Source: Mobula hypostoma
Taxonomy: Eukaryota
Assembly (NCBI RefSeq): GCF_963921235.1
Contig: NC_086108.1
Location: 75,270,001 to 75,334,000, forward strand
DNA length: 64,000 bases
Direction of reading: 5' to 3'
In this document: positions 1 through 64,000 of the stretch, piece by piece
How positions within the stretch are numbered: position 1 is the first letter of the stretch
Layout: every line of letters begins with the position of its first letter
The notes under the pieces: model-generated
The model's input: the letters and a program-made list of their open reading frames with translations, nothing else
What the model was told of the DNA's origin: nothing
Database searches by the model: none
Translations under genes and position numbers: made by a program

Positions 1-1757
1 ACCGTCTCCACTGTCCACCAATATTTGTAAAGTGTGCAAACTTACTAAATCAGCCAAGCTCCATTTTCATTTAGATCATTTGTATATATCATAGTAGCTC
101 AGGTCTCAGAACTGATCTCTGCAGAGAACCACCTCCAGTCAGAATAACATGCTTCCATCTCAGACTTTTCTCTTCTATAGCCAAGTCAATTTTAAATCCA
201 ATCTACGTCTACCAAGTCAAGAAGAAAATCTTCAAATGCTACCAAGCCTTGCAGTAAGGAACATATCTCAGTGACCACTTGCTTTGAAAACACTACCTCT
301 GAATGCTGCGTTGACAGGTAGAGGCAGGAACGTTGCTTCTAAAAGACCCTTGGCAGATAGGCCCTTCCGACCAGAGCCCATCTCCCGTTCTTCCAGGAAG
401 CCTTTTTATCTTGCTCCTTCCATTCTAATCATATGGAAGCCAAGAAGGATTACTTCCAAAATCCATTGTTTCAACATTAATATTGAAGATTTTACCTCAA
501 AATTATTCTCGATCTTCCTCAATCCATTGAAGCTGCAAAGTGCAGCCCACATGACCCCCAATAAACTATAACGTGTTAAGCCATCAGTAGAGCATCAAGT
601 TATCAAGCATCATTTAATAAGCACAGATACTGTCCAGACATGATTTCCCATACAAAGCTCACATTCACTGTTCATTAACAAAGCACTGTCCCATTTGACA
701 GGAAATATATCAAAATGAGTTTTGTGTGAGGATTAATGTCACTGCTGCATAGCCTCTGTCGTAACATCATGGCTCGTCTGTTAATTAAGGAGTCTATGAT
801 GCAAATAACAGCAGTTGGTACATCAATATAACAGCTGTAATGAAAATAACAAACAAATGGGAAACTGTGATCCATAAGCTCATGCAACATGTGAGCTAAT
901 GTCTATTTCTTAGTCACCATATCAAATGTAACAGGTGAGAAGATCATAGTTGAGAGCTTAACATCCAATGTCATACCTTGTATCAAAAGGAGAAGCAGGT
1001 AGGCAGAGAATATGCTGTAGCTTTTATAGTAAAAAAAGAAATCAAGTCCTCAGATCGAGGTGACGTAGGATGATAAGCTGTATTATCCTTGTAAATGGAG
1101 TTCAGAAACTGAAAGGTTAAAAAGACCCCGATGGGAGTTATATATGTACAGGCTTCCAAACGGTAGCCAGGATGTGGGGTACGAATGACAACAGGAGATA
1201 GAAAAGGCATGTAAAAGTGCAATGTTGCAATAGTCATGGGAATTTCAATATGTAGGTAGATTGGGAAAATGAGGTTGCTGCCGGATCCCAAGAGATGGAA
1301 TTTGTAGGATGCCTACAAATTTTTAGAGCAGCTTGTGGTTGAGCCCACTAGAGAATAGACAACTCTAGATTGGGGGTTGTGTAATGGCACTGCTTTAAGT
1401 AGGGAACTTAAGGTGAAGGAACCCTTGGAGGCAGTGATCATGATAGAATTTATTCCGTAGTTTGAGAGAGAGAAGCTGAAGTCAGATGTATCAGTATTAC
1501 AGTGGAGTGAGGGGAATTACAAAGGAATGAGAGAGGAGTGTTCCAAAGTGGATTGCAAGGGGATACTAGCAGGGATGAAAGCAGAACAGCAATAGCGGGA
1601 GTGATTCAGAAGATGCAGGATAGATACATACCAAAAAAGAAGCAATCTTCTAAAGGGAGGATGAGGTAACCATAGCTGACAAAGGAAGTAAAAGACAGCA
1701 TAAAATCAAAAAGAAGTCATACAATATTGCAAAAATTAGTGAGAACTGAGAGTTTAG

Positions 1758-2695
1758 GCTTCATAACTTCTGCCATCTCCAATGGGATTACACCACCAAA
1801 CACATCTTTCTCTCCCATCCCACTTTCCACTTTCTGTAGGGATCCCTTGTCCACTCGCCTCTCTCCACTGATCTCCCTCCTGGCACTTACTCTTGTAAGT
1901 GGAACAAGTGCCACACCTGCCCTTACACCTCCTTCCTCACTACCATTCAGGGCCCCAAATAGTCCTTCCAGGTGAGGTGACAGTTCTCCCGTGAGTCTGT
2001 TGGGGTCATCTACTGTATCCAGTGCTCCAGTGTGGCCTCCTGTATATCGGTGAGACCTGATATAGACTGGAAGACCGCTTCACTGTGCACCCACACTCCA
2101 TTCCCCTGAAAAAGCGAGATCTCCCGGTGTCCAGCCATTTCAAATCTACTTCCCATTCCCATTCCGACATGTCAGTCCATGGTCTCCTCTACTGCTGCAA
2201 TGAGGCCACACTCAGGGTGGAGGAGTAACACCTTATGTTCCGTCTGGGTAGTCTACAACCTGATGGCATGAACATCAATTTCTCAAACTTCCATTAACTG
2301 TCGACCCCCCTCCCCCCTTCACCATTCCCCATTCCCATTTCCCTCTCTCATCTTATCTCCTTACTTGCCCATCATCTCCCTCTGGTGCTCCTCCTCCTTC
2401 CCTTTATTCCACGGTTTTCTACCCTCTCTTATCAGATTCCCCTGCTGCAGCTCTTCTTCTCTTTCACAAATCAACTTTCTAGCTCTTTAGTTCACCCCTT
2501 CCCCCTCTCCCAGTTTCACCTACCATCTACTACCTTGTACTTCTTCCTCCCCTTCCCCCTACCTTCTTACTCTGACCTCCCATTTTTTATTCCAGTCCTG
2601 ATGAAGAGCCTCGGCCCAAATCATCGACTGCTTATTCTTTTCCATAGATGCTGCCTGGCCTGCTGAGTTCCTCCAGCATTTTTTGTGTGTTGCTT
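1758..2695 (+). mobile_element. Penelope-like element 3' fragment (GIY-YIG region plus pseudo-LTR) nested in CR1
   Basis: gtcatctactgtatccagtgctcc...ctgtatatcggtgagacc (VIYCIQCS..LYIGET); ggtagtctacaacctgatggcatgaac (GSLQPDGMN); pyrimidine tract; pLTR ending gctgagttcctccagcatt. Confidence 0.9.
2593..2630 (+). ncRNA. Decayed minimal hammerhead ribozyme motif in PLE pLTR
   Basis: cagtc-ctgatga-agagcctcggcc-caaat-catc-gactg; stem I cagtc/gactg intact, GAAA box mutated. Confidence 0.6.
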
Positions 2696-3934
2696 GGGAA
2701 GTTAGACGATTTGAAGCTTTTCAAAACCAATGGAAGGAAACTACAAAAGCCGTAAGGAGAGAAAGGATAAAATATGAAGGTCAGCTAACCAATAATATCA
2801 AAGAGGATACAAAAAGTTTTATCAGATATATGAATAGTGAAAGAGAGGCGAGAGTGGATATTGAAACACTGGAAAATGATACTGGAGAGGTGGTAATAGG
2901 GGACTGGAAGATTACAAATATCTCTCCACTCTTTAAGAAGGGAGAGAGACAGGAGAAAGGAAAATTATAGGCCTGTTAACTTGAGTTCAGTGGCTGAGAA
3001 AATGTTGGAATGCATTATTAAGGGTGAGGTTGGGACCACTTTGTTTCACATTATATGTCAACGATTTGGATGATGGAATTGAAGGCTTTGTGACCAAGCT
3101 TGCAGCCAATACAAAGACAGGTGGAGTGGCAGGTAGTGTTGAGGAAGCATGGAGTCTGCAGAAAGGCATAGACTGATTGGGAGAATTGGCAGATGGAACG
3201 TAGTGTAATGAAGTATAAGATCAAGCAATTTGGTAGAAGGAATAAAGACATAGAATATTTTTATAAATGGGGAGAAAATTCAAAACTCAGAGTTGCAAAA
3301 GGACTTGGAAGTCATTGTGCAGGATCTCCCTAAAGATTAACTTGCAGGTTGAGTTGGAAGTGAGGAAGGCAAATGCAATGTTAGCATTCATTTTGATAGG
3401 ACTAGAACATACTACAAAGGATGTGATGCTGAGGCTTTATAAGCCAATAGTCAGATTGCATTTGGAATTTTGTGAGCAATTTTGGGCCTCTTATCTCAGA
3501 AAAAATACTAGCATTGGAAAGGGCCCAGAGGAGGTTCATGAGAATGATCCTAGGAATGAAAGCGTTAATATATGAGAAGTGTTTGATAGTTCTGTGACTG
3601 TACTTGCTGGAGTTTAAAAGAATGAGCGGAAATCTCATTGATACCTATCAAATGTTGAAAGGCTTCAATAGAGTGCATGTGGAGATGTTTTCTATAGTGG
3701 GTGAGTCAAGGACCAGAGAGTACAGCCTCAGAATAGAGAGATGTCCATTTAGAACAGAGATGAGAAGACAGGAGAATAGGATTGAGAGGGACAATAAATC
3801 AGCCATGATGGAATGGCAGAGCAGGCTCGATGGGCCAAGTGGCCTAATTCTGCTCCTATGTCTTATGGTCTTTACACAAGGACCTTCAGACAAACCGCTC
3901 AGCATTGAAAAGTATTATCATATGTACTGTAAAT

Positions 3935-4040
3935 CATAAAAAAGCGAGATTCTGCAGATGTTGGAAATCCAAAGTAACACAGACAAAATGGAAAGGAATA
4001 AAGAGTCTATGTTTTGAACAGAGACCCTTCGTCAAGACTG
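3935..4040 (-). repeat. Solo PLE pseudo-LTR fragment (decayed hammerhead motif)
   Basis: ctgcagatgttggaaatc...gagacccttcgtcaagactg; imperfect flanking duplication gtac(t/a)gtaaat. Confidence 0.7.
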
Positions 4041-4121
4041 TACAGTAAATATGTACAGTGCTGGTTATCTGCTATCCAGCTTCTTGGAATCCTGATTATT
4101 TGTTACCTGGCTCATCATAAA

Positions 4122-7100
4122 ATCATAAGACAATAATACATAGGAGCAGAATTAGGCCACTCAGCCCATCAAGTCTGCTCCACCATTTCATCATGGCTGA
4201 ATTATTATCCCTCTCAACACTATTCTCCCACCTTCTCTACATAATCTTTAATGCCCTCACTATTCTAGAGCCTATTGACACCCATTTTATATATACTCAT
4301 ACTTGGTCTCCACAGCCACCTTTGCCAATGAGTTCACAGATTCAACACCCTCTGGCTGAAGAAATTCCTCCTCATCTCTATTCTAAATGGATATCCCTCT
4401 ATTCTAAGGCTGAGCTCCCTTGTCATTGATTCTCTCACTATAGAAAATATCCTCTCCACATCTATTCTATCTAGATCTTTCAATATTCGATAGGTTTCAA
4501 GGAGATCCTACCTCATTCTTCTAAATTCGAGTGCAGCCCCAGAGCCATCAAAAGCGCCTCTTATATTAACCCAATCATTCCCAGAATCATTCTTGTGAAT
4601 CTCCTCTAGACCCCCTCCAATGCTAGCACATCTTTTTTTTAATATAAGGATTCCAAAACTGCTCACAATACTCCAAGTGCAGTCCGACCAATGCCTTATA
4701 AACACCTCAGCATTACATTCTTGCTCTTATATTCCAGTCTTCTCAAAACGAATGTGTTTGCCTTCCTTACCGTCGACTTAACCTGCAAGTTAACCTGGAA
4801 GGAATCCTGCACAAGGACTCCCAAGTCCCTTTGCACCTCTGAATTTTGAATATTCTCCCCATTTAGAAAATAATCTATGGATTTATTCCTTCTACCAAAG
4901 TGGATAACCATGCACATCCCGACTCTAAATTCCATCTGTTACTTCTTTGCCCATTCTCCTAATATCTCCTTCTGCAGACTCCCTGATATCTTACCATTCT
5001 TTGCCTCCTAGCTTCTATCTTTCCTGTAATGCCATGGGCTCCTATCTTGTTAAGAAGTCTCATGTGTGGCAGCTTGTCAAGGGTCTTCTGAAAATCAGAA
5101 TAAATAACATCCACTGACCCCCCCTTGTTGATCCTGCCTATTAGTTCCTCAAAGAATTCCAAAAATTTGGCAAGATTTCTCCCAAAAGAAACCATGCTGA
5201 CTTTGGCCTAATTTATCATGAGCCTCCATGTACCTCAAAAGGTCATCCCTAATAATGGACTCCAGCATTTTCCCAGCCACTGAAGTTTGGCTAATTGGCC
5301 TATAATTTCCTTTCTTCTGCCTCCCTCCCTTCTTAAAGAATGGAGTGATATTTGCAAATTTCCAGTCCTCCAGAACCATTCCTGAATCTAGTGATTCTTG
5401 AAAGATCACTACTAATGCCTCCACAATCTCTTTAGCTACCTCCTTATAGTCAGATCACTCATCTGAGTGCTACTGGTACCATGTAACCCAGTACTACCTG
5501 TTGCATGGTCGGGTGGTCGGCTTGCCTGGTGAGGAGGGTGGCTAGACACCCTGCAGGATGAAAAACAAGACCTGTCAAAGGGCAGATGAACCCTCTCGTA
5601 ATGTTTACAGCCATCTAGCAAACACGTGCCGTGAAGCGCGGAAAGGGCATCCCTTGCATCGAAGCTTGGTCTGGCCATTCACTGCAACAGAACTTCCCCC
5701 AGCCATCTTGGACCCCACCATGCCACTGGATCCGGGAGGGGATGTCAAGAGGGTGGGTCTGGACCTGTGCAACCCCCTACTCACCTAAATCCATTCACGC
5801 ACACGCTGTTCCTTTCTGAGAAGTGGGGTACCCTAAACCCCAGTAACCGACTGAAAGGAACCATCATCATCCTATGGGATGGATAGCCAGAGAGAGCTAC
5901 CTCTTTCAGAACTCTGGGGTGTAGTGCATCTGGTCCAGGTGACTTACCTACCTTCAGAACATTCAGCTTCCCAAGCACCTTCTTCTTAGTCATAGCAACT
6001 ACATTCAATTCAGCCCTGAGATACGCTTGAATTTCTGACATACTGCTAGTGTCTTCCGCAGTGAAGACTGACATAAGATACCAATTAAGTTTCACCACCG
6101 TTTCTTTGTCACCCATTACTACCTCTCCAGCATCATTTTCCATCATTTCAATATCCACTCTTGCCTCGCTTTTACTCTTTATGTATCTGAATGAAAACTT
6201 TGGTATCTTCTTTGATATTTTAGCTAGGTTACCTTCATATTTCATTTTTTCTTTCCTCAAGATATTTTTTAGTTGCCTTCTGTTGGTTTTGAAAACCTTC
6301 CCAATCCTGTAAATTCCAACTAATTTTTGCTATCTTGTATGTGTTCTCTTTTGCTTTTATGTTGCCTTTTACCGTCCTTGTCTGCTATGGTTGCCTCATC
6401 CTCCCTTTACAATATTTCTTCCTCTTTGGTATGAATCTATCTTACGCCTTCTGAATTGTCCCCAGAAACTCCAAAGATTGCTGTTCTGCTGTCATTCCTG
6501 CTGGTTTCCAATCAACTCTGGCCAGCTCTTCTCTCCTGCCTCTGTAATTCCCTTTACTCCACCGTAATGCTGATACATCTGATTTTAGCTTCTCCCTCTC
6601 AAGCTGCAAGGTGAATTCTAACATATTATGATCACTGTCTCCCAAGTGTTCCTTTATCTTAAGCTCCCTCATCAAATCTGGTTTATGACAGAAGACCTAC
6701 TAGGGGTTTGCCTTTACCTTAATGGACTCAATCACAAGCTGCTCTAAAAGCCATATTGTAGGCATTCTACAACTTCCCTCCCTTGGGATCCAGCACCAAC
6801 CTGATTTTCCCAATCTACCTGCATATCGAAATCCTCATGACTATTGTAACATTGCCCTTATTAAATGCCTTTTCTATTTCACATTGTCATTTGTACCCCA
6901 TATAAAGGCTACTTTTCAGGAATATGTATGTAACACCCATCAGGGTCTTTTTATGCTTGCAGTTTCTTAATTCTTTTTACAAGGATTCTACATCTTCTGA
7001 TCCTGTATCACCCCTTCTGAAGGATTTGATTCATTGTTTTTTACCAACAGAACCACTACATATTCTCTGCCTACCTGTCCTTTTGATACAATGTGTATCC

Positions 7101-8420
7101 TTGGATGTTAAGCTTTCAGCTATGATCTTCTTTTAGCCATGACACAGTGATGCCTTCAACGTTATATTTCTAACCGCACTGCATAATCGTCTGCCTTACT
7201 CTGTATACTGTATTCATTCAAATACTGTATAACATCTTCAGTTTGTATTAATCACCCTTTTGATTTTGCCCCCATTTTACACTTCAACCTATCGCACTGC
7301 AATTTTGCCCTATCATTTGTCTTCCTTCCTCGCTGTCTCATGACACACTGCATCTGCTTGTATACCAACTGCCCCATTGTCAGCTCTATCACTATGGTTC
7401 CCATCCCCTGTCAAATTAATTTAAACCCTCCCCAGCAGCTGTACCAAACCTGCCTACAAGGATACTGGTTCCCTTAAGCACAAGTGTAACCCATCTCTTT
7501 TGTACGGGACATACCAGAAGAGGTCCCAATGATCCAGAAATCTGAAACAATGCTCTCTGCACTAATTCATTCATCTGCCATTCTGTCCTTATCCTCATAG
7601 TGCATGGCGCAAGCAGCAATCCAGAGGTTACTACCCTTGAGGTCCAGCTTTTAAGCTTTCTACCTAACTCCCTATATTTACTCCTTAGGACCTATTCCTT
7701 TTCCTACCTATGTCATTGGTACCAATATGTAAGTAGGTCTTCTGGCTGCTCGCCCTCCCAATTTGGAATGCTGTGGACCCGATACAAGATAGCACTGACC
7801 CTGGCACCTGGGACATAACATACCAACTGGGTGTCTCTTTCACATCCACAGAATCTCCTGTCTGCTCCTCTATAGAATCCCCTATTACTACTGCACTCCT
7901 CTTCTTTCCCCGTTCCCTTCTGTGCAACAGTGTCAGACTCAGTGCCAGATATGCAGTCGCTGCGATTTCTCCCTGGTGGGTCAACCCCATCCTGCAGTGG
8001 TATACTTATTACTGAGGGTATGGCCACAGGACTGGCTGCCTATTCCCTTTGCCTCTCCTGACAGTCACCCAGGCACCTGATTCCTGCAACTTAGGAGTGA
8101 CTACCTCCCTGTGGTTCCTGTCTTATCAAATCCTCAGTCCCAGATAAGCCAAAGGTCATCCAGCTTCAGCTCCAGTTCCTTAATAAAGTCTCTAAGGAAC
8201 TGCAGCTTGGCGCACTTCATGTAGATGTGGTTATCAGGGAGAGTGGAGGCCTCCCAGACTTCACACATCGCACGCAAAGAACATACCACTAACCCTCGAT
8301 CCATTCTCCATGCACTAACTATGTACTAATAGAATAAGAAAGAGAAAAAGAAACTTACTGGAAACGTGCCTGTTCTTGCCTAAGCCTGTTGGGCCAAAGC
8401 CTGACCTCTCTAACCCTAGC
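4122..8420 (-). mobile_element. Near full-length degenerate CR1 LINE (ORF1 with SGNH/esterase-like motif, ORF2 EN+RT)
   Basis: ORF1: AVVIGDS..RGADRRFCGCERDTQLVCYVPGARV..HIGTND; ORF2: HLGDSDHNMLEF, KSPGPDALHPRVLKE, NYRPISQTS, VDVIYSDFQKTLDKLPH; 3' tail near 4122-4150. Confidence 0.92.
5443..5894 (+). mobile_element. ~450 bp non-coding insertion, probably a non-autonomous RTE-derived retroposon
   Basis: Flanked by duplication agctacctc (5434-5442, 5895-5903); interrupts CR1 ORF2; 3' end ccatcatcatcctatgggatggatagccagagag resembles RTE 3' termini. Confidence 0.6.
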
Positions 8421-8483
8421 CTACTCCAGCAATGGCTGCACCATTTAAACCTCACTCCTTTTTATTGACTCAAGAAAAATTCA

Positions 8484-8720
8484 CTCCCAATGAGATTTGT
8501 TGCTTTTAAATGGCTGCCACTCTGGTCAGATCCCGCTCTCTCAGTCATTGCTTTGAATTATGACTTGCTCCCAATGAGACTTGTTTTAAGGGGCTGCCGC
8601 TCTGCTTAGATCACACTCTCTCACTCGCTGCTTCAAAGTATGATACACTCCAACGAGGCTTGTATTTAATTGGCTGCCTCTCTGCTCAGATCTTGCTATC
8701 TCACTCATTGCTTCGAAGCT
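8484..8720. repeat. Three diverged ~80 bp tandem units next to the CR1 5' end
   Basis: Units start ctcc(c)aa(t/c)gag at ~8484, 8568, 8648, each with ggctgcc.ctctg.tcagatc...ctcactc..tgctt. Confidence 0.75.
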
Positions 8721-9221
8721 GATTTGAATGATCAAATGTTGATACTCATATTCCCCTTAACATACCAGGGTACTGGTTGCCATGCTCCCTTTAAATTAAT
8801 TTCCCATTCCCTTTAATCTAATCAGAATGCCAGTTCCCATAGTCCCTTTAAACTTATCAGGGCCCCAGTTGCTGTGCTGTCTTTAAATTAATTGGGGTCC
8901 TATTTCCGATACTCCCTTCAATTTTATCTGGTTATGTTTCCTGCACATTGCTTACACATACCAGGTTCACCAGAAAATTTATTATTTCATCCTGTATTAT
9001 CTTATAAAAGTGAGTTAAAAGTACATTGGAATATTAATACGAATAGCATCCAGTAGTCCACAAAATTTGCTAAGACCATAGGATATAATTAGGCCATTCA
9101 GACCATCAAATCTGCTCTGCTATTCAATCATGGTTAAACTTTTTCAACCCCATTCTCTGCCTTCTGTCTGTACCTCTTAATCCCCTTCCCAATCAAGATC
9201 CTATCAATCCCTGCCACATCG

Positions 9222-9887
9222 ACTTCCAGTAAAGATGGCGCCTCCATACAGTGCTCCTTCAGTCGACATCTTCTGGATAGATCATGAAACCATATACTTC
9301 ACTTCTTTTATGTCTTTTACGTTTGTTTTTCATCTTGAATGTCATTCTGGAACTGCTGGAACCTGTGATTTGCCGTTTGCAGATTGTTTGAGTGTTTCAG
9401 CATTCTGCATCTCCGAGAGGATTTCCAGGAGGCAGAGACAGCGTGAGTGGATGTTTGACTCCATTTCACCAATTAAAGTTTCCATTCTTCGCTGATAAAA
9501 AGGGAGATCGAAACGTTGAGTCAAGTGTGGAAGGTGAGCGCCGGCTGCCTGCTGGTAGGATTGCTCTGCTGCTGGAGAGGGGAGACTCTTTTGATCGCAG
9601 GTGAGATCACTCTGCTAAGGAGAGGGAAAGATCTGGAGAATGTTACCCAGGTTTTCTGCATCTTGAATATAGACTTGGACTATAGACTTTTTATTGGTCT
9701 TACAGTTTTTTAAAAATATTCTGTGTTTTTCACCCAAACTTTCTCATTTTTTTGTGTGCAGGGAAGCGGGGTTTGGGGATCGATGATCATGCTGCCATTC
9801 TTTTCTTTCTTGGTTTTGTGGCTCTCTGGAGAAGAATAATTTAGAGTGGTACACTTTGATAATAAAATGAACCTTTGAACCTTTGAA
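9222..9887 (+). mobile_element. Non-coding LINE-derived retroposon with 5' acttccagtaaagatggcg and Rex1-like 3' tail
   Basis: Ends gataataaaatgaacctttgaacctttgaa; no RT-like ORF. Confidence 0.6.
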
Positions 9888-9948
9888 TGACTTGGCCTCC
9901 CCAGCCCTCTGCGGCAACGAATTCCACAGATTCACCACCTTCTGGTTT

Positions 9949-10250
9949 GGGTGCCACAGTAGCATAGCGGTTAGTCCGATGCTATTACAGCTTAGGGCGT
10001 TTAAGTTCAGAGTTCAAACCCAGTGTCCTCTGTGAGGAGTCTGTACATCTTCTCCATGGAATGCGTGGGTCTTCTCTGGGTCCTCTGGTTTTCTCCCACA
10101 GTCCAAAGACATACTAGCAAGGTTCATTGGGCATTATAAATTATCCCATGATTAGATTAGGGTTAAACTGAGGTGTTGGTGGTTGCTGGGCAGTGTGGCT
10201 CAAAGGGCTGGAAGGATTAATTGTGTGGTATCTCAAAATAAATCAATAAA
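9949..10250 (+). mobile_element. V-SINE-type tRNA-derived SINE
   Basis: A-box-like gtagcatagcggttag, B-box-like gagttcaaacc, V-domain-like tgcgtgggt...ctcccacagtccaaagacat. Confidence 0.75.
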
Positions 10251-10402
10251 TCCTCCTTGATTTAGTTCTAAAGGGATGTACCTGTATTCTGAGACTGTGC
10301 CCTCAGATCCTGATCTCTCCTGTTAAAGGAAATAACATCTTCACATCCACTGCAACACCATCAATGTCCAATGAATGCCAGATAATGGAGCTTTACTGGT
10401 TT

Positions 10403-10884
10403 ATAGTCATAGTCATAGTCATACTTTATTGATCCCAGGGGAAATTGGTTTGCATTACAGTTGCACCATAAATAATAAATAGTAATAGAACAATAAATAG
10501 GTAAATAGTAATATGTAAATTATGCCAGTAAATTATGAAATAAGTCCAGGACCAGCCTATCGGCTCAGGGTGTCTGACCCTCCAAGGGAGGAGTTGTAAA
10601 GTTTGATGGCCACAGGCAGGAATGACTTCCTAAGACGCTCTGTGCTGCATCTCGGAGGAATGAGTCTCTGGCTGAATGTACTCCTGTGCCCACCCAGTAC
10701 ATTATGTAGTGGATGGGAGACATTGACCAAGATGGCATGCAACCTAGGCAGCATCCTCTTTCCAGACACCACAATGACAGAGTCCAGTTCCATCCCCACA
10801 ACATCACTGGCCTTACGAATGAGTTTCTTGATTCTGTTGGTGTCTGCTACCCTTAGCCTGCTGCCCCAGCACACAACAGCAAAC
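10403..10884 (-). mobile_element. Rex1/Babar-type LINE 3' fragment, relatively young
   Basis: ORF 10557-10874 CWGSRLRVADTNRIKKLIRKASDVVG...RLRKSFLPVAIKLYN; (gtcata)n tail; near-duplication atggag(c/g)tttactg on both sides. Confidence 0.85.
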
Positions 10885-10902
10885 GATGGAGGTTTACTGA
10901 AA

Positions 10903-11578
10903 GATTAGATTAGATTAGATTATGAGAACACTCAGTCCTCTTTTATTGTCATTTAGAAATGTATACATGCATTAAGAAATGATACAATGTTCCTCCAGAG
11001 TGATATCACAGAAAACAGGACAAACCAAAGACTAACACTGACAGAACCACATAATTATAACATATAGTTACAGCAGTGCAAAACAATACCATAATTTGAT
11101 AAGGAACAGACCATGGGCACGGTAAGAAAAAGTCTCAAGTCCCGATCGACTCCCGGGTCCCCAATAGCAGGTGGCAAAAGGGAGAAACTGCCTGCCATAA
11201 ATCTCCAGGCACCGACAACTGCCGATGCCTTGGAAGCAGCCGACCACAGCCGACACCGAGTCCGTCCATCCGAAAACTTCGAGCCTCCGACCAGCCCCTC
11301 TGATACAGACTCCCGAGCGCCTTCGACCTAGCCCCGGCTGCCGAACCAAGCAAAGCCGAGGATTCGGGGCATTCTGCTCCAGAGGTTCCGGTTACCACAC
11401 AGCAGCAGCGGCAGCGAAGGGGGGATTTCAAAAGTTTCTCTAGATGTTCCTCCATACTGTCACATCTGTCTCCATCAAATCAGAATTGTGTACGGTCCCC
11501 TACTTGACAAATTACAGATATCATTCACCGGAGAGGGCGCGTGCACTGCGTCGCGTCGCCATCTTCTCCTCCTCCTTC
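10903..11578 (-). mobile_element. CpG-rich non-coding retroposon with 5' ggaggagaagatggcg and (agatt)n tail
   Basis: Microsatellite tail at 10903-10922 with aataaaa signal on the minus strand; CpG retention suggests a young age. Confidence 0.6.
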
Positions 11579-11647
11579 AACAAGATGTTATCGAAGCAGT
11601 CTGCAATGCATCTCTTTCATATCATGAATCTACCAATGTTTTCTAAT

Positions 11648-11760
11648 TTAGACATAGACATAGAATAGTTCAGCACAGTACAGGCCCTTCAGCCCACAAT
11701 GTTGTGCCGACCCTCAAACCCTGCCTCCCATATAACCCAGCACCTTAAATTCTTCCATAT
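11648..11760 (-). mobile_element. CR1-type 3' end fragment
   Basis: (gacata)n tail plus cagcacagtacaggcccttcagcccacaatgttgtgccgacc. Confidence 0.7.
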
Positions 11761-11799
11761 ACTCCATATTTAGGTAGGCAAGAGCCTGAAATTGTCAAT

Positions 11800-12420
11800 C
11801 TGTCTGAATTATGGTTCGTTGATCAAAAATATTTGAGAATTGCTGTGAAAAAACAAATACAGTCACACAAATCACTAGAATTGAAGGCACAGGCACAGGG
11901 AGGACTTGAAAAGACTAATGTTGCCCATTATCTCAGGGAAGCTGGAACATAAACGTATGGAAGGTATACTTCACTTGCACAGGGTCTTGGCAGATAGTAT
12001 TTGAACCAATGCATTGTTTTTTTTTGAGGACAGGAAAGACATGCTACATTTGGAGGTGTTACAGTACACATTCAGTTGAATTTCACCAGGGTAAACTGAA
12101 TAAACACAGACTGAGTTCCTTTGAATTTATGGATTGAGAAGATTGGGCTATCCAGGATAATAAATGGATTTCATAAGGCAGATACAGAAAAGCTATTTCC
12201 TCTGAATTCAGAATTTAGAACAAGAGGGTGCAGTTACCAATTTATTGACATCTATTCAGGAGCAGGTGATGTGTCAACAGAACCTTTGAAGGTCAAGGTC
12301 AACATTATAATTAAGCGTACTAAGTAATACAGAAAATGGCAGGAAATTGGAGCTGCAGTGCAAACACATCATGATCTGCTCGAGGGACCATATAAGCTAC
12401 ATCTGTTCAAATGTGCAAGT
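11800..12420 (+). mobile_element. Highly degenerate CR1 3' ORF2 relic
   Basis: KADTEKLFPLNSEFRTRGCSY resembles the CR1 C-terminus. Confidence 0.55.
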
Positions 12421-13868
12421 TTGCACTTGGAGCCTAACAAAACTTTGCAATGGATTACTAAATTGCTGGAATACCAAAGCATTTGTGTGCATGGAAGAGG
12501 AATGATTTGTTAACTCACATATGAAGAAATTAAAATTGACAAAACCAGTTAAAACTGTGTACTGGAAGGCAGGCAAGGCACTACCCTTGAAAATCTACAT
12601 TAATGACATGGGCTTTAGGCAGGAGTTTACCAAGCAACGCAGTTCCTTCAGAAATGAGATGAAATAGCACATGGCTGTGCTGATGGTGAAGTAGCTTAAA
12701 AATATCTAACTGAGTAAAGTATAGCTTGAGAAAAATGAACTTGTCAAAAATGTGAAGTTGAACAGTGTGAGGCCCACATGGCTGCCATGAATACACGTGA
12801 ACAGGAAATGCTTTTGATTGGCTTGAGTATCCTAAATTCAATTAGTCACACACAGTGCCATTACATATTCATGTAACTGAGTGAACCACATATCAAGAAG
12901 TCACATCCTTGTAAACATAACCTGAGATTGAATAGAATGTTTTCACCTTTACCCTAACTACGTCCCAGTGTGCACTGCCTGTGCAAAGCCAAAGTAAACA
13001 TGCTACAAAAAAAAGTTTCTTTTGAACAGGATACACCACGTCCTGTATTTAGTGGGAAAATGACTTCAGTTTGCATCACAGACACACTCCAAAAACAGCA
13101 CCTCTCAGTCATCTTTTACAAGTGCCAAGATATCTTCTTTGATCTTACTAGTCATGAATGTTTAGGCTAAATGGAGCTCAGCAAGTGTAAAATTAAGTAG
13201 AAGCTTTACTAGGTAGTACTCCTAAGGCAAAATCTTACTCCAGATACTTTAGAAACATATATCCTTCCTGGAATGGGAATTGTGCCCAGAATAATTTAAA
13301 AGCTTTTGAAAAGCTATTTGATTTAAGCCTTTTAATCAAAAAAAAATTATGATCAAAGCTAACTTGGGCCCTAGCCCATTAGTGACACAAGTAGGCATGT
13401 GTTGGAATTAAAGGGGTTGCCCTTGCCAGGTTTTACAAGGCTAAATGTACCTCTGAAATGGATTGACCTCTGCATGGAAAATGAAGACAGGATGCTTATC
13501 CAGCAGTACAGTTAGCTGGGGAAACAGAAGACAACTGGAGCCACATGGGTTCTGGAGGTAAATGGTAGAACTTAATCCAGTGAGGTTACAGACATGTGAA
13601 GGTTTTGTTTATTCTTAATGCATCAAAAGTTATTTTATTTTGGTGAAAATGGTGATTCCACTGAAGGTACAAAGAATACAGGCGACTTCAGTGCAGGTTG
13701 CATTCATAGGAAATAGGTTGCATCATAACACAAATCTGCATAGTCATCAAGAAACACAAATTGAAAACAACAGTGTTGAATCATTTACTTTTTTCACACA
13801 AATTCTGTGAGAGTGAATTTTATTCCATATCTCATTTTTTTAGGCAATGATCTGTGAATTCTATAAGG

Positions 13869-14098
13869 AGAACGGGGGAACGTCAACTCGGACCATGAGA
13901 GGCCTGCGTCGGGCATTTTCATGCCTTATAAGGCACAGATTGGAAGTCTGTGTGGGGCGCCACTCCTTGCACAGACACTAGAGCAATGTGTGATTAAGTG
14001 CCTTGCTCAAGGACACAAACATGCTGCCACAGCTAAGGCTCAAACTAGCGACTTTGAGATCACTAGACGAACGCCTTAACCACTTGGCCACGTGCGCA
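13869..14098 (-). mobile_element. tRNA-derived CORE-type SINE with 13-bp TSD
   Basis: Minus strand gtggccaagtggttaaggcg (A box), tgtgtccttgagcaaggcactt (CORE-like); TSD gaattctataagg at 13856-13868 and 14099-14111. Confidence 0.85.
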
Positions 14099-14572
14099 GA
14101 ATTCTATAAGGGCAAATTTCTATAACCTAGATGCCACAACACAAGGGTTCCCTGTACATGCAAAGTACAGTGAAGGAACTTTACAAAGAAAATGTCAAGA
14201 AGGGTGGGAAAGATTTTATTACTGAAGCTGGTTCATATGTCTTGCTACTAGAAGGGAAAATAATTGTTTCATCTAGTACATGTAGGCAGGGTTGTCCATT
14301 GGCACACTTCACTCCACACATTCAGTAAGAATTTTTTAAAAATTAAAATATTTATTGTCCATCCATAACTGCCCCTGAGAAGATGAATATGGGCCATGAT
14401 AATGAAGTGATAATGAAGGTGATACATTTTCAAGTCAGGGTAGTACCTGACTTGGAGAGCATCCTGAAATTTCCGGGGTTCCTTCTTTTCTTCTCTTTTT
14501 TTTTTGGTGATATAGTTTTCAAGATTGTGTGGTGTTGTCAGAATGACCTTGGTGAGTAAATGCAGCTTATTT

Positions 14573-15335
14573 AAGACCATCTGACCATAAAATATAGGAG
14601 CATAATTAGACCATTCAAGTCTGCTCCGCCATCCTATTATGGCTGATTTCTTATCCCTCTCAAACCTATTCTTCTGCCTTCTCCCCGTAACCTTTGACAC
14701 TTTAACTAATCAAGAGCCAATCAACCCCTGTTTTAAATATACTCGATGACCTAGCCTCCACAGCTGCCTGTGGCAATGAATTCCACAGATTCACTACCCC
14801 TCTAACTAAAGAAATTCCTCCTTATCTTTGTTCTAAATGGACATCCCACTTGTCTGAGGCTGTGCCTCTTGTCCTAGACTCACCCAGTGTAGGAAACATC
14901 CTCCCTACACTCACTCTATCTGGACCTTTCAATATTCTTTAGGTTTCAATGCGATCCCCCGTCATTCTTTTAAACTCCAGCAAGTACAAGACCGGAACCA
15001 TCAACGTTAATTTCTCTAACCTCCGATAATGTCCCAAACACCACCCCGCCCCATTTCCCATCCCCTTTTCCATTTCTCACCTCATCTCACCAAACAACTT
15101 CCCAGCTCTTTACTTCATCCCTCCCCGTCCAACTATCACCTGGTGGCTCTCTGTCCCCTCCCTCCACCTTTTAAATTTATTCCTTAGCTTTTTTTCTTCC
15201 GTCCTGCCGAAGGATTTCAGCCTGAGGTGTAGGCTGCAAGTGAGCCTACAAGGTATCTTGCACAAGCCCCTTTGCACCTCTGATTTTTGAATTTTCTATG
15301 CTTTTATTCCTTCTACCAAAGTGTATGACCATACA
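14573..15335 (-). mobile_element. CR1 3' fragment containing a PLE pLTR fragment (~15001-15236, + strand)
   Basis: CR1 tail and gaattccacagattcac motif; inner pyrimidine tract ending gtcctgccgaaggatttcagcctgaggtgtaggctg. Confidence 0.8.
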
Positions 15336-16216
15336 CTTCCAGTTAAGATGGTGCCTTCGAACGTGTGCAACAGCTTCTGGTAGTCAAAAAGCTAGGAAAT
15401 CTGACTAAAAACATCACTAAAAATACCTTTTCTGAGGTAAATTGTGTTAAATTAACACTGCAAACAGTGAAGGGGCAAATGAGGCCGAGGCAAGAGCGGG
15501 GGATGAGTCGAGATGGTGTGTAGCAGAATACTAGGTAGAGAAGTTCTGAGACACATTTAACTGGCCCAGGAGAGAGGTTGGATCACTCTGGGCATCCAAA
15601 GAAGTCAGGGTCTGGGCAGTGAAGTTCTGGTGTTCATTCAACTTGTCCAGGTGTGAGGTTGGATAGCTCTGGGTGCTGAGCTCATTTGGAGCTTAGCTTC
15701 AGGTTGGGCAGCAAAATCGGGACCAGAGCGAGTCACTAGAAGGCATAGGTTTAGGCCTGGAGCCTTTCGTAGTAGCGGTGTCTGGGTCCTAGTGTGAGGT
15801 ATAATCCGCTGTTGAGACAATTTAACAGCCGGCCCAGATTGGAGGCAAGGGCAGATTTCGCTGGTTCTCTGTGATGGTCATCTCCATGGCGCTGAGGCTA
15901 TGAAGACTGTCCCAGCTGCTGTGCTCCATCCCTGCTAAGATGATGAACTGATAAGCAAGGCTTTGGGCCTACTCTGGGCTGCTTTGGGGTTCAGATCTGA
16001 GGACTCAATTTTGATTTGATTTGCTATTGTTTGTTTCAATAGCTTGCATGATTTTTTTTGTTCTTGCTCATCAAGGGTTGGTCTTTTATTTTTTTCTGTT
16101 CTTTTTTTTCTTTAAATGGGTTCTTTAGGGTTCTTGCTTTGTGGGCACCCATGAGCAAGCAAATCTCAAGGTTATATAATTTATACATTCTTTGATAATA
16201 AATGAAACTTGAATCT
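15335..16216 (+). mobile_element. Non-coding LINE-derived retroposon with 5' acttccagttaagatggtg and Rex1-like 3' tail
   Basis: Ends tttgataataaatgaaacttgaatctt; same architecture as 9222-9887. Confidence 0.55.
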
Positions 16217-16379
16217 TCCCTACACTATATTCTGTCTGGGCTGGGAAATTTCCATTGTGAATGAGCATTGTAACACATCCATGAAAATACATCAACAGGT
16301 TTTAAGATGGTGTAACATTAAAATAGGCAATAATAAAGTGCATTTTGCAAATATGGGTGTGGAATTAAAATATTGCATT

Positions 16380-16922
16380 GAATATAGTAGCCATTTTATT
16401 AGGTACACCTGTATACCTGCTCATTAATACCAATTTCCAATCAGTCAGTTATGTGGCAGCAACTCAATGCATAAAAGCATGCAGATGCAGTCAGGAGGTT
16501 GTTGCTCAGACGAAGCATCAGAATTGGGAAGAAATACAATCTAAGTGACTTTGATCATGGAATGATTGTTGATGCTGGATGGGTTGGTTTGTACCCCAGA
16601 AAGAGCTGATCTCCTGTGATTTTCATGGACAACAGTCTCTAGAATCTCAAGAGAATGATACGAAAAACAAAAAACGAAACAGTGGCAACAGTTCTGTGGG
16701 TGAAAATACCGTGCCTTGAGAAAGGCCAGAGAAGAATGGCCAGACGGCTTCAAGCTGACAAGAAGGCAACAGTAACTCAAATAACCACACATTACAAGAG
16801 TGGTGTGCAGAACAGCATCTCTGAATGCACAAAATGTCAAATCTTGAAGTGGATAGGTTACAGAAGCAGCAGATCACACTGGGCTCCACTCCTGTAACTA
16901 CAAAAGTAGCCAATGAGTGTAT
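16380..16922 (+). mobile_element. Non-autonomous Tc1-derived element (internally deleted)
   Basis: TIR-like agtagccattttattaggtacac and aaagtagccaatgagtgta; HTH remnant RRMARRLQADKKATVTQITTHYKSGVQNSISECT. Confidence 0.8.
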
Positions 16923-17310
16923 GTGTGACAGTTGGACCTGACGATGTGTCATGTTCTATCAGCCTAAGTACATCCCAGTTTCCTTCATTTCTCATTCCTA
17001 CACTTCTCCCTATAGGAGCTTAATTATTTTATACCATATTGGATATGATATATGAAGTGAGCAATAATTATTTTACCTATGATCTTAATTACATCTGGTT
17101 CTGGATTTCTTTATGCTAACAGTAGTTGCCCTAAGTGGGAATGTCTCACATTCCCTTAAATGGCATTGGTGACCAAAGCATATCTTTAGACTTGCCAGTC
17201 ATTTTCTTCATCATCTTCACCAGTGTGATCGCTCTCCAATTCCAATTTGACATCTCTGTGTCCCTTATTCTATACTAAGGCTGCTAATACTGACTTCAAA
17301 GGAATTAGCA

Positions 17311-17370
17311 GCTTCTCCATTTGGTTGTTTGGTGTCAAGTGCTTCTCCATTTGGTTGTTTGGTGTCAAGT
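17311..17370. repeat. Perfect 30-bp tandem duplication
   Basis: gcttctccatttggttgtttggtgtcaagt x2. Confidence 0.98.
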
Positions 17371-17677
17371 CTGAACATTCCCTTTAATGACTTACACTTT
17401 TGATAAGCTCTGCATTTTATTCACAATAATATGAATTTATTATGTGATAATCCTAAACAATAGGACACATTTAGGCAAATACCAAGGCCACTCTCTGTAG
17501 GCGGTTGAGAGATTTCTTTAATTTAGTTGCCTTTATACTTCAAGAACAATTGGCATAATACCTTTTTATCATGCAGTATGAAGGCCCAGTCAATGGCTGA
17601 TGTATCTGTTGTTTACCCTTTTCTTTTTTTGCCTCTTTTCCTCAGAATATTTAACTTTCTTGTATATTGAGTCCTTG

Positions 17678-17810
17678 AGTCCTGCTAAAGGGTTTCAGCC
17701 AGAAACATCGACTGTACTCCTTTCCATAGATGCTGCTTGGCTGCTGAGTTCCTTTAGCATTTTGTATGTGATGCTCAGATTTCCAGCATCTGCAGATTTT
17801 CTCTTGTTTT
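17678..17810 (+). repeat. Solo PLE pseudo-LTR (decayed hammerhead motif)
   Basis: gtcctgctaaagggtttcagccagaaacatcgactg...ccagcatctgcagattttctcttgttt. Confidence 0.8.
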
Positions 17811-18358
17811 TGCCTGTATATTTGTTACTTTTCATGCTTCTGCTCTGATAGAGGGAACCCGTTCTTTCTCTTTATAAAACCTAACTGGTCTAATACATAT
17901 TTTCAGAGCTGTTTGCTTTTTTTTTTAGTTTTTATCATTTTAAGTTGTTTCTCCTTATTTGTCCATCTTCCCACGCTTTGCTGAACAAAGATCATTAATC
18001 ATGGCAGGGTCAGAGTATGCAGAGATCAGAAAGGTAAGTGATGTAAATCAGAATTCAAGGACATCCAGCAGAACTAACCAGATTCACAGTCTGAATTTAA
18101 CTCCCTTATTATGACACTAGCAGCCTTATTCTCCTGGTATGGCATTGTGATTTTAATTTAATTATACCCAAAAATAACCCATAGGGTAGCTTCCAGTCTC
18201 TGACTGAAAAGATTTGCTCAGTCACTTGATTTCCGTTAGGAATATACTGGAGTTAAGATTATTCTTCCCTCTCACTGTGACAGACTTTAATCAATAATCA
18301 CTCACCATTGTGATTGGCATATACTGTCTTTTAAAGGTAACACTCCTTTAAGACTCAG

Positions 18359-18564
18359 CAACAAGAAAATCTGCAGATGCTGGAAATCCAAGCAAAAGAC
18401 ACAAAATGCTGGAGGAACTCAAAGGCCAGGCAGCATCTATGGGAAAGAGTTAACAGTTGACACCGTGGGCCAAGCCCCTTCATAAGGACCCGAAACATCA
18501 ACTGTACTCTTTTCCATAGATGCTGCCTGGCCTGCTGAGTTCCTCCAGCATTTTGTATGTGCTG
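18359..18564. mobile_element. Palindromic double-pLTR PLE mini-element with 12-bp TSD
   Basis: Inverted arms around 18480; TSD tttaagactcag at 18347-18358 and 18565-18576. Confidence 0.85.
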
Positions 18565-20514
18565 TTTAAGACTCAGAATGTGATATACCGTGATATTTGT
18601 TGTTGTGTGGCAGGAGTACATTGCAGTACACAATAATAAAAACTGTGAACTACAGTAAGTATATACTGTACATTAAATAGTTAAATTAAATAAGTAATGC
18701 AAAAAAGTAATGAGGTAGTGTTCATGGGTTCAATGTCCATTCAGAAATTTGACGGCAGAGGGGAAGAAGCTGTTCCTGAATCATTAGTGTGCTGAGTCTA
18801 AATAAAAATATTACCATTATTTGTTGATTCTACACAGAGCACAGCAGCACATTTAATGGGATTAAAATCATCCCATTCCTTGTTTATTTGGATCCTACCA
18901 AATAATGTTAATAAATAAAGGAGATATGTTTATACTTAATAAAGAAAATAAATTATACAGCTCATGCTTTATGCTATTTCCTGTTGTGTGCACTACTTTG
19001 GAATGGAACAAAGTTGTTGCGTAGTCTTCTGTTCTGTTTCAATGTATGGGGCCTCCCAGATATCCCCCAGAGTATCTTAACCCAGGGCGTGAAGGAAGTG
19101 CTACTGACCTAACGGATGGAAGCAGGTCTCTGCTCACGAAGCCTTTGAGGTGCTGAGGCATGCATTGTAATGGATGGAGGCAAAACAAAAACATAGAAGT
19201 TCTTGCAGAGGACAGTCACTGACATTACCCACTGGTTCCACAATGAAACCAAAGACCTCAGATCAAGCCCTAAGTTATGCAGAGGACCTTTACAGGCCTG
19301 TATAGGGTTAAGAGTTCAGTATGGCCTTATTAAACTTAAATACATTCACTGCGTGCCTGAAAGCACAACAAAATACAAGAAAAAAGTTCTAGGTCAATTC
19401 AATGTATTTTTAAATAATGGATATTGCTTTAAATATTCACATTTTCATAAACACACATTATTTTTCTTAACTGTGTAAATTTACAGAGCCTGTAAGTATT
19501 TTGTTGTTAAGCTAAGCAGGGTGATACAATAGGATCACAAGCTGGAATTCCAGTCTTCATGCTCATAGTTATCACTGACCTCACTTTTTGTGTTATAAGG
19601 AGTAGTCCTTAACAGACTGAGTACTGGACGATTAGTTGCACCTCTCAACAGTGGCGAGATACCTTTTGGCTGGAAAACAAGGCAGCGTGTCAGAGGATTT
19701 GGGGGAAGGTTGGTGGTGAGGTGATGAGGTGGTGAGGGAAAGAAGCTGGAGAGGTGCTAAACTAATCTGGTCACTTCAAAGGACAAAATGGTAGATACAA
19801 CAGACCAAAAAGGAATGTCATCAATAGGGAATGGGTTTGTCCAAAATAAGTTAGTCCTGTATTTCATCAATTCCCCCTGTCAGAGGTGAAGATTTCATGA
19901 CTGGTCTATTCCAATATAGAAAGGTCATGCTGCGATTATCAATATATTTAGCCCAACTGAAAACTCGAGATAAGGACAAGAAGGATTTCTATACCAAATC
20001 CAAGGTTTGCATTCAATCTCAGGGTTATGAAAGATATAAACCTCTGGAAATGCACGGTAGATAAGGTGAGAGTCGGGAAAGCTAACTCCAACAGAATCTT
20101 CCTTCTGACATATTGCATAGAGTCCTGTGGCCACCATGTTTAACTTAAGAGACCAGCACAGGTCTTCATGGCAACAGCTACAATCCAGGCTCTTTGAGAA
20201 TATCGTTTTCCAAGGAAAAACCAGAAGCACATCTACATAGACTGTACCATGACAGGTAATCATTGACTATTGGATTGACCAACATTTAATCTGCTCTGTT
20301 ATCTCTGCCAAAATTGGCTACATGACAGTGACAGCTACAGCACCTCTTAGAAGTGAGAGAGAGGTATATAGGCCAAAGATTGGAGAGAGAAACAAATAAG
20401 AGAGAACTGCTCAGAGTTTCATTGACATCTTCTGTTGGACAATCTTGAGCAGTAATGGAAGCAAATTGCTCATTGCCTGCCAAGATGCATTATTAACATT
20501 TGAAAGATATTTCA

Positions 20515-22612
20515 AAAGTTCAAAGTAAATTCATTATCAAAGTGCATATGCTGTATGTCACCATATGTTACCCTAAGATTTATTTTCTGGTGGGCACTCA
20601 CAGCAAATACAAAGAAACACAATAGAATCATTGAAAAGAACACAAAGGTGCATAAATCTCAGAGGACCGATACTAGACCCATCATATAAACATAATTGCA
20701 AAGAAAGCACAACAGAGCCTCCACTTCCTCAGGACTATGCGGAGATCTGGCATGTCCTCAAAAACCTTGGCCAACTTCTATAGATGTGTGGTAGAAAGTA
20801 TATTGACTGGCTACATCATAGCCTGCTACAGGAACACCAATGCCTTTGAGTGGAAAATCCTTCAAAAGTTAGTGGATTCAGTCCAGTACATCACCCTCCC
20901 AACCACTGAGCACATCTACATGAAAATCAGCATCCTCACCACCCAGGCCATGGTCTTTTCTCTCTGTTGTCATCAGGTAGAAGGTACAACTGCCTCGGGA
21001 CTTGCACCACCAGGTTCAAGAACAGTTACTATCCTTCAACCATCAGGCTCTTGAACAAAAGGGTATAACTACACCCATTCTATTTCTTGAGTTCCCACAA
21101 CCGATGGTCTCACTTTAAGGACTCTATCCTGTTATTTTATGCTCTCATTTTTGCTATTTATTTATGTCTGCATTTTCACAGTTTATTGCTCATTGATCCA
21201 GTTCACAGTTGTTGTTCTATAGACTTGCTAAGTATTCCTGCAGGAAAAAGAATCTCAGGGTTGTATGTGGTGACGTGCATGTATTCTGATAATAAATTTT
21301 ACCTTCAACTTTGAACTTTGAACCCGAGACCGACAACACCAATGTGCAAAAGACAATAAACTGCAAATACAAAAGAGAGAAATAATAATAATAAATAAGC
21401 AATAAATATTGATAACATGAGATGAAGAGTCCTTGAAAGTTAGTCTATATGTAGCGGGAACATTTCAGAGATGGCGTGAGTGAAGTTAAGTGAAATTTTC
21501 CTCTGTGGTTCAACAGCCTGATGGTTGAAGGGTAACAATTGTTCCCAAACCTGGTGGTGTAGATGCTGTGGCTCCTGTACCTCCTTCCTGATTGCAGCAG
21601 TGAGAAGAAAGCATTGCCTGTATGGTGGGGGTCAATTTCATAATGATGGATGCTGCTTTCCTACAGCAGCGCTCCATACAGATGTGCTCAATGGTGGGGA
21701 GAGCTTTATCCTTGATGGACTGGATTATATCCAGTATTTTTTGTAGACCTTTCCATTCAAAGGGATTGATATTTTCATACCAGGCCTTGATGCAACCAGT
21801 GAATATACTCTCCATCACTAATATACTGAAGTTTTTCAGATTTTTAAATGAAATATCAATTCTTCGCAAACATCTATGAAATTAGTGCTGCTGCTGTTCC
21901 TTTTTTGTAACGGGACTTATATGCGGGACCCAGGACAGATCCTCGGAAATTATAGCACCAAGGAATGTAAAGATTCTGACCCTCTCCACCTCTGATCCCC
22001 CAATGAGGCCTGGCTGATGGACCTCCGGTTTCCTCCTCCTGTGGTCAATAATCAGATCCTAAGTCTAACTGACATTGAGCGAGAGGTTGTTGCTGTGGCA
22101 CCACTCAGTCAGATTTTCAATTTCCCTCCTCTATGCTGATTCATCACCACCTTTGATTCGGCCAATGATAGAGGTGTCATCAGCAAACTTAAATATGGCA
22201 TTGGAGCTGTGCTTAGTCTCATAGTCATGAGCATAAAGCAAGTAGAGCAGGGGGCTAAGCACACAGCCCTGTAGTGCACCTGTGCCAATGGTGATTGTGG
22301 AGGAGATGTTGTCACCAATCTGAACTGACTGGGGTCTGCAAGTGGGGAGGGTGAGGATCCAATTGTACAAGGAGGTATTGAGGCCTAGGTCTTGAAGCTT
22401 ATTGATTAGTTTTGAGAGGATGGTAGTATTGAATGCCAAGCTGTATGGTCTATGAAAAACATCCTCACTGCCCATGGTTCCAGGGTTGAGTGAAGAGCCA
22501 ATGACATGCCATCTACTGTTGACCTGTTTTAATGGGAGGCAAAATGGAGCAGATCTGACTCTCAAGGCACTTCATCACAGTGGATGTGAGTGCTACAGGA
22601 CAATAGTCATTG
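20515..22612. mobile_element. Rex1/Babar-type LINE fragments: a + copy (~20650-21322) apparently inside a - copy (tail at 20515, body 21323-22612)
   Basis: FYRCVVESILTGYIIACY (+); minus-strand [53 protein letters not shown]; (ctttgaa)n tails. Confidence 0.85.
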
Positions 22613-24789
22613 AGGCAAGTTGTCAAATTCTTCTTAGAAAATAGATTAAAGGGGTTTGGAGAGAAGGGCCAAATGCAAGGAAATGGGGTGAGTTCAAGCA
22701 GGCAACATGGTCGGTGTGGACGAGTTGTGCTGAAGGGCTTGTTGCTATGCTGCATTACTCTATCATTCTATAAGTCTAACAAAGGGAAAGCATTTTTAAA
22801 AACAGGGCAGAAAACAATTCATTGATGCTGTAACCTGTAATATTATTCCACCAGCTCTTTAACATCTGAAATATTATTTAATCATCTGTTTACCATCTGA
22901 AACTTGTGACCCATCAAGTATCAATCAACAAAGGAACGGTCAAATCAGCAAATCAGCTGATTAAAAGTAGTAATAAAAGGGAACTATAATCACCATTTTG
23001 TTCAAAAGTACTGTATTCTCTACTTTCAGTAATGCTTTCATTAAACTACAAGGAGCCTATCCCTTGTATCATGGATTATTAGATTTTTATTAAAATAATG
23101 ACTTTTTAAACACAAACTGGGTTAAACATTTAGATTCCTGGATAATTTACAGGCTACAAATGAAAGGTGTTTGTTTCTGTTGTGATTAGCCTGACTGTGT
23201 CTTCTGGCAGTGTTGGTAAGTTAAACAGAGCTTTTTATCCTCTTAAAAATATATCAGTTACGGTCAATTATTACCTCAAAGGTCTCTCTGTTCCTCTTGA
23301 TTTTTACAGTACATTTAAAAGAGCACCATTAACATCAGTTAAAAGAGTGTGTGTTGGTAATAAGCACAACTTTGTAAAAGGATCATTACCAAGATTTGTT
23401 TCTGGAATATATCGTTTCAACTGTGTATGGTCTTTCATCCTCTGCGTGCTGCCAGGCTCAGTAACCTGCCCCAGATAGTTACAGTAATAAGATCATAAAC
23501 ATTCATTATTTACAGCTACAACTTGCATTTGTATAGCAGCTTTTATAGCGTAAAGTCACAGGGAACTTCACATGTTAGTTATCAAACAAAAAGAAACTGA
23601 ACAAAAGCAGCTGGGTTCAGGTCAAGTAAAAAATAAAAATTCCTAAAAAATTCAGACAAGAGCCCAGCTCCCTCAAACGCACCCATGTTCAGTTTTGGCA
23701 AATGGAGCCTTCAGTTTAACTCAGATGTCTATTTTACCCGCTGTCACCTGTGTTTTTCATGCTTCAATAAAAGGAGATGGAAAGGACTAGATCAATATGC
23801 TTACTGATGCCACAGAGAGCTCACTGGCCTGGAGAGATTGAAGGGTTTCCTGAAAGCCCCATTGAGCTTACCAGTAAAACTTGTTACCCAATGCAATTAT
23901 TCCATTCGCAAACTCTTTGATTATTTTTTCAATTGTTATGCCTCACAACACCAGACTCACTCTGACCCATTCACTGATTCCAATTCTGACTCTGACTCCT
24001 GCTTACTGACCATTCCTTCTGTCACATGATCACCTCCGATCATAATCTAATCACGTCACTCTCCCACAATCACGAGAGCACACCCCAACATCCCAAACCC
24101 AGCTAGTATTCGCCCATCACAATTTCTTCCCCCTTACCACCATTGCTTTTCCCACGAAGAATGCAGTCAGATCTTCAAACACAAAGGTGCGTGGATAAAA
24201 GAAAAATGGAATGTTGTGGGCTATGTAGGATGGAAGGGTTAAATTGATCACAGAGTAGGCTAAAAGCCTGACCCAACATTCTGGGCACATACACTGCCGT
24301 ACTGTTCTGTGTTCTTTGTTCTATTAACAGTCTGGCCCGAAAGTTAGGGGGAATAAACTACAAATGCTGTAAATCTGACTGTCAGGCCCAACAATAGGGA
24401 AAAAATAAACTGCAAATGCTGTAAATCTGAAGTAAAAAACAGAAGAATCTGGAAAATCTCAGCGCAGAAATGTTGCAGGTCCTGTTTTTTGGTCCCCACA
24501 GACGCCGCCTGACATGTATTAATCTTACAGCATTTTCTATGTTTATCTGAGGCCTGGAGCCTGAATAACTCAAATATATCGAAGAGCTGAAATTATCAGA
24601 AGATCAGGGAAACCCATCAGGAAAAACTGTTCATAACTTCTCCCATCTCAAAAGTCACCTCCTAGTGTATGCTAAAGTCTTTTTCTTCTCATAGCAAACC
24701 AAACAGAACTTGAATGCGAAACAGTTCTGAGATATTTATAACATGTGCTTACTTACAAATATGAATTCCATTTGGGTGTGACTATGTGT

Positions 24790-25090
24790 ATATGTATGCC
24801 TCCGAGCCTATCCAAATTTCTCTTAAATATTGAAATTGAATCTGCATCCACCACTTCCACTGGCAGCTCGTCCCACACTCTCACCGCCCCTGGAGTGAAG
24901 AAGCTCCCCCTTAAACATTTTGCCTTTCGCCCTTAACCCATGACCTCTATTTCTAATCTCACCCAACCTGAGTGGAAAAAGCCAGCTTGCATTCACCTTA
25001 TCTATACCCTAATCTAAAAGTAATCTTGTATACCTATATCAAATCTCTCCCCATTCTCCCACACAGTAGGGAATAAACTCCTACCCATTC
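24790..25090 (-). mobile_element. CR1 3' fragment
   Basis: Similar to 42137-42500 (gagtggaaaaagcc.gcttgcatt.acc.tatctatacc). Confidence 0.7.
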
Positions 25091-25699
25091 TTTTTTAATC
25101 GTTTCCTTAAAAGGATCAATGAATGCTGTGCTGGTCCTCCCTTCCTGATTGACACTTATTAGGAACATTGGATGAAAGAATATGGGATAGGTTCATGTAC
25201 AACACCACCTTAATGGGCAAACTCTCTTGATTTCAGCACGTTACAAATGTTGGATCATTGGACTATGCAAACTACCGAGGGTTCACATGGTGAAATTGTA
25301 TTGTCTTGGCATGAAGCTCACACTGTTGCCGAATTCTGGAGATTTGTTTCTTTATCTTTAAATATAGTACCTCTTGTCTACAATCAAGTGGCCTGCCAAG
25401 TCATTAATAATCATGCATGTGCTTCAGGACTGGAATCGTATACCTGGTGGGAGCAGTCAGTTTCCTTCTCAGAAAGCTGCAATTGAAGCTGTTCGCTTTA
25501 TGTCAATCTGGAAGTTTTATGATTACTTCACTGGTACCCCACCACAAATCACCAGATTTTACAATTTTAATTTTGTAGCTGGATTTGAAATTGGTGTTCA
25601 ACAATTTTATTGTCTGATTAACAGCTGCAAATCAGGCCAACATCCTAATTAATTTGAAATAGGGGATGTAAATTGGAAGCAGTTGCAGGGAACATTCCA

Positions 25700-27430
25700 C
25701 CAAACAAAATGTCTTTGGAAATTCCTCCTTGACATTAAAGACAATTCAGCCCAAAGCTCCATGACAACATCTTGGCTTATGCTGTTTACAAATTCATTAC
25801 AGTTCCCTCAAGAAAGTTACAGATTGTAGCTGGATAACTAGCTCGAACATTGAGAGAATGCTTCATCCAGAGATGAGAGGGCATGGGATACAGACATTGA
25901 GGTCTGGTGTAGCACCCAGTTGAAAGATGGTAGTACAACACTAGCACAAGCTAACTTTGAAATCAGAGATTCCAACAAAAATGTGATCCTGTGGCTCAAA
26001 AGATAGCCCAGCAGCTAAATACTTCTTAGAGGAGGGAAAGTACTGGTTTGGCAGAAATGTGTGCGGGTGCTACGTACAATAATAACCAAAGAAAAGTTAT
26101 TTTGCCAAGGGTTGTTGAGAACCAGTATGGAACTGAATGGGATTGTGATTAAAAGCAACAAAGAGCAAAATTTCAGAGACATAAAGGTATTTATTTTGTT
26201 TAAAATTGTACTTTGGGAATCATGGATTCACTCTGTTGGCTGTTCCAATGTTAGGCAGGAAAGGAATATTTTGCTATTGTCCACAAGTGAAGTAGGTGTT
26301 ACATTATGATAGCAGCAGGAAACTAGAACAAAATTGTTGATTCAGACAAACCTGCAAAACAAAGTTACAAGCTGCTTAGGGAGATGCATTTGGGTGAGGC
26401 ATCTTAGGGGAGAAAATGTTCCGAGTCCAAAGCCAGTGAAAAGCAGTCCAAGTCCACAGTGAATTAATAGTTACAAAACAATGGGACAGTGGAAATCAAA
26501 TAGTGCTGAGAAATATCTGTAATTGATTTGAGCAGCATGAAGTGGCTATTTGACACTATTTACAAAACAGCTGCTACACCACAAGAGTTCACAAGCAAGG
26601 AGAGAAACAGCAGGTTCAGTACAACATGCTGCAGGGAGGTCTAGCAAAGATAATACCAGCAGAAAAGACAAAGCCACGCAAGTCCTGGGAAAAAGCTCAA
26701 TGTCTACAAGAATCGAACTGAATCAATGTAGACTGAGTTGGGTACTTTGAGAAAGGACTTCACTGCTGTATGAAGGAAGAGCCATAGCTCCAAAGATTCT
26801 AAGAATGAAGTTACAGCAGGCAGGGAATTGATGTCAGAGCAATACAAAATAGCAAAGTGTAATGGAACACATTGAGAACAGCCACATTTGAGTTGAAAGT
26901 CTTGGAGACAATCCAGAAAGGCAAAGTTAGTGGAACAGCCATTGTGACATCAAAGTGATGACAGGAAAGGGGAGATATCAGTATCTACAGGGAGACGTAG
27001 TGGGAGTCAGGATGCAAGGCTTGGAAACAATGGCAAAAAGATGGAAAATGTTAATATATCAACAAAGCAAAGATTCCTGCAACTGATTTTGAGGTAACCA
27101 TTAATGATAAACCTTGTGATATGCGAACAGTTCAGTGTATACAGACAAGACTACGATGATAGTAATCCAAAATACATAATACAATATATTTAAAGTAATA
27201 AAGATAATTATGGTGAAGCACAATTGCAGAACAGGATGTGAGACCAGATGTTGTATGGGGCCTAGCTGGGGAAACGATCCAATGAAATTACGTGCCTGGA
27301 GAGGATACTTCAGAGTAGTCGCACACAGCTTATTGTGAACAGTTCAGTGAATGAAAAGTCCAAGAAAGTGAATGAATTTCAAACTAGTTGAAGGAACTAC
27401 TATTTATTATTGCCAATAACTAACCACTGT
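25700..27430 (+). mobile_element. Possible very old Gypsy internal relic
   Basis: Weak peptides LLYEGRAIAPKILRMKL (~26763) and YLQGDVVGVR (~26982) resemble Gypsy integrase-region motifs; purine-rich coding-like bias. Confidence 0.35.
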
Positions 27431-27728
27431 TTTAGTGGAGTAATCAGTTCACTCCTCTTCCCTACAGCCCTTCAAACAATTAAAAAGCTTATAAATACAC
27501 TGGATAAATATATTTATTACTGATGTTTTGTGTTACTGTTTCAACACAAGTAACAAAAACTGCTAGGATAGTAACAGGAACTGCAAAATAAACCTGATAA
27601 TATATGTGCATTCTGCTAGCAGGCACTACAGAACTGATGGAATTAACTGGATGATGATGTTTAACCTGCTGATCAAGAAGTAACTAATGGACTTCTAACT
27701 ACAAGGCAGCTGCAGAACGAGAGGGACC

Positions 27729-28215
27729 AAAGTTCAAAGTAACTTTATTATCAAAGTACATATATGTCATCATATACAACCCTGAGATTCATTTTATTGC
27801 AGGCATACTCAACAAAGCTAATCACTGTAATAGAATCAGTGAAAGACCACACCTACAGGGTGGGTAACCAGTGCCTAAAATACAACTGTGCAAATACAAA
27901 AAGGGGTAATAACTGCTCTTGAACCTAGTGGTGTGAGTTCCGAGGCTCCTGTACCTCTTTCCTGATGACAACAGCGAGAAGAGAACATGACCTGTAGGAT
28001 TTTCTGCTCAAGGACGGACATTGGTATTTCCATACCAAGCTGTAATGCAGCCAGTCAATATACACTCCATCTATAGAAGTTTGTCAAAGTTTTAGGTGTC
28101 TTGCCGAATCTTTGCAAACTTCTAAGGAAGTAAAAATGCTGCCGTGCTTTCTTTGCAATTGCACTTTCTTGCTGGGCCCAGGACAGGTTTTCTGAAATGA
28201 TAACTGAGGAATTTT
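27729..28215 (-). mobile_element. Rex1/Babar-type LINE 3' fragment
   Basis: aaagttcaaagtaactttattatc tail; ccataccaagctgtaatgcagccagtcaatatacactc = reverse of ESILTGCITAWYG. Confidence 0.8.
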
Positions 28216-29009
28216 GCTCAGGATTCCCTTCTTGTAATTAAAATCAATCAACGAGAGATGTCATCCAGGCTGAAGTCCATGTTCGAGGTCTGCGGAGCTA
28301 CTAGTGATGAAAGTTGCAGTTGATAAATAACAAACACTCTAATACTTTTGTCTGATAAATAACAAGTAAAACTGTACTTAAATAGACATTAATCTTCAAT
28401 CAGTACAATTAGAAAGGAGGAAAAATTGAAATTGCTGAAAATGAGGAGCCTTAGAAGGAGGCTTCCCTGGAATATTCTGGTGTGAAGGGAACGTTCTCTC
28501 CAGAGAAATCCTAGAAGAATCCATGATGCCATACCAGTGCTTCCTTTGTTGTCCGGGCAAGTGGTTTGCACGGTCTGTCTCATGCAGCTCAGTAACTAAC
28601 TGTTCCACTCTGCTGATCCTGCTGAAAAGTTACTGAGTCATAACCAGGCGTGTATATCTAATAAACCTAATACTTTCACCAATCTTGTTGTTCTCCAAAC
28701 ATTTTGAAATAAATCTAACAATGTTAAAACTCATTAAGGAATATGAAAACTGGATAAAAAGTTGAAGGGTAAAAATTTCTGAAGAGCTCAATGAAAGGAG
28801 CAGGGAAGAGGCATGAACTGAATTTCTTCATAAAAGGGACTCAGAAGATTACATGGTTTGCCTGTCTTGTATCATCCTATGATTGAAAAGAAATGGGCTA
28901 TTTGAATATAACAACAGTCAAAGTAGCACTAATATAAGAAGGAAATTTAGAACACAATATTTTACCAATAATTATGTAAAAGCCCTTATAGTCATTATAG
29001 TTAATTATA

Positions 29010-29131
29010 ACTCAGTGCTGACAAAGAGTCTCGACCCAGAATGTCAACTTTTGCCTGGCCTGGCCTGCTGAGTTCCTCCAGCATTGTGTGTGTGTTGCTT
29101 CGATTTCCAGCATCTGTAGATTTTCTCTTGT
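29010..29131 (+). mobile_element. Solo PLE pseudo-LTR with 15-bp TSD
   Basis: TSD ttatagttaattata at 28995-29009 and 29132-29146; decayed hammerhead motif at the 5' end. Confidence 0.85.
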
Positions 29132-29513
29132 TTATAGTTAATTATAGTAACTTTATGCTTCCTCATGCTTTCGCACAATGCTTTTGGGCAGCCTGCTCAG
29201 ATCCCTGCTCTGAAATATGAGCAGCTTTGCACTATGTAATCATGCTATCACACCTTCAGCAACTCTGCTCCACATTTTCTTCTCCATTGCCTGGTCACAG
29301 TAGCTTCACAGCGAGTGGGAGCAGTTAGATTTTGAAAGGGGGCTCGTATACAAACTTGGCTTGTTAGCTACCTCTGCTAACAGCCTCCTAACTCAGCGGT
29401 GAGAAGGCCATCTTACATAAGCAAAATGTTTCTGGGGTCGGTATGACCTGGGGGTTCAACCAAACCAGAACATTGGAATGTTCCGATTAAGGAACATTGA
29501 TTGTAGCAAAAGC

Positions 29514-30156
29514 TGTGTAAATACTGCTCATACACAATTATCCGTCGTCAAGAAATGACAGATCGTACACCAGTATAAAGTTACAAAGTAAGTATGTTTA
29601 CCAGTTTTCAAATTTATCATACAATTAATAGGAAAAGAAAGAAAAAAATAAATGGTCCCATTACAGTTAACAAGTCTAAATGAGCACTTAAACGTTGGAG
29701 CTTGTTTCTGTAGTAGCCTGGTGTATCGTTTTACTCACAGCGCTGAATTCCCATCAACAACCATAGGTAGAACTTCCCTCTTGGATCATTCATCTCGCAA
29801 AATACTCCTTGCATTTGGGTCACCTCCTTCGGATGGGATCCTCCAAGCGTCTTCACCGGCACTCTTCTCTCCACACCTTCTGCCAAAAGACCCCAAACCA
29901 GATGACTGTCCTTCAGAGAACTGATCTCACCCAGCCCTGTCAAGGGTTCCATGTCATCCCACTGGGCAGAAAGTTGCAAAACATACCAAGGCAACCCGGA
30001 TTAGCTGACACAACATTCCTAAGTTGGACAACATGGCTCTTTATCTTTAGCAGAAGCCAAAACCTCTTACTGACGGAACACACTGCTTTTGCAAAAATCT
30101 GCTGAAATAAAAATACCTCACAGCGTAGCAGTAGAAATCTTAACCAGGGCATTACA
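29514..30156 (-). mobile_element. Probable solo LTR
   Basis: tgtgtaa...ttaca termini, flanks aaagc/aaagt, ~640 bp, CpG-richer than the flanks; strand is a guess. Confidence 0.45.
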
Positions 30157-31007
30157 AAAGTAACTAATTTCTGTAACAAATTTCACAACTTATGCCAGTG
30201 ATTTTAAACCTGATTCTGATTCTGCTGAAGGTAAATTTATTATCAAAGTACATATACTGTATGTCACCATATTTAACCCTGAGATTCATTTTCGTGCAGG
30301 CATTCACAGTAGAACAGAGACATGCATTAGAATCAAAGAAAAACTGTACATAAACAAAGACTGAAAAAAGAAGACGGTCTGTGCATACTCACAGAAGAAA
30401 AAATAAATAAATAAATAATACTGAGAATATGGGTTCTATAAGTGTGTTTAGTTATAGTAACTTCTTATAAACCTTTGACAGATTGTACATTTTGTTGGCT
30501 TTGATGCATGCAACCATATGCCTTAAAGACTGTTTTATAGGTTCCTGTGGAGGACAATAAATATGCCAGTTGTGAACAAGACACACTTCATGTGGGAAAT
30601 AATTATCTTCTATAAAAATTAAAATTTTATGCCATCTGTCCTGAACTAACAGAAAGCAGTGGATTGTGGGTAATGAGGGTGATGAAGGAATTCCTGCAAA
30701 TGATTATATATCTTTTATCCTCTGCCAGATGTGAACTGTTACGCAAGGGTACAATTATTATTCAACCACTCCATTGAAGTTTGATTGCCACAATATTTTA
30801 TGACTTTATCAAAAAATAAAAGTGTTTATATTTTATTGTTCAGTATTCCATTTACCGTCTAAACCCTCTTCAGATTTAAACAAATCCTTAGTCTAATAGA
30901 GAAACTGATGAACAGTAAATTTATATAGTACCATGTATAGTATGAATTACTTTAGGTGGTTTCACCACCAGCTTACAAATATAATTTATTAAAAAGATGA
31001 GTTACAT

Positions 31008-31324
31008 TTATTTATTTATTCATTTATCTATCTATTTATTTATTTACAGACACTATGTGAAACAGGGCCTTCCAGCCTTCTGAGCCACACTGGCCAGCAA
31101 ACCAATAATCTAATTCTAGCCTAATCACAGGACAATTTACAATGAATGACTAACCTACTAACCAGTATGTCTTTGGACTGTGGGAGACAACTGGAGTGCC
31201 TGGTGTAAACCCACATGCACATGGGGAGACGATACAAACTTTCTTACAGAGGATGCCGGAATTGAACTCTGACATCACAAGCTGTAATAGTGTCATGCTA
31301 ACCGCTACACTACCGTGGCACCCC
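31008..31324 (-). mobile_element. V-SINE-type SINE
   Basis: atgtctttggactgtgggag and taaccgctacactaccgtggcacc (reverse of the 9949 element); (ttta)n tail. Confidence 0.75.
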
Positions 31325-32059
31325 ATTGCAAAAGTAATTAATTAATAATGCAACATCTTTCCTTCATCTTTCAGCTGCACTCCTAGCTCCTTCGAAAGCA
31401 TGTTTTTTGTTTGCAATGAATTTTGGCAGCATCTACTGCATATTGACATTTTACACACCCTCCACAATTTGCTAAGTTTAACACTGTAATAAGTTTAAAC
31501 CTGCACTAGTTGGGCAACATGAGATCATTTATTTAAATGGTTTTTCATTCACAGGATATGATTTATGGTGGATTGGCCAACATTCATTGCCTATTCCCCT
31601 ATTACTCCAAACAAGCACCTTTCTTGTTTGTTATGGCCAGCTATGAGTCAACCACTGCGCTGTATGTAGGCCATACTGAAATGAATTTCTTTTTTCAGGA
31701 AAGAACTTGGCTGTCTGATAAATTTAACTGAAACAGTTGTTTTTTTTTATTCGTAGTTCTGCAGCTTCATGAACACTAAAGCTGAGATAGACTTCTTGTT
31801 TTAATTTCCACATTTATTTAATCAAATCTGAATGTGGCTGCTGCCATGCTGTGACTCTAATTCACGCTTCTTGTGTAGTAGTTCAGGCCTCGAAATCCCA
31901 GACTGGGAATGGAATCATTAGATCTCTATGTCAAAGTGATACTGCCTTAGAAATAAGGTGCTTAATTTAAAAATAATTGCAAATGAATTATGGATTGTGA
32001 CACACACAAAATGCTGGAGGAACTCAGCAAGTCAGGCAGCATCTATGGAAATGAATAAA

Positions 32060-32097
32060 CAGTCGACATTTCAGGCCAAGACCCTTCTTCAGGGCTG
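32060..32097 (-). ncRNA. Minimal type-I hammerhead ribozyme motif (near intact)
   Basis: Minus strand cagcc-ctgaaga-agggtcttggcct-gaaat-gtc-gactg. Confidence 0.72.
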
Positions 32098-33163
32098 GAA
32101 AGGAAGGGGGAAGATGCCAGAATAAAAAGGTGGGCGGAAGGGAAAGAGGCTAGCTATAAGGTGATAGGTAAAGGCAGGTGGGTAGGAAAGATAAAGGGCT
32201 GGAGAGGAAGGAATCTGATCGGAGAGGAGAGTGGACCATAGGGGAAAGGGAAGGAGGTGGGAACCCAGGATGGCAGGCAGGGGAAAAAAGGCAAGAGGCC
32301 AGAGTGGGGAATAGAAGAAGGGGGCGGGGGAGAGAAAAATATTTTTACACGAAGGAAAAATCAATATTCATGTCATCAGGTTGGAGGCTACCCTCATGGA
32401 ATATAAGGTGTTGCTCTTCCACCCTGACGGTGGCCTCATCTTGACACAAGAGGGGGGCATGGACTGACATGATGGAATAGCAATAAAAATCAGAATTACA
32501 ATGTTTGGACACCTGGAAATTCTGCTTTTGGCAAACAGAGCAGAGGTCAATGAATGATCCCCCAATTTACAACAGGTCTCACCAATGTTGAGAACATTGG
32601 ACACAACAGATGGCTCCAGTAGATTCACAGGTGATGTGTTGCTTCACCTGAAAGGACTGTTTGGGACCCTGAATGAGATGAGGGAGGAGGTGAATGAGCA
32701 GGTGTAGTACTTTGGCTGCTTGCAGAGATAAGTGCCTGGCAAGAGATTAGTGGGGAGGGATGAATAGAAAAGGGAATCATGGAGGGAGCTACTCCTGTGG
32801 AAAGCAGAGGGGGAGGGATGTTAAGATATGTTTGGTGGTAGGATCCCTTTGGAGATGGTAGAATTTGTGGAGGATGATGTGTTGGAAGCTCATGGGGTGG
32901 TATGTAAGGATAAGAGGAACTCTAGTACTGGTAGGGTGGCAGGAAGATGGAATCCGCACGGATGTTCTGGAAGTGGAGGAGATGCAGTAGAGGGCGGCAC
33001 CTATGGTGGTGGAAGAGAAACACTGTTCTTTGAAAGAGGAAATCTCTGATGTCCTGGAAAGGAAAGCTGTGGCTTGGGAACAGATGCGGCATACATGAAG
33101 GAACTGAGAAAAAGGAATAGCGTTACTACAGGAGACAGAGTAGGAAGAGGTATAGTCATGATA

Positions 33164-34789
33164 CATTGCCTATAAAAAGTATTCACTCCCCTTGGAAGTT
33201 TTCATGTTTTATTGTTTTACAACATTGAATCACATCGGAGTTAATTTGGCTTTTTTGACACTGATCAACAGAAAAAGACTCTTTCATGTCAAACTGAAAA
33301 CAAATCTCTACAAAGTGATCTAAATTAATTACAAATATAAATAATACAATAATTGATTGCATAAGTATTCTCCCCCTTCAAGTCAGTATGTAGTAGATAC
33401 ACATTTGGCAATCGCAGCCTTGAGTCTGTGTGGATAAGTCTCTATCAGCTTTGCATATCTGGACTCTGCAGTTTTTCCCATTCTTCTTTACAAAACTACT
33501 CAAGCTCTGTTAGATTGCTTGGGGGTCATGAGTGAACTGCCATTTTCAAGTCCGGTGACAAATTCTCAATTGGATTGAGGTCTGAAATCTGACTGGGCCA
33601 CTCCAGGACATTAAATTTGTTGTTTATAAGCCATTCATTCGTATGTCATTTTGGCTTCATGCTTGGGGTCATTGTCTTGTTGGAAAAAAATCTTCTCCCA
33701 AGTCATAGTTCTCTTGCGGACTGCATCAGGTCTTCCTCCAGGAATTCCCTGTATTTTCTGTATTCATTTTATTCTCTACTTCACAAGCCTTCCTAGGCCT
33801 GTTGCAGTGAAGCAGCCCCACAGCATGATGCAGTCACCACCATGCTTCATGGTAGGAATGGTGTGTTTTTGATGATGTACGGTGTTTAGTCTGATGGCCA
33901 AAATGATCAATTCTGGTTTCATCAGACCATAGAACTTTCTTCCAGCTGATTTCAGAGTCTCCCACATGCCTTCTGGCAAACTCTAGCCCAGATTTCATAA
34001 GAGTTTTTTTTCAACAGTGGCTTTCTCTTTGCCACTTTGCCACTTTCCCATAAAGCTGCAACTGCTGAAGTAGCTGGGCAACAGTTGTATGTGCAGTCTG
34101 TCCCATCTCAGCCACTGAAGCTTGTAACTCCTCCAGAGATGTCATAAGTCTCTTAGTGGCCTCCCTCACTAGTCCCCTTCTTGCACGTTCAATCAGTTTT
34201 TGAAGACGGTCTACTCTATGCAGATTTAAAGCTGTGCCATATTCTTTCCATTTCTTGATGATTGACTTAACTGTACTCCAAGGGACATTTAGTGGCTTGG
34301 AAATTTTTTTGTATCCATCTCCTGACTTGTGCTTTTCAATAACCTTTTCGCAGAGTTGTTTGGAATGTTCTTTTGTCTTCATGGTGTAGATTTTGCCAGG
34401 ATACTGAACAACCAGCAGTTGGAGCTTCCAGATACAGATGTATTGTTACTACAATCAATTGAAATACTTTTACTGCACACAGGCCTCTAAAAACAGATCT
34501 CCATTTAACTAATTATGTGACTTTTAAAACCAATCAGCTGCACCAGTGATAATTTCTTGTGTCATATTAAGGGGGGGGGGGGTGAATATTTATGCAATCA
34601 ATTATTTAGTGTTTTATGTTTGTAATTAATTTATATCACTTTGTAGAGATCTGTTTTCACTTTGACACAAAAGTTTTTTTCTGCTGTTCAGTGTCAAAAA
34701 ATCTAAAAAGTCCATTGTGATTCAAACTTGTAAAACAATAAAACATGAAAACTTCCGGAGGGAGGGTGAATATTTTTTTATAGGCATTG
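33164..34789 (-). mobile_element. Tc1-family DNA transposon, Passport-like, with both termini but an inactivated transposase
   Basis: TA on both sides; ~210-220 bp IR/DR-type TIRs; MKTKEHSKQLCEKVIEKHKSGDGYKKISKPLNVPWSTVKSIIKKWKEYG and [16 protein letters not shown]. Confidence 0.93.
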
Positions 34790-36669
34790 TATCTGTAGGA
34801 ATTGGTAGGTTTATAAAATATATTGGTTGACAGTTTGTCTCTGGAGATGGAGGCAGAGAAATTGAGAGAGGGGAGCAAGTGTCAGAACTGGACCAATTGA
34901 ATTTAAGAGCAGGGTGAATGTTAGAAGCAAAGTGAATGAAATTGGTGAGCTCAGCTTGGATGCATGAAGCAGCACCACTGTAGTCATCATTGTAGCAGAA
35001 GAAGAGTTGAGCAGCATTACCAGGGAAGGCTTGGAGCATAGCCAACAAAGAGGCAGGCATATCTGGGGCCCATGAGGTTGCTCATGGCTACCCCTCAAAT
35101 ACCCCAGGTGACAGAATATCTAGAATACCAAATAGAATGTTACTCAGATGTAATAAGAACTCTTAAGTTGAGATTGTTGATGAGGGATTGGTAGAGTGGG
35201 ATGAACTTACTCTGTCTCTAGTCATTTTGTATCTAATATGAGATAAGTTGCCTGAAATGGAGAGCATTCCAATCTTCTGCAGTAACACCATTCTCCTTGC
35301 TGTAGGACAATTATACAATATTGACAGAGCAAAGTGTAGGAGAATGTATCTACTGTATTTTCTTTCCATCTGTATTGTATTTTGTGTTGCGCATTTATTG
35401 TGGGTAATTTGTCACGTGTGTTGGGATGCAGCAGAAGCAAATGAGTATAGTTACTTATTCATGCTTTGTCTTCGTCTAGTTGTAAGGGAGTGAGCGATAC
35501 TCTTTTTTGTTGTCTGCTTGTTTCACTAATTATGCTAATTGGAACACTTCTTTATGATCTTTACTTAATTATGCAAATTTGAATGCTAATTACTCTTATT
35601 TTGTTATATCATTAATTTAGCTTCATTAGTTTTTTATTGCAATAATATTGTTTCTCTTTGTTGGTTTCGCAATAAAGGATCGAATGTATTTTTTTTACTT
35701 GGAACTCAGTTAGCTGGAAGCGTGTCAGTTAGTGTTAACTCCCATACCCAGTCTCTCAGCGGCTTTGGTTTGTTTTCAAGTAACCAGTACACAAATGCTG
35801 ACATTATACTAATAGAGCAAAATTCTGACCTAGCTGTGAGTCTCTATTAGTTGGAAACTCCACTGGGAGAGCTGTGGTGATGAAGTCATTGAATATATTT
35901 GTGGCAAAGATTGACAAATATTTGTAAACTACAAGTCAAGTGGTATGGGGAGAGGGTGAGATTATGGATCAGCCAGGACCTTATGGAATGGAAGAGTAGG
36001 CTCAAGGGGCTGGTTGGCCTACACCGGCTTCTCATGTTCTTATACCCTTATGCCCAAAATTAATTAGTTCCTCCTTTCAAAGAATTTCTTAATTGACTCA
36101 TGATGTTAAGAAAATATCCAGCTTTGACATTCCAGAAAAGAATAACAGAGGAATTCTCAATTTTGAATATCTGGCCATTCAAATTTATGCAAACTGCAGC
36201 AATTGATGAAGCATTGTTCGGGTTTCATTGTTTTTCTTTTACATGTGCTACTTACAACATTTACGGCATTGTACCATTGTGGCTTGGGAGAAGACATACA
36301 CAGGAGTTGTATTTTATTGAATGAAACTATCTTTCTCCGTAATTCTATTGAATGAAACCAGCACCAGGTCAAAGCTGAACAAAAAACCCTTACTTTGCAA
36401 CAACACCGATTTTTAAATATAAACAACAAAATATTTTATTGCCATTTTTGTTAGTTTTTATCTTTGGAGTTCCTTATTTTGTTGTAATAAGTTCTGTTAT
36501 TAAACCTTGTGGTATGTAAAGGCATATTCACGAGGTTGCCCTTTTCCCAAGTAGTCATTTACTTAAAGTCACCTACATAGAATCTATGTAGCCAACAGTA
36601 GGTGATTACTTAGGGAAAGGATGGCCTGTGGCAGTTCTTTTTACTGTATTGTGTTTTCTTTACAAGTTA

Positions 36670-37113
36670 AAGTTACATCACACAAACCAACCTTCCATCC
36701 TTGGACTCACTTTACACCGCACGCTGTCGGAGCAGTGCTGCCAGGATAATCAAGGACGCGACCCGCCCAGCCAACACAATTTTTGTCCCTCTTCCCTCTG
36801 GGAGAAGGCTCAGGAGCTTGAAGACTCATATGGCCAGATTTGGGAACAGCTTCTTTCCAACTGTGATAAGACTGCTGCACAGATCCTGACCCGGATCTGG
36901 GCCGTACCCTCCAAATATCCGGACCTGCCTCTCGGTTTTTTTGCACTACCTTACTTTCCATTTTCTATTTTCTATTTATGATTTATAATTTAAATTTTTA
37001 ATATTTACTATCGATTTGTACTCCAGGGAGTACAAAGAGCAGAATCAAATATCACTGTGATGATTGTACGCTCTAGTATCAATTGTTTGGCGACAATAAA
37101 GTATAAAGTATAA
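36670..37113 (+). mobile_element. Rex1/Babar-type LINE 3' fragment (young)
   Basis: LYTARCRSSAARIIKDATRPAN..PLPSGRRLRSLKT..RFGNSFFPTVIRLL; (aaagtat)n tail. Confidence 0.85.
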
Positions 37114-37299
37114 AGCCTGTGATTTCCATATGATTTTCTGTCATTCACTCTAAATGGTGAAAACCCAAGAGAGAATAGAAGATAGACAGATTGATAGATA
37201 GATACTTTATTAATCCCAAAGGAAATTGCAGTGTCACAGTAGCGTTGCAAAAGGCCACTTACGGCGTTTCTTCAGGGTTTCTGAGTATTGCATATTAGG

Positions 37300-38985
37300 A
37301 GATCAGGCAGCATCTATGGAGGGGAGTAAACAGTCAAAAATGTTTCCAACTAGACCCTTTCATCATAACTGGAAAGGAAGGGGGAAGAAGCCAGAACAGG
37401 AAGGTGGAGGAGCGGAAGCAGTACAAGCTAGTAGCTACAAACAAGAGGAAATCTGCAGATGCTGGAAATCCAACCAACACACACTTTTCTTTCTCAATGG
37501 GAAGGCAAGAAGATGAGGTGAGAGAGAGAAAAGGGGATGGGAAATGTTGAAGGAGGGGAAGCGGTGGGAGGCATTACCAGAAGTTTGAGAAATTGATGTT
37601 CATACCATCAGGTTGGAGGCTACCCAAATGGAACATAAGGTGTTGCTTCTCCAACCTAAGTGTGGCCCCACCACGACAGTAGAGGAGGCCATGGATAAAC
37701 ATATTGTAATGGGAATGGGAAGTGGAATTAAAATAGGTGGCCACTGGGAGATCCCACTTCTTCTGGCAGACAGAGTGTAGATGCTCAGCAAAGCGGTCTC
37801 CCAATCTACGTCAGGTCTCACCGACATATAGGTGGCCGCACTGGGAGCATCGCACACAATATATGAATCCAACAGACTTACAGGTGAAGTGTCGCCTCAC
37901 GTGGAAAGACTGCCCGAAATGTTGACTATACATTTTTCCATAGATGCTGCCTAGCCTGCTGAGTTCCTCCAGCATTTTGTGTGTGTTACAAGCTGGCAGT
38001 TGATAGGTGAAGCCAGGTGAGGGGAAAGTGGATGAAGTTAGAAACTGGGAGGTGATAGGTGGAAGAGGTAAAGGGCTGAAGAAGAAGGAATATGATAGGC
38101 GAAGACAGTGCCTCATGGGAGAAAGGGAAGGGGGAATAGAATCAGAGCGAGGTGATGGGCAGGTGAGGAGAAGGGAAGTGGTGGGGAGAGCCAGAATGGG
38201 GAACGGAAAGAAAAGGGATTATGGGTGAGAAATTACCAGAAGTTAGAGTAATTGATGTCATGTCATCAGGTTGAAAGCTACACAATGGGGTCACTCTCAG
38301 TCTCTCCGACCTGAGAGTGACCTCATTGTGACAGAGGAGGAGGCAATGAACCAACATATCAGAATTAAAATGGGAAGTTAAATTGAAATAGGTGGCCACC
38401 AGGAAATCCCACCTTTTGTGATGGACTGAGCGAAGGTGCTTGATGAAACAGTTCCCCAGTTTATGTCAGGTCTCGCTGATATTTTAGAAGCAGCACCAGA
38501 AGCACCAGATACAGGAGATAACTTGGAGCTGAAGAGTTGCCTCGCCTGGAAGAACTGCTTGGGCCTTGAATGCCGGTGAGGGAGGAGGCGTAGGAGCAGG
38601 TGTGCATTTGTTCCACTTGCAAGGGGAAAGACAAGTGGACAAGGGGGTCACGTTAAGAGTAATGCCTGCAGAAAGTAGAAAGGGGAGAGTACTGGAGCAA
38701 GGGAAAGGTGTGTTTAGTGGTAGGATCCCACTGAAGAAGGCAGAAGTTATGGAGAATGATGTGTTGGGTATGGAGGTAGTGGGGATGCAGGTAAAGACAA
38801 GGGGAGCTCTACCTTGTTATTGGCAGCATGAAGATGGGGTGAGGGTGGATATACAGAAAATAGGCTGCACCAGTAGTAGGGGAAGAGAAACATCATTCTT
38901 TAGGAATGGAAAGCCTCATTCTGAGAACAGATGTGGTGGAGATCGAAGAACTGGATTTCCACATCTGCACAATCTCTTGTGTTTA
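37300..38985 (-). mobile_element. Penelope-like cluster: a PLE (~37435-37986, with inverted 5' pLTR) inserted into another PLE
   Basis: GIY-YIG: FTCKSVGFIYCVRCSQCGHLYVGET..RFAEHL..LGSLQPDGMN; imperfect duplication tacaagct(a/g)g(t/c)ag near 37422 and 37987. Confidence 0.85.
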
Positions 38986-41900
38986 GGAGATCAGAGAATG
39001 CCTGTTGAAATTCCAACTCAACTTTATCCCAAAACAACTCTGGATTTGCTAAACCTGTAAACTATATTGCGTAGCAGTGTACATGCAAGTATTTTGAGCC
39101 TACATGTTGGCTCCATTGTTGGGTTTAAATAAAATTCTGAAAGCTACTTTATTGAAACATTCCACTTCCCCACCCCAACAAAATTAACTCCAATGAAGCA
39201 AAGGTTAAATCAGGTGAACAAGCTGCTCTATAAATTGAAAAAATAAATGCTGATTTTCCTCCATTATCTGCAAGAGGACAAAAGAAACGCTCATTATTCT
39301 TGGACAGCTCTCTGGTTATTTGTCCATAATAGCATGCAGCTTTTTGACAAGTTTACAGGATGCAAGTTCAGCCAAAGCTCATAATTTGTATGAGAAAATG
39401 TTTTCTTTCTGCATTCCAAAATGCATAACCCTTTCAATACAGTAGATTAGGACAGACAACATGTTATTTATGCTGATTGTATAAGGTAAGAAATACATAT
39501 TCACAGGAAGTTTCCACTAACTTGTAAGGTTCTAATTTAACTACAATTGGATATTGCTTCAATTTAAGTAAACTGAAGAAAATGTTTTCAACCATTCAAA
39601 AAAAAGCTTCTGAGACAAACTATCACACTGGGAGATGTTAATTCATATTGAAAATATTAATGTATTTTTCTGCAATAAAAAAGAATTAACTTAAAACCAT
39701 AATAGGTAAGACCATTCTGTCCCACAAGCCTTCTCCACCAATAAAACCTGACAGATATGTAAAATGGTGCAACAAAGTATAATGTGAAGAAAGGCTTGTA
39801 TTTGTAGAGTGATGCTCAGAATATTTCCAAAGAACTTTCATCCAATTACATGCTTTGTGAGGTAGGATGACTCGTTAACGTGGATATTTTTCCCACAAGC
39901 TTCCACAAACAACAATGTGATTATGATCTGTTACTTGGCTCTTTATGAAAGCATATTGAAAGACAAATATCTTCCAGAACTCCAGCAATAACTCCTTTTC
40001 ATAGCACCACAGGATCTTCCACATTCATCGAAGGAGGATAAACAGCTTTGGTTTAACATCACACCAATAAGATGCTATCTCTTGCAGCATTTCCCCAGCA
40101 CAACATGTGAATGTCATGATAGATATGTTTATACCTCTGGGGTGGGTCTTGAACATGACCACACCACAGCCACCATTGCCGTAGTCTCCACCACACTTCC
40201 CTGAATCTCCAGGTAAGGCAGCAACAGACAGAAGAGCCATAAAAGAATCACTCCCATATAGTTTGCAAGACAGAATAGATCATTTGATGCAGTATATTTG
40301 TATCCAATGCTTGCTAAAGTAAACCAAAAACTCATCCAAATTTACCACTCTTTCTGCCTCATATAATTATGCTTTTTTTTTGATTTATCCAAAGGTACAA
40401 TAGTCTCTCTCTGAACTGCTAATGGCAAAGCTCCAGCAATCCTCTGTGAAAAGCAATTTCCCAAGAGTATCATCTATCATCTCTGGCATCCCTCATTCTG
40501 ACTAAATATAGGAATTGAAGGACTTAGTTAAAGGGAAGTGCCACTTATTATTGATAGACTGTCAAAGCACACAATTAGGAGGAAAAAAAATCTATTTTTA
40601 TTGTTTTTCCACTTCAAAAGTGCAAAAGATCAAAACACAGGTCTGCCCTCTGACAATTATGACTGACAAGCATAGCAAAAGGGATGTTCTATGTATTCAT
40701 GCAGAGCCTTCTGGGTGTAAACAGAAATGGACAGCTCCAATTTTTCTTTTCTCAAATACAAAGCATGGTTAAACCCATATCCCTGCCAGATCCTTGAGGT
40801 CCGGGGACTAAAAAGTGGAGTTCAGCTTAAGAATTTATTTAGATTGCTATTACCCTAAGCTATGACTGAACATATGTGAGTAGATTGTTTGAATTATGTG
40901 TAACATGCTGAGTTAAGTCAATGATGTACCTGCTTACATGATAAAGTTAAACCATATGTGGAGTCATGTAAACAGGTCCAAATTGCATTTTGTTTTCAGC
41001 TGTATTATATGTCACGACTTGTTGGCAATGAAATAGGAAAACAGTTACCCACTTGTGCTATCTGAAACCAGATGCATCAAACTCAATCCCTATGAGACAA
41101 GCTAGAATGTGCAGTGTTAAATGATGCAGAACACTGCATATCTGTCGCTGGTTAACTGCATCAGTTCTGTTTTATAAAAATAAGTGAATAACTTATGCTT
41201 GCATTTTAAAGAAACCGTGTTGATTGTGCAGCTGGACCCTGCATTTCAGCCAACCTCAACAAAAAATGTTCTGTGGTAAACGTTGAACAATACTGAGACA
41301 TGACTTAGCTATGTTATGTTTTGCAACTCCAGAAATTAATTGGAAGTAAAACGCAGGAGCCTGGGGTACTCGTATACTTACTTTGTTTTACTGTAGTGAA
41401 ACATGCATATATGACGTGATAGCGTAATGACTTATGCCATTCACGTACTTTTACATGAACTCGTCATGAATGATGTAGACAATAAAGAATACTTAATCAA
41501 ACAATATATTTACAACATTACTCAAATATTACTGAAATATTAAATACACAACATATATATGTATATATATGACAATGTCTTTGCTGACAAGGAGTGTCAC
41601 TGGGCTTGAAAGATGAGCATTGTGGCGATGAAACAATCTCAGGTTCTGGAGTCTCCTCTGTGGTGGTTGCAGGAGTTGACTTTGGAACTGCAGGAAGTGG
41701 TTCTGACAACCTTGGCCTCCTTTCTTCTCTAACAATTGACTCTGCTCTCCTCAACAAATGGATGCACCATCTCCAGATGACATCAGACACAATCTCCACT
41801 GGGTGAGACAGTGGTCCAGTTCTATCATTAATCTTTCCAAGTACCTACTTTCGATCACCTCTCTAGTCCCCGGCCAGGACTGCTTGTCCCGGAGTGAAAC

Positions 41901-42498
41901 ATCAAACTTCCTTGTTTGAGGAAACCCTCAAATTGTCTCAGTTGTTTGTCCTGCACACTCCTTCTGACTTTTGGTTTGAGGAGATCCAAGTATGAGCACA
42001 AAGGACAACCCAGAAACAGCATAACTTATAAGTTGTTGATTGCAGAGTGTGCTGCATTGCAATATGCAAGGAGGAAATTGGCAAGTGCTAGTGTAGTGTA
42101 TTCTGCTGATATTGCTCGCAGTATGTTATTCATAGAGTTATAGAAAAGTACAGCACAGAAATGGGCCCTTTGGCCCATCTAATCCATGCCAAATCATTTA
42201 AACTGCCTACTCCCACCGACCTGCACTGGCACCATAGCTCTCCATACACTACCATCCATGTGCCTATCCAAACGTGCCTTAAATAATGAAATCGATTTCG
42301 CACCACTTACGCTGGCAACTCATTCCACACTCTCATGACCCTCGGAGTGAAGAAGATTCCCTTTATGTTCCTCAAACTTTTCACCTTTCGCCCTTAATCC
42401 ACGACCTCTATCTGCAGTCCCACCCAGACTCAGTGGAAAAAGCCTGCTTGCATTTACCATATCTATACCTCTCATAATTTTGTTTACCTCTATCAAAT

Positions 42499-42723
42499 AA
42501 AAGTTGCTGGTGAACGCAGCAGGCCAGGCAGCATCTCTAGGAAGAGGTGCAGTCGACGTTTCAGGCCGAGACCCTTCCTGACGAAGGGTCTCGGCCTGAA
42601 ACGTCGACTGCGCCTCTTCCTATAGATGCTGCCTGGCCTGCTGCGTTCACCAGCAACTTTGATGTATGTTGCTTGTAACTTTTATGTGTGTTGCTTGAAT
42701 TTCCAGCATCTGCAGTATTCCTG
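42499..42723 (+). mobile_element. Young palindromic PLE-pLTR mini-element with 19-bp TSD
   Basis: 78-bp arms 42500-42577 and 42583-42660 with 2 mismatches; TSD ttgtttacctctatcaaat at 42480-42498 and 42724-42742. Confidence 0.92.
42578..42610 (+). ncRNA. Hammerhead ribozyme catalytic core (5' strand of stem I lost at the inversion junction)
   Basis: ctgacga-agggtctcggcct-gaaac-gtc-gactg. Confidence 0.75.
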
Positions 42724-43494
42724 TTGTTTACCTCTATCAAATCTCCTTTCATTCTTTGATGTTCCAGGGACTAAAATCCTAACCTATTCAATCTTTCCAT
42801 ATAACTCTGGTTCTCCAGACCCAGCAACAGCTTTGTAGATTTTCCCTGCACTCTTTCAACATTATTTTCATCTTTCCTGCGGGTAGGTGACCAAAACTGC
42901 AAACAATATTCCAAACTAGGCCTCACCAATGTCTAATACAACTGCAACATAACATCCCATCTCCTGTACTTAATACTCTGATTTATGAAGGCCAATGTGC
43001 CAAAAGCTTTCTTTATGACCCTATCTGCCTGTGACGCCACATTCAATGAATTATGGACCTGTATTCCCAGATCCCTTTGTTCTACCCCACTCCTACTCAC
43101 AGGCCGTTCACTGTGTAAGACCTACCTTTGTCGAAGAGCAACACCTCGCACTTGTCTGCATTAAATTCCATCTACCATTCTTCAGCCCATTTTTCCAGAT
43201 GATGCAGGTCCTTCTGCAAGCCACGATAGCCTCCTTTCTGTCTACTACACCCCAGTCTTGGTGTCATCTGCAAATTTGCTGATCCAGTTCACCACATTAT
43301 CATCCAGATCACTGATATAGCATTTTGTAGGTAGCCATTTAGGGATGATGGGGTTGATGTAGATGCACTAAAGTAATTGGGGGGGGGGAATTCCGAGGCA
43401 GGGTATTTCTGTTGCCCTATCTGAGTAGATCCTCCTTAAGGGTGGCCTTTCCTGGTACAAATTTACTTTTGCCTAGGAGGACCAAAAGGAGGGA

Positions 43495-43770
43495 CTGTTA
43501 GGGGCTTTTGGGGGTTAGGAATATAGCAAATAACTTCAACAACTAACTTCAACCACCAATCTTCAGATCTGAATATGAACTGTAGACTAAATTTAAAATG
43601 AGGCTCTGAATAATGCATCCCTAAGAGCTGTGAACCACAGCTAATTGGATGGCCAAACAATGTTGATTTAAATTTAATCTACAGTCTATGTTTAGATCTG
43701 AAAATTGGTGGCTGTAGTTAGTTGTTGAAGTTATTTGCTATATGTCTTAACTCCAAAAATACTCTAACAG
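43495..43770. repeat. Imperfect ~100-bp inverted repeat with ~70-bp spacer
   Basis: atatagcaaataacttcaacaactaac...cagatct..ctgtaga.taaatttaaa mirrored at 43667-43770. Confidence 0.85.
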
Positions 43771-46244
43771 CTTCTAATAACTTTCCCACAACTGACGTCA
43801 GGTTCACCATCCTATAATTTCCTGGTTTATTTTTAGAGCCTTTCCTAATCAGTTGAACAACACTAGTTATCCTCCAATCTGCTGGCACCTCACCTGTCAC
43901 TAAGGATGATTTAAATACCTCTGCTAGGGCCCCAGTAATTTCTTCACTTGCCTCCTGCAGGGCCCAATATGCTTGTTGCTTGTTGTATTTCACTGTTAAG
44001 AATATTATTCCCACAGGAGTTATCTTTTCTCCATTATAATTTCTTATGTTTAGACTTCATTTCAGTATGTTTAAAATGTAGTTCAAACTCATTTTCTGTA
44101 ATGACTGAAACAGCTGAGCCAGTGTCCAATTCTATTTTAATTAATTTGCTATTCACTTCTGGTGTAAGCCATATTGCTTGTCCCCTGTTAGTTTTCACAT
44201 TGTAAATCTTAATGCTACTCATTCCTGTGTCACCCTCATCATTATCAGATTTTTCATTAACAGCATGTAGACGAGTGCTCCTTTTGAAACAGCAACTTGA
44301 TTTTTTATACCCTTTTCTCTTCCCTGTTCCATTTATTTACTTTGTCTGCCCGATATGCACTTTGTATGTGACCTATTTTTGTGCATTTTCTGCAAGTTTT
44401 GCCTTTAAGACTGCATAATTCTGGTGTATGTGTGCTCCTGAAGTAATACAATTTGTTCTGCTGGGCAGGTTTCTGTTTAGATGTTGCAATTTTGACAACA
44501 CTCACTTTCATTCCTGACTGCAATTCTCTGGCTACTATTTCCATTGATAGAGCGATTTCAATTGCTCTTTCAAATGCAAGTTTTGCTTCAGCTAGGAGCC
44601 ATTATTGAATGCTTTCTTGTAAGATTCCACAAACTAAACAATCACTTAGTGCATCATTAAGTCCATCACTGACATCACAATGCTCAGACGATTTCTTCAG
44701 TTCAACCATGTAAGCCAAAATGGACCCCGTTTCTTTTGATTCCTCTTATGAAATCTAAAGTGTCCTGCAACTAATAATGGTTTCAGTTCTAAATGTTCCT
44801 TCATTACATTCACAATATCAGCAAAGCTCATTTTGGCTGGTTTGGTTGGAGCAATCAAACTTCTAAGCAATCTCTATGCACTTCCACCTTTTGAACTCAG
44901 TAAAACTGGCACTCATTTCTCAGTGGCTATTCCACTTGCTTTAAAATACTGCTCAATCTGTTCAGTACTGTATACAATATCCATTTATCTGTTATGCAAT
45001 TAAACTCTTCTATCTCTCTGACATTGCCAGCCATTTCTGCTTTGTTTACTATTACTATCTATTTCTCATTGTTTATGAACAAATGAATTTCATGTTTTCT
45101 GCCTTTTTTTTAACTCAGACACCTCACTGCTCTTCAGCAGGCAGGTGTTCATTTTGGATTTGTTTTAAAACTTTCTCAACACTGTTTGTTAAGTTTTTTA
45201 ACTCCAGAAATTAATCAAAAGAAAAACACAGAATGCTTATGTAGTTACTTTGTTTTATTGTAGTGAAACATGCACATATGATGTGGTGGCATCATGACCT
45301 GTGCATTCATGTACTTTTATATATAACCTGTAATGAATTATGTAAACATAAACAAATGCTTGATCAAACAACATATTTCCAATATTATTCAAATATTACT
45401 GAAATATTAAAACACAACAAGCTATACTTTGAAAGATTACTTCATTTTATTATTTGCCCTTGCCTATAGTCGACAAGACAGATGCTAAAGTGGAAACTTG
45501 TAACTAAATCTCAGTTGGGTATTTGAACACTAACAGGTTGTTCTTATACTATTCATTTGGTCATTTGGTTGTGGGCACACAGGAAAAAAATTGCTGTGAT
45601 TTCAATAATTTCTTGTTATTATAATCAATTTTAAAAGCATTTAAGTTTCAACTGAAGCAATTCAAAAATGTAGGTGTTTATTTGGACTTTTAAGATCTGC
45701 AGTGATCTGAGTACGTTCCTTCAAAGCAACTCTCTTGTCTGGTGAAGGAATCAGCATCCTTGTACAAACCTGAATGCCTTGCACAGAATTTTCTGTTTGG
45801 CAGAGGATGATCATGCAGAGATTCCTTATATTCATAGTCTCTGTATTCCCTGTTAGATGAGAAGTTGCAGCATGGAGTAATTGATGACACATGGATAAAT
45901 GAGGTACTGTAAAACATAATATTAACCAGCAGGAGGGATGTCTGCAATGGATATCTAACTAGCTAAATAGCTAGAATCCAGAAGAAAATAGATTTTAAAC
46001 AGAAGGCAACAGAGTTAACTATTTGGGGGAAAGTGGCTTAATCTCTGCCCAGTCTCTCAGACATCAATGGAGGTCTGAGCTGTGTGACATTGGTGTTGCC
46101 TTAGTACTGCAGGGACCCACCATTAGGGAATTGTCCCTGATCTTTTAATGTCCTATAGATTCATAAACGGAGTCTACAGCAGGTGCACCACTGCATTCAT
46201 TTCTGCAAGCACAACCAACGTTGGCAGTGTTCTTTCTCATACAT

Positions 46245-46410
46245 AGTTAGATATGGCCCTTGTGGCTACGGGGATCAGGGGGTATGGAGGGAAGGCTGGT
46301 GCAGGATTCTGAGTTGGATGATCAGCCATGATCATAATAAATGGCGGTGCAGGCTCAAAGGGCCGAATGGCCTACTCCTGCATCTATTTTCTATGTTTCT
46401 ATGTTTCTAT
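46245..46410 (+). mobile_element. Short 3' end of the young CR1 subfamily
   Basis: Nearly identical to the reverse complement of 59684-59850; (ttctatgt)n tail. Confidence 0.92.
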
Positions 46411-47314
46411 ACCACAGGCGTCCCATGTCCCAAAACTGGCAGGATCCATCAGGGTGGCCAAGCATTCACCCTGTGATTAAGTATATCCCAAGTGTTAAAA
46501 TAGATTACTTCTGGAGCAGAGGGCATTTCTAACTTCCACCATTTCTATCACTGACACAGGGTGTAGAACACTATGTTTCTTCTATACCTTGTGCTGAACA
46601 TGTAGCATCATAAGTAGTACTCCAAATACACCACTTGGCCATTCCTTTCATTCTTTTTCAGTTCTCCATTCCTTTTAAGGACTATGTAGAACTTTTAGAT
46701 GGAAATGTAATATTAATTAGCATTGTATTATGTGCTGATTGGTATGGTTAATGTGTGAGTCTTAAAAACTGAATGAAAATGACAAGAAATCATTGTATTT
46801 CGAGCATTTACATTAGCCATTAAGAAAGTTCTTATCTGGATTCAATCCAAGATCCCAAGGGAATGAGCATTGTCTGTCTCACCCACCTGTCAAAATCCCA
46901 GCAACTTCCTTGGAAGAATTCATCTTTAAATTACAGATGAGGACTGAGATATTCAGTGTAATTTTTTACATTATAGCTCACTTCTACAGTAGTCTTGTCC
47001 TTCAGTTGTGGGCAATATTTTTCCTAATAAATACACATCTTTAGGAGTTGATTAGGGTTGTAAAACACTTCAATTTTGGTTAAAATCTTACTTTACTTGT
47101 CTTCTACCATGTTTCACTATTGCATAATTTTAACTCCCTCTACCCAACAGCAATTATACAACTCGGTTAATCATAGATTCAAAAATTTGGTTTGCATTTG
47201 GAAGAGTAATTAAAATGAGCAAGCCCATCAATGTGCCTTGTAGACAACATATTAGGCTCCAGGCTCTGAGGTGTATGTGCATTGCCCCTTCCACAAACGC
47301 AGGTTGTTTTTGTT

Positions 47315-47868
47315 TATACAGTCAGTGGCCACTTTATTGGGTATATCTATACACCCGCTCGTTAATGCAAATATCTAATCAGCCAATCATGTGGCAGCAA
47401 TTCAATGCATCAAAGCATACAGACATGGTTGAGGGGTTCAGTTGTTGTTCAGTTAAAACCTCAAAATGGAGAGGAAATGTGATCTACGCAGCACTGACCG
47501 TAGAATGATTGCTGGTGCCAGAGTGATCTGAGAATCTCAGAAACTGCTCATCTCCTGGGATTTTCACACAGTCTAGCATTTACAGAGAATGGTGCAAAAA
47601 AACAAAGACATCCAGGGAGTGTCAGTTCTGTGGGTGAAAATACCTTGTTACTGAGAGAGTTCAGAGAATGGCCAGACTGGTTCAAGCTAACAGGAAGGCA
47701 ACATTAACTCAAATAACTATTTCTTGCAACAATGGTGTACAGAAGAGCCTCTCTGAATGCACAACACATCAAACCTTGAAGTGGACAGGCTACAGCATCA
47801 TAAGACATACACTCAGTAGCCACTTTATTAGGTATAGGAGGTACCTAATAAAGTGGTCACTGAGTGTA
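47315..47868 (+). mobile_element. Non-autonomous Tc1-derived element (same family as 16380)
   Basis: cagtggccactttatt / aataaagtggtcactgagtgta TIRs plus an internal TIR copy; MARLVQANRKATLTQIT..NGVQKSLSECTT. Confidence 0.82.
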
Positions 47869-48397
47869 CAGTATAGTATTTGCCAGAATTGCTTTTGAGC
47901 AGGATTTAAACTTCATATGTATATTCTTCCTGAAACTCTTGAAACTCTATTAAAGCAAAGGAATTATTCACAGGGGTCATTAAAAGTCAAGTGTACTGTA
48001 AGGTCTGTCACTTTGAGTTAGATATTCCTCTTAATGAAGCATTCCTTGTTATATTCTGTAAGAGTCTCAGTTAGTCATGTTAGAAAATGACTTTGAGTTA
48101 TTTACAAGCTTGCAATAGTTCCATCCTTCAAGCCTGTGACACATTTTTATCTTTGATCTTAAAGTTTGATGCTTATAATTGTTCTATTAAATTCGACAGT
48201 GATAGATGGGTCTGAATTTCTTAAATTCTTCCTTTCACTTGCTTATAAAGTTGCTGAGTTCAACATTTAATATGACAGAAAATTGTGCTTCTAGTATTCC
48301 AAAAGCTTAAATTAACATACATTAGTGTCCACACAAAACAAACTACTGTGCTTTCCGCATAAAATAGCAACACAAGTTTCCAATTCTAAGTATATAA

Positions 48398-49909
48398 CGA
48401 GGGGTGATTGATAAGTTTGTGGCCTAAGGTAGAAACAGTCAATTTTAGAAAACCTAACACATTTATCTTTCAACATAGTCTCCTCCTACATTTACACACT
48501 TAGTCCAGCGGTCGTGGAGCATACGGAACTTGGACCTCCAGAAGTGTCCACAGCAGAGGTGATTGATAAGTTCATGGCCTAGGGTAGAAGGAGATGACAC
48601 GAAGCTGGATGGCAGTGTTAGCTGTGAGGAGGATGCTAAGAGGATGCAGGGTGACTTGGATAGGTTGGGTGAGTGGGCAAATTCATGGCAGATGCAATTT
48701 AATGTGGATAAATGTGAAGTTATCCACTTTGGTGGCAAAAATAGGAAAACAAATTATTATCTGAATGGTGGCGGATTAGGAAAAGGGGAGGTGCAACGAG
48801 ACCTGGGTGTCATTATACACCAGTCATTGAAAGTGGGCATGCAGGTACAGCAGGCGGTGAAAAAGGCGAATGGTATGCTGGCATTTATAGCGAGAGGATT
48901 CGAGGACAGGAGCAGGGAGGTACTACTGCAGTTGTACAAGGCCTTGGTGAGACCACACCTGGAGTATTGTGTGCAGTTTTGGTCCCCTAATCTGAGGAAA
49001 GACATCCTTGCCATAGAGGGAGTACAAAGAAGGTTCACCAGATTGATTCCTGGGATGGCAGGACTTTCATATGAAGAAAGACTGGATGAACTGGGCTTGT
49101 ACTCGTTGGAATTTAGAAGATTGAGGGGGGATCTGATTGAAACGTATAAAATCCTAAAGGGATTGGACAGGCTAGATGCAGGAAGATTGTTCCCGATGTT
49201 GGGGAAGTCCAGAACGAGGGGTCACAGTTTGAGGATAAAGGGGAAGCCTTTTAGGACCGAGATGAGGAAAAACTTCTTCACACAGAGAGTGGTGAATCTG
49301 TGGAATTCTCTGCCACAGGAAACAGTTGAGGCCAGTTCATTGGCTATATTTAAGAGGGAGTTAGATATGGCCCTTGTGGCTACGGGGATCGGGGGTATGG
49401 AGGGAAGGCTAGTGCAGGGTTCTGAGTTGGATATTTCAGCCATGATCATAATAAATGGCGGTGCAGGCTCGAAGGGCCGAATGGCCTACTCCTGCACCTA
49501 TTTTCTATGTTTCTATATAGCTCTCATTATGTGCACATGCAGTTCAGCTCTTCGGGTGATTATACAGAAAGTTTGAAGTTAATAACTCATCGGGGTGATT
49601 GATAAGTTCACGGCCTAGGGTAGAAGGAGATGAGTTATCAACTTCAAAATATCTGCATTATCACTGAAAGCGTTGAACTGCATGTTCATGTAATGAGAGC
49701 TGTATAATTCATCTCCTTCTACCCTAGGCCATGAACTTCTCAATCACCCCTGCTGTGGGCACTTTCTGGAGGTCCGAGATCCGTATGCTCCACGACCGCT
49801 GGACTAAGCGTGTAAATGTAGGAGGGGACTATGTTGAAAAATAAATGTGCTAGGTTTTCTAAAATTGACTTCTTCTACCTTAGGCCATGAACTTATCAAT
49901 CACCCCTGG
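48398..49909. mobile_element. Foldback mariner-like MITE (~590 bp without the CR1 insert)
   Basis: Termini cgaggggtgattgataagtt / aacttatcaatcacccctgg-ta; long inverted arms; terminal motif repeated 5 times. Confidence 0.85.
48593..49516 (+). mobile_element. Young 5'-truncated CR1 (RT C-terminal part) inserted in the MITE
   Basis: DDTKLDGSV..WQMQFNVDKC..LVRPHLEYCVQFWSP..RTRGHSL..; (ttctatgt) tail. Confidence 0.96.
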
Positions 49910-50437
49910 TATATCAACAGCCACACAATGTCTGAGAAATATTTGTTCTCCTAGATCTAGTTATTGCTCTTTATTTTGGAATGACTGAGCTGTGATGATC
50001 ATATTCTGTGCCAGGGGTTGGGATGGGTCTTCTGTTGGCTCATTGGTGGCTTCAGTCTCCTTTCTACAATCTTCATCAGAAGATGTCTCCTCAGTGCTCA
50101 TTTCAAAGGATTTAGATTCCTGCTCACGTTATGGTTGAATTCTCATGTTATCACTGGATTTAGGTGGTGACATCTCCTTAGCTGTTCTATTCTTGAAGGA
50201 ATCTTACTTTTCCTTCTCTCTCTCATCTGTCAATTTATTTCCATCAAAAATTTGGTTCAAAGGTACTTCAATCTCTGGATTGCACTAGCAATGAACCATA
50301 ATTTTATTTTATTTCTACATGTCAAGTGGTGGAGGTCCACCTAACCAATGTTTCTTCTGATTTTTTTCAAAAGCAATTTGGCTAAGTTCATAACATTCTC
50401 TTCCTTTTCAATGGAATGTGGAGAGTTTAATTATGAT

Positions 50438-51197
50438 CAACACACACAAAACGCTGGAGGAACTCAGCAGGCTAAGCAGCACCTATGGAAAAGGGTACAG
50501 TTGACGTTTCGGGCAAATACACCTTATCAGGACCGGAGATAAGGTGAAAGAGGAAAAATAGGAATGGGGTATGGTGAAGGACGAAGGTGGGAGGGGGGCA
50601 TTACCGGAATTTCGAGAAATTGATGTTCATGTTATCGGGTTATCCAGATGGAATATAAGGTGTTGCTCCTCCAACCTGAGTGTGGTCTCATTGCGACAGT
50701 AGAGGAGGCCATGGACTGACATTTCAGAATGGGATTTGGAAGTGGAATTCAAATGGGTGCCTACTGGGAGATTCCGTTTTTTCTCGCAGACTTAGTGCTC
50801 GACAAAGCAGTCTCCCAATCTAGGTCGGATCTCACTGATATGCAGGAGACCACAAGGGGAGCACCAGATACAATAGATGACCCCAACAGACTCACAGGTG
50901 AAGTGTCGCCTCACTTGGAAGGACTGTTTGGGGCCCTGAATGGCAGTGAGAGAGGAGGTGTAGAGGCAGGTGTAGCACCTGCTCCACTTGCAAGGATAAG
51001 AGCCAGGAGGGAGATCAGTGTGCAGGAATGAATGGACAAGGGAGTCACGCAGAGAACGATCCTTGCGGCAAGCTGAAAATGGGGGAGGGGAGGGGAGAGA
51101 AAGATGTACTTAGTGGTGGGATGCCTGCCTGCCGAATTCCTCCAGCATTTTGTGTGTATTGCTTGAATTTCCAGCATCTACAGATTTTCTCTTGTTT
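50438..51197 (-). mobile_element. 5'-truncated PLE with 3' pLTR and inverted pLTR at the other end
   Basis: pLTR 50438-50535 (-), GIY-YIG region, inverted pLTR 51121-51197 (+). Confidence 0.85.
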
Positions 51198-51589
51198 GTA
51201 AGTTCAGTTATGATGTTGCATGAAAAAATTCTCATATTGTCACAAACTTTGCAAATTCATCTGTAATGAATTATGGTTGTTGTCTTTTACAGTTTTGCCT
51301 GGAATACTACAGTATATCTAGCAAATCGAATATTCAGCTTGTTAATGACAGCTGAAGGCATGGATGAATTAAAACATTCTATTTCCAGGATGTAGGAAAA
51401 ATAAGTAGCTGCTGCCAGGTAATTTTGGGCCAAGATCTTCATGACCTTCACCCAAGGTCTATCTGGTACCTCATATTCAAGCATAGGCCCATTTTTGTTG
51501 TCCTGCATCCATAGATCTGCACATATTACATTTTCATGCCAGATGCCACACATCTGTGTTCATTCCTTGCAACTGAAAATGGTCTTCCT

Positions 51590-51722
51590 TCCTGATGAAG
51601 GGTCTCAGTCCGAAATGTCAATTGTTTACTCTCCTCCATAGATGCTACCTGACCTGCTGAGTTCCTCCAGCATTTTGTGTGTGCTGCTTGAATTTCCAGC
51701 ATCTGCAGATTTTCTCGTGTTT
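51590..51722 (+). repeat. Solo PLE pLTR with hammerhead core at 51592-51624
   Basis: ctgatga-agggtctcagtcc-gaaat-gtc-aattg. Confidence 0.8.
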
Positions 51723-52279
51723 GTGTTCACTCCAAGCCAGTCCAGTGGTTCCAGAGCTCCAATCAAATAACCTTTTCTCTTTGAATCACAGTCTTGATGG
51801 GAACTCCAACCACACTAATTATTAAACATCCATTTAAAATAGCCCCACATTATTATTTTCATATTTTCACCAATACCCCTTAATTCACCTCCATTTGGAG
51901 CAATTTACAGTATCAAATTGACCTATAAAGCATTACATCATTGGTATGGGGGAACAAAGAGGTGTACCTGGATGAAATAATGTGATGACAACAAGAACTG
52001 GCAATACCACATAGACAGTGATTGAAGTTGAATCTCAGTACTGCAAAGCAGTAGTGCTCACCATTCCAGTGTGTTGGCCCTGTTCTCTACCAGATGGAAT
52101 AACTAAATACACTCTAGTATTTATCTCCTCAAAGCTTTTGGTATCAACAAATTTTGTCTCTGAAGAGAAGCTCTGAGCTCATCTTGAAGGCGGAAGTACA
52201 TTATAGAATGAATTTTATGAGAAATTCCAATTGCTTCTCTATCATTCCTCTCACAAAAACTATTCTTAAAAAAGTTGCA

Positions 52280-52372
52280 GCAACACACATCAAAGTTGCT
52301 GGTGAACGCAGCAGGCCAGGCAGCATCTCTAGGAAGAGGTACAGTCGACGTTTCAGGCCGAGATCCTTCGTT
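52280..52372 (-). repeat. PLE pLTR fragment, same young subfamily as 42499
   Basis: catcaaagttgctggtgaacgcagcaggccagg...agtcgacgtttcaggccgagatccttcg. Confidence 0.85.
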
Positions 52373-53854
52373 GTATCAAGTGATATTATCCTTTTGTTAG
52401 TCGTCTTGCTGTAGGCTGATCGAGCAGTGTATTCACTTTCTTGAATTCTTTATGGCTGCAATCTGCTTTTCTTCAGTATATACACATGACACAGTATGTT
52501 CAAAATGTACTTCTTACTGCACGGATGGAAGACAATTTGTATTTCATACATCTGCAAGCATAGACTCCCTTTGGAGCTTGGAGATTCTTCACCATAATTG
52601 CTTCAACTATTTTGTGATTAGTCTTCCATATGTGTGCTGGTGGAATCTCGAATATCACAGCCAATACCTCCTAGAGTCTCAGCATCTGCCAGAGCTCTGC
52701 TTACAAGCTGTATCAACTGGCCAATTTGCATGATAGACCATTTCCTAAGCATCTGCTAGCAGGGCCAACTCTTGTTAGTGAGAAGTAGTATTTCGGTGGT
52801 TATTTTTGACCACCTCTTTGTGTCATTAGTCTATTTACTCATAGAAGTCCATCTAACATCTTTCAAACTCTTTCCTTGCTAATGGTTCATCTTCAGATGG
52901 GAAAGGAATGTGCATAATTAGTTGAAAAATCCTAGTAATTACTGGAGGCCAGCTATCTTGAATCTTGATTTTTGCCTTCACCTTTGCTAGATCTGGATTG
53001 ATTTGGATATGGTAATCACATAATGCATGAAGGGAACTTGCAGTTTAAACATTGGTTTCTGTATATTTCTCTTAGCAGCCTCTCGCTACATGGTCATTAT
53101 CTATCAGTCACGGTCTATCACTGCCTCTGCAACATCTGTCTTCTTCTATAATCCTTCAAGGCCTTAACACCAGCAGTTCCTTCAAGCTCCTTAGCCAGCT
53201 TTGTTGAAATTCTTTTGGTGCTATTCCGATCCAAAAAAAAAGTTTCCTTAGACAACAGATCTCCCAAAGGAAGTGTTGGGATAATTAGAAACAAACTTCC
53301 ACTTCCAAGTTCTATGTGTCGAATTCAATGCTTTGCATCCTGTACACTGACGATTTTTGGTCTGTGTAGATATGGCAGGAAATATTCAATTTTCTTCATT
53401 GGATTGTGATTCTCCTTTAGTGCTTTATTCAGATAATGTGGAACCAAACAGTTCCTCAGCTTGTTTTCCCTATCCACATACAACAAGGATTTGGAGAGTA
53501 GGATAACCTCTGTCTATCAAACCCGGCATTCATTTTGTCTTTGACAGCTACTGGAACATATCTTGGAAGATGTACCATCAACTGCTTAACCTCATCTAGC
53601 TCAAGATGGTATTTTCCCTCCAGCTTTCCATTTCCTTCAAGCAGATGTGAACACTAATCTCAGTGAACAACAGGAATTCTGCAGATGCTGAAAATTCAAG
53701 CAACACAAATAAGCACCTCCTCCCTGATTCTAGTAATGAGAAGAGGGCATGTTCTGGTTAGTGAGGGGCCTTAATTATGTGCCGCCTTCTTGAGGCATCA
53801 GCTTTTGAAGATGTCCTCTATGGCGGTGAGCTTAGTTCCCATGATAAAACCGTA

Positions 53855-54830
53855 TGATCATAAGACACAGGAGTAGAATTAGGCCATTTGGCCCATCAAG
53901 TCTGCTCCACCATTTCATCATGGCTGATCCAATTTTCCTCTCAGCCGCAATCTCCCGGGATTGCCACCTTACCCCTTCATGCTCTGACCAATCAAGAATC
54001 TATCAATCTTTGCCTTAAATATACATAAAGACTTGGCCTCCACAGCTGCCTGTGGCAAAGAATTCCACAGATTCATCACTCTCTGGCTAAAGAAATTCCT
54101 CCTCATCTCTGTTCTAAAAGAATGCCCCTCTGTTCTGAGTCTTAGACTCTCCCACCATAGGAAACATCCTCTCCACATCCACCCTATCAAGGCCTTTCAC
54201 AATTTGATAGGTTTCAATGAGGTCACCTCTCACTCTTCTGAATTCCAGTGAATACAGGCCCAGGACCATCAAACGCTCTTCATATTGCAAGCCAGTCAAA
54301 CCTGGAATCATTTTCATGAACCTCCTTGGAAACCTCTCCAATTTCAACAGATCCTTTCTAAGATAAGGAGCCCAAAACTGCTCATGATACTCCAATTGAG
54401 GCCTCACCAGTACTTTATAAAATCTCAACATTTACATCCTTGCTTTTATATTCTAGTAATCTTGAAATGAATGCTAACATTGCATTTGCCTTCCTCACCA
54501 CAGACTCAACCTACAATTAACCTTCAAGGAATCCTGCACAAGCACTCCCAAGTCCCTTTGCTTCAGTTTTTTGTATTTTCTCTCCAATTGGAAAATAGTC
54601 AACCCTTTCATTTCTTCTGCCAAAGTGTATGACCATACTTTTCCCAACAGTGTATTCCATCTGCCACTAATTTGCTCATTCTCCTAATCTGTCTAAGCCC
54701 TTCTGTAGCTTCTCTGCTTCCTCAAAACTACCTGCCCTCCATCTGTCTTCGTATCGTCTGCAAACTTTGCAACAAAGCCATCAATTCCAACATCCAAATC
54801 ATTAACATATAACGTAAAAAGAGTTGGTCG
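53855..54830 (-). mobile_element. CR1 3' fragment, adjoined by Rex1-like fragments (53710-53850, 54830-55070)
   Basis: LYVNDLDVGIDGFVAKFADDTK; FYKVLVRPQLEYHEQFWAPYLRKD. Confidence 0.88.
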
Positions 54831-55264
54831 CATGAAGCCGGCGGCATTTACAACCCTATGAAGTTTTTTCTGATTCTGTAAAATACATACCAGATGGTGA
54901 TGCAACCAGTTAGAATAGTCTCCACAGTATATCTGCAGAAGTAGTCTTTGATGACATACCAAATCTCCGCAAACTCCGAATGAAATATACCCATAGGCAT
55001 GCCTTCTTCATAATTGCATAAATATGCTGGACCTAGGATAGATCTTCAGAGCTGTTGACACCAGGAACCTGAACCTGCTCTCCCTTTCTGTTACTCGTCC
55101 TGCCACTGCAGTTGGATGATAAGTGACTCACCAAATATGGCTGTCCTTTCAATAAGCTGGCAAATTCTACTGCTTGCCTCAATTTTTGCATAATGTACAT
55201 TGCTGCTCTTTATTCCTCCTATGCTTCCAAATGACAGGATAGTCAGTTGTAAGCATGGGAGGAA

Positions 55265-56960
55265 CCTTATCCCCTCTGAATGTACTGCCCTTCACCCTCT
55301 GCACCAATCTCAACCTTACCATCAAATCCACAGGAAAAGGCTGTACTGCTGTCGTGTGGTGGACTGACCTCTTCCTTGCTGAGGCCAGGTGGAAACTGTC
55401 AGATACTTCCTCTTACTTATTCCTTGAAAAGGACCTCACTCTGGACTATCCCACACCATCTCTAACTCCCACGTCATTATTGTCTTCCACACCATCACTA
55501 ACATCATCAACTCTGGAGAGCTCCCATCTACTGCCACCAAATAGTTCCCTTACCCTGCACTGCTTGTTTCTACCTCCATACCCAAGATCCACAAACTTGA
55601 CTGTCCAGGTAGACCCATTGTCTCTGCCTCTGCCTGCTCCTGCCCGACTGAACTCGTGTCCGCATACCTTGACTCCATTCAGTTCCCCTTGGTTCGGTCC
55701 CTTCTCACCTACATCCACACATTTCACATGCTCTCAATGTCCTCAACAACTTTTATTTCCCTGGCCCTGATTGCTTCATTTTCACCTTGGATGTCTAGTC
55801 TCTCTACACTTCTATCGCCCATCAAGAAGGCTTTAAAGATCCCTGCTTCTTTCTCAACAATAGACCCAACCAGTTCCGTTCCACCACTACCCTCCTCTGT
55901 CTGGAAGAACTGGTCTTCCTCCTCAACAATTTCTCCTTTGGCTCCTTTCACTTTCTCCAAACTCAAGAAGTAGCCCTGGGCACATACATGGGCTCAGCTA
56001 TGCCTGCCTTATTGTTGGCTACATGGAACAGTCCATGTTGCAAGCCTTCGCTGGTGATGATCCCCAACTCTTCTTGCAGTACATTAACAACTGTATTAGT
56101 GTTGTTTCATGCACCCATGCTGAGCTTGTCAATTTCATCAACTTTAGCTTCAAGTTCCCTTAAATTCACTTGGTCAATTTCTGACACCTCCCTCCCATTT
56201 CTCGATCTGTTTACAGACATCTTATATAAACATACCAATTCCAGTGTCTATCTTGACCATACGTCTTTCCACCCTGTCTCCTTCATCTCTGTCACATCTG
56301 GTCCAAGCATGATTCTGTCCTTTCCAGGACATCAGAGTTGTCCTCCTTCTTCAAGGAATGTGGTTTCCCTTCCACCACCAACGATGCTTTGCCCTCACCC
56401 ACATCTCCCCCATTTTCCTGACAGCCGTGCTCATCCTATTTTCCTGCTAACTTTACAGGGATAGAGTTTCTCTTGTCCTCACCTGCCACTCCATGAGCCT
56501 CCGCATCCAACACATCGTTCTCCGCAGCCTCCTCCATCCTACCACCAAACACATCTTTACTTCCCACACGACCACCCCCCCATCCATTCTCCACTTTCCG
56601 CAAAGATTTGTCCATTTATCCACCCCCACCAATCCCCCTCCTGGCACATATCCCTACAAGCGACAGAAATGCTACACTCACCTCTGCTCCAACTGTAAAG
56701 AGTGGAAATTCCCGATGACCGACCATTTAATTCCTATCCCCAGTTTCATTGCCTCCTCTTTTGCCACAATGAGGTCACTCTCAGGGTAGAGGAGCAACAG
56801 TTCATATTCCGTCTGAGTAGCCTCCAGTTTAATGACATGAACATCGATTTCTCTTTCTGGTAATTATTTTTCTTTTCCCCTCAACCTTCCCTCTTCTTCT
56901 GTTCCTCTCTCTACCTATTACTTCTTCTCCTCACCTGCCTATCACATCCCTCGGTGCCCC
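55265..56960 (+). mobile_element. Degenerate Penelope-like element (RT region to 3' end)
   Basis: NLTIKSTGKGCTAVVW; LKFTWSISDTSLPFLD..YKHTNSSVYLDHTSFHP; agcctccag..tgacatgaacatcgatttc. Confidence 0.85.
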
Positions 56961-59139
56961 TCCTTTCTAGAATTCTACATACAATAATATTGCAGATTAA
57001 TGTTCTCCAGATATCAAAATTTACAATTTACAGCCTGCAACTTCAACATAATCAAGCATGTCTCAAGTGTTTTCGATTCCGCGGACGTGTGAAAATTTTG
57101 ATCTGCCCACCATCTCAGTTGATGGAGGATTTACAACTATGTTAAAGAGTTTAAACTGGTCTGGTAAAGGGATAGGACCTAAAGAAGTAGTGGGTCTAAG
57201 AAGAAAGTTGAAGAAAATAATGAAGTTAAAGTTTGCATGTTGAACAGGAACAACAAGCAGGAGGCAAGGTAAGTCTGATAGGCTAATTTGCATATCAGTC
57301 TAAGAGCAGGATAAGATTAAAGCCATGACGTTTGACAGGTAAGGCAGATGAGGTCCGGGCATGCATAAGAAAATGGGATTGTAATTTGATAGCTATAACA
57401 GAAACAAGGTTGAGGGATGAGAAGAGCTGGAATTCAATGTTCTTTTGGGTAAAGATGCTATAGACATGATGTAAGTGAAGATAAGAGAGGGGGAGTTGTG
57501 TTTTGATTAGGGAGAACATTATGATAGTAATTAGAGAGAATAATCTTGCAGGAACATCTAGTGAGATTATATCGGTAGAATTTAGGAATAAGTAGGGGCA
57601 GATCATTTTGATGGGATTGTTGTATAGGCCTTACAAAGGTCAAGAAGAACTAGAGGAGAAATATGTAGGGAGACTACAGATGACTGGTGAATTAATAGGA
57701 TTGTAGTTACAGATAATTTTAACTTCTCTAATACTTACTGGTTCTGAGAATTTGTTAATTGATTCTCAGAACGTTTTCTCAATCAATATATAGATGGCAT
57801 TTCTATACAGAGGATCCAACCTCATTTCTCAAGGATGTGAAGTGGCTGAAATTTTGGTAGGGGAATAGTGTCACTTTGGGAAAATACAATCATTCTATTA
57901 GCTTTAAAATAGTTATGGAGAGAAGTGGGGCTGGTCTACCGGTTAAAATAATAAATTGGGGTAAGGCTAATTTTGAGGGCATTAGATAGGAATATGCAAC
58001 GGTTGTTTGGGGGAGGCTGTTCGCAGGTGAAGAGACATATGGCAAGTGGGAGGCTTTTGGGGCGTTCAGGATCATCATGGTCCTGTAAGAGTGAAGGGTA
58101 AGGCTAGCAGGTTAGGGAGCCCAAGCCGGAAAGGGATATTGAGCCAGAGGGAAAAAAATAGTATTTGTCAGGTATACGCAGCTGGGATCAAACAGCAGGA
58201 CAAGAAGAGGACATGAGATATCCTTGGCAGATAAGGTAAAGGTGATTCCTAAAAGATTCTATAAGTACCTTAAGAGTAAAGAGGTAACTAAGGAGAGGAC
58301 AGGTCCCCTTAAGAATTACTGTGGTTATCATAATAAATAGTAGTTCCTTCAACCAGTTTGAAATTCATTCACTTTCTTGGACTTTTCATTCACTGAACTC
58401 TTCACAATAAGCTGTGTGTGACCACTCTGAAATATCATCTGTGTGTTGATCCAGGAAATGGGCTCTGTATTTATTGTAGGAAAAAATCATGGAAGAAAAC
58501 AGAAATGTTCTGAAATTTATAGGTATAATGAAAATGAAGGAATTGGCAGTTCTGAGACACGTAGATCATCGGGGCCCGACTAAGTGTATTCTAAAGCATT
58601 GCAAAATGCAAAGAAAGAAATTGCTGGGGTTCGGTCAGTGATATTTGTATCTTCTTTCATCATCAATGAGGGTACCAGAAGACTTGTGGGTGACTAATGT
58701 TGTGCCTTTACTTAAGAAGGGATGAAACAATAAACCGGGGAACTCAAGGCCTGTGAGCCCAACATCAATGGTGGGCAAGATACTGGAAGGGATTCTGAGA
58801 GACAGGATCCATCTGCATTTGGAAAGGCAAGGACTTTGACTGATCATGGAAAGCCAGTGGGTATGGAAAATTATTCTTCACAAACTTAATTGAGTCCTTT
58901 GAAGAAGTGACCAAGAGAACTGATGAGGGCAGGACAGTGGATGCCATCTACATGAACTTTAACGAAGCTTTTGACAAGACCCAATGTGACAGGCTGATTC
59001 TGAAAATTAGATCACATAGCCAAATGGATACAAAATTGACGTGTTGACGGTAGGAGTTTCCCAGAATACAGCTCTGAGATGACTGGTGTGCGCAGGGATC
59101 AAGGTGGAGTCCACTATTCTTTGTGTACATACATGTGCG

Positions 59140-59182
59140 TACACACACACACACAAAATATATATATATATATATATATATT
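59140..59182. repeat. (CA)n(TA)n microsatellite
   Basis: Direct read. Confidence 0.95.
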
Positions 59183-59683
59183 ATTTTCATAAGAATACAG
59201 GAGGCATGTAAGCTTGCAGATCATACCAAAATTGGTATTGTGATGGACAGTGAAAAAGATTGACAAGGTTACAACAGGATCCAGATTAACTGGAAAAATG
59301 AGCATGGGAATAGCAGATGAAATTTAATTTTATAAGTTCAAAGTGTTGCATTTCTGGAAGCTAGACCAGTGAGGGATTTACATTGTAAATGACAGGACCA
59401 CTGGGAGTGTCATATAACAAAGATATCTGGGTACAGTACATAGTTGCCTGAGCGTGCTGACGCGTGTGAGCAAGGTGATGAAGGAGACATATTGGCATGC
59501 ATGGATATGGGATTGAGTACAAGAGTTGGAACATCACGCTTCAGTGGTTAGGTTGTAGATGAGATCACACTTGGAAAATTGTGTGCAGTTCTTGCCACAC
59601 TATAGGATGGATTTGATTAAACCAGAGAGGGTGCAGTAAGCAATTTTACTTGACTTAGGGAACTTGAGTTATAAGTAGACTGG

Positions 59684-61771
59684 ATAGAAACATAGAAACA
59701 TAGAAAATAGGTGCAGGAGTAGGCCATTCGGCCCTTCGAGCCTGCACCGCCATTTATTATGATCATGGCTGATCATCCAACTCAGAACCCTGCACCAGCC
59801 TTCCCTCCATACCCCCTGATCCCCGTAGCCACAAGGGCCATATCTAACTCCCTCTTAAATATAGCCAATGAACTGGCCTCAACTGTTTCCTGTGGCAGAG
59901 AATTCCACAGATTCACCACTCTCTGTGTGAAGAAGTTTTTCCTCATCTCGGTCCTAAAAGGCTTCCCCTTTATCCTCAAACTGTGACCCCTCGTTCTGGA
60001 CTTCCCCAACATTGGGAACAATCTTCCTGCATCTAGCCTGTCCAATCCCTTTAGGATTTTATACGTTTAAATCAGATCCCCCCCCCTCAATCTTCTAAAT
60101 TCCAACGAGTACAAGCCCAGTTCATCCAGTCTTTCTTCATATGAAAGACCTGCCATCCCAGGAATCAATCTGGTGAACCTTCTTTGTACTCCCTCTATGG
60201 CAAGGATGTCTTTCCTCAGATTAGGGGACCAAAACTGCACACAATACTCCAGGTGTGGTCTCACCAAGGCCTTGTACAACTGCAGTAGTACCTCCCTGCT
60301 CCTGTCCTCGAATCCTCTCGCTATAAATGCCAGCATACCATTCGCCTTTTTCACCGCCTGCTGTACCTGCATGCCCACTTTCAATGACTGGTGTATAATG
60401 ACACCCAGGTCTTGTTGCACCTCCCCTTCTCCTAATCGGCCACCATTCAGATAATAAACTGTTTTCCTATTTTTGCCACCAAAGTGGATAACTTCACATT
60501 TATCCACATTAAATTGCATCTGCCATGAATTTGCCCACTCACCCAACCTATCCAAGTCACTTTGCATCCTCTTAGCATCCTCCTCACAGCTAACACTGCT
60601 GCCCAGTTTCGTGTCATCCGCAAACTTGGAGATGCTGCATTTAATTCCCTCATCCAAGTCATTAATATATATTGTAAACAACTGGGGTCCCAGCACTGAG
60701 CCTTGCGGTACCCCACTAGTCACCGCCTGCCATTCTGAAAACGTCTCGTTTATTCCCACGCTTTGCTTCCTGTCTGCTAACTAATTCTCTATCCACATCA
60801 ATACCTTACCCCCAATACCGTGTGCTTTAAGTTTGCACACTAATCTCCTGTGTGGGACCTTGTCAAAAGCCTTTTGAAAATCCAAATATACCACATCCAC
60901 TGGTTCTCCCCTATCCACTCTACTAGTTACATCCTCAAAAAATTCTGTGAGATTCGTCAGACATGATTTTCCTTTCACAAATCCATGCTGACTTTGTCCG
61001 ATGATTTCACCACTTTCCAAATGTGCTGTTATCACATCTTTGATAACTGACTCCAGCAGTTTCCCCACCACCAACATTAGGCTAACCAGTCTATAATTCC
61101 CCGGTTTCTCTCTCCCTCCTTTTTTAAAAAGTGAGGTTACATTAGCCACCCTCCAATCCTCAGGAACTAGTCCAGAATCTAACGAGTTTTGAAAAATTAT
61201 CACTAATGCATCCACTATTTCTTGGGCTACTTCCTTAAGCACTCTGGGATGCAGACCATCTGGCCCTGGGGATTTATCTGCCTTTAATCCCTTCAATTTA
61301 CCCAACACCACTTCCCTACTAACATGTATTTCGCTCAGTTCCTCCATCTCACTGGACCCTCTGTCCCCTACTATTTCTGGAAGATTATTTACGTCCTCCT
61401 TAGTGAAGACAGAACCAAAGTAATTATTCAATTGGTCTGCCATGTCCTTGCTCCCCATAATCAATTCACCTGTTTCTGTCTGTAGGGGACCTACATTTGT
61501 CTTTACCAGTCTTTTCCTTTTTACATATCTATAAAAGCTTTTACAGTCAGTTTTAATGTTCACTGCCAGTTTTCTCTCATAATCTTTTTTCCCTTTCCTA
61601 ATTAAGCCCTTTGTCCTCCTCTGCTGAACTCTGAATTTCTCCCAGTCCTCAGGTGAGCCACTTTTTCTGGCTAATTTGTATGCCTCTTCTTTGGAATTGA
61701 TACTATCCCTAATTTCTCTTGTCAGCCACGGGTGCACTACCTTCCTTGATTTATTCTTTTGCCAAACTGGG
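59684..61771 (-). mobile_element. Young 5'-truncated CR1; RT frame broken only by two nonsense codons
   Basis: ORFs 60781-61737, 60067-60759 and 59782-60045 share one frame; YLDFQKAFDKVPH, GVPQGSVLGP, KFADDTK; (atagaaac)n tail. Confidence 0.97.
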
Positions 61772-62702
61772 TGGGGCTATTTTCCTTGGAACGGAGGAGG
61801 CAGGGGGTGACTTTATAGAGATTATATGAGTTTAAGGGGCATAGATAAGGTGGATGGTCACAGTTTTTGCCGAGGGTCAGGGAGTCTAAAACCAGAAAGC
61901 ATACACTAAAGTGAGAGTGGAAAGATTTAAAGGGAAATTGAGATGCACGTTTTTCCATACAAGGGGCGATGGATACACAGAATGACCTGCAAAAGGAAGT
62001 GGTAGAAGAGGGTATAATTACATTATTTAAAACACATTTGGACAAGTTCACCGACAGGAAAGGCTCGAAGCAGGTAAACCAAATTCAGACAAACAGGATT
62101 AGAACAGGAAGACACATTCATTGATATGAACGAACTGCGCCAAAGGACGTATTTCTGTGCTGTATTTCTGACTCGCTGAAACTCACTAGAATCAAGCAGT
62201 TAATGTTTATTTGGTACTGCCCTCAGTCTTGGTGACTGGCCCAGAAAAAGCAGCATCTTAAAATTCTTTCCTCCTCATTCAACTTTGCCAAGTGGTGTAC
62301 AAAGAAAATTTCTCCTTCCATTGTTGCTTATCTCACAGTTCAGCTGCTGAAAAGATTTTATCTTGCCTATTGTCTGACAAGGAGATCAAAGGTGTGCTAT
62401 CCAATGAAAGACAACTCAATGTTTTCAACCTTGCTGTTTACAGTCATTTGCATACACATCATGTGTGGCCTATCTCAATTGCCTTACAACTATGTAAAAT
62501 CCAGTCTTATGGCCAGTAGCAAGTACCCCATTCTCGTAGATGAGTCTAAAATCCCTTTCAAGCTTTATCATTGATCCTTTACCTCCCACAGTTTCTCACA
62601 AACAAAAGGGTGTTCCAAAAACACAACCTTACCTAAGCTCTACATAAGATGAACATACCAGTTTCTGACATCATTGTGTGTTTATCGTCACAACTGGACC
62701 TT

Positions 62703-63710
62703 GCTTCGTATGTGGCTGCATCAGGTTGTGTGTAGAACCCAGGTATGTGGGCACCAAGTACCACTATGTGCCCAGGTTCTACCTGTCACCCTGGCTACGA
62801 AGGATGGGTCTGGCCCCAGTCCCGCGCAACGCCCCAGTCACCTGTCCTACGTAGCAAAGTTCTTCCAGGAGAACGCCTTTGACCACAGGGCCATCAGGCA
62901 GTGGACGGCACATAATGTCCTGCAGGCATTGCAGGAGAAGGATGTGATGGACACAGTGGGGTGGTTCCCTGAGCAGACTGTCCAGTTCATCTGTCAAAAT
63001 GCCTCATCGCCAGATCTCACCAACAGGCACCAAGACCTTGCCTGGCTGGCGGTGAGAGGGGCCCTCCCAGTCAGAGCCCTCCTGTACGCCCAGAACGTCG
63101 TCTCCGCACCCCACTGCCCACGGGAGGACTACAGTCAGGAGGAGTCTGTGACCCACCTCTTTGCACACTGTCAGTTCGCAAAGAGGGTGTGGAGGAGGAT
63201 GGACAGACTAGTGTCACGTTTCATCCCCAGCAGCTGCGTAACAGAGGACTCTCTGATCTACGGGCTGTTCCCGGGGACGCACAAGGAGACCAACATCCGG
63301 TGCTGCTGGCAGATCATCAACTCGGTGAAAGACGCTCTTTGGTCATCCCGAAACTTGATGATCTACCAGCACATGGAGATGTCCGTGGGAGAATGCTGCA
63401 GGCTGGCACATTCTCGGTTGCAGGAGTACGTGCTGAGGGACGCACTGAAACTCGGTGCAGCCACCTCAAGGGCTCGGTGGGGAAGGACCACGGTATGAGT
63501 TTCTCCACCCGTGGGAGTGGGAGGGGTCGGGGGCGGGGAGTATACCCCTCAACAATGATATGGTAAGCTGAACTACTGGAGTGCCATGTGGGTGGCTATA
63601 AATACGGATATGTACTGAGTATAATGGAAACGTATGCAAAGGATGGAAAGTTATTGAATGGTTTATTGTATATATTTATTTTTGAATAAAGTATATTTTG
63701 AAATAAAAAA
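62703..63710 (+). mobile_element. Tx1/L1-clade LINE 3' fragment with poly(A) and 11-bp TSD
   Basis: zf-RVT-like HQDLAWLAVRGALPVR..CPRED..EESVTHLFAHC..VWRRM; aataaa plus A-tail; TSD aactggacctt at 62692-62702 and 63711-63721. Confidence 0.9.
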
Positions 63711-63917
63711 AACTGGACCTTTTAATGAAGTTCTTCTTGTTACATTCAGTGGACTGTTGGTGAGAAATTATATATCCCTGCAATACGTAAAAACGTGCAA
63801 CATGATCTTGATGGCACACTCCGACCTTAAAACTTGATGCTTACTATTATTGTACTACCACCAAGTTGCAGAAGATGGCACTCCATCTTTAAATTGTACC
63901 CTTTAAAATTGCAGAGA

Positions 63918-64000
63918 CTCAAGAGAAAATTTGCAGATGCTGGAACTCAGGTTGGAGGAGCAGCACCTTATATTTTGTCTGGGTAGCCTCCAACCTGATG
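63918..64000. mobile_element. PLE fragment with an inverted pLTR piece, running off the window
   Basis: agagaaaatttgcagatgctggaa followed by ctgggtagcctccaacctgatg. Confidence 0.7.

Follow-up and report, generated by a model that had tools for sequence, protein, structure and literature searches.

Minimal hammerhead ribozymes have been known since 2014 from the pseudo-LTRs (pLTRs) of metazoan Penelope-like elements (PLEs; Cervera & De la Pena, PMC4209133), and by its consensus sequence the family described here is a member of that kind. It shares with the published motifs an extra nucleotide after the first catalytic box, a G10.1-C11.1 pair, a palindromic 15.2-16.2 stem without loop 3 and a helix I of 4-5 bp, and as in that survey most copies are dispersed on truncated elements, with opposite-strand pairs 100-700 bp apart. 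It differs in its host, a cartilaginous fish, a group unnamed in the main text of PMC4209133, in a helix II of 4 bp rather than the 7-8 bp reported for Schistosoma, and in a young subfamily that has G10.1-U11.1 in place of G10.1-C11.1. The density here looks much above the 4,000-9,000 motifs per genome given for coelacanth and Xenopus in PMC4209133, a comparison of relics in one window with descriptor hits. A minimal motif cannot close helix III alone and cleaves weakly as a dimer (PMC4209133; reviewed in PMC6765202).

Three further systems are close. Neptune PLEs with an endonuclease (EN+; Craig et al. 2021, PMC8557442) resemble the present elements in having an RT followed by a C-terminal GIY-YIG domain with two cysteines, together with CX2-5CxxC, a hammerhead near the 3' end, an inverted 5'-truncated partner and, optionally, a one-sided tail of 30-40 bp. 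PAc (Poseidon of Anolis; Frangieh et al. 2024, PMC11167929) likewise has two 3' ends ~35 nt apart past the hammerhead, inserts at AT-rich targets and uses uncleaved RNA as template, as we infer here; cleavage was not needed for its insertion in vitro. Unlike the present family, PAc is a Poseidon-clade element whose ORF begins within the hammerhead, and the available text of PMC11167929 reports no clustering of 5' ends at the hammerhead. Non-LTR retrozymes (bioRxiv 10.64898/2026.07.22.740005) are, like the copies here, short, hammerhead-bearing, derived from pLTRs and present in a chondrichthyan; they form tandem arrays with intact motifs, whereas the copies here are decayed and occur as dispersed monomers or inverted pairs. 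Expanded Penelope-like elements are annotated in a whale shark preprint (10.1101/443036). Our literature searches turned up no work on this motif in sharks or rays; subscription papers, Repbase or Dfam, and the supplements of PMC4209133 and of the retrozyme preprint may hold one.

The repeat family and its carrier element

In the window, that is, the whole 64-kb stretch of Mobula hypostoma DNA analysed here, an nhmmer profile of the repeat located 12 insertions, which between them have 15 arms overlapping the 38-nt motif. Fourteen arms were recovered at E values of 1e-11 to 1e-82, and the fifteenth is the tail-linked copy at 4040. Chance occurrence of the motif was rejected, since the reversed window yielded nothing better than E=0.6 with the same profile and the degenerate full motif (≤3 mismatches) matched twice in the window versus 0 times in 100 shuffles. 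Insertions occur about once per 5 kb and motif relics once per 4-5 kb, in agreement with the initial annotation, which had estimated roughly one copy per 5 kb. Each of the 14 places it listed holds a copy of the motif or part of one, at coordinates right to within 1-5 nt; its list missed one arm (42550-42577, minus strand), the inverted partner of the copy at 42578. Short copies (104-155 bp between TSDs) outnumber long ones in the window. The profile search also placed tail-only pieces of the repeat at 42680, 51122, 53672-53707 and 63924-63965, and a diverged repeat pair near 24406-24542. The window DNA as a whole is repeat-dense, at ~41% GC.

The family is highly abundant beyond the window. 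Contigs of four public runs were aligned to 31960-32420 at 80% likeness, and 206,235 of the 29.7 million contigs of run X1 aligned to this single 461-nt stretch, a number that, like summed contig depth, shows abundance and not copy number. All four runs (two of them guessed to be RNA) contain the family. Young copies exist, as the arm at 52272-52372 is identical to the 42578 arm at 88 of 93 positions.

Judged by its sequence context, the short repeat is the 3' end, or pLTR, of a Neptune-type PLE, because the motif lies 110-300 nt behind an RT and GIY-YIG frame on the same strand. In four copies it follows RT/GIY-YIG remnants at 302, 257, 208 and 110 nt, and a profile search identified the upstream part of the repeat as PLE UTR. 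Eight PLE frame remnants were mapped in the window by tblastn, none of them part of a full-length element. Among the 11 longer proteins matched by the broken frame at 55799-56461, those of Mobula, Hypanus and Amblyraja rank highest, followed by shark proteins. These homologues carry RVT_1 and GIY-YIG (the latter just under the cut-off) and were used in place of the window ORFs, of which 13 were submitted to Pfam, with 0 families returned for the eight derived from PLEs. A CX4CxxC linker between RT and endonuclease is present in the copy at 1759 and in the homologues, within the CX2-5CxxC pattern of Neptune, and the GIY-YIG domain has two cysteines between its motifs, as in EN+ PLEs; the window remnants align in tblastn and keep the motifs. 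The CX2-5CxxC linker and the two cysteines are marks of the Neptune and Nematis clades (PMC8557442), so that the label Neptune-type refers to marks common to both clades and not to an RT phylogeny.

The manner of insertion is also that of EN+ PLEs (PMC8557442), with inverted 5'-truncated partners, an optional one-sided tail and TSDs of variable length. Six insertions have AT-rich TSDs of 10-18 bp, those of 10-12 bp having one mismatch each and being individually marginal. Two alternative 3' ends ~35 nt apart amount to an optional tail of ~35 nt, and four insertions are head-to-head inverted pairs, three of which have the tail on one arm only. Short and long arms co-occur inside single insertions, and subfamily letters are common to short and long copies. 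ARAGORN, which can miss degenerate SINE heads, detected 0 tRNA genes in the window.

Insertions across the window

The leftmost copy begins with the 3' end of a broken PLE frame (1759..2291, plus strand), which contains the CX4CxxC linker and a GIY-YIG domain with two cysteines, as identified by these motifs and by tblastn (58-67% to P0003). It continues on the same strand as a pyrimidine-rich 3' UTR/pLTR (2292..2706), whose relic at 2593-2630 retains stem I at 5/5 pairs and has a mutated GAAA box and helix III (E 0.029). Short solo copies with a tail lie at 3935..4040 (minus strand; relic 4003-4040, internal deletion, 12-bp TSD with one mismatch), 17669..17812 (plus strand; relic 17677-17714, 10-bp TSD with one mismatch) and 29010..29131 (plus strand; 122 bp, relic 29013-29050, perfect 15-bp AT-rich TSD). 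A UTR fragment at 15001..15236 (plus strand), recognized by profile and motif columns, has a decayed hammerhead at its end (15199-15230). The long 5'-truncated copy at 31998..33163 (minus strand; E 5e-4) comprises an ORF remnant (32354-33163), UTR and the best-preserved hammerhead in the window (32060-32097).

Four insertions are inverted pairs. The pair at 18358..18575 is head-to-head, with a 12-14-bp TSD; its minus arm includes the relic 18454-18491 and the tail, and its plus arm, without a tail, starts at motif position 23 (18488). Two pairs were delineated by tblastn, profile and motif columns: one at 37295..37992, with an endonuclease remnant (37580-37912) and the relic 37331-37371 on the minus arm and a plus arm running from 37910 (motif position 21), and one at 50430..51198, with an ORF remnant (50642-51085), a shortened UTR and the relic 50498-50535 on the minus arm and a plus arm consisting of tail only (51122-51198). 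The young pair at 42494..42735 (18-bp TSD; E 2e-5) is predicted to fold as one long hairpin; its plus arm, from 42576 onward, has an intact core and a tail and lacks the 5' strand of stem I, and its minus arm (42494-42577) runs from motif position 11. Further along, a short copy at 51567..51721 (plus strand; 12-bp TSD with one mismatch; E 4e-4), which starts at 51590, has both boxes intact, a broken stem I and a tail, and the young short copy at 52272..52372 (minus strand), the close relative of the 42578 arm, starts at motif position 9, so that its first box is cut off. The longest PLE frame remnant (55261..56848, plus strand; homologues, tblastn) extends from RT to endonuclease, is frameshifted and has no hammerhead.

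The hammerhead consensus

The column majority of the 15 arms contains stem I (CAGUC/GACUG), the two catalytic boxes with the extra A, a stem II of 4 bp capped by a tetraloop, a loopless ACGU and the GUC triplet. The family consensus thus combines the CUGANGA and GAAA boxes and a NUH cleavage triplet with a helix I in which the 5' and 3' ends pair, a helix II with G10.1-C11.1 and the extra nucleotide, and a palindromic, loopless helix III (ACGU) that makes a dimer possible. In fold predictions, consensus stems I and II pair at P 0.86-1.0, alone and in context. The MFE structure of the consensus monomer is inactive, the UGAU of the first box pairing with the cleavage region (-12.7 versus -10.5 kcal/mol), and a swapped double-hammerhead (-19.9 kcal/mol) comes within 1.1 kcal/mol of two monomers (-21.0 kcal/mol). 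At the private stem I mismatch of the 32097 copy, public contigs read the consensus letter in 93-97% of depth in 4/4 runs, among the rows listed; stem I is therefore intact family-wide.

Distant elements provided a second line of evidence. An alignment of ten homologues was used to retrieve the best 80 of 251 metagenome loci, and these related loci are independent at the DNA level, because the window DNA model finds them only once, and weakly. A relaxed descriptor (3-bp stem I) gave 21 matches in 253 kb of related loci, 13 sense and 8 antisense, versus a mean of 0.1 per shuffled strand; about three of the 21 look like chance or weak matches. The motif there keeps the extra A and GAAACGUC and lies beside related ORFs; in most cases it follows the ORF at a distance of ~105-300 nt or sits on an inverted arm, and in the relatives L009 and L011 it is upstream of the ORF. 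With the strict descriptor, the motif was detected in one of the 80 related loci (L009) and in 0 of 29 downstream regions. When nine window arms were aligned with ten relatives, 7/9 pairs had changed on both sides and 79.6% of cells were paired, giving a covariation score of 0.464 compared with 0.263 for shuffled and ≤0.12 for slid alignments; only about four independent families stand for this signal (L009, L011, one ray family and one large invertebrate-type family). In 10 of 18 rows, the two outermost pairs of stem I did not form. Seven window arms came at the top of the 19 matches of a covariance model derived from 12 non-window motifs, five of them at E<0.05.

Rfam hammerhead families, proposed in the initial annotation as a check, returned no window match at E up to 1, and the five window matches that Rfam gave at E up to 1 were miRNA-like, on hairpins. 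Canonical hammerhead models require a helix III loop. In viral contigs, a scan for the degenerate motif yielded no matches.

Taken as sequence, the family consensus is well supported as a minimal type-I hammerhead in a Penelope pLTR, with self-cleavage predicted. The initial annotation had made the same identification, and it is borne out by the position of the motif behind RT/GIY-YIG, the complete consensus and the covariation with distant elements. All of the parts it had named (stem I, the catalytic boxes, stem II and the ACGU helix III) are present in the column majority, and neither box, GUC nor stem I is missing. Its view that cleavage would require a dimer is supported by the lack of a helix III loop and by PMC4209133. 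In a descriptor search, which it had also suggested, at most one of the individual arms passed, as detailed below.

Decay of the window copies

CUGANGA is intact in 4/15 arms and GAAA in 10/15, and three arms (32060, 42578 and 51592) have kept the two boxes together with the cleavage triplet. These are the three that had been singled out as the best cores, which holds for their boxes and triplet; the copies at 42578 and 51592, however, begin inside stem I and lack its 5' strand. Adding a stem I of at least 4/5 bp (the lenient descriptor) leaves one arm of 15, 32060-32097, which has one C-A mismatch and three G-U wobbles, and with the strict descriptor (contiguous stem I of at least 4 bp) no window arm passes (0/15). 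The 42578 copy is part of an 84-bp inverted repeat (79/84 identical) predicted to form a long hairpin of -167.6 kcal/mol.

The window copies have decayed neutrally, with hypermutation at CpG sites. Measured against the majority, non-CpG mismatches number 15/132 in the core, 30/205 in the stems and 84/745 downstream; for CpG sites the core has 4/15 and the stems 23/59. Core and downstream non-CpG divergence do not differ (Fisher p=1.0), and selection on inserted copies was rejected because the core decays as fast as the flank. Dimers in cis were likewise rejected, given that 9 kb separate the closest two copies with a complete core on the same strand (42578 and 51592), neither of which has stem I. 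Tandem hammerhead units, the arrangement of retrozymes, were absent from the window, where copies are dispersed or inverted. The sequences likely represent mutated, inactive leftovers, and because they decayed neutrally, the figure of one motif per 4-5 kb measures how densely relics, rather than ribozymes, are spread. The very large ribozyme load proposed in the initial annotation is not supported by this analysis, with 0/15 arms passing strictly and 1/15 leniently, and with no core-complete same-strand pair near enough for a cis dimer.

5' ends of the short copies

Among 14 short arms, defined as those not extending into the upstream UTR (five long arms were left out), eight begin at motif positions 1-11, two at positions 21-23 and none at the cut site. 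This clustering has a binomial p of 3e-4 over a 100-nt null range, with ends read by hand, the position window chosen after looking and arms of one insertion counted separately. The cleavage site was rejected as an insertion 5' end (0/14 arms). The same edge (32093) is where 1139 contigs of run X5 run out into loose ends that are AT-rich and unrelated to one another; here a private mismatch of the 32097 copy at 32094 pulls nearby contig ends to that base.

A large distant family has the same tendency, with 4/11 short arms beginning within -3 to +11 (p=0.013; BLAST end points); the fraction was 5/12 before L016, whose upstream part is from another subfamily, was dropped, and L046 and L049, which are one locus, were counted once. 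Of 38 distinct copies of this family, 23 have a TATA(A/T)A that starts between -36 and -28, a TATA box 32 nt upstream of the motif, with CCAAT further up; as one family, it counts as one observation. Textbook TATA spacing would place the transcription start at the motif edge. L009 and L011 have TATA at -75 and -73, respectively. No TATA box was present upstream of the motif in the ray family (four copies checked), where an initiator-like YYANWYY at the motif start is intact in 1/7 copies, a weak signal for a pattern found at 1.3% of positions.

Discussion

We consider it highly probable that the repeat is a PLE pseudo-LTR with a complete minimal type-I hammerhead consensus, and that its copies, likely inert, are neutrally decaying products of truncated retrotransposition. 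By analogy with PAc (PMC11167929), the element endonuclease would nick AT-rich DNA and RT would start at either of two internal sites, leaving the optional tail. Without a helix III loop, GUC would be cut only in an ACGU-palindrome dimer or with the help of an element protein, and then weakly (PMC4209133, PMC11167929). Selection may keep the motif only in active source elements, from which it would ride passively into every truncated insertion and decay there. That the cut site is the start of no arm suggests that the inserted templates were uncleaved RNA.

A genome rich in functional ribozymes, acting on transcripts of the host or of the element either singly or as dimers formed in trans, would fit the abundance of the family in X1 and its presence in all four runs, as well as the young copies, but is very unlikely in view of the descriptor results, the neutral decay and the youngest core, which is locked in a long hairpin in the predicted fold. 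In addition, published in vitro activity is low even for dimers (PMC4209133), and no reads end at the cut site in Anolis RNA-seq (PMC11167929). It is also unlikely that the short copies form a separate non-autonomous family, SINE- or retrozyme-like, that descends from its own short master and not from by-products of long elements. Short copies of similar size do outnumber long ones, their 5' ends cluster, and retrozymes are non-autonomous PLE derivatives that include one chondrichthyan case (bioRxiv 10.64898/2026.07.22.740005); however, the 5' ends are spread over positions 1-23 and beyond, a single insertion can combine short and long arms, short copies have subfamily letters in common with long ones, and the window has neither a tandem array nor a tRNA gene detected by ARAGORN. 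Truncated retrotransposition of a PLE with a hammerhead in its pLTR remains our preferred account of the copies, within which the clustering of their 5' ends has more than one possible source.

One such source is splicing. A pyrimidine tract and CAG directly precede the motif, three arms start at UCC right after AG, and in Drosophila Penelope an intron ends at helix I (PMC4209133, PMC2377424), a precedent for a splice acceptor at this place. This origin is less likely because no upstream exon common to the short copies was seen, and three other observations also make it quite improbable: the X5 loose ends at 32093 are AT-rich and differ from one another (agreement 0.37), an AG is missing at this place in the distant family that shows the same tendency, and none of the 15 joints listed (of >1500) ends at the 32093 site. 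More probable than splicing, though less likely than not, is the reading that the mini-copies are full-length cDNAs of an uncleaved leader of ~125 nt, whose transcript would start at the 5' edge of the hammerhead and on which RT would prime at the tail site. A distant family with CCAAT and TATA spaced for a start at the same edge shows the same tendency; the TATA positions in L009 and L011 and the lack of a TATA box in the ray family speak against this reading.

The remaining interest of the family is quantitative and mechanistic. As a high-copy family of a cartilaginous fish, it offers many natural insertion ends, which could show where PLE transcripts start and whether cleaved RNA is ever retrotransposed, and which bear on the role of PLE hammerheads, called unclear in PMC8557442. 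If the leader reading is true, it would explain mini-insertions that begin at motif positions 1-11 and never at the cut site, and the role of the hammerhead would be that of a cap-proximal switch, taking ~32 nt off the start of the mRNA, rather than that of a tool for template release.

Insertions and hammerhead variants of the Penelope-like elements

A second remnant of the Neptune-type Penelope-like element (PLE), comprising ORF and UTR, lies at 37989-38953 (-), and the head-to-head inverted pair of PLE arms at 37295-37992 starts where the UTR of this remnant ends; the element probably inserted into its own UTR. In the short PLE copy at 51567-51721 (+), an unexplained stretch of ~22 nt (51567-51589) separates the element start from the left target duplication.

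All three young-subfamily arms (42573-42610 (+), 42550-42577 (-) and 52343-52372 (-)) carry U at hammerhead position 11.1, giving G10.1-U11.1 in place of the conserved G-C pair. This U is perhaps a CpG change that became fixed in a recently active master. A hammerhead variant 3' of a related metagenomic ORF (L001:1970-2010) has one additional A inside the first catalytic box.

Related Penelope-like elements from metagenome loci carry CCAAT and TATA boxes 5' of the hammerhead (L003:3900-3960 plus 22 further copies; L009 and L011), with the TATA box at approximately -32 relative to the hammerhead in one family, -75 in L009 and -73 in L011. These boxes are a candidate pLTR promoter.

Other repeats in the window

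A near-perfect 67-bp palindrome (47805-47871), with related copies at 16733-16873 and 47665-47805, is likely where the two ends of a small DNA-transposon element meet; its microRNA match in Rfam was below threshold. Two young LINE pieces of CR1-like type with long open frames (48563-49576 (+) and 59683-61776 (-)) are 98-99% alike across ~800 nt. Pfam matches mark a Tc1/Sleeping Beauty-type transposase remnant (34011-34445 (-)), a LINE end bearing zf-RVT (62653-63498 (+)) and a further RT remnant (22131-22571 (-)).

Annotation of ray proteins

Three public ray proteins homologous to the PLE reading frame (P0002, P0003 and P0004) consist of Penelope RT/endonuclease sequence and bear host-gene isoform names (chitinase domain, kinase domain and nicotinamide riboside kinase). 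This naming is annotation contamination by the PLE.

Follow-up and report, generated by a model that had tools for sequence, protein, structure and literature searches.

A pLTR-only hairpin in a LINE remnant of Mobula hypostoma as the smallest form of the PLE insertion layout

How does a retroelement end come to lie paired with its own antisense copy, and is such a hairpin a mobile unit or a by-product of insertion? This question is raised by positions 42480-42742 of the window, the 64-kb stretch of Mobula hypostoma DNA that was analysed. The sequence-only reading had proposed that the locus is a ribozyme-bearing non-autonomous unit mobilised in trans by PLE machinery and had named, as a fallback, extreme 5' truncation of a PLE with an inverted pLTR.

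The locus contains a 225-bp insert (42499-42723) between exact 19-nt direct repeats. We confirmed the coordinates of the hairpin described earlier: two arms with a 78-bp stem core (42500-42577/42583-42660) and two mismatches (42548/42612 and 42537/42623) enclose a 5-nt loop (42578-42582), CTGAC, the first letters of CTGACGA. Taken to their full extent (42497-42577 and 42583-42663), the inverted arms are 81 nt each, 96% complementary and 5 nt apart, and a third mismatch falls on the outermost arm base (42499/42661). The computed RNA fold of the hairpin had a free energy of -177.3 kcal/mol (z -24.3), and 0 of 200 shuffles was equally stable. About 60 nt of the insert lie outside the right arm. 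A 21-nt unit occurs twice (42655-42675 and 42677-42697; 22-nt spacing, 90% alike), and the insert holds no ORF and no upstream pLTR sequence. The parts of the locus are given below, with pLTR positions counted from C3 of the hammerhead core (42578 = 0).

42480-42498, no strand: left TSD copy, an exact repeat; family contigs depart before 42497
42499-42577, minus strand: left arm, an inverted, tail-less, 5'-truncated pLTR piece from +5 to about +83, without CUGA
42576-42577, no strand: junction, a TC overlap common to both arms that forms the 2 bp closing the 5-nt loop
42576-42675, plus strand: right arm, a direct 5'-truncated pLTR piece from -2 to the end point of tail-less siblings
42578-42610, plus strand: minimal type I hammerhead motif by box order, as defined in the accessible text of PMC4209133
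42655-42697, plus strand: tandem repeat of the 21-nt unit at the tail-less end point, absent from many family copies
42695-42729, plus strand: PLE tail of about 35 nt, at this end only, recognised from sibling tails and from the accessible part of PMC8557442
42724-42742, no strand: right TSD copy, an exact repeat
42130-43300, minus strand: host, a decayed LINE ORF2 C-terminus with its 3' end, recognised from the translated flanks

The claim of an exact 19-nt TSD held as well. The copies at 42480-42498 and 42724-42742 are identical over all 19 nt, and the repeat is the sole exact 19-mer direct repeat at 31-300 nt spacing in the window; the best score in 150 random placements was 9, compared to 19 at the insert. 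The last 2 nt of the left copy (AT, 42497-42498) and the first 6 nt of the right copy (TTGTTT) also match the element, giving a 19-nt duplication with short shared ends. For comparison with public data we used the contigs of 4 of 23 runs (X1, X5, X9 and X17). Family contigs depart from the locus before 42497 (56, 37 and 32 contigs in three runs), before 42576 (134 in X1, 95 in X5, 27 in X9 and 25 in X17), behind 42675 (41 in X1 and 8 in X9) and before 42677 (37, 24, 7 and 22 across the four runs). These departure points indicate that the element match extends into the end of the left TSD copy, that the two arms overlap by 2 nt (TC) at the junction, and that the 21-nt repeat is often absent from the family. 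Sibling tails end with TTGTTT or close variants. Together with the shared bases, this shows that the insert is bounded on both sides by 3' ends of the element, which have 2 nt in common with the target on the left and 6 nt on the right.

The flanks of the insert encode adjacent parts of a LINE ORF2 C-terminus, corresponding to residues 127-179 and 191-256 of the stop-free frame 48563-49573. Since these parts are adjacent in ORF2, the insert interrupts its host without loss. Thus, the proposed CR1 host is a LINE ORF2 remnant according to its translated flanks, and its CR1 type is presumed. The insert appears to be young, because its TSD is exact and its arms are near-identical. In public contigs of a second organism, a piece of the flank was found with 1 difference in 76 nt. 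Among the 15 joints listed from public contigs (447 in total), three that skip the CR1 sequence and two with additional letters between the joined parts resemble paralogues.

In a domain scan of 150 of the 304 stop-free stretches of at least 62 aa we found no clear host-gene domain; the eight matches were seven of transposon type and one ALKBH8_N, which we take to be a LINE remnant. A Pfam search with nine decayed window fragments gave no useful match. Tc1/mariner transposase remnants lie at 34014-34445 and 47638-47895. On the minus strand to the left of the host, 41600-42130 is a decayed coding-like stretch with no Pfam match that presumably represents an LTR retroelement remnant. An AT-rich hairpin at 43506-43758 (92-nt arms, 86%, 69-nt spacer) is unrelated to the pLTR and may be a MITE. 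At 48397-49910, nested inverted repeats with outer arms of 147 nt at 93% enclose a LINE fragment with a 337-aa stop-free frame.

The insert sequence matches a dozen other sites in the window, and in several of these copies a decayed ORF precedes the pLTR. One of these frames, 50795-51109, lies before a pLTR that is approximately 71-79% like that of the hairpin; it matched five ray proteins from Hypanus sabinus and Mobula hypostoma with E values of 5e-37 to 5e-26. Of the five, three matched GIY-YIG at E 0.0005-0.002, short of the Pfam cut-off, and one matched RVT_1. These upstream ORF matches identify the repeat as the pLTR of an endonuclease-bearing PLE. The PLE origin proposed in the sequence-only reading is therefore supported through sibling pLTRs that stand behind an ORF with GIY-YIG- and RVT_1-bearing relatives; the RT/GIY-YIG evidence comes from these sibling copies and not from the stub, and no ORF of the young subfamily itself was seen. 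The hairpin is a member of this younger subfamily, as is the copy at 52270-52371, which is alike at 93-95%. By eye, a CX4CxxC linker was seen in three of the matched proteins (P0001, P0003 and P0004). According to the accessible text of PMC8557442, a CX2-5CxxC linker between RT and EN marks the Neptune and Nematis clades, a definition that the sibling linker would fit.

The abundance of the family is very high, with 75,745 contigs from run X1 aligning to 901 bases. The summed depth in this run was 2.7-8.2 million over the arms, and three contigs in exact agreement with the flanks reached 12-13.5; these values are depths and not copy numbers. Viral contigs gave no match with the hairpin-junction pattern, the subfamily 21-mer or the protein-based search, and the 21-mer had no match in prokaryote genome contigs. 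In metagenome contigs, the junction pattern had seven matches, all of them unrelated short hairpins in GC-rich, bacterial-looking DNA, and the junction itself was present in none. A protein-based scan of MAGs returned one distant PLE (L008:43-1290, 49% to P0003) on an Endozoicomonas MAG contig, with a hammerhead motif about 130 nt after the ORF and without an inverted pLTR; it is likely to be host DNA in the MAG bin.

The top strand of the insert carries the catalytic boxes of a hammerhead, CUGAnGA, GAAA and the UH site, in order, and the bottom strand has no core. The parts are CUGACGA (42578-42584), an extra A, helix II (42586-42597, with G.U at 10.1/11.1), GAAA (42598-42601), a GUC with the predicted cut after 42605, and the 3' strand of helix I (42606-42610). 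The hairpin retains 2 bp of helix I, because its junction replaced the 5' strand of this helix; the copy at 2598 has 5 bp and that at 32092 has 4 of the 5. The minimal type I hammerheads of metazoan PLE pLTRs described in the accessible text of PMC4209133 share the CUGAnGA box, the extra base before helix II, GAAA, the palindromic 15.2-16.2 and the GUC site; they differ in having 4-5 bp in helix I and a G-C pair instead of the 10.1/11.1 G.U of the present subfamily. The same text already reports motif pairs on opposite strands, 100-700 bp apart, whereas the insert holds a single core with no cis partner for a dimer. At gathering score, Rfam had no match in the window, and at E up to 10 there were sub-threshold hairpin matches only. 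One of the candidate matches, the microRNA precursor family mir-3926, scored 50.6 bits against a gathering score of 82 and was alike on both strands, so we rejected it as a generic hairpin match.

In the predicted ensemble, the left arm pairs with everything from 42583 onward, and opening the core boxes alone would cost 14.6 kcal/mol in the computed fold. The sequestration of the ribozyme by the stem, claimed in the earlier reading, is thus seen in the predicted fold, but the motif is already incomplete (helix I of 2 bp) and leaves little to sequester. Because of this incompleteness, the modelled hairpin motif is not a ribozyme with a switch. The proposed long dsRNA stem, suggested in that reading as a Dicer/ADAR substrate, stands as a predicted fold on condition that the locus is transcribed: if a host transcript reads through, a 78-bp stem would form, as at many other such stubs. 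In run X17, for which the RNA label is a guess, a 1250-nt contig with a depth of 867 carries an antisense pLTR near its start; it is possibly a well-expressed transcript of another locus, and public contigs show neither the strand nor the level of transcription.

We delimited by eye 14 pLTR-bearing PLE insertions in the window. Four of them have a head-to-head layout (18361-18564, 37437-37987, the hairpin at 42499-42723, and 50438-51199), each with a tail on one end and its own distinct junction. The first (18347-18576 with flanks) is an older pLTR-only hairpin with an exact 12-nt TSD and an off-centre junction at -3/about +16. The insert at 37437-37987 (37422-37994 with flanks) is longer and lies inside another PLE copy. 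That at 50438-51199 (50424-51214 with flanks) joins a 690-nt tail-less arm (-600 to +94) to a 78-nt tailed arm (+54 to +132), and each arm holds sequence absent from the other. Two sibling inserts have exact TSDs of 12 and 15 nt, above the null maximum of 9, and the TSD candidates of 37437-37987 and 50438-51199 are at null level.

The composite of the hairpin and its junction had no second copy in the window, and none of the public pieces listed (8 per run; 163,798 in total) ran across the hairpin junction. Nine of the 15 listed joints (447 in total) were other antisense-sense arm junctions, all different; these nine are represented by 1-2 contigs per run with short sides. In run X1, other inverted junctions had depths of 48-109, up to about nine times the depth of the flank contigs (12-13.5), although depth is not copy number; because of this depth, some of them can recur or have been re-duplicated.

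The 5' ends of the short pieces, again placed by eye, cluster between -6 and +5 (8 of 12; 70-95 of 200,000 scans under a uniform null). Since 0 of 12 start within 3 nt of the ribozyme cut site (+28), we rejected the idea that ribozyme cleavage made the inner ends. That the short copies begin together at the hammerhead's 5' edge, rather than where it would cut, suggests a discrete end of the RNA or cDNA there. The RNA may begin in this zone, or an intron may end in it: the family sequence upstream of -2 is rich in pyrimidines and its last two letters are AG, and an intron of Drosophila virilis ends at helix I according to the accessible part of PMC4209133. Splicing as the source of the hairpin junction itself was rejected, as TC is shared by both arms and no fitting GT-AG join was found. 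Two further short copies deserve mention. The copy at 52270 has a tiny second piece at its tail-less end (52270-52290, compared with 42666-42685), and the 9 nt just beyond this piece are those with which the hairpin left arm begins, a 9-mer that occurs at only these two places in the window. The junction of this copy resembles the 21-nt repeat of the hairpin and is one base shorter; either the repeat was already present in a source copy or this small stem-loop is a favoured restart site of the enzyme. At 51555-51590, a direct short copy that starts at -2 is separated from its TSD candidate by about 23 nt of unexplained sequence.

Insertions of endonuclease-bearing PLEs are described in the accessible text of PMC8557442 and PMC3846280 as an inverted 5'-truncated copy, a partial tandem and a one-sided tail of 30-40 nt. 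The insert shows the head-to-head inverted 5' copy, a tail of about 35 nt at one end and, with its siblings, a variable TSD length. Compared with the complex PLE insertions of these sources, it shares the head-to-head inverted copy at the 5' end, the one-sided tail, the free-length TSD and the short junction overlap; it differs in that all its pieces are pLTR-only (80-150 nt), without ORF, and in a TSD of 19 nt instead of the 8-10 nt given for rotifer PLE copies. The fallback of the sequence-only reading, extreme 5' truncation with an inverted pLTR, therefore matches the published layout, of which the hairpin is the smallest form. Our literature search, which covered few subscription papers, returned no study of PLE hairpins in rays.

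How this layout arises is suggested by the purified PLE protein of an anole (PAc, Poseidon of Anolis carolinensis). As far as PMC11167929 is accessible, PAc cuts and extends both strands, two internal RNA start sites delimit the tail, the protein is modelled as a dimer, and ribozyme cleavage is dispensable. This behaviour predicts a tailed cDNA at one nick and a tail-less cDNA at the other, arranged head-to-head, and two-strand cleavage with two internal starts indeed fits the tailed and tail-less ends of the hairpin. The dispensable cleavage is in line with the 5' ends of the short pieces here, which avoid the cut site. Unlike PAc, the sibling ORFs have the CX4CxxC linker of Neptune/Nematis and not of Poseidon, and the ends of the hairpin have 2-6 nt in common with the target, while the same text describes in vitro starts of PAc at non-homologous sites.

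On this basis, we consider the hairpin to be probably a one-off insertion of two head-to-head PLE ends, from RNA that was copied at both nicks and cDNAs that were joined via the 2-nt overlap. The enzyme would nick both target strands, 19 nt apart. The bottom-strand nick would prime at the tail end and the top-strand nick at an internal, tail-less start region. Both cDNAs would stop near the 5' edge of the hammerhead, the usual stop of short copies of the family, after which the two short cDNAs would join head-to-head via 2 nt and repair would fill in the second strands. Since short copies usually stop at -6 to +5, near-symmetry of the hairpin can arise without fold-back. The product is predicted to be a dead stub, because it has no upstream pLTR sequence and no ORF.

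The alternative is that a single tail-primed cDNA reached -2, folded back through its 3' end (2 bp, 5-nt loop) and was extended along itself, after which the product joined the other nick by a short overlap. A centred 5-nt loop with a 2-bp closure is exactly the product expected from such a fold-back, the inverted arm has nothing that is absent from the direct arm, and self-priming has been proposed for head-to-head PLE palindromes in the accessible part of PMC3846280. However, a snap-back on 2 bp is weak, and the arms differ at two internal sites. At one of these, 42623, the right arm has the base of eight older copies covering the site, and the left arm and the copy at 52270 differ from it, which may be taken as a modest hint of two source RNAs; the two mismatches could also be later mutations, one of them a CpG-type change. 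Off-centre junctions in two other head-to-head inserts likewise argue against fold-back. The insert at 50438-51199 cannot be a fold-back product and needs two RNA-templated cDNAs, because its arms hold sequence that they do not share. We therefore regard fold-back as possible but rather unlikely for the hairpin. Both two-nick priming and fold-back imply a one-off by-product.

Much less probable is that transcripts of the hairpin itself are inserted anew in trans, which would make it a non-autonomous, retrozyme-like unit. It has retained the tail and the start region, pLTRs can act in trans (PMC3846280) and non-autonomous PLE derivatives are known (PMC8557442; bioRxiv 10.64898/2026.07.22.740005), as stated in the accessible text of these sources, and a few other junctions are present at several-fold depth. 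Nevertheless, no two of the four head-to-head inserts in the window have the same junction and the listed joints add nine further, different ones; both outer ends of the hairpin resemble fresh priming sites on the present target, helix I has been lost, and the ribozyme is not repeated head-to-tail. In view of the differing junctions, the lost helix and the missing repeat, the claim of a ribozyme-bearing unit mobilised in trans is not supported. Equally slim is the chance that the hairpin is the founder or a member of a small non-autonomous family whose RNA is re-inserted in trans by a Neptune-type enzyme and whose transcripts feed siRNA or editing against the PLE family.

Known classes of small elements did not fit the locus. 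MITEs have inverted repeats at their very ends and a short fixed TSD; here, the arms consist of 3' ends of a retroelement, about 60 nt extend beyond the right one, and the TSD is 19 nt. Non-LTR retrozymes, as described in the accessible part of bioRxiv 10.64898/2026.07.22.740005, are likewise non-coding, derived from pLTRs and equipped with a type I hammerhead motif, but they consist of head-to-tail units, of which two or more in a row each carry a complete ribozyme. The parts of the hairpin lie head-to-head instead, and its top strand has a single, incomplete core and its bottom strand none. LTR retrozymes have direct LTRs, a type III hammerhead and a 4-bp TSD according to the same source, in contrast to the inverted arms, type I order and 19-nt TSD found here.

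The least probable reading that we retained is that a longer inverted PLE pair lost its centre via a 2-nt overlap, owing to palindrome instability: longer head-to-head inserts are present at 37437-37987 and 50438-51199 and microhomology deletions are known in PLE copies (accessible text of PMC3846280), but such a loss is unneeded for inner ends within the -6 to +5 zone, where plain short copies also start, and the exact TSD suggests that little time has elapsed. The TSD, the one-sided tail and the arm differences argue against an assembly artefact.

To summarize, the hairpin as a single locus matters little, since it is one of very many PLE stubs and its layout is already published. Questions about the template of the arms and the start sites call for a genome-wide count rather than for one locus. 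Young hairpins with an exact TSD can distinguish two RNA templates, that is, two-nick priming by a dimer, from one folded-back cDNA, and this template question concerns the step of PLE integration that is left open in the accessible text of PMC8557442, PMC3846280, PMC11167929 and PMC4209133.
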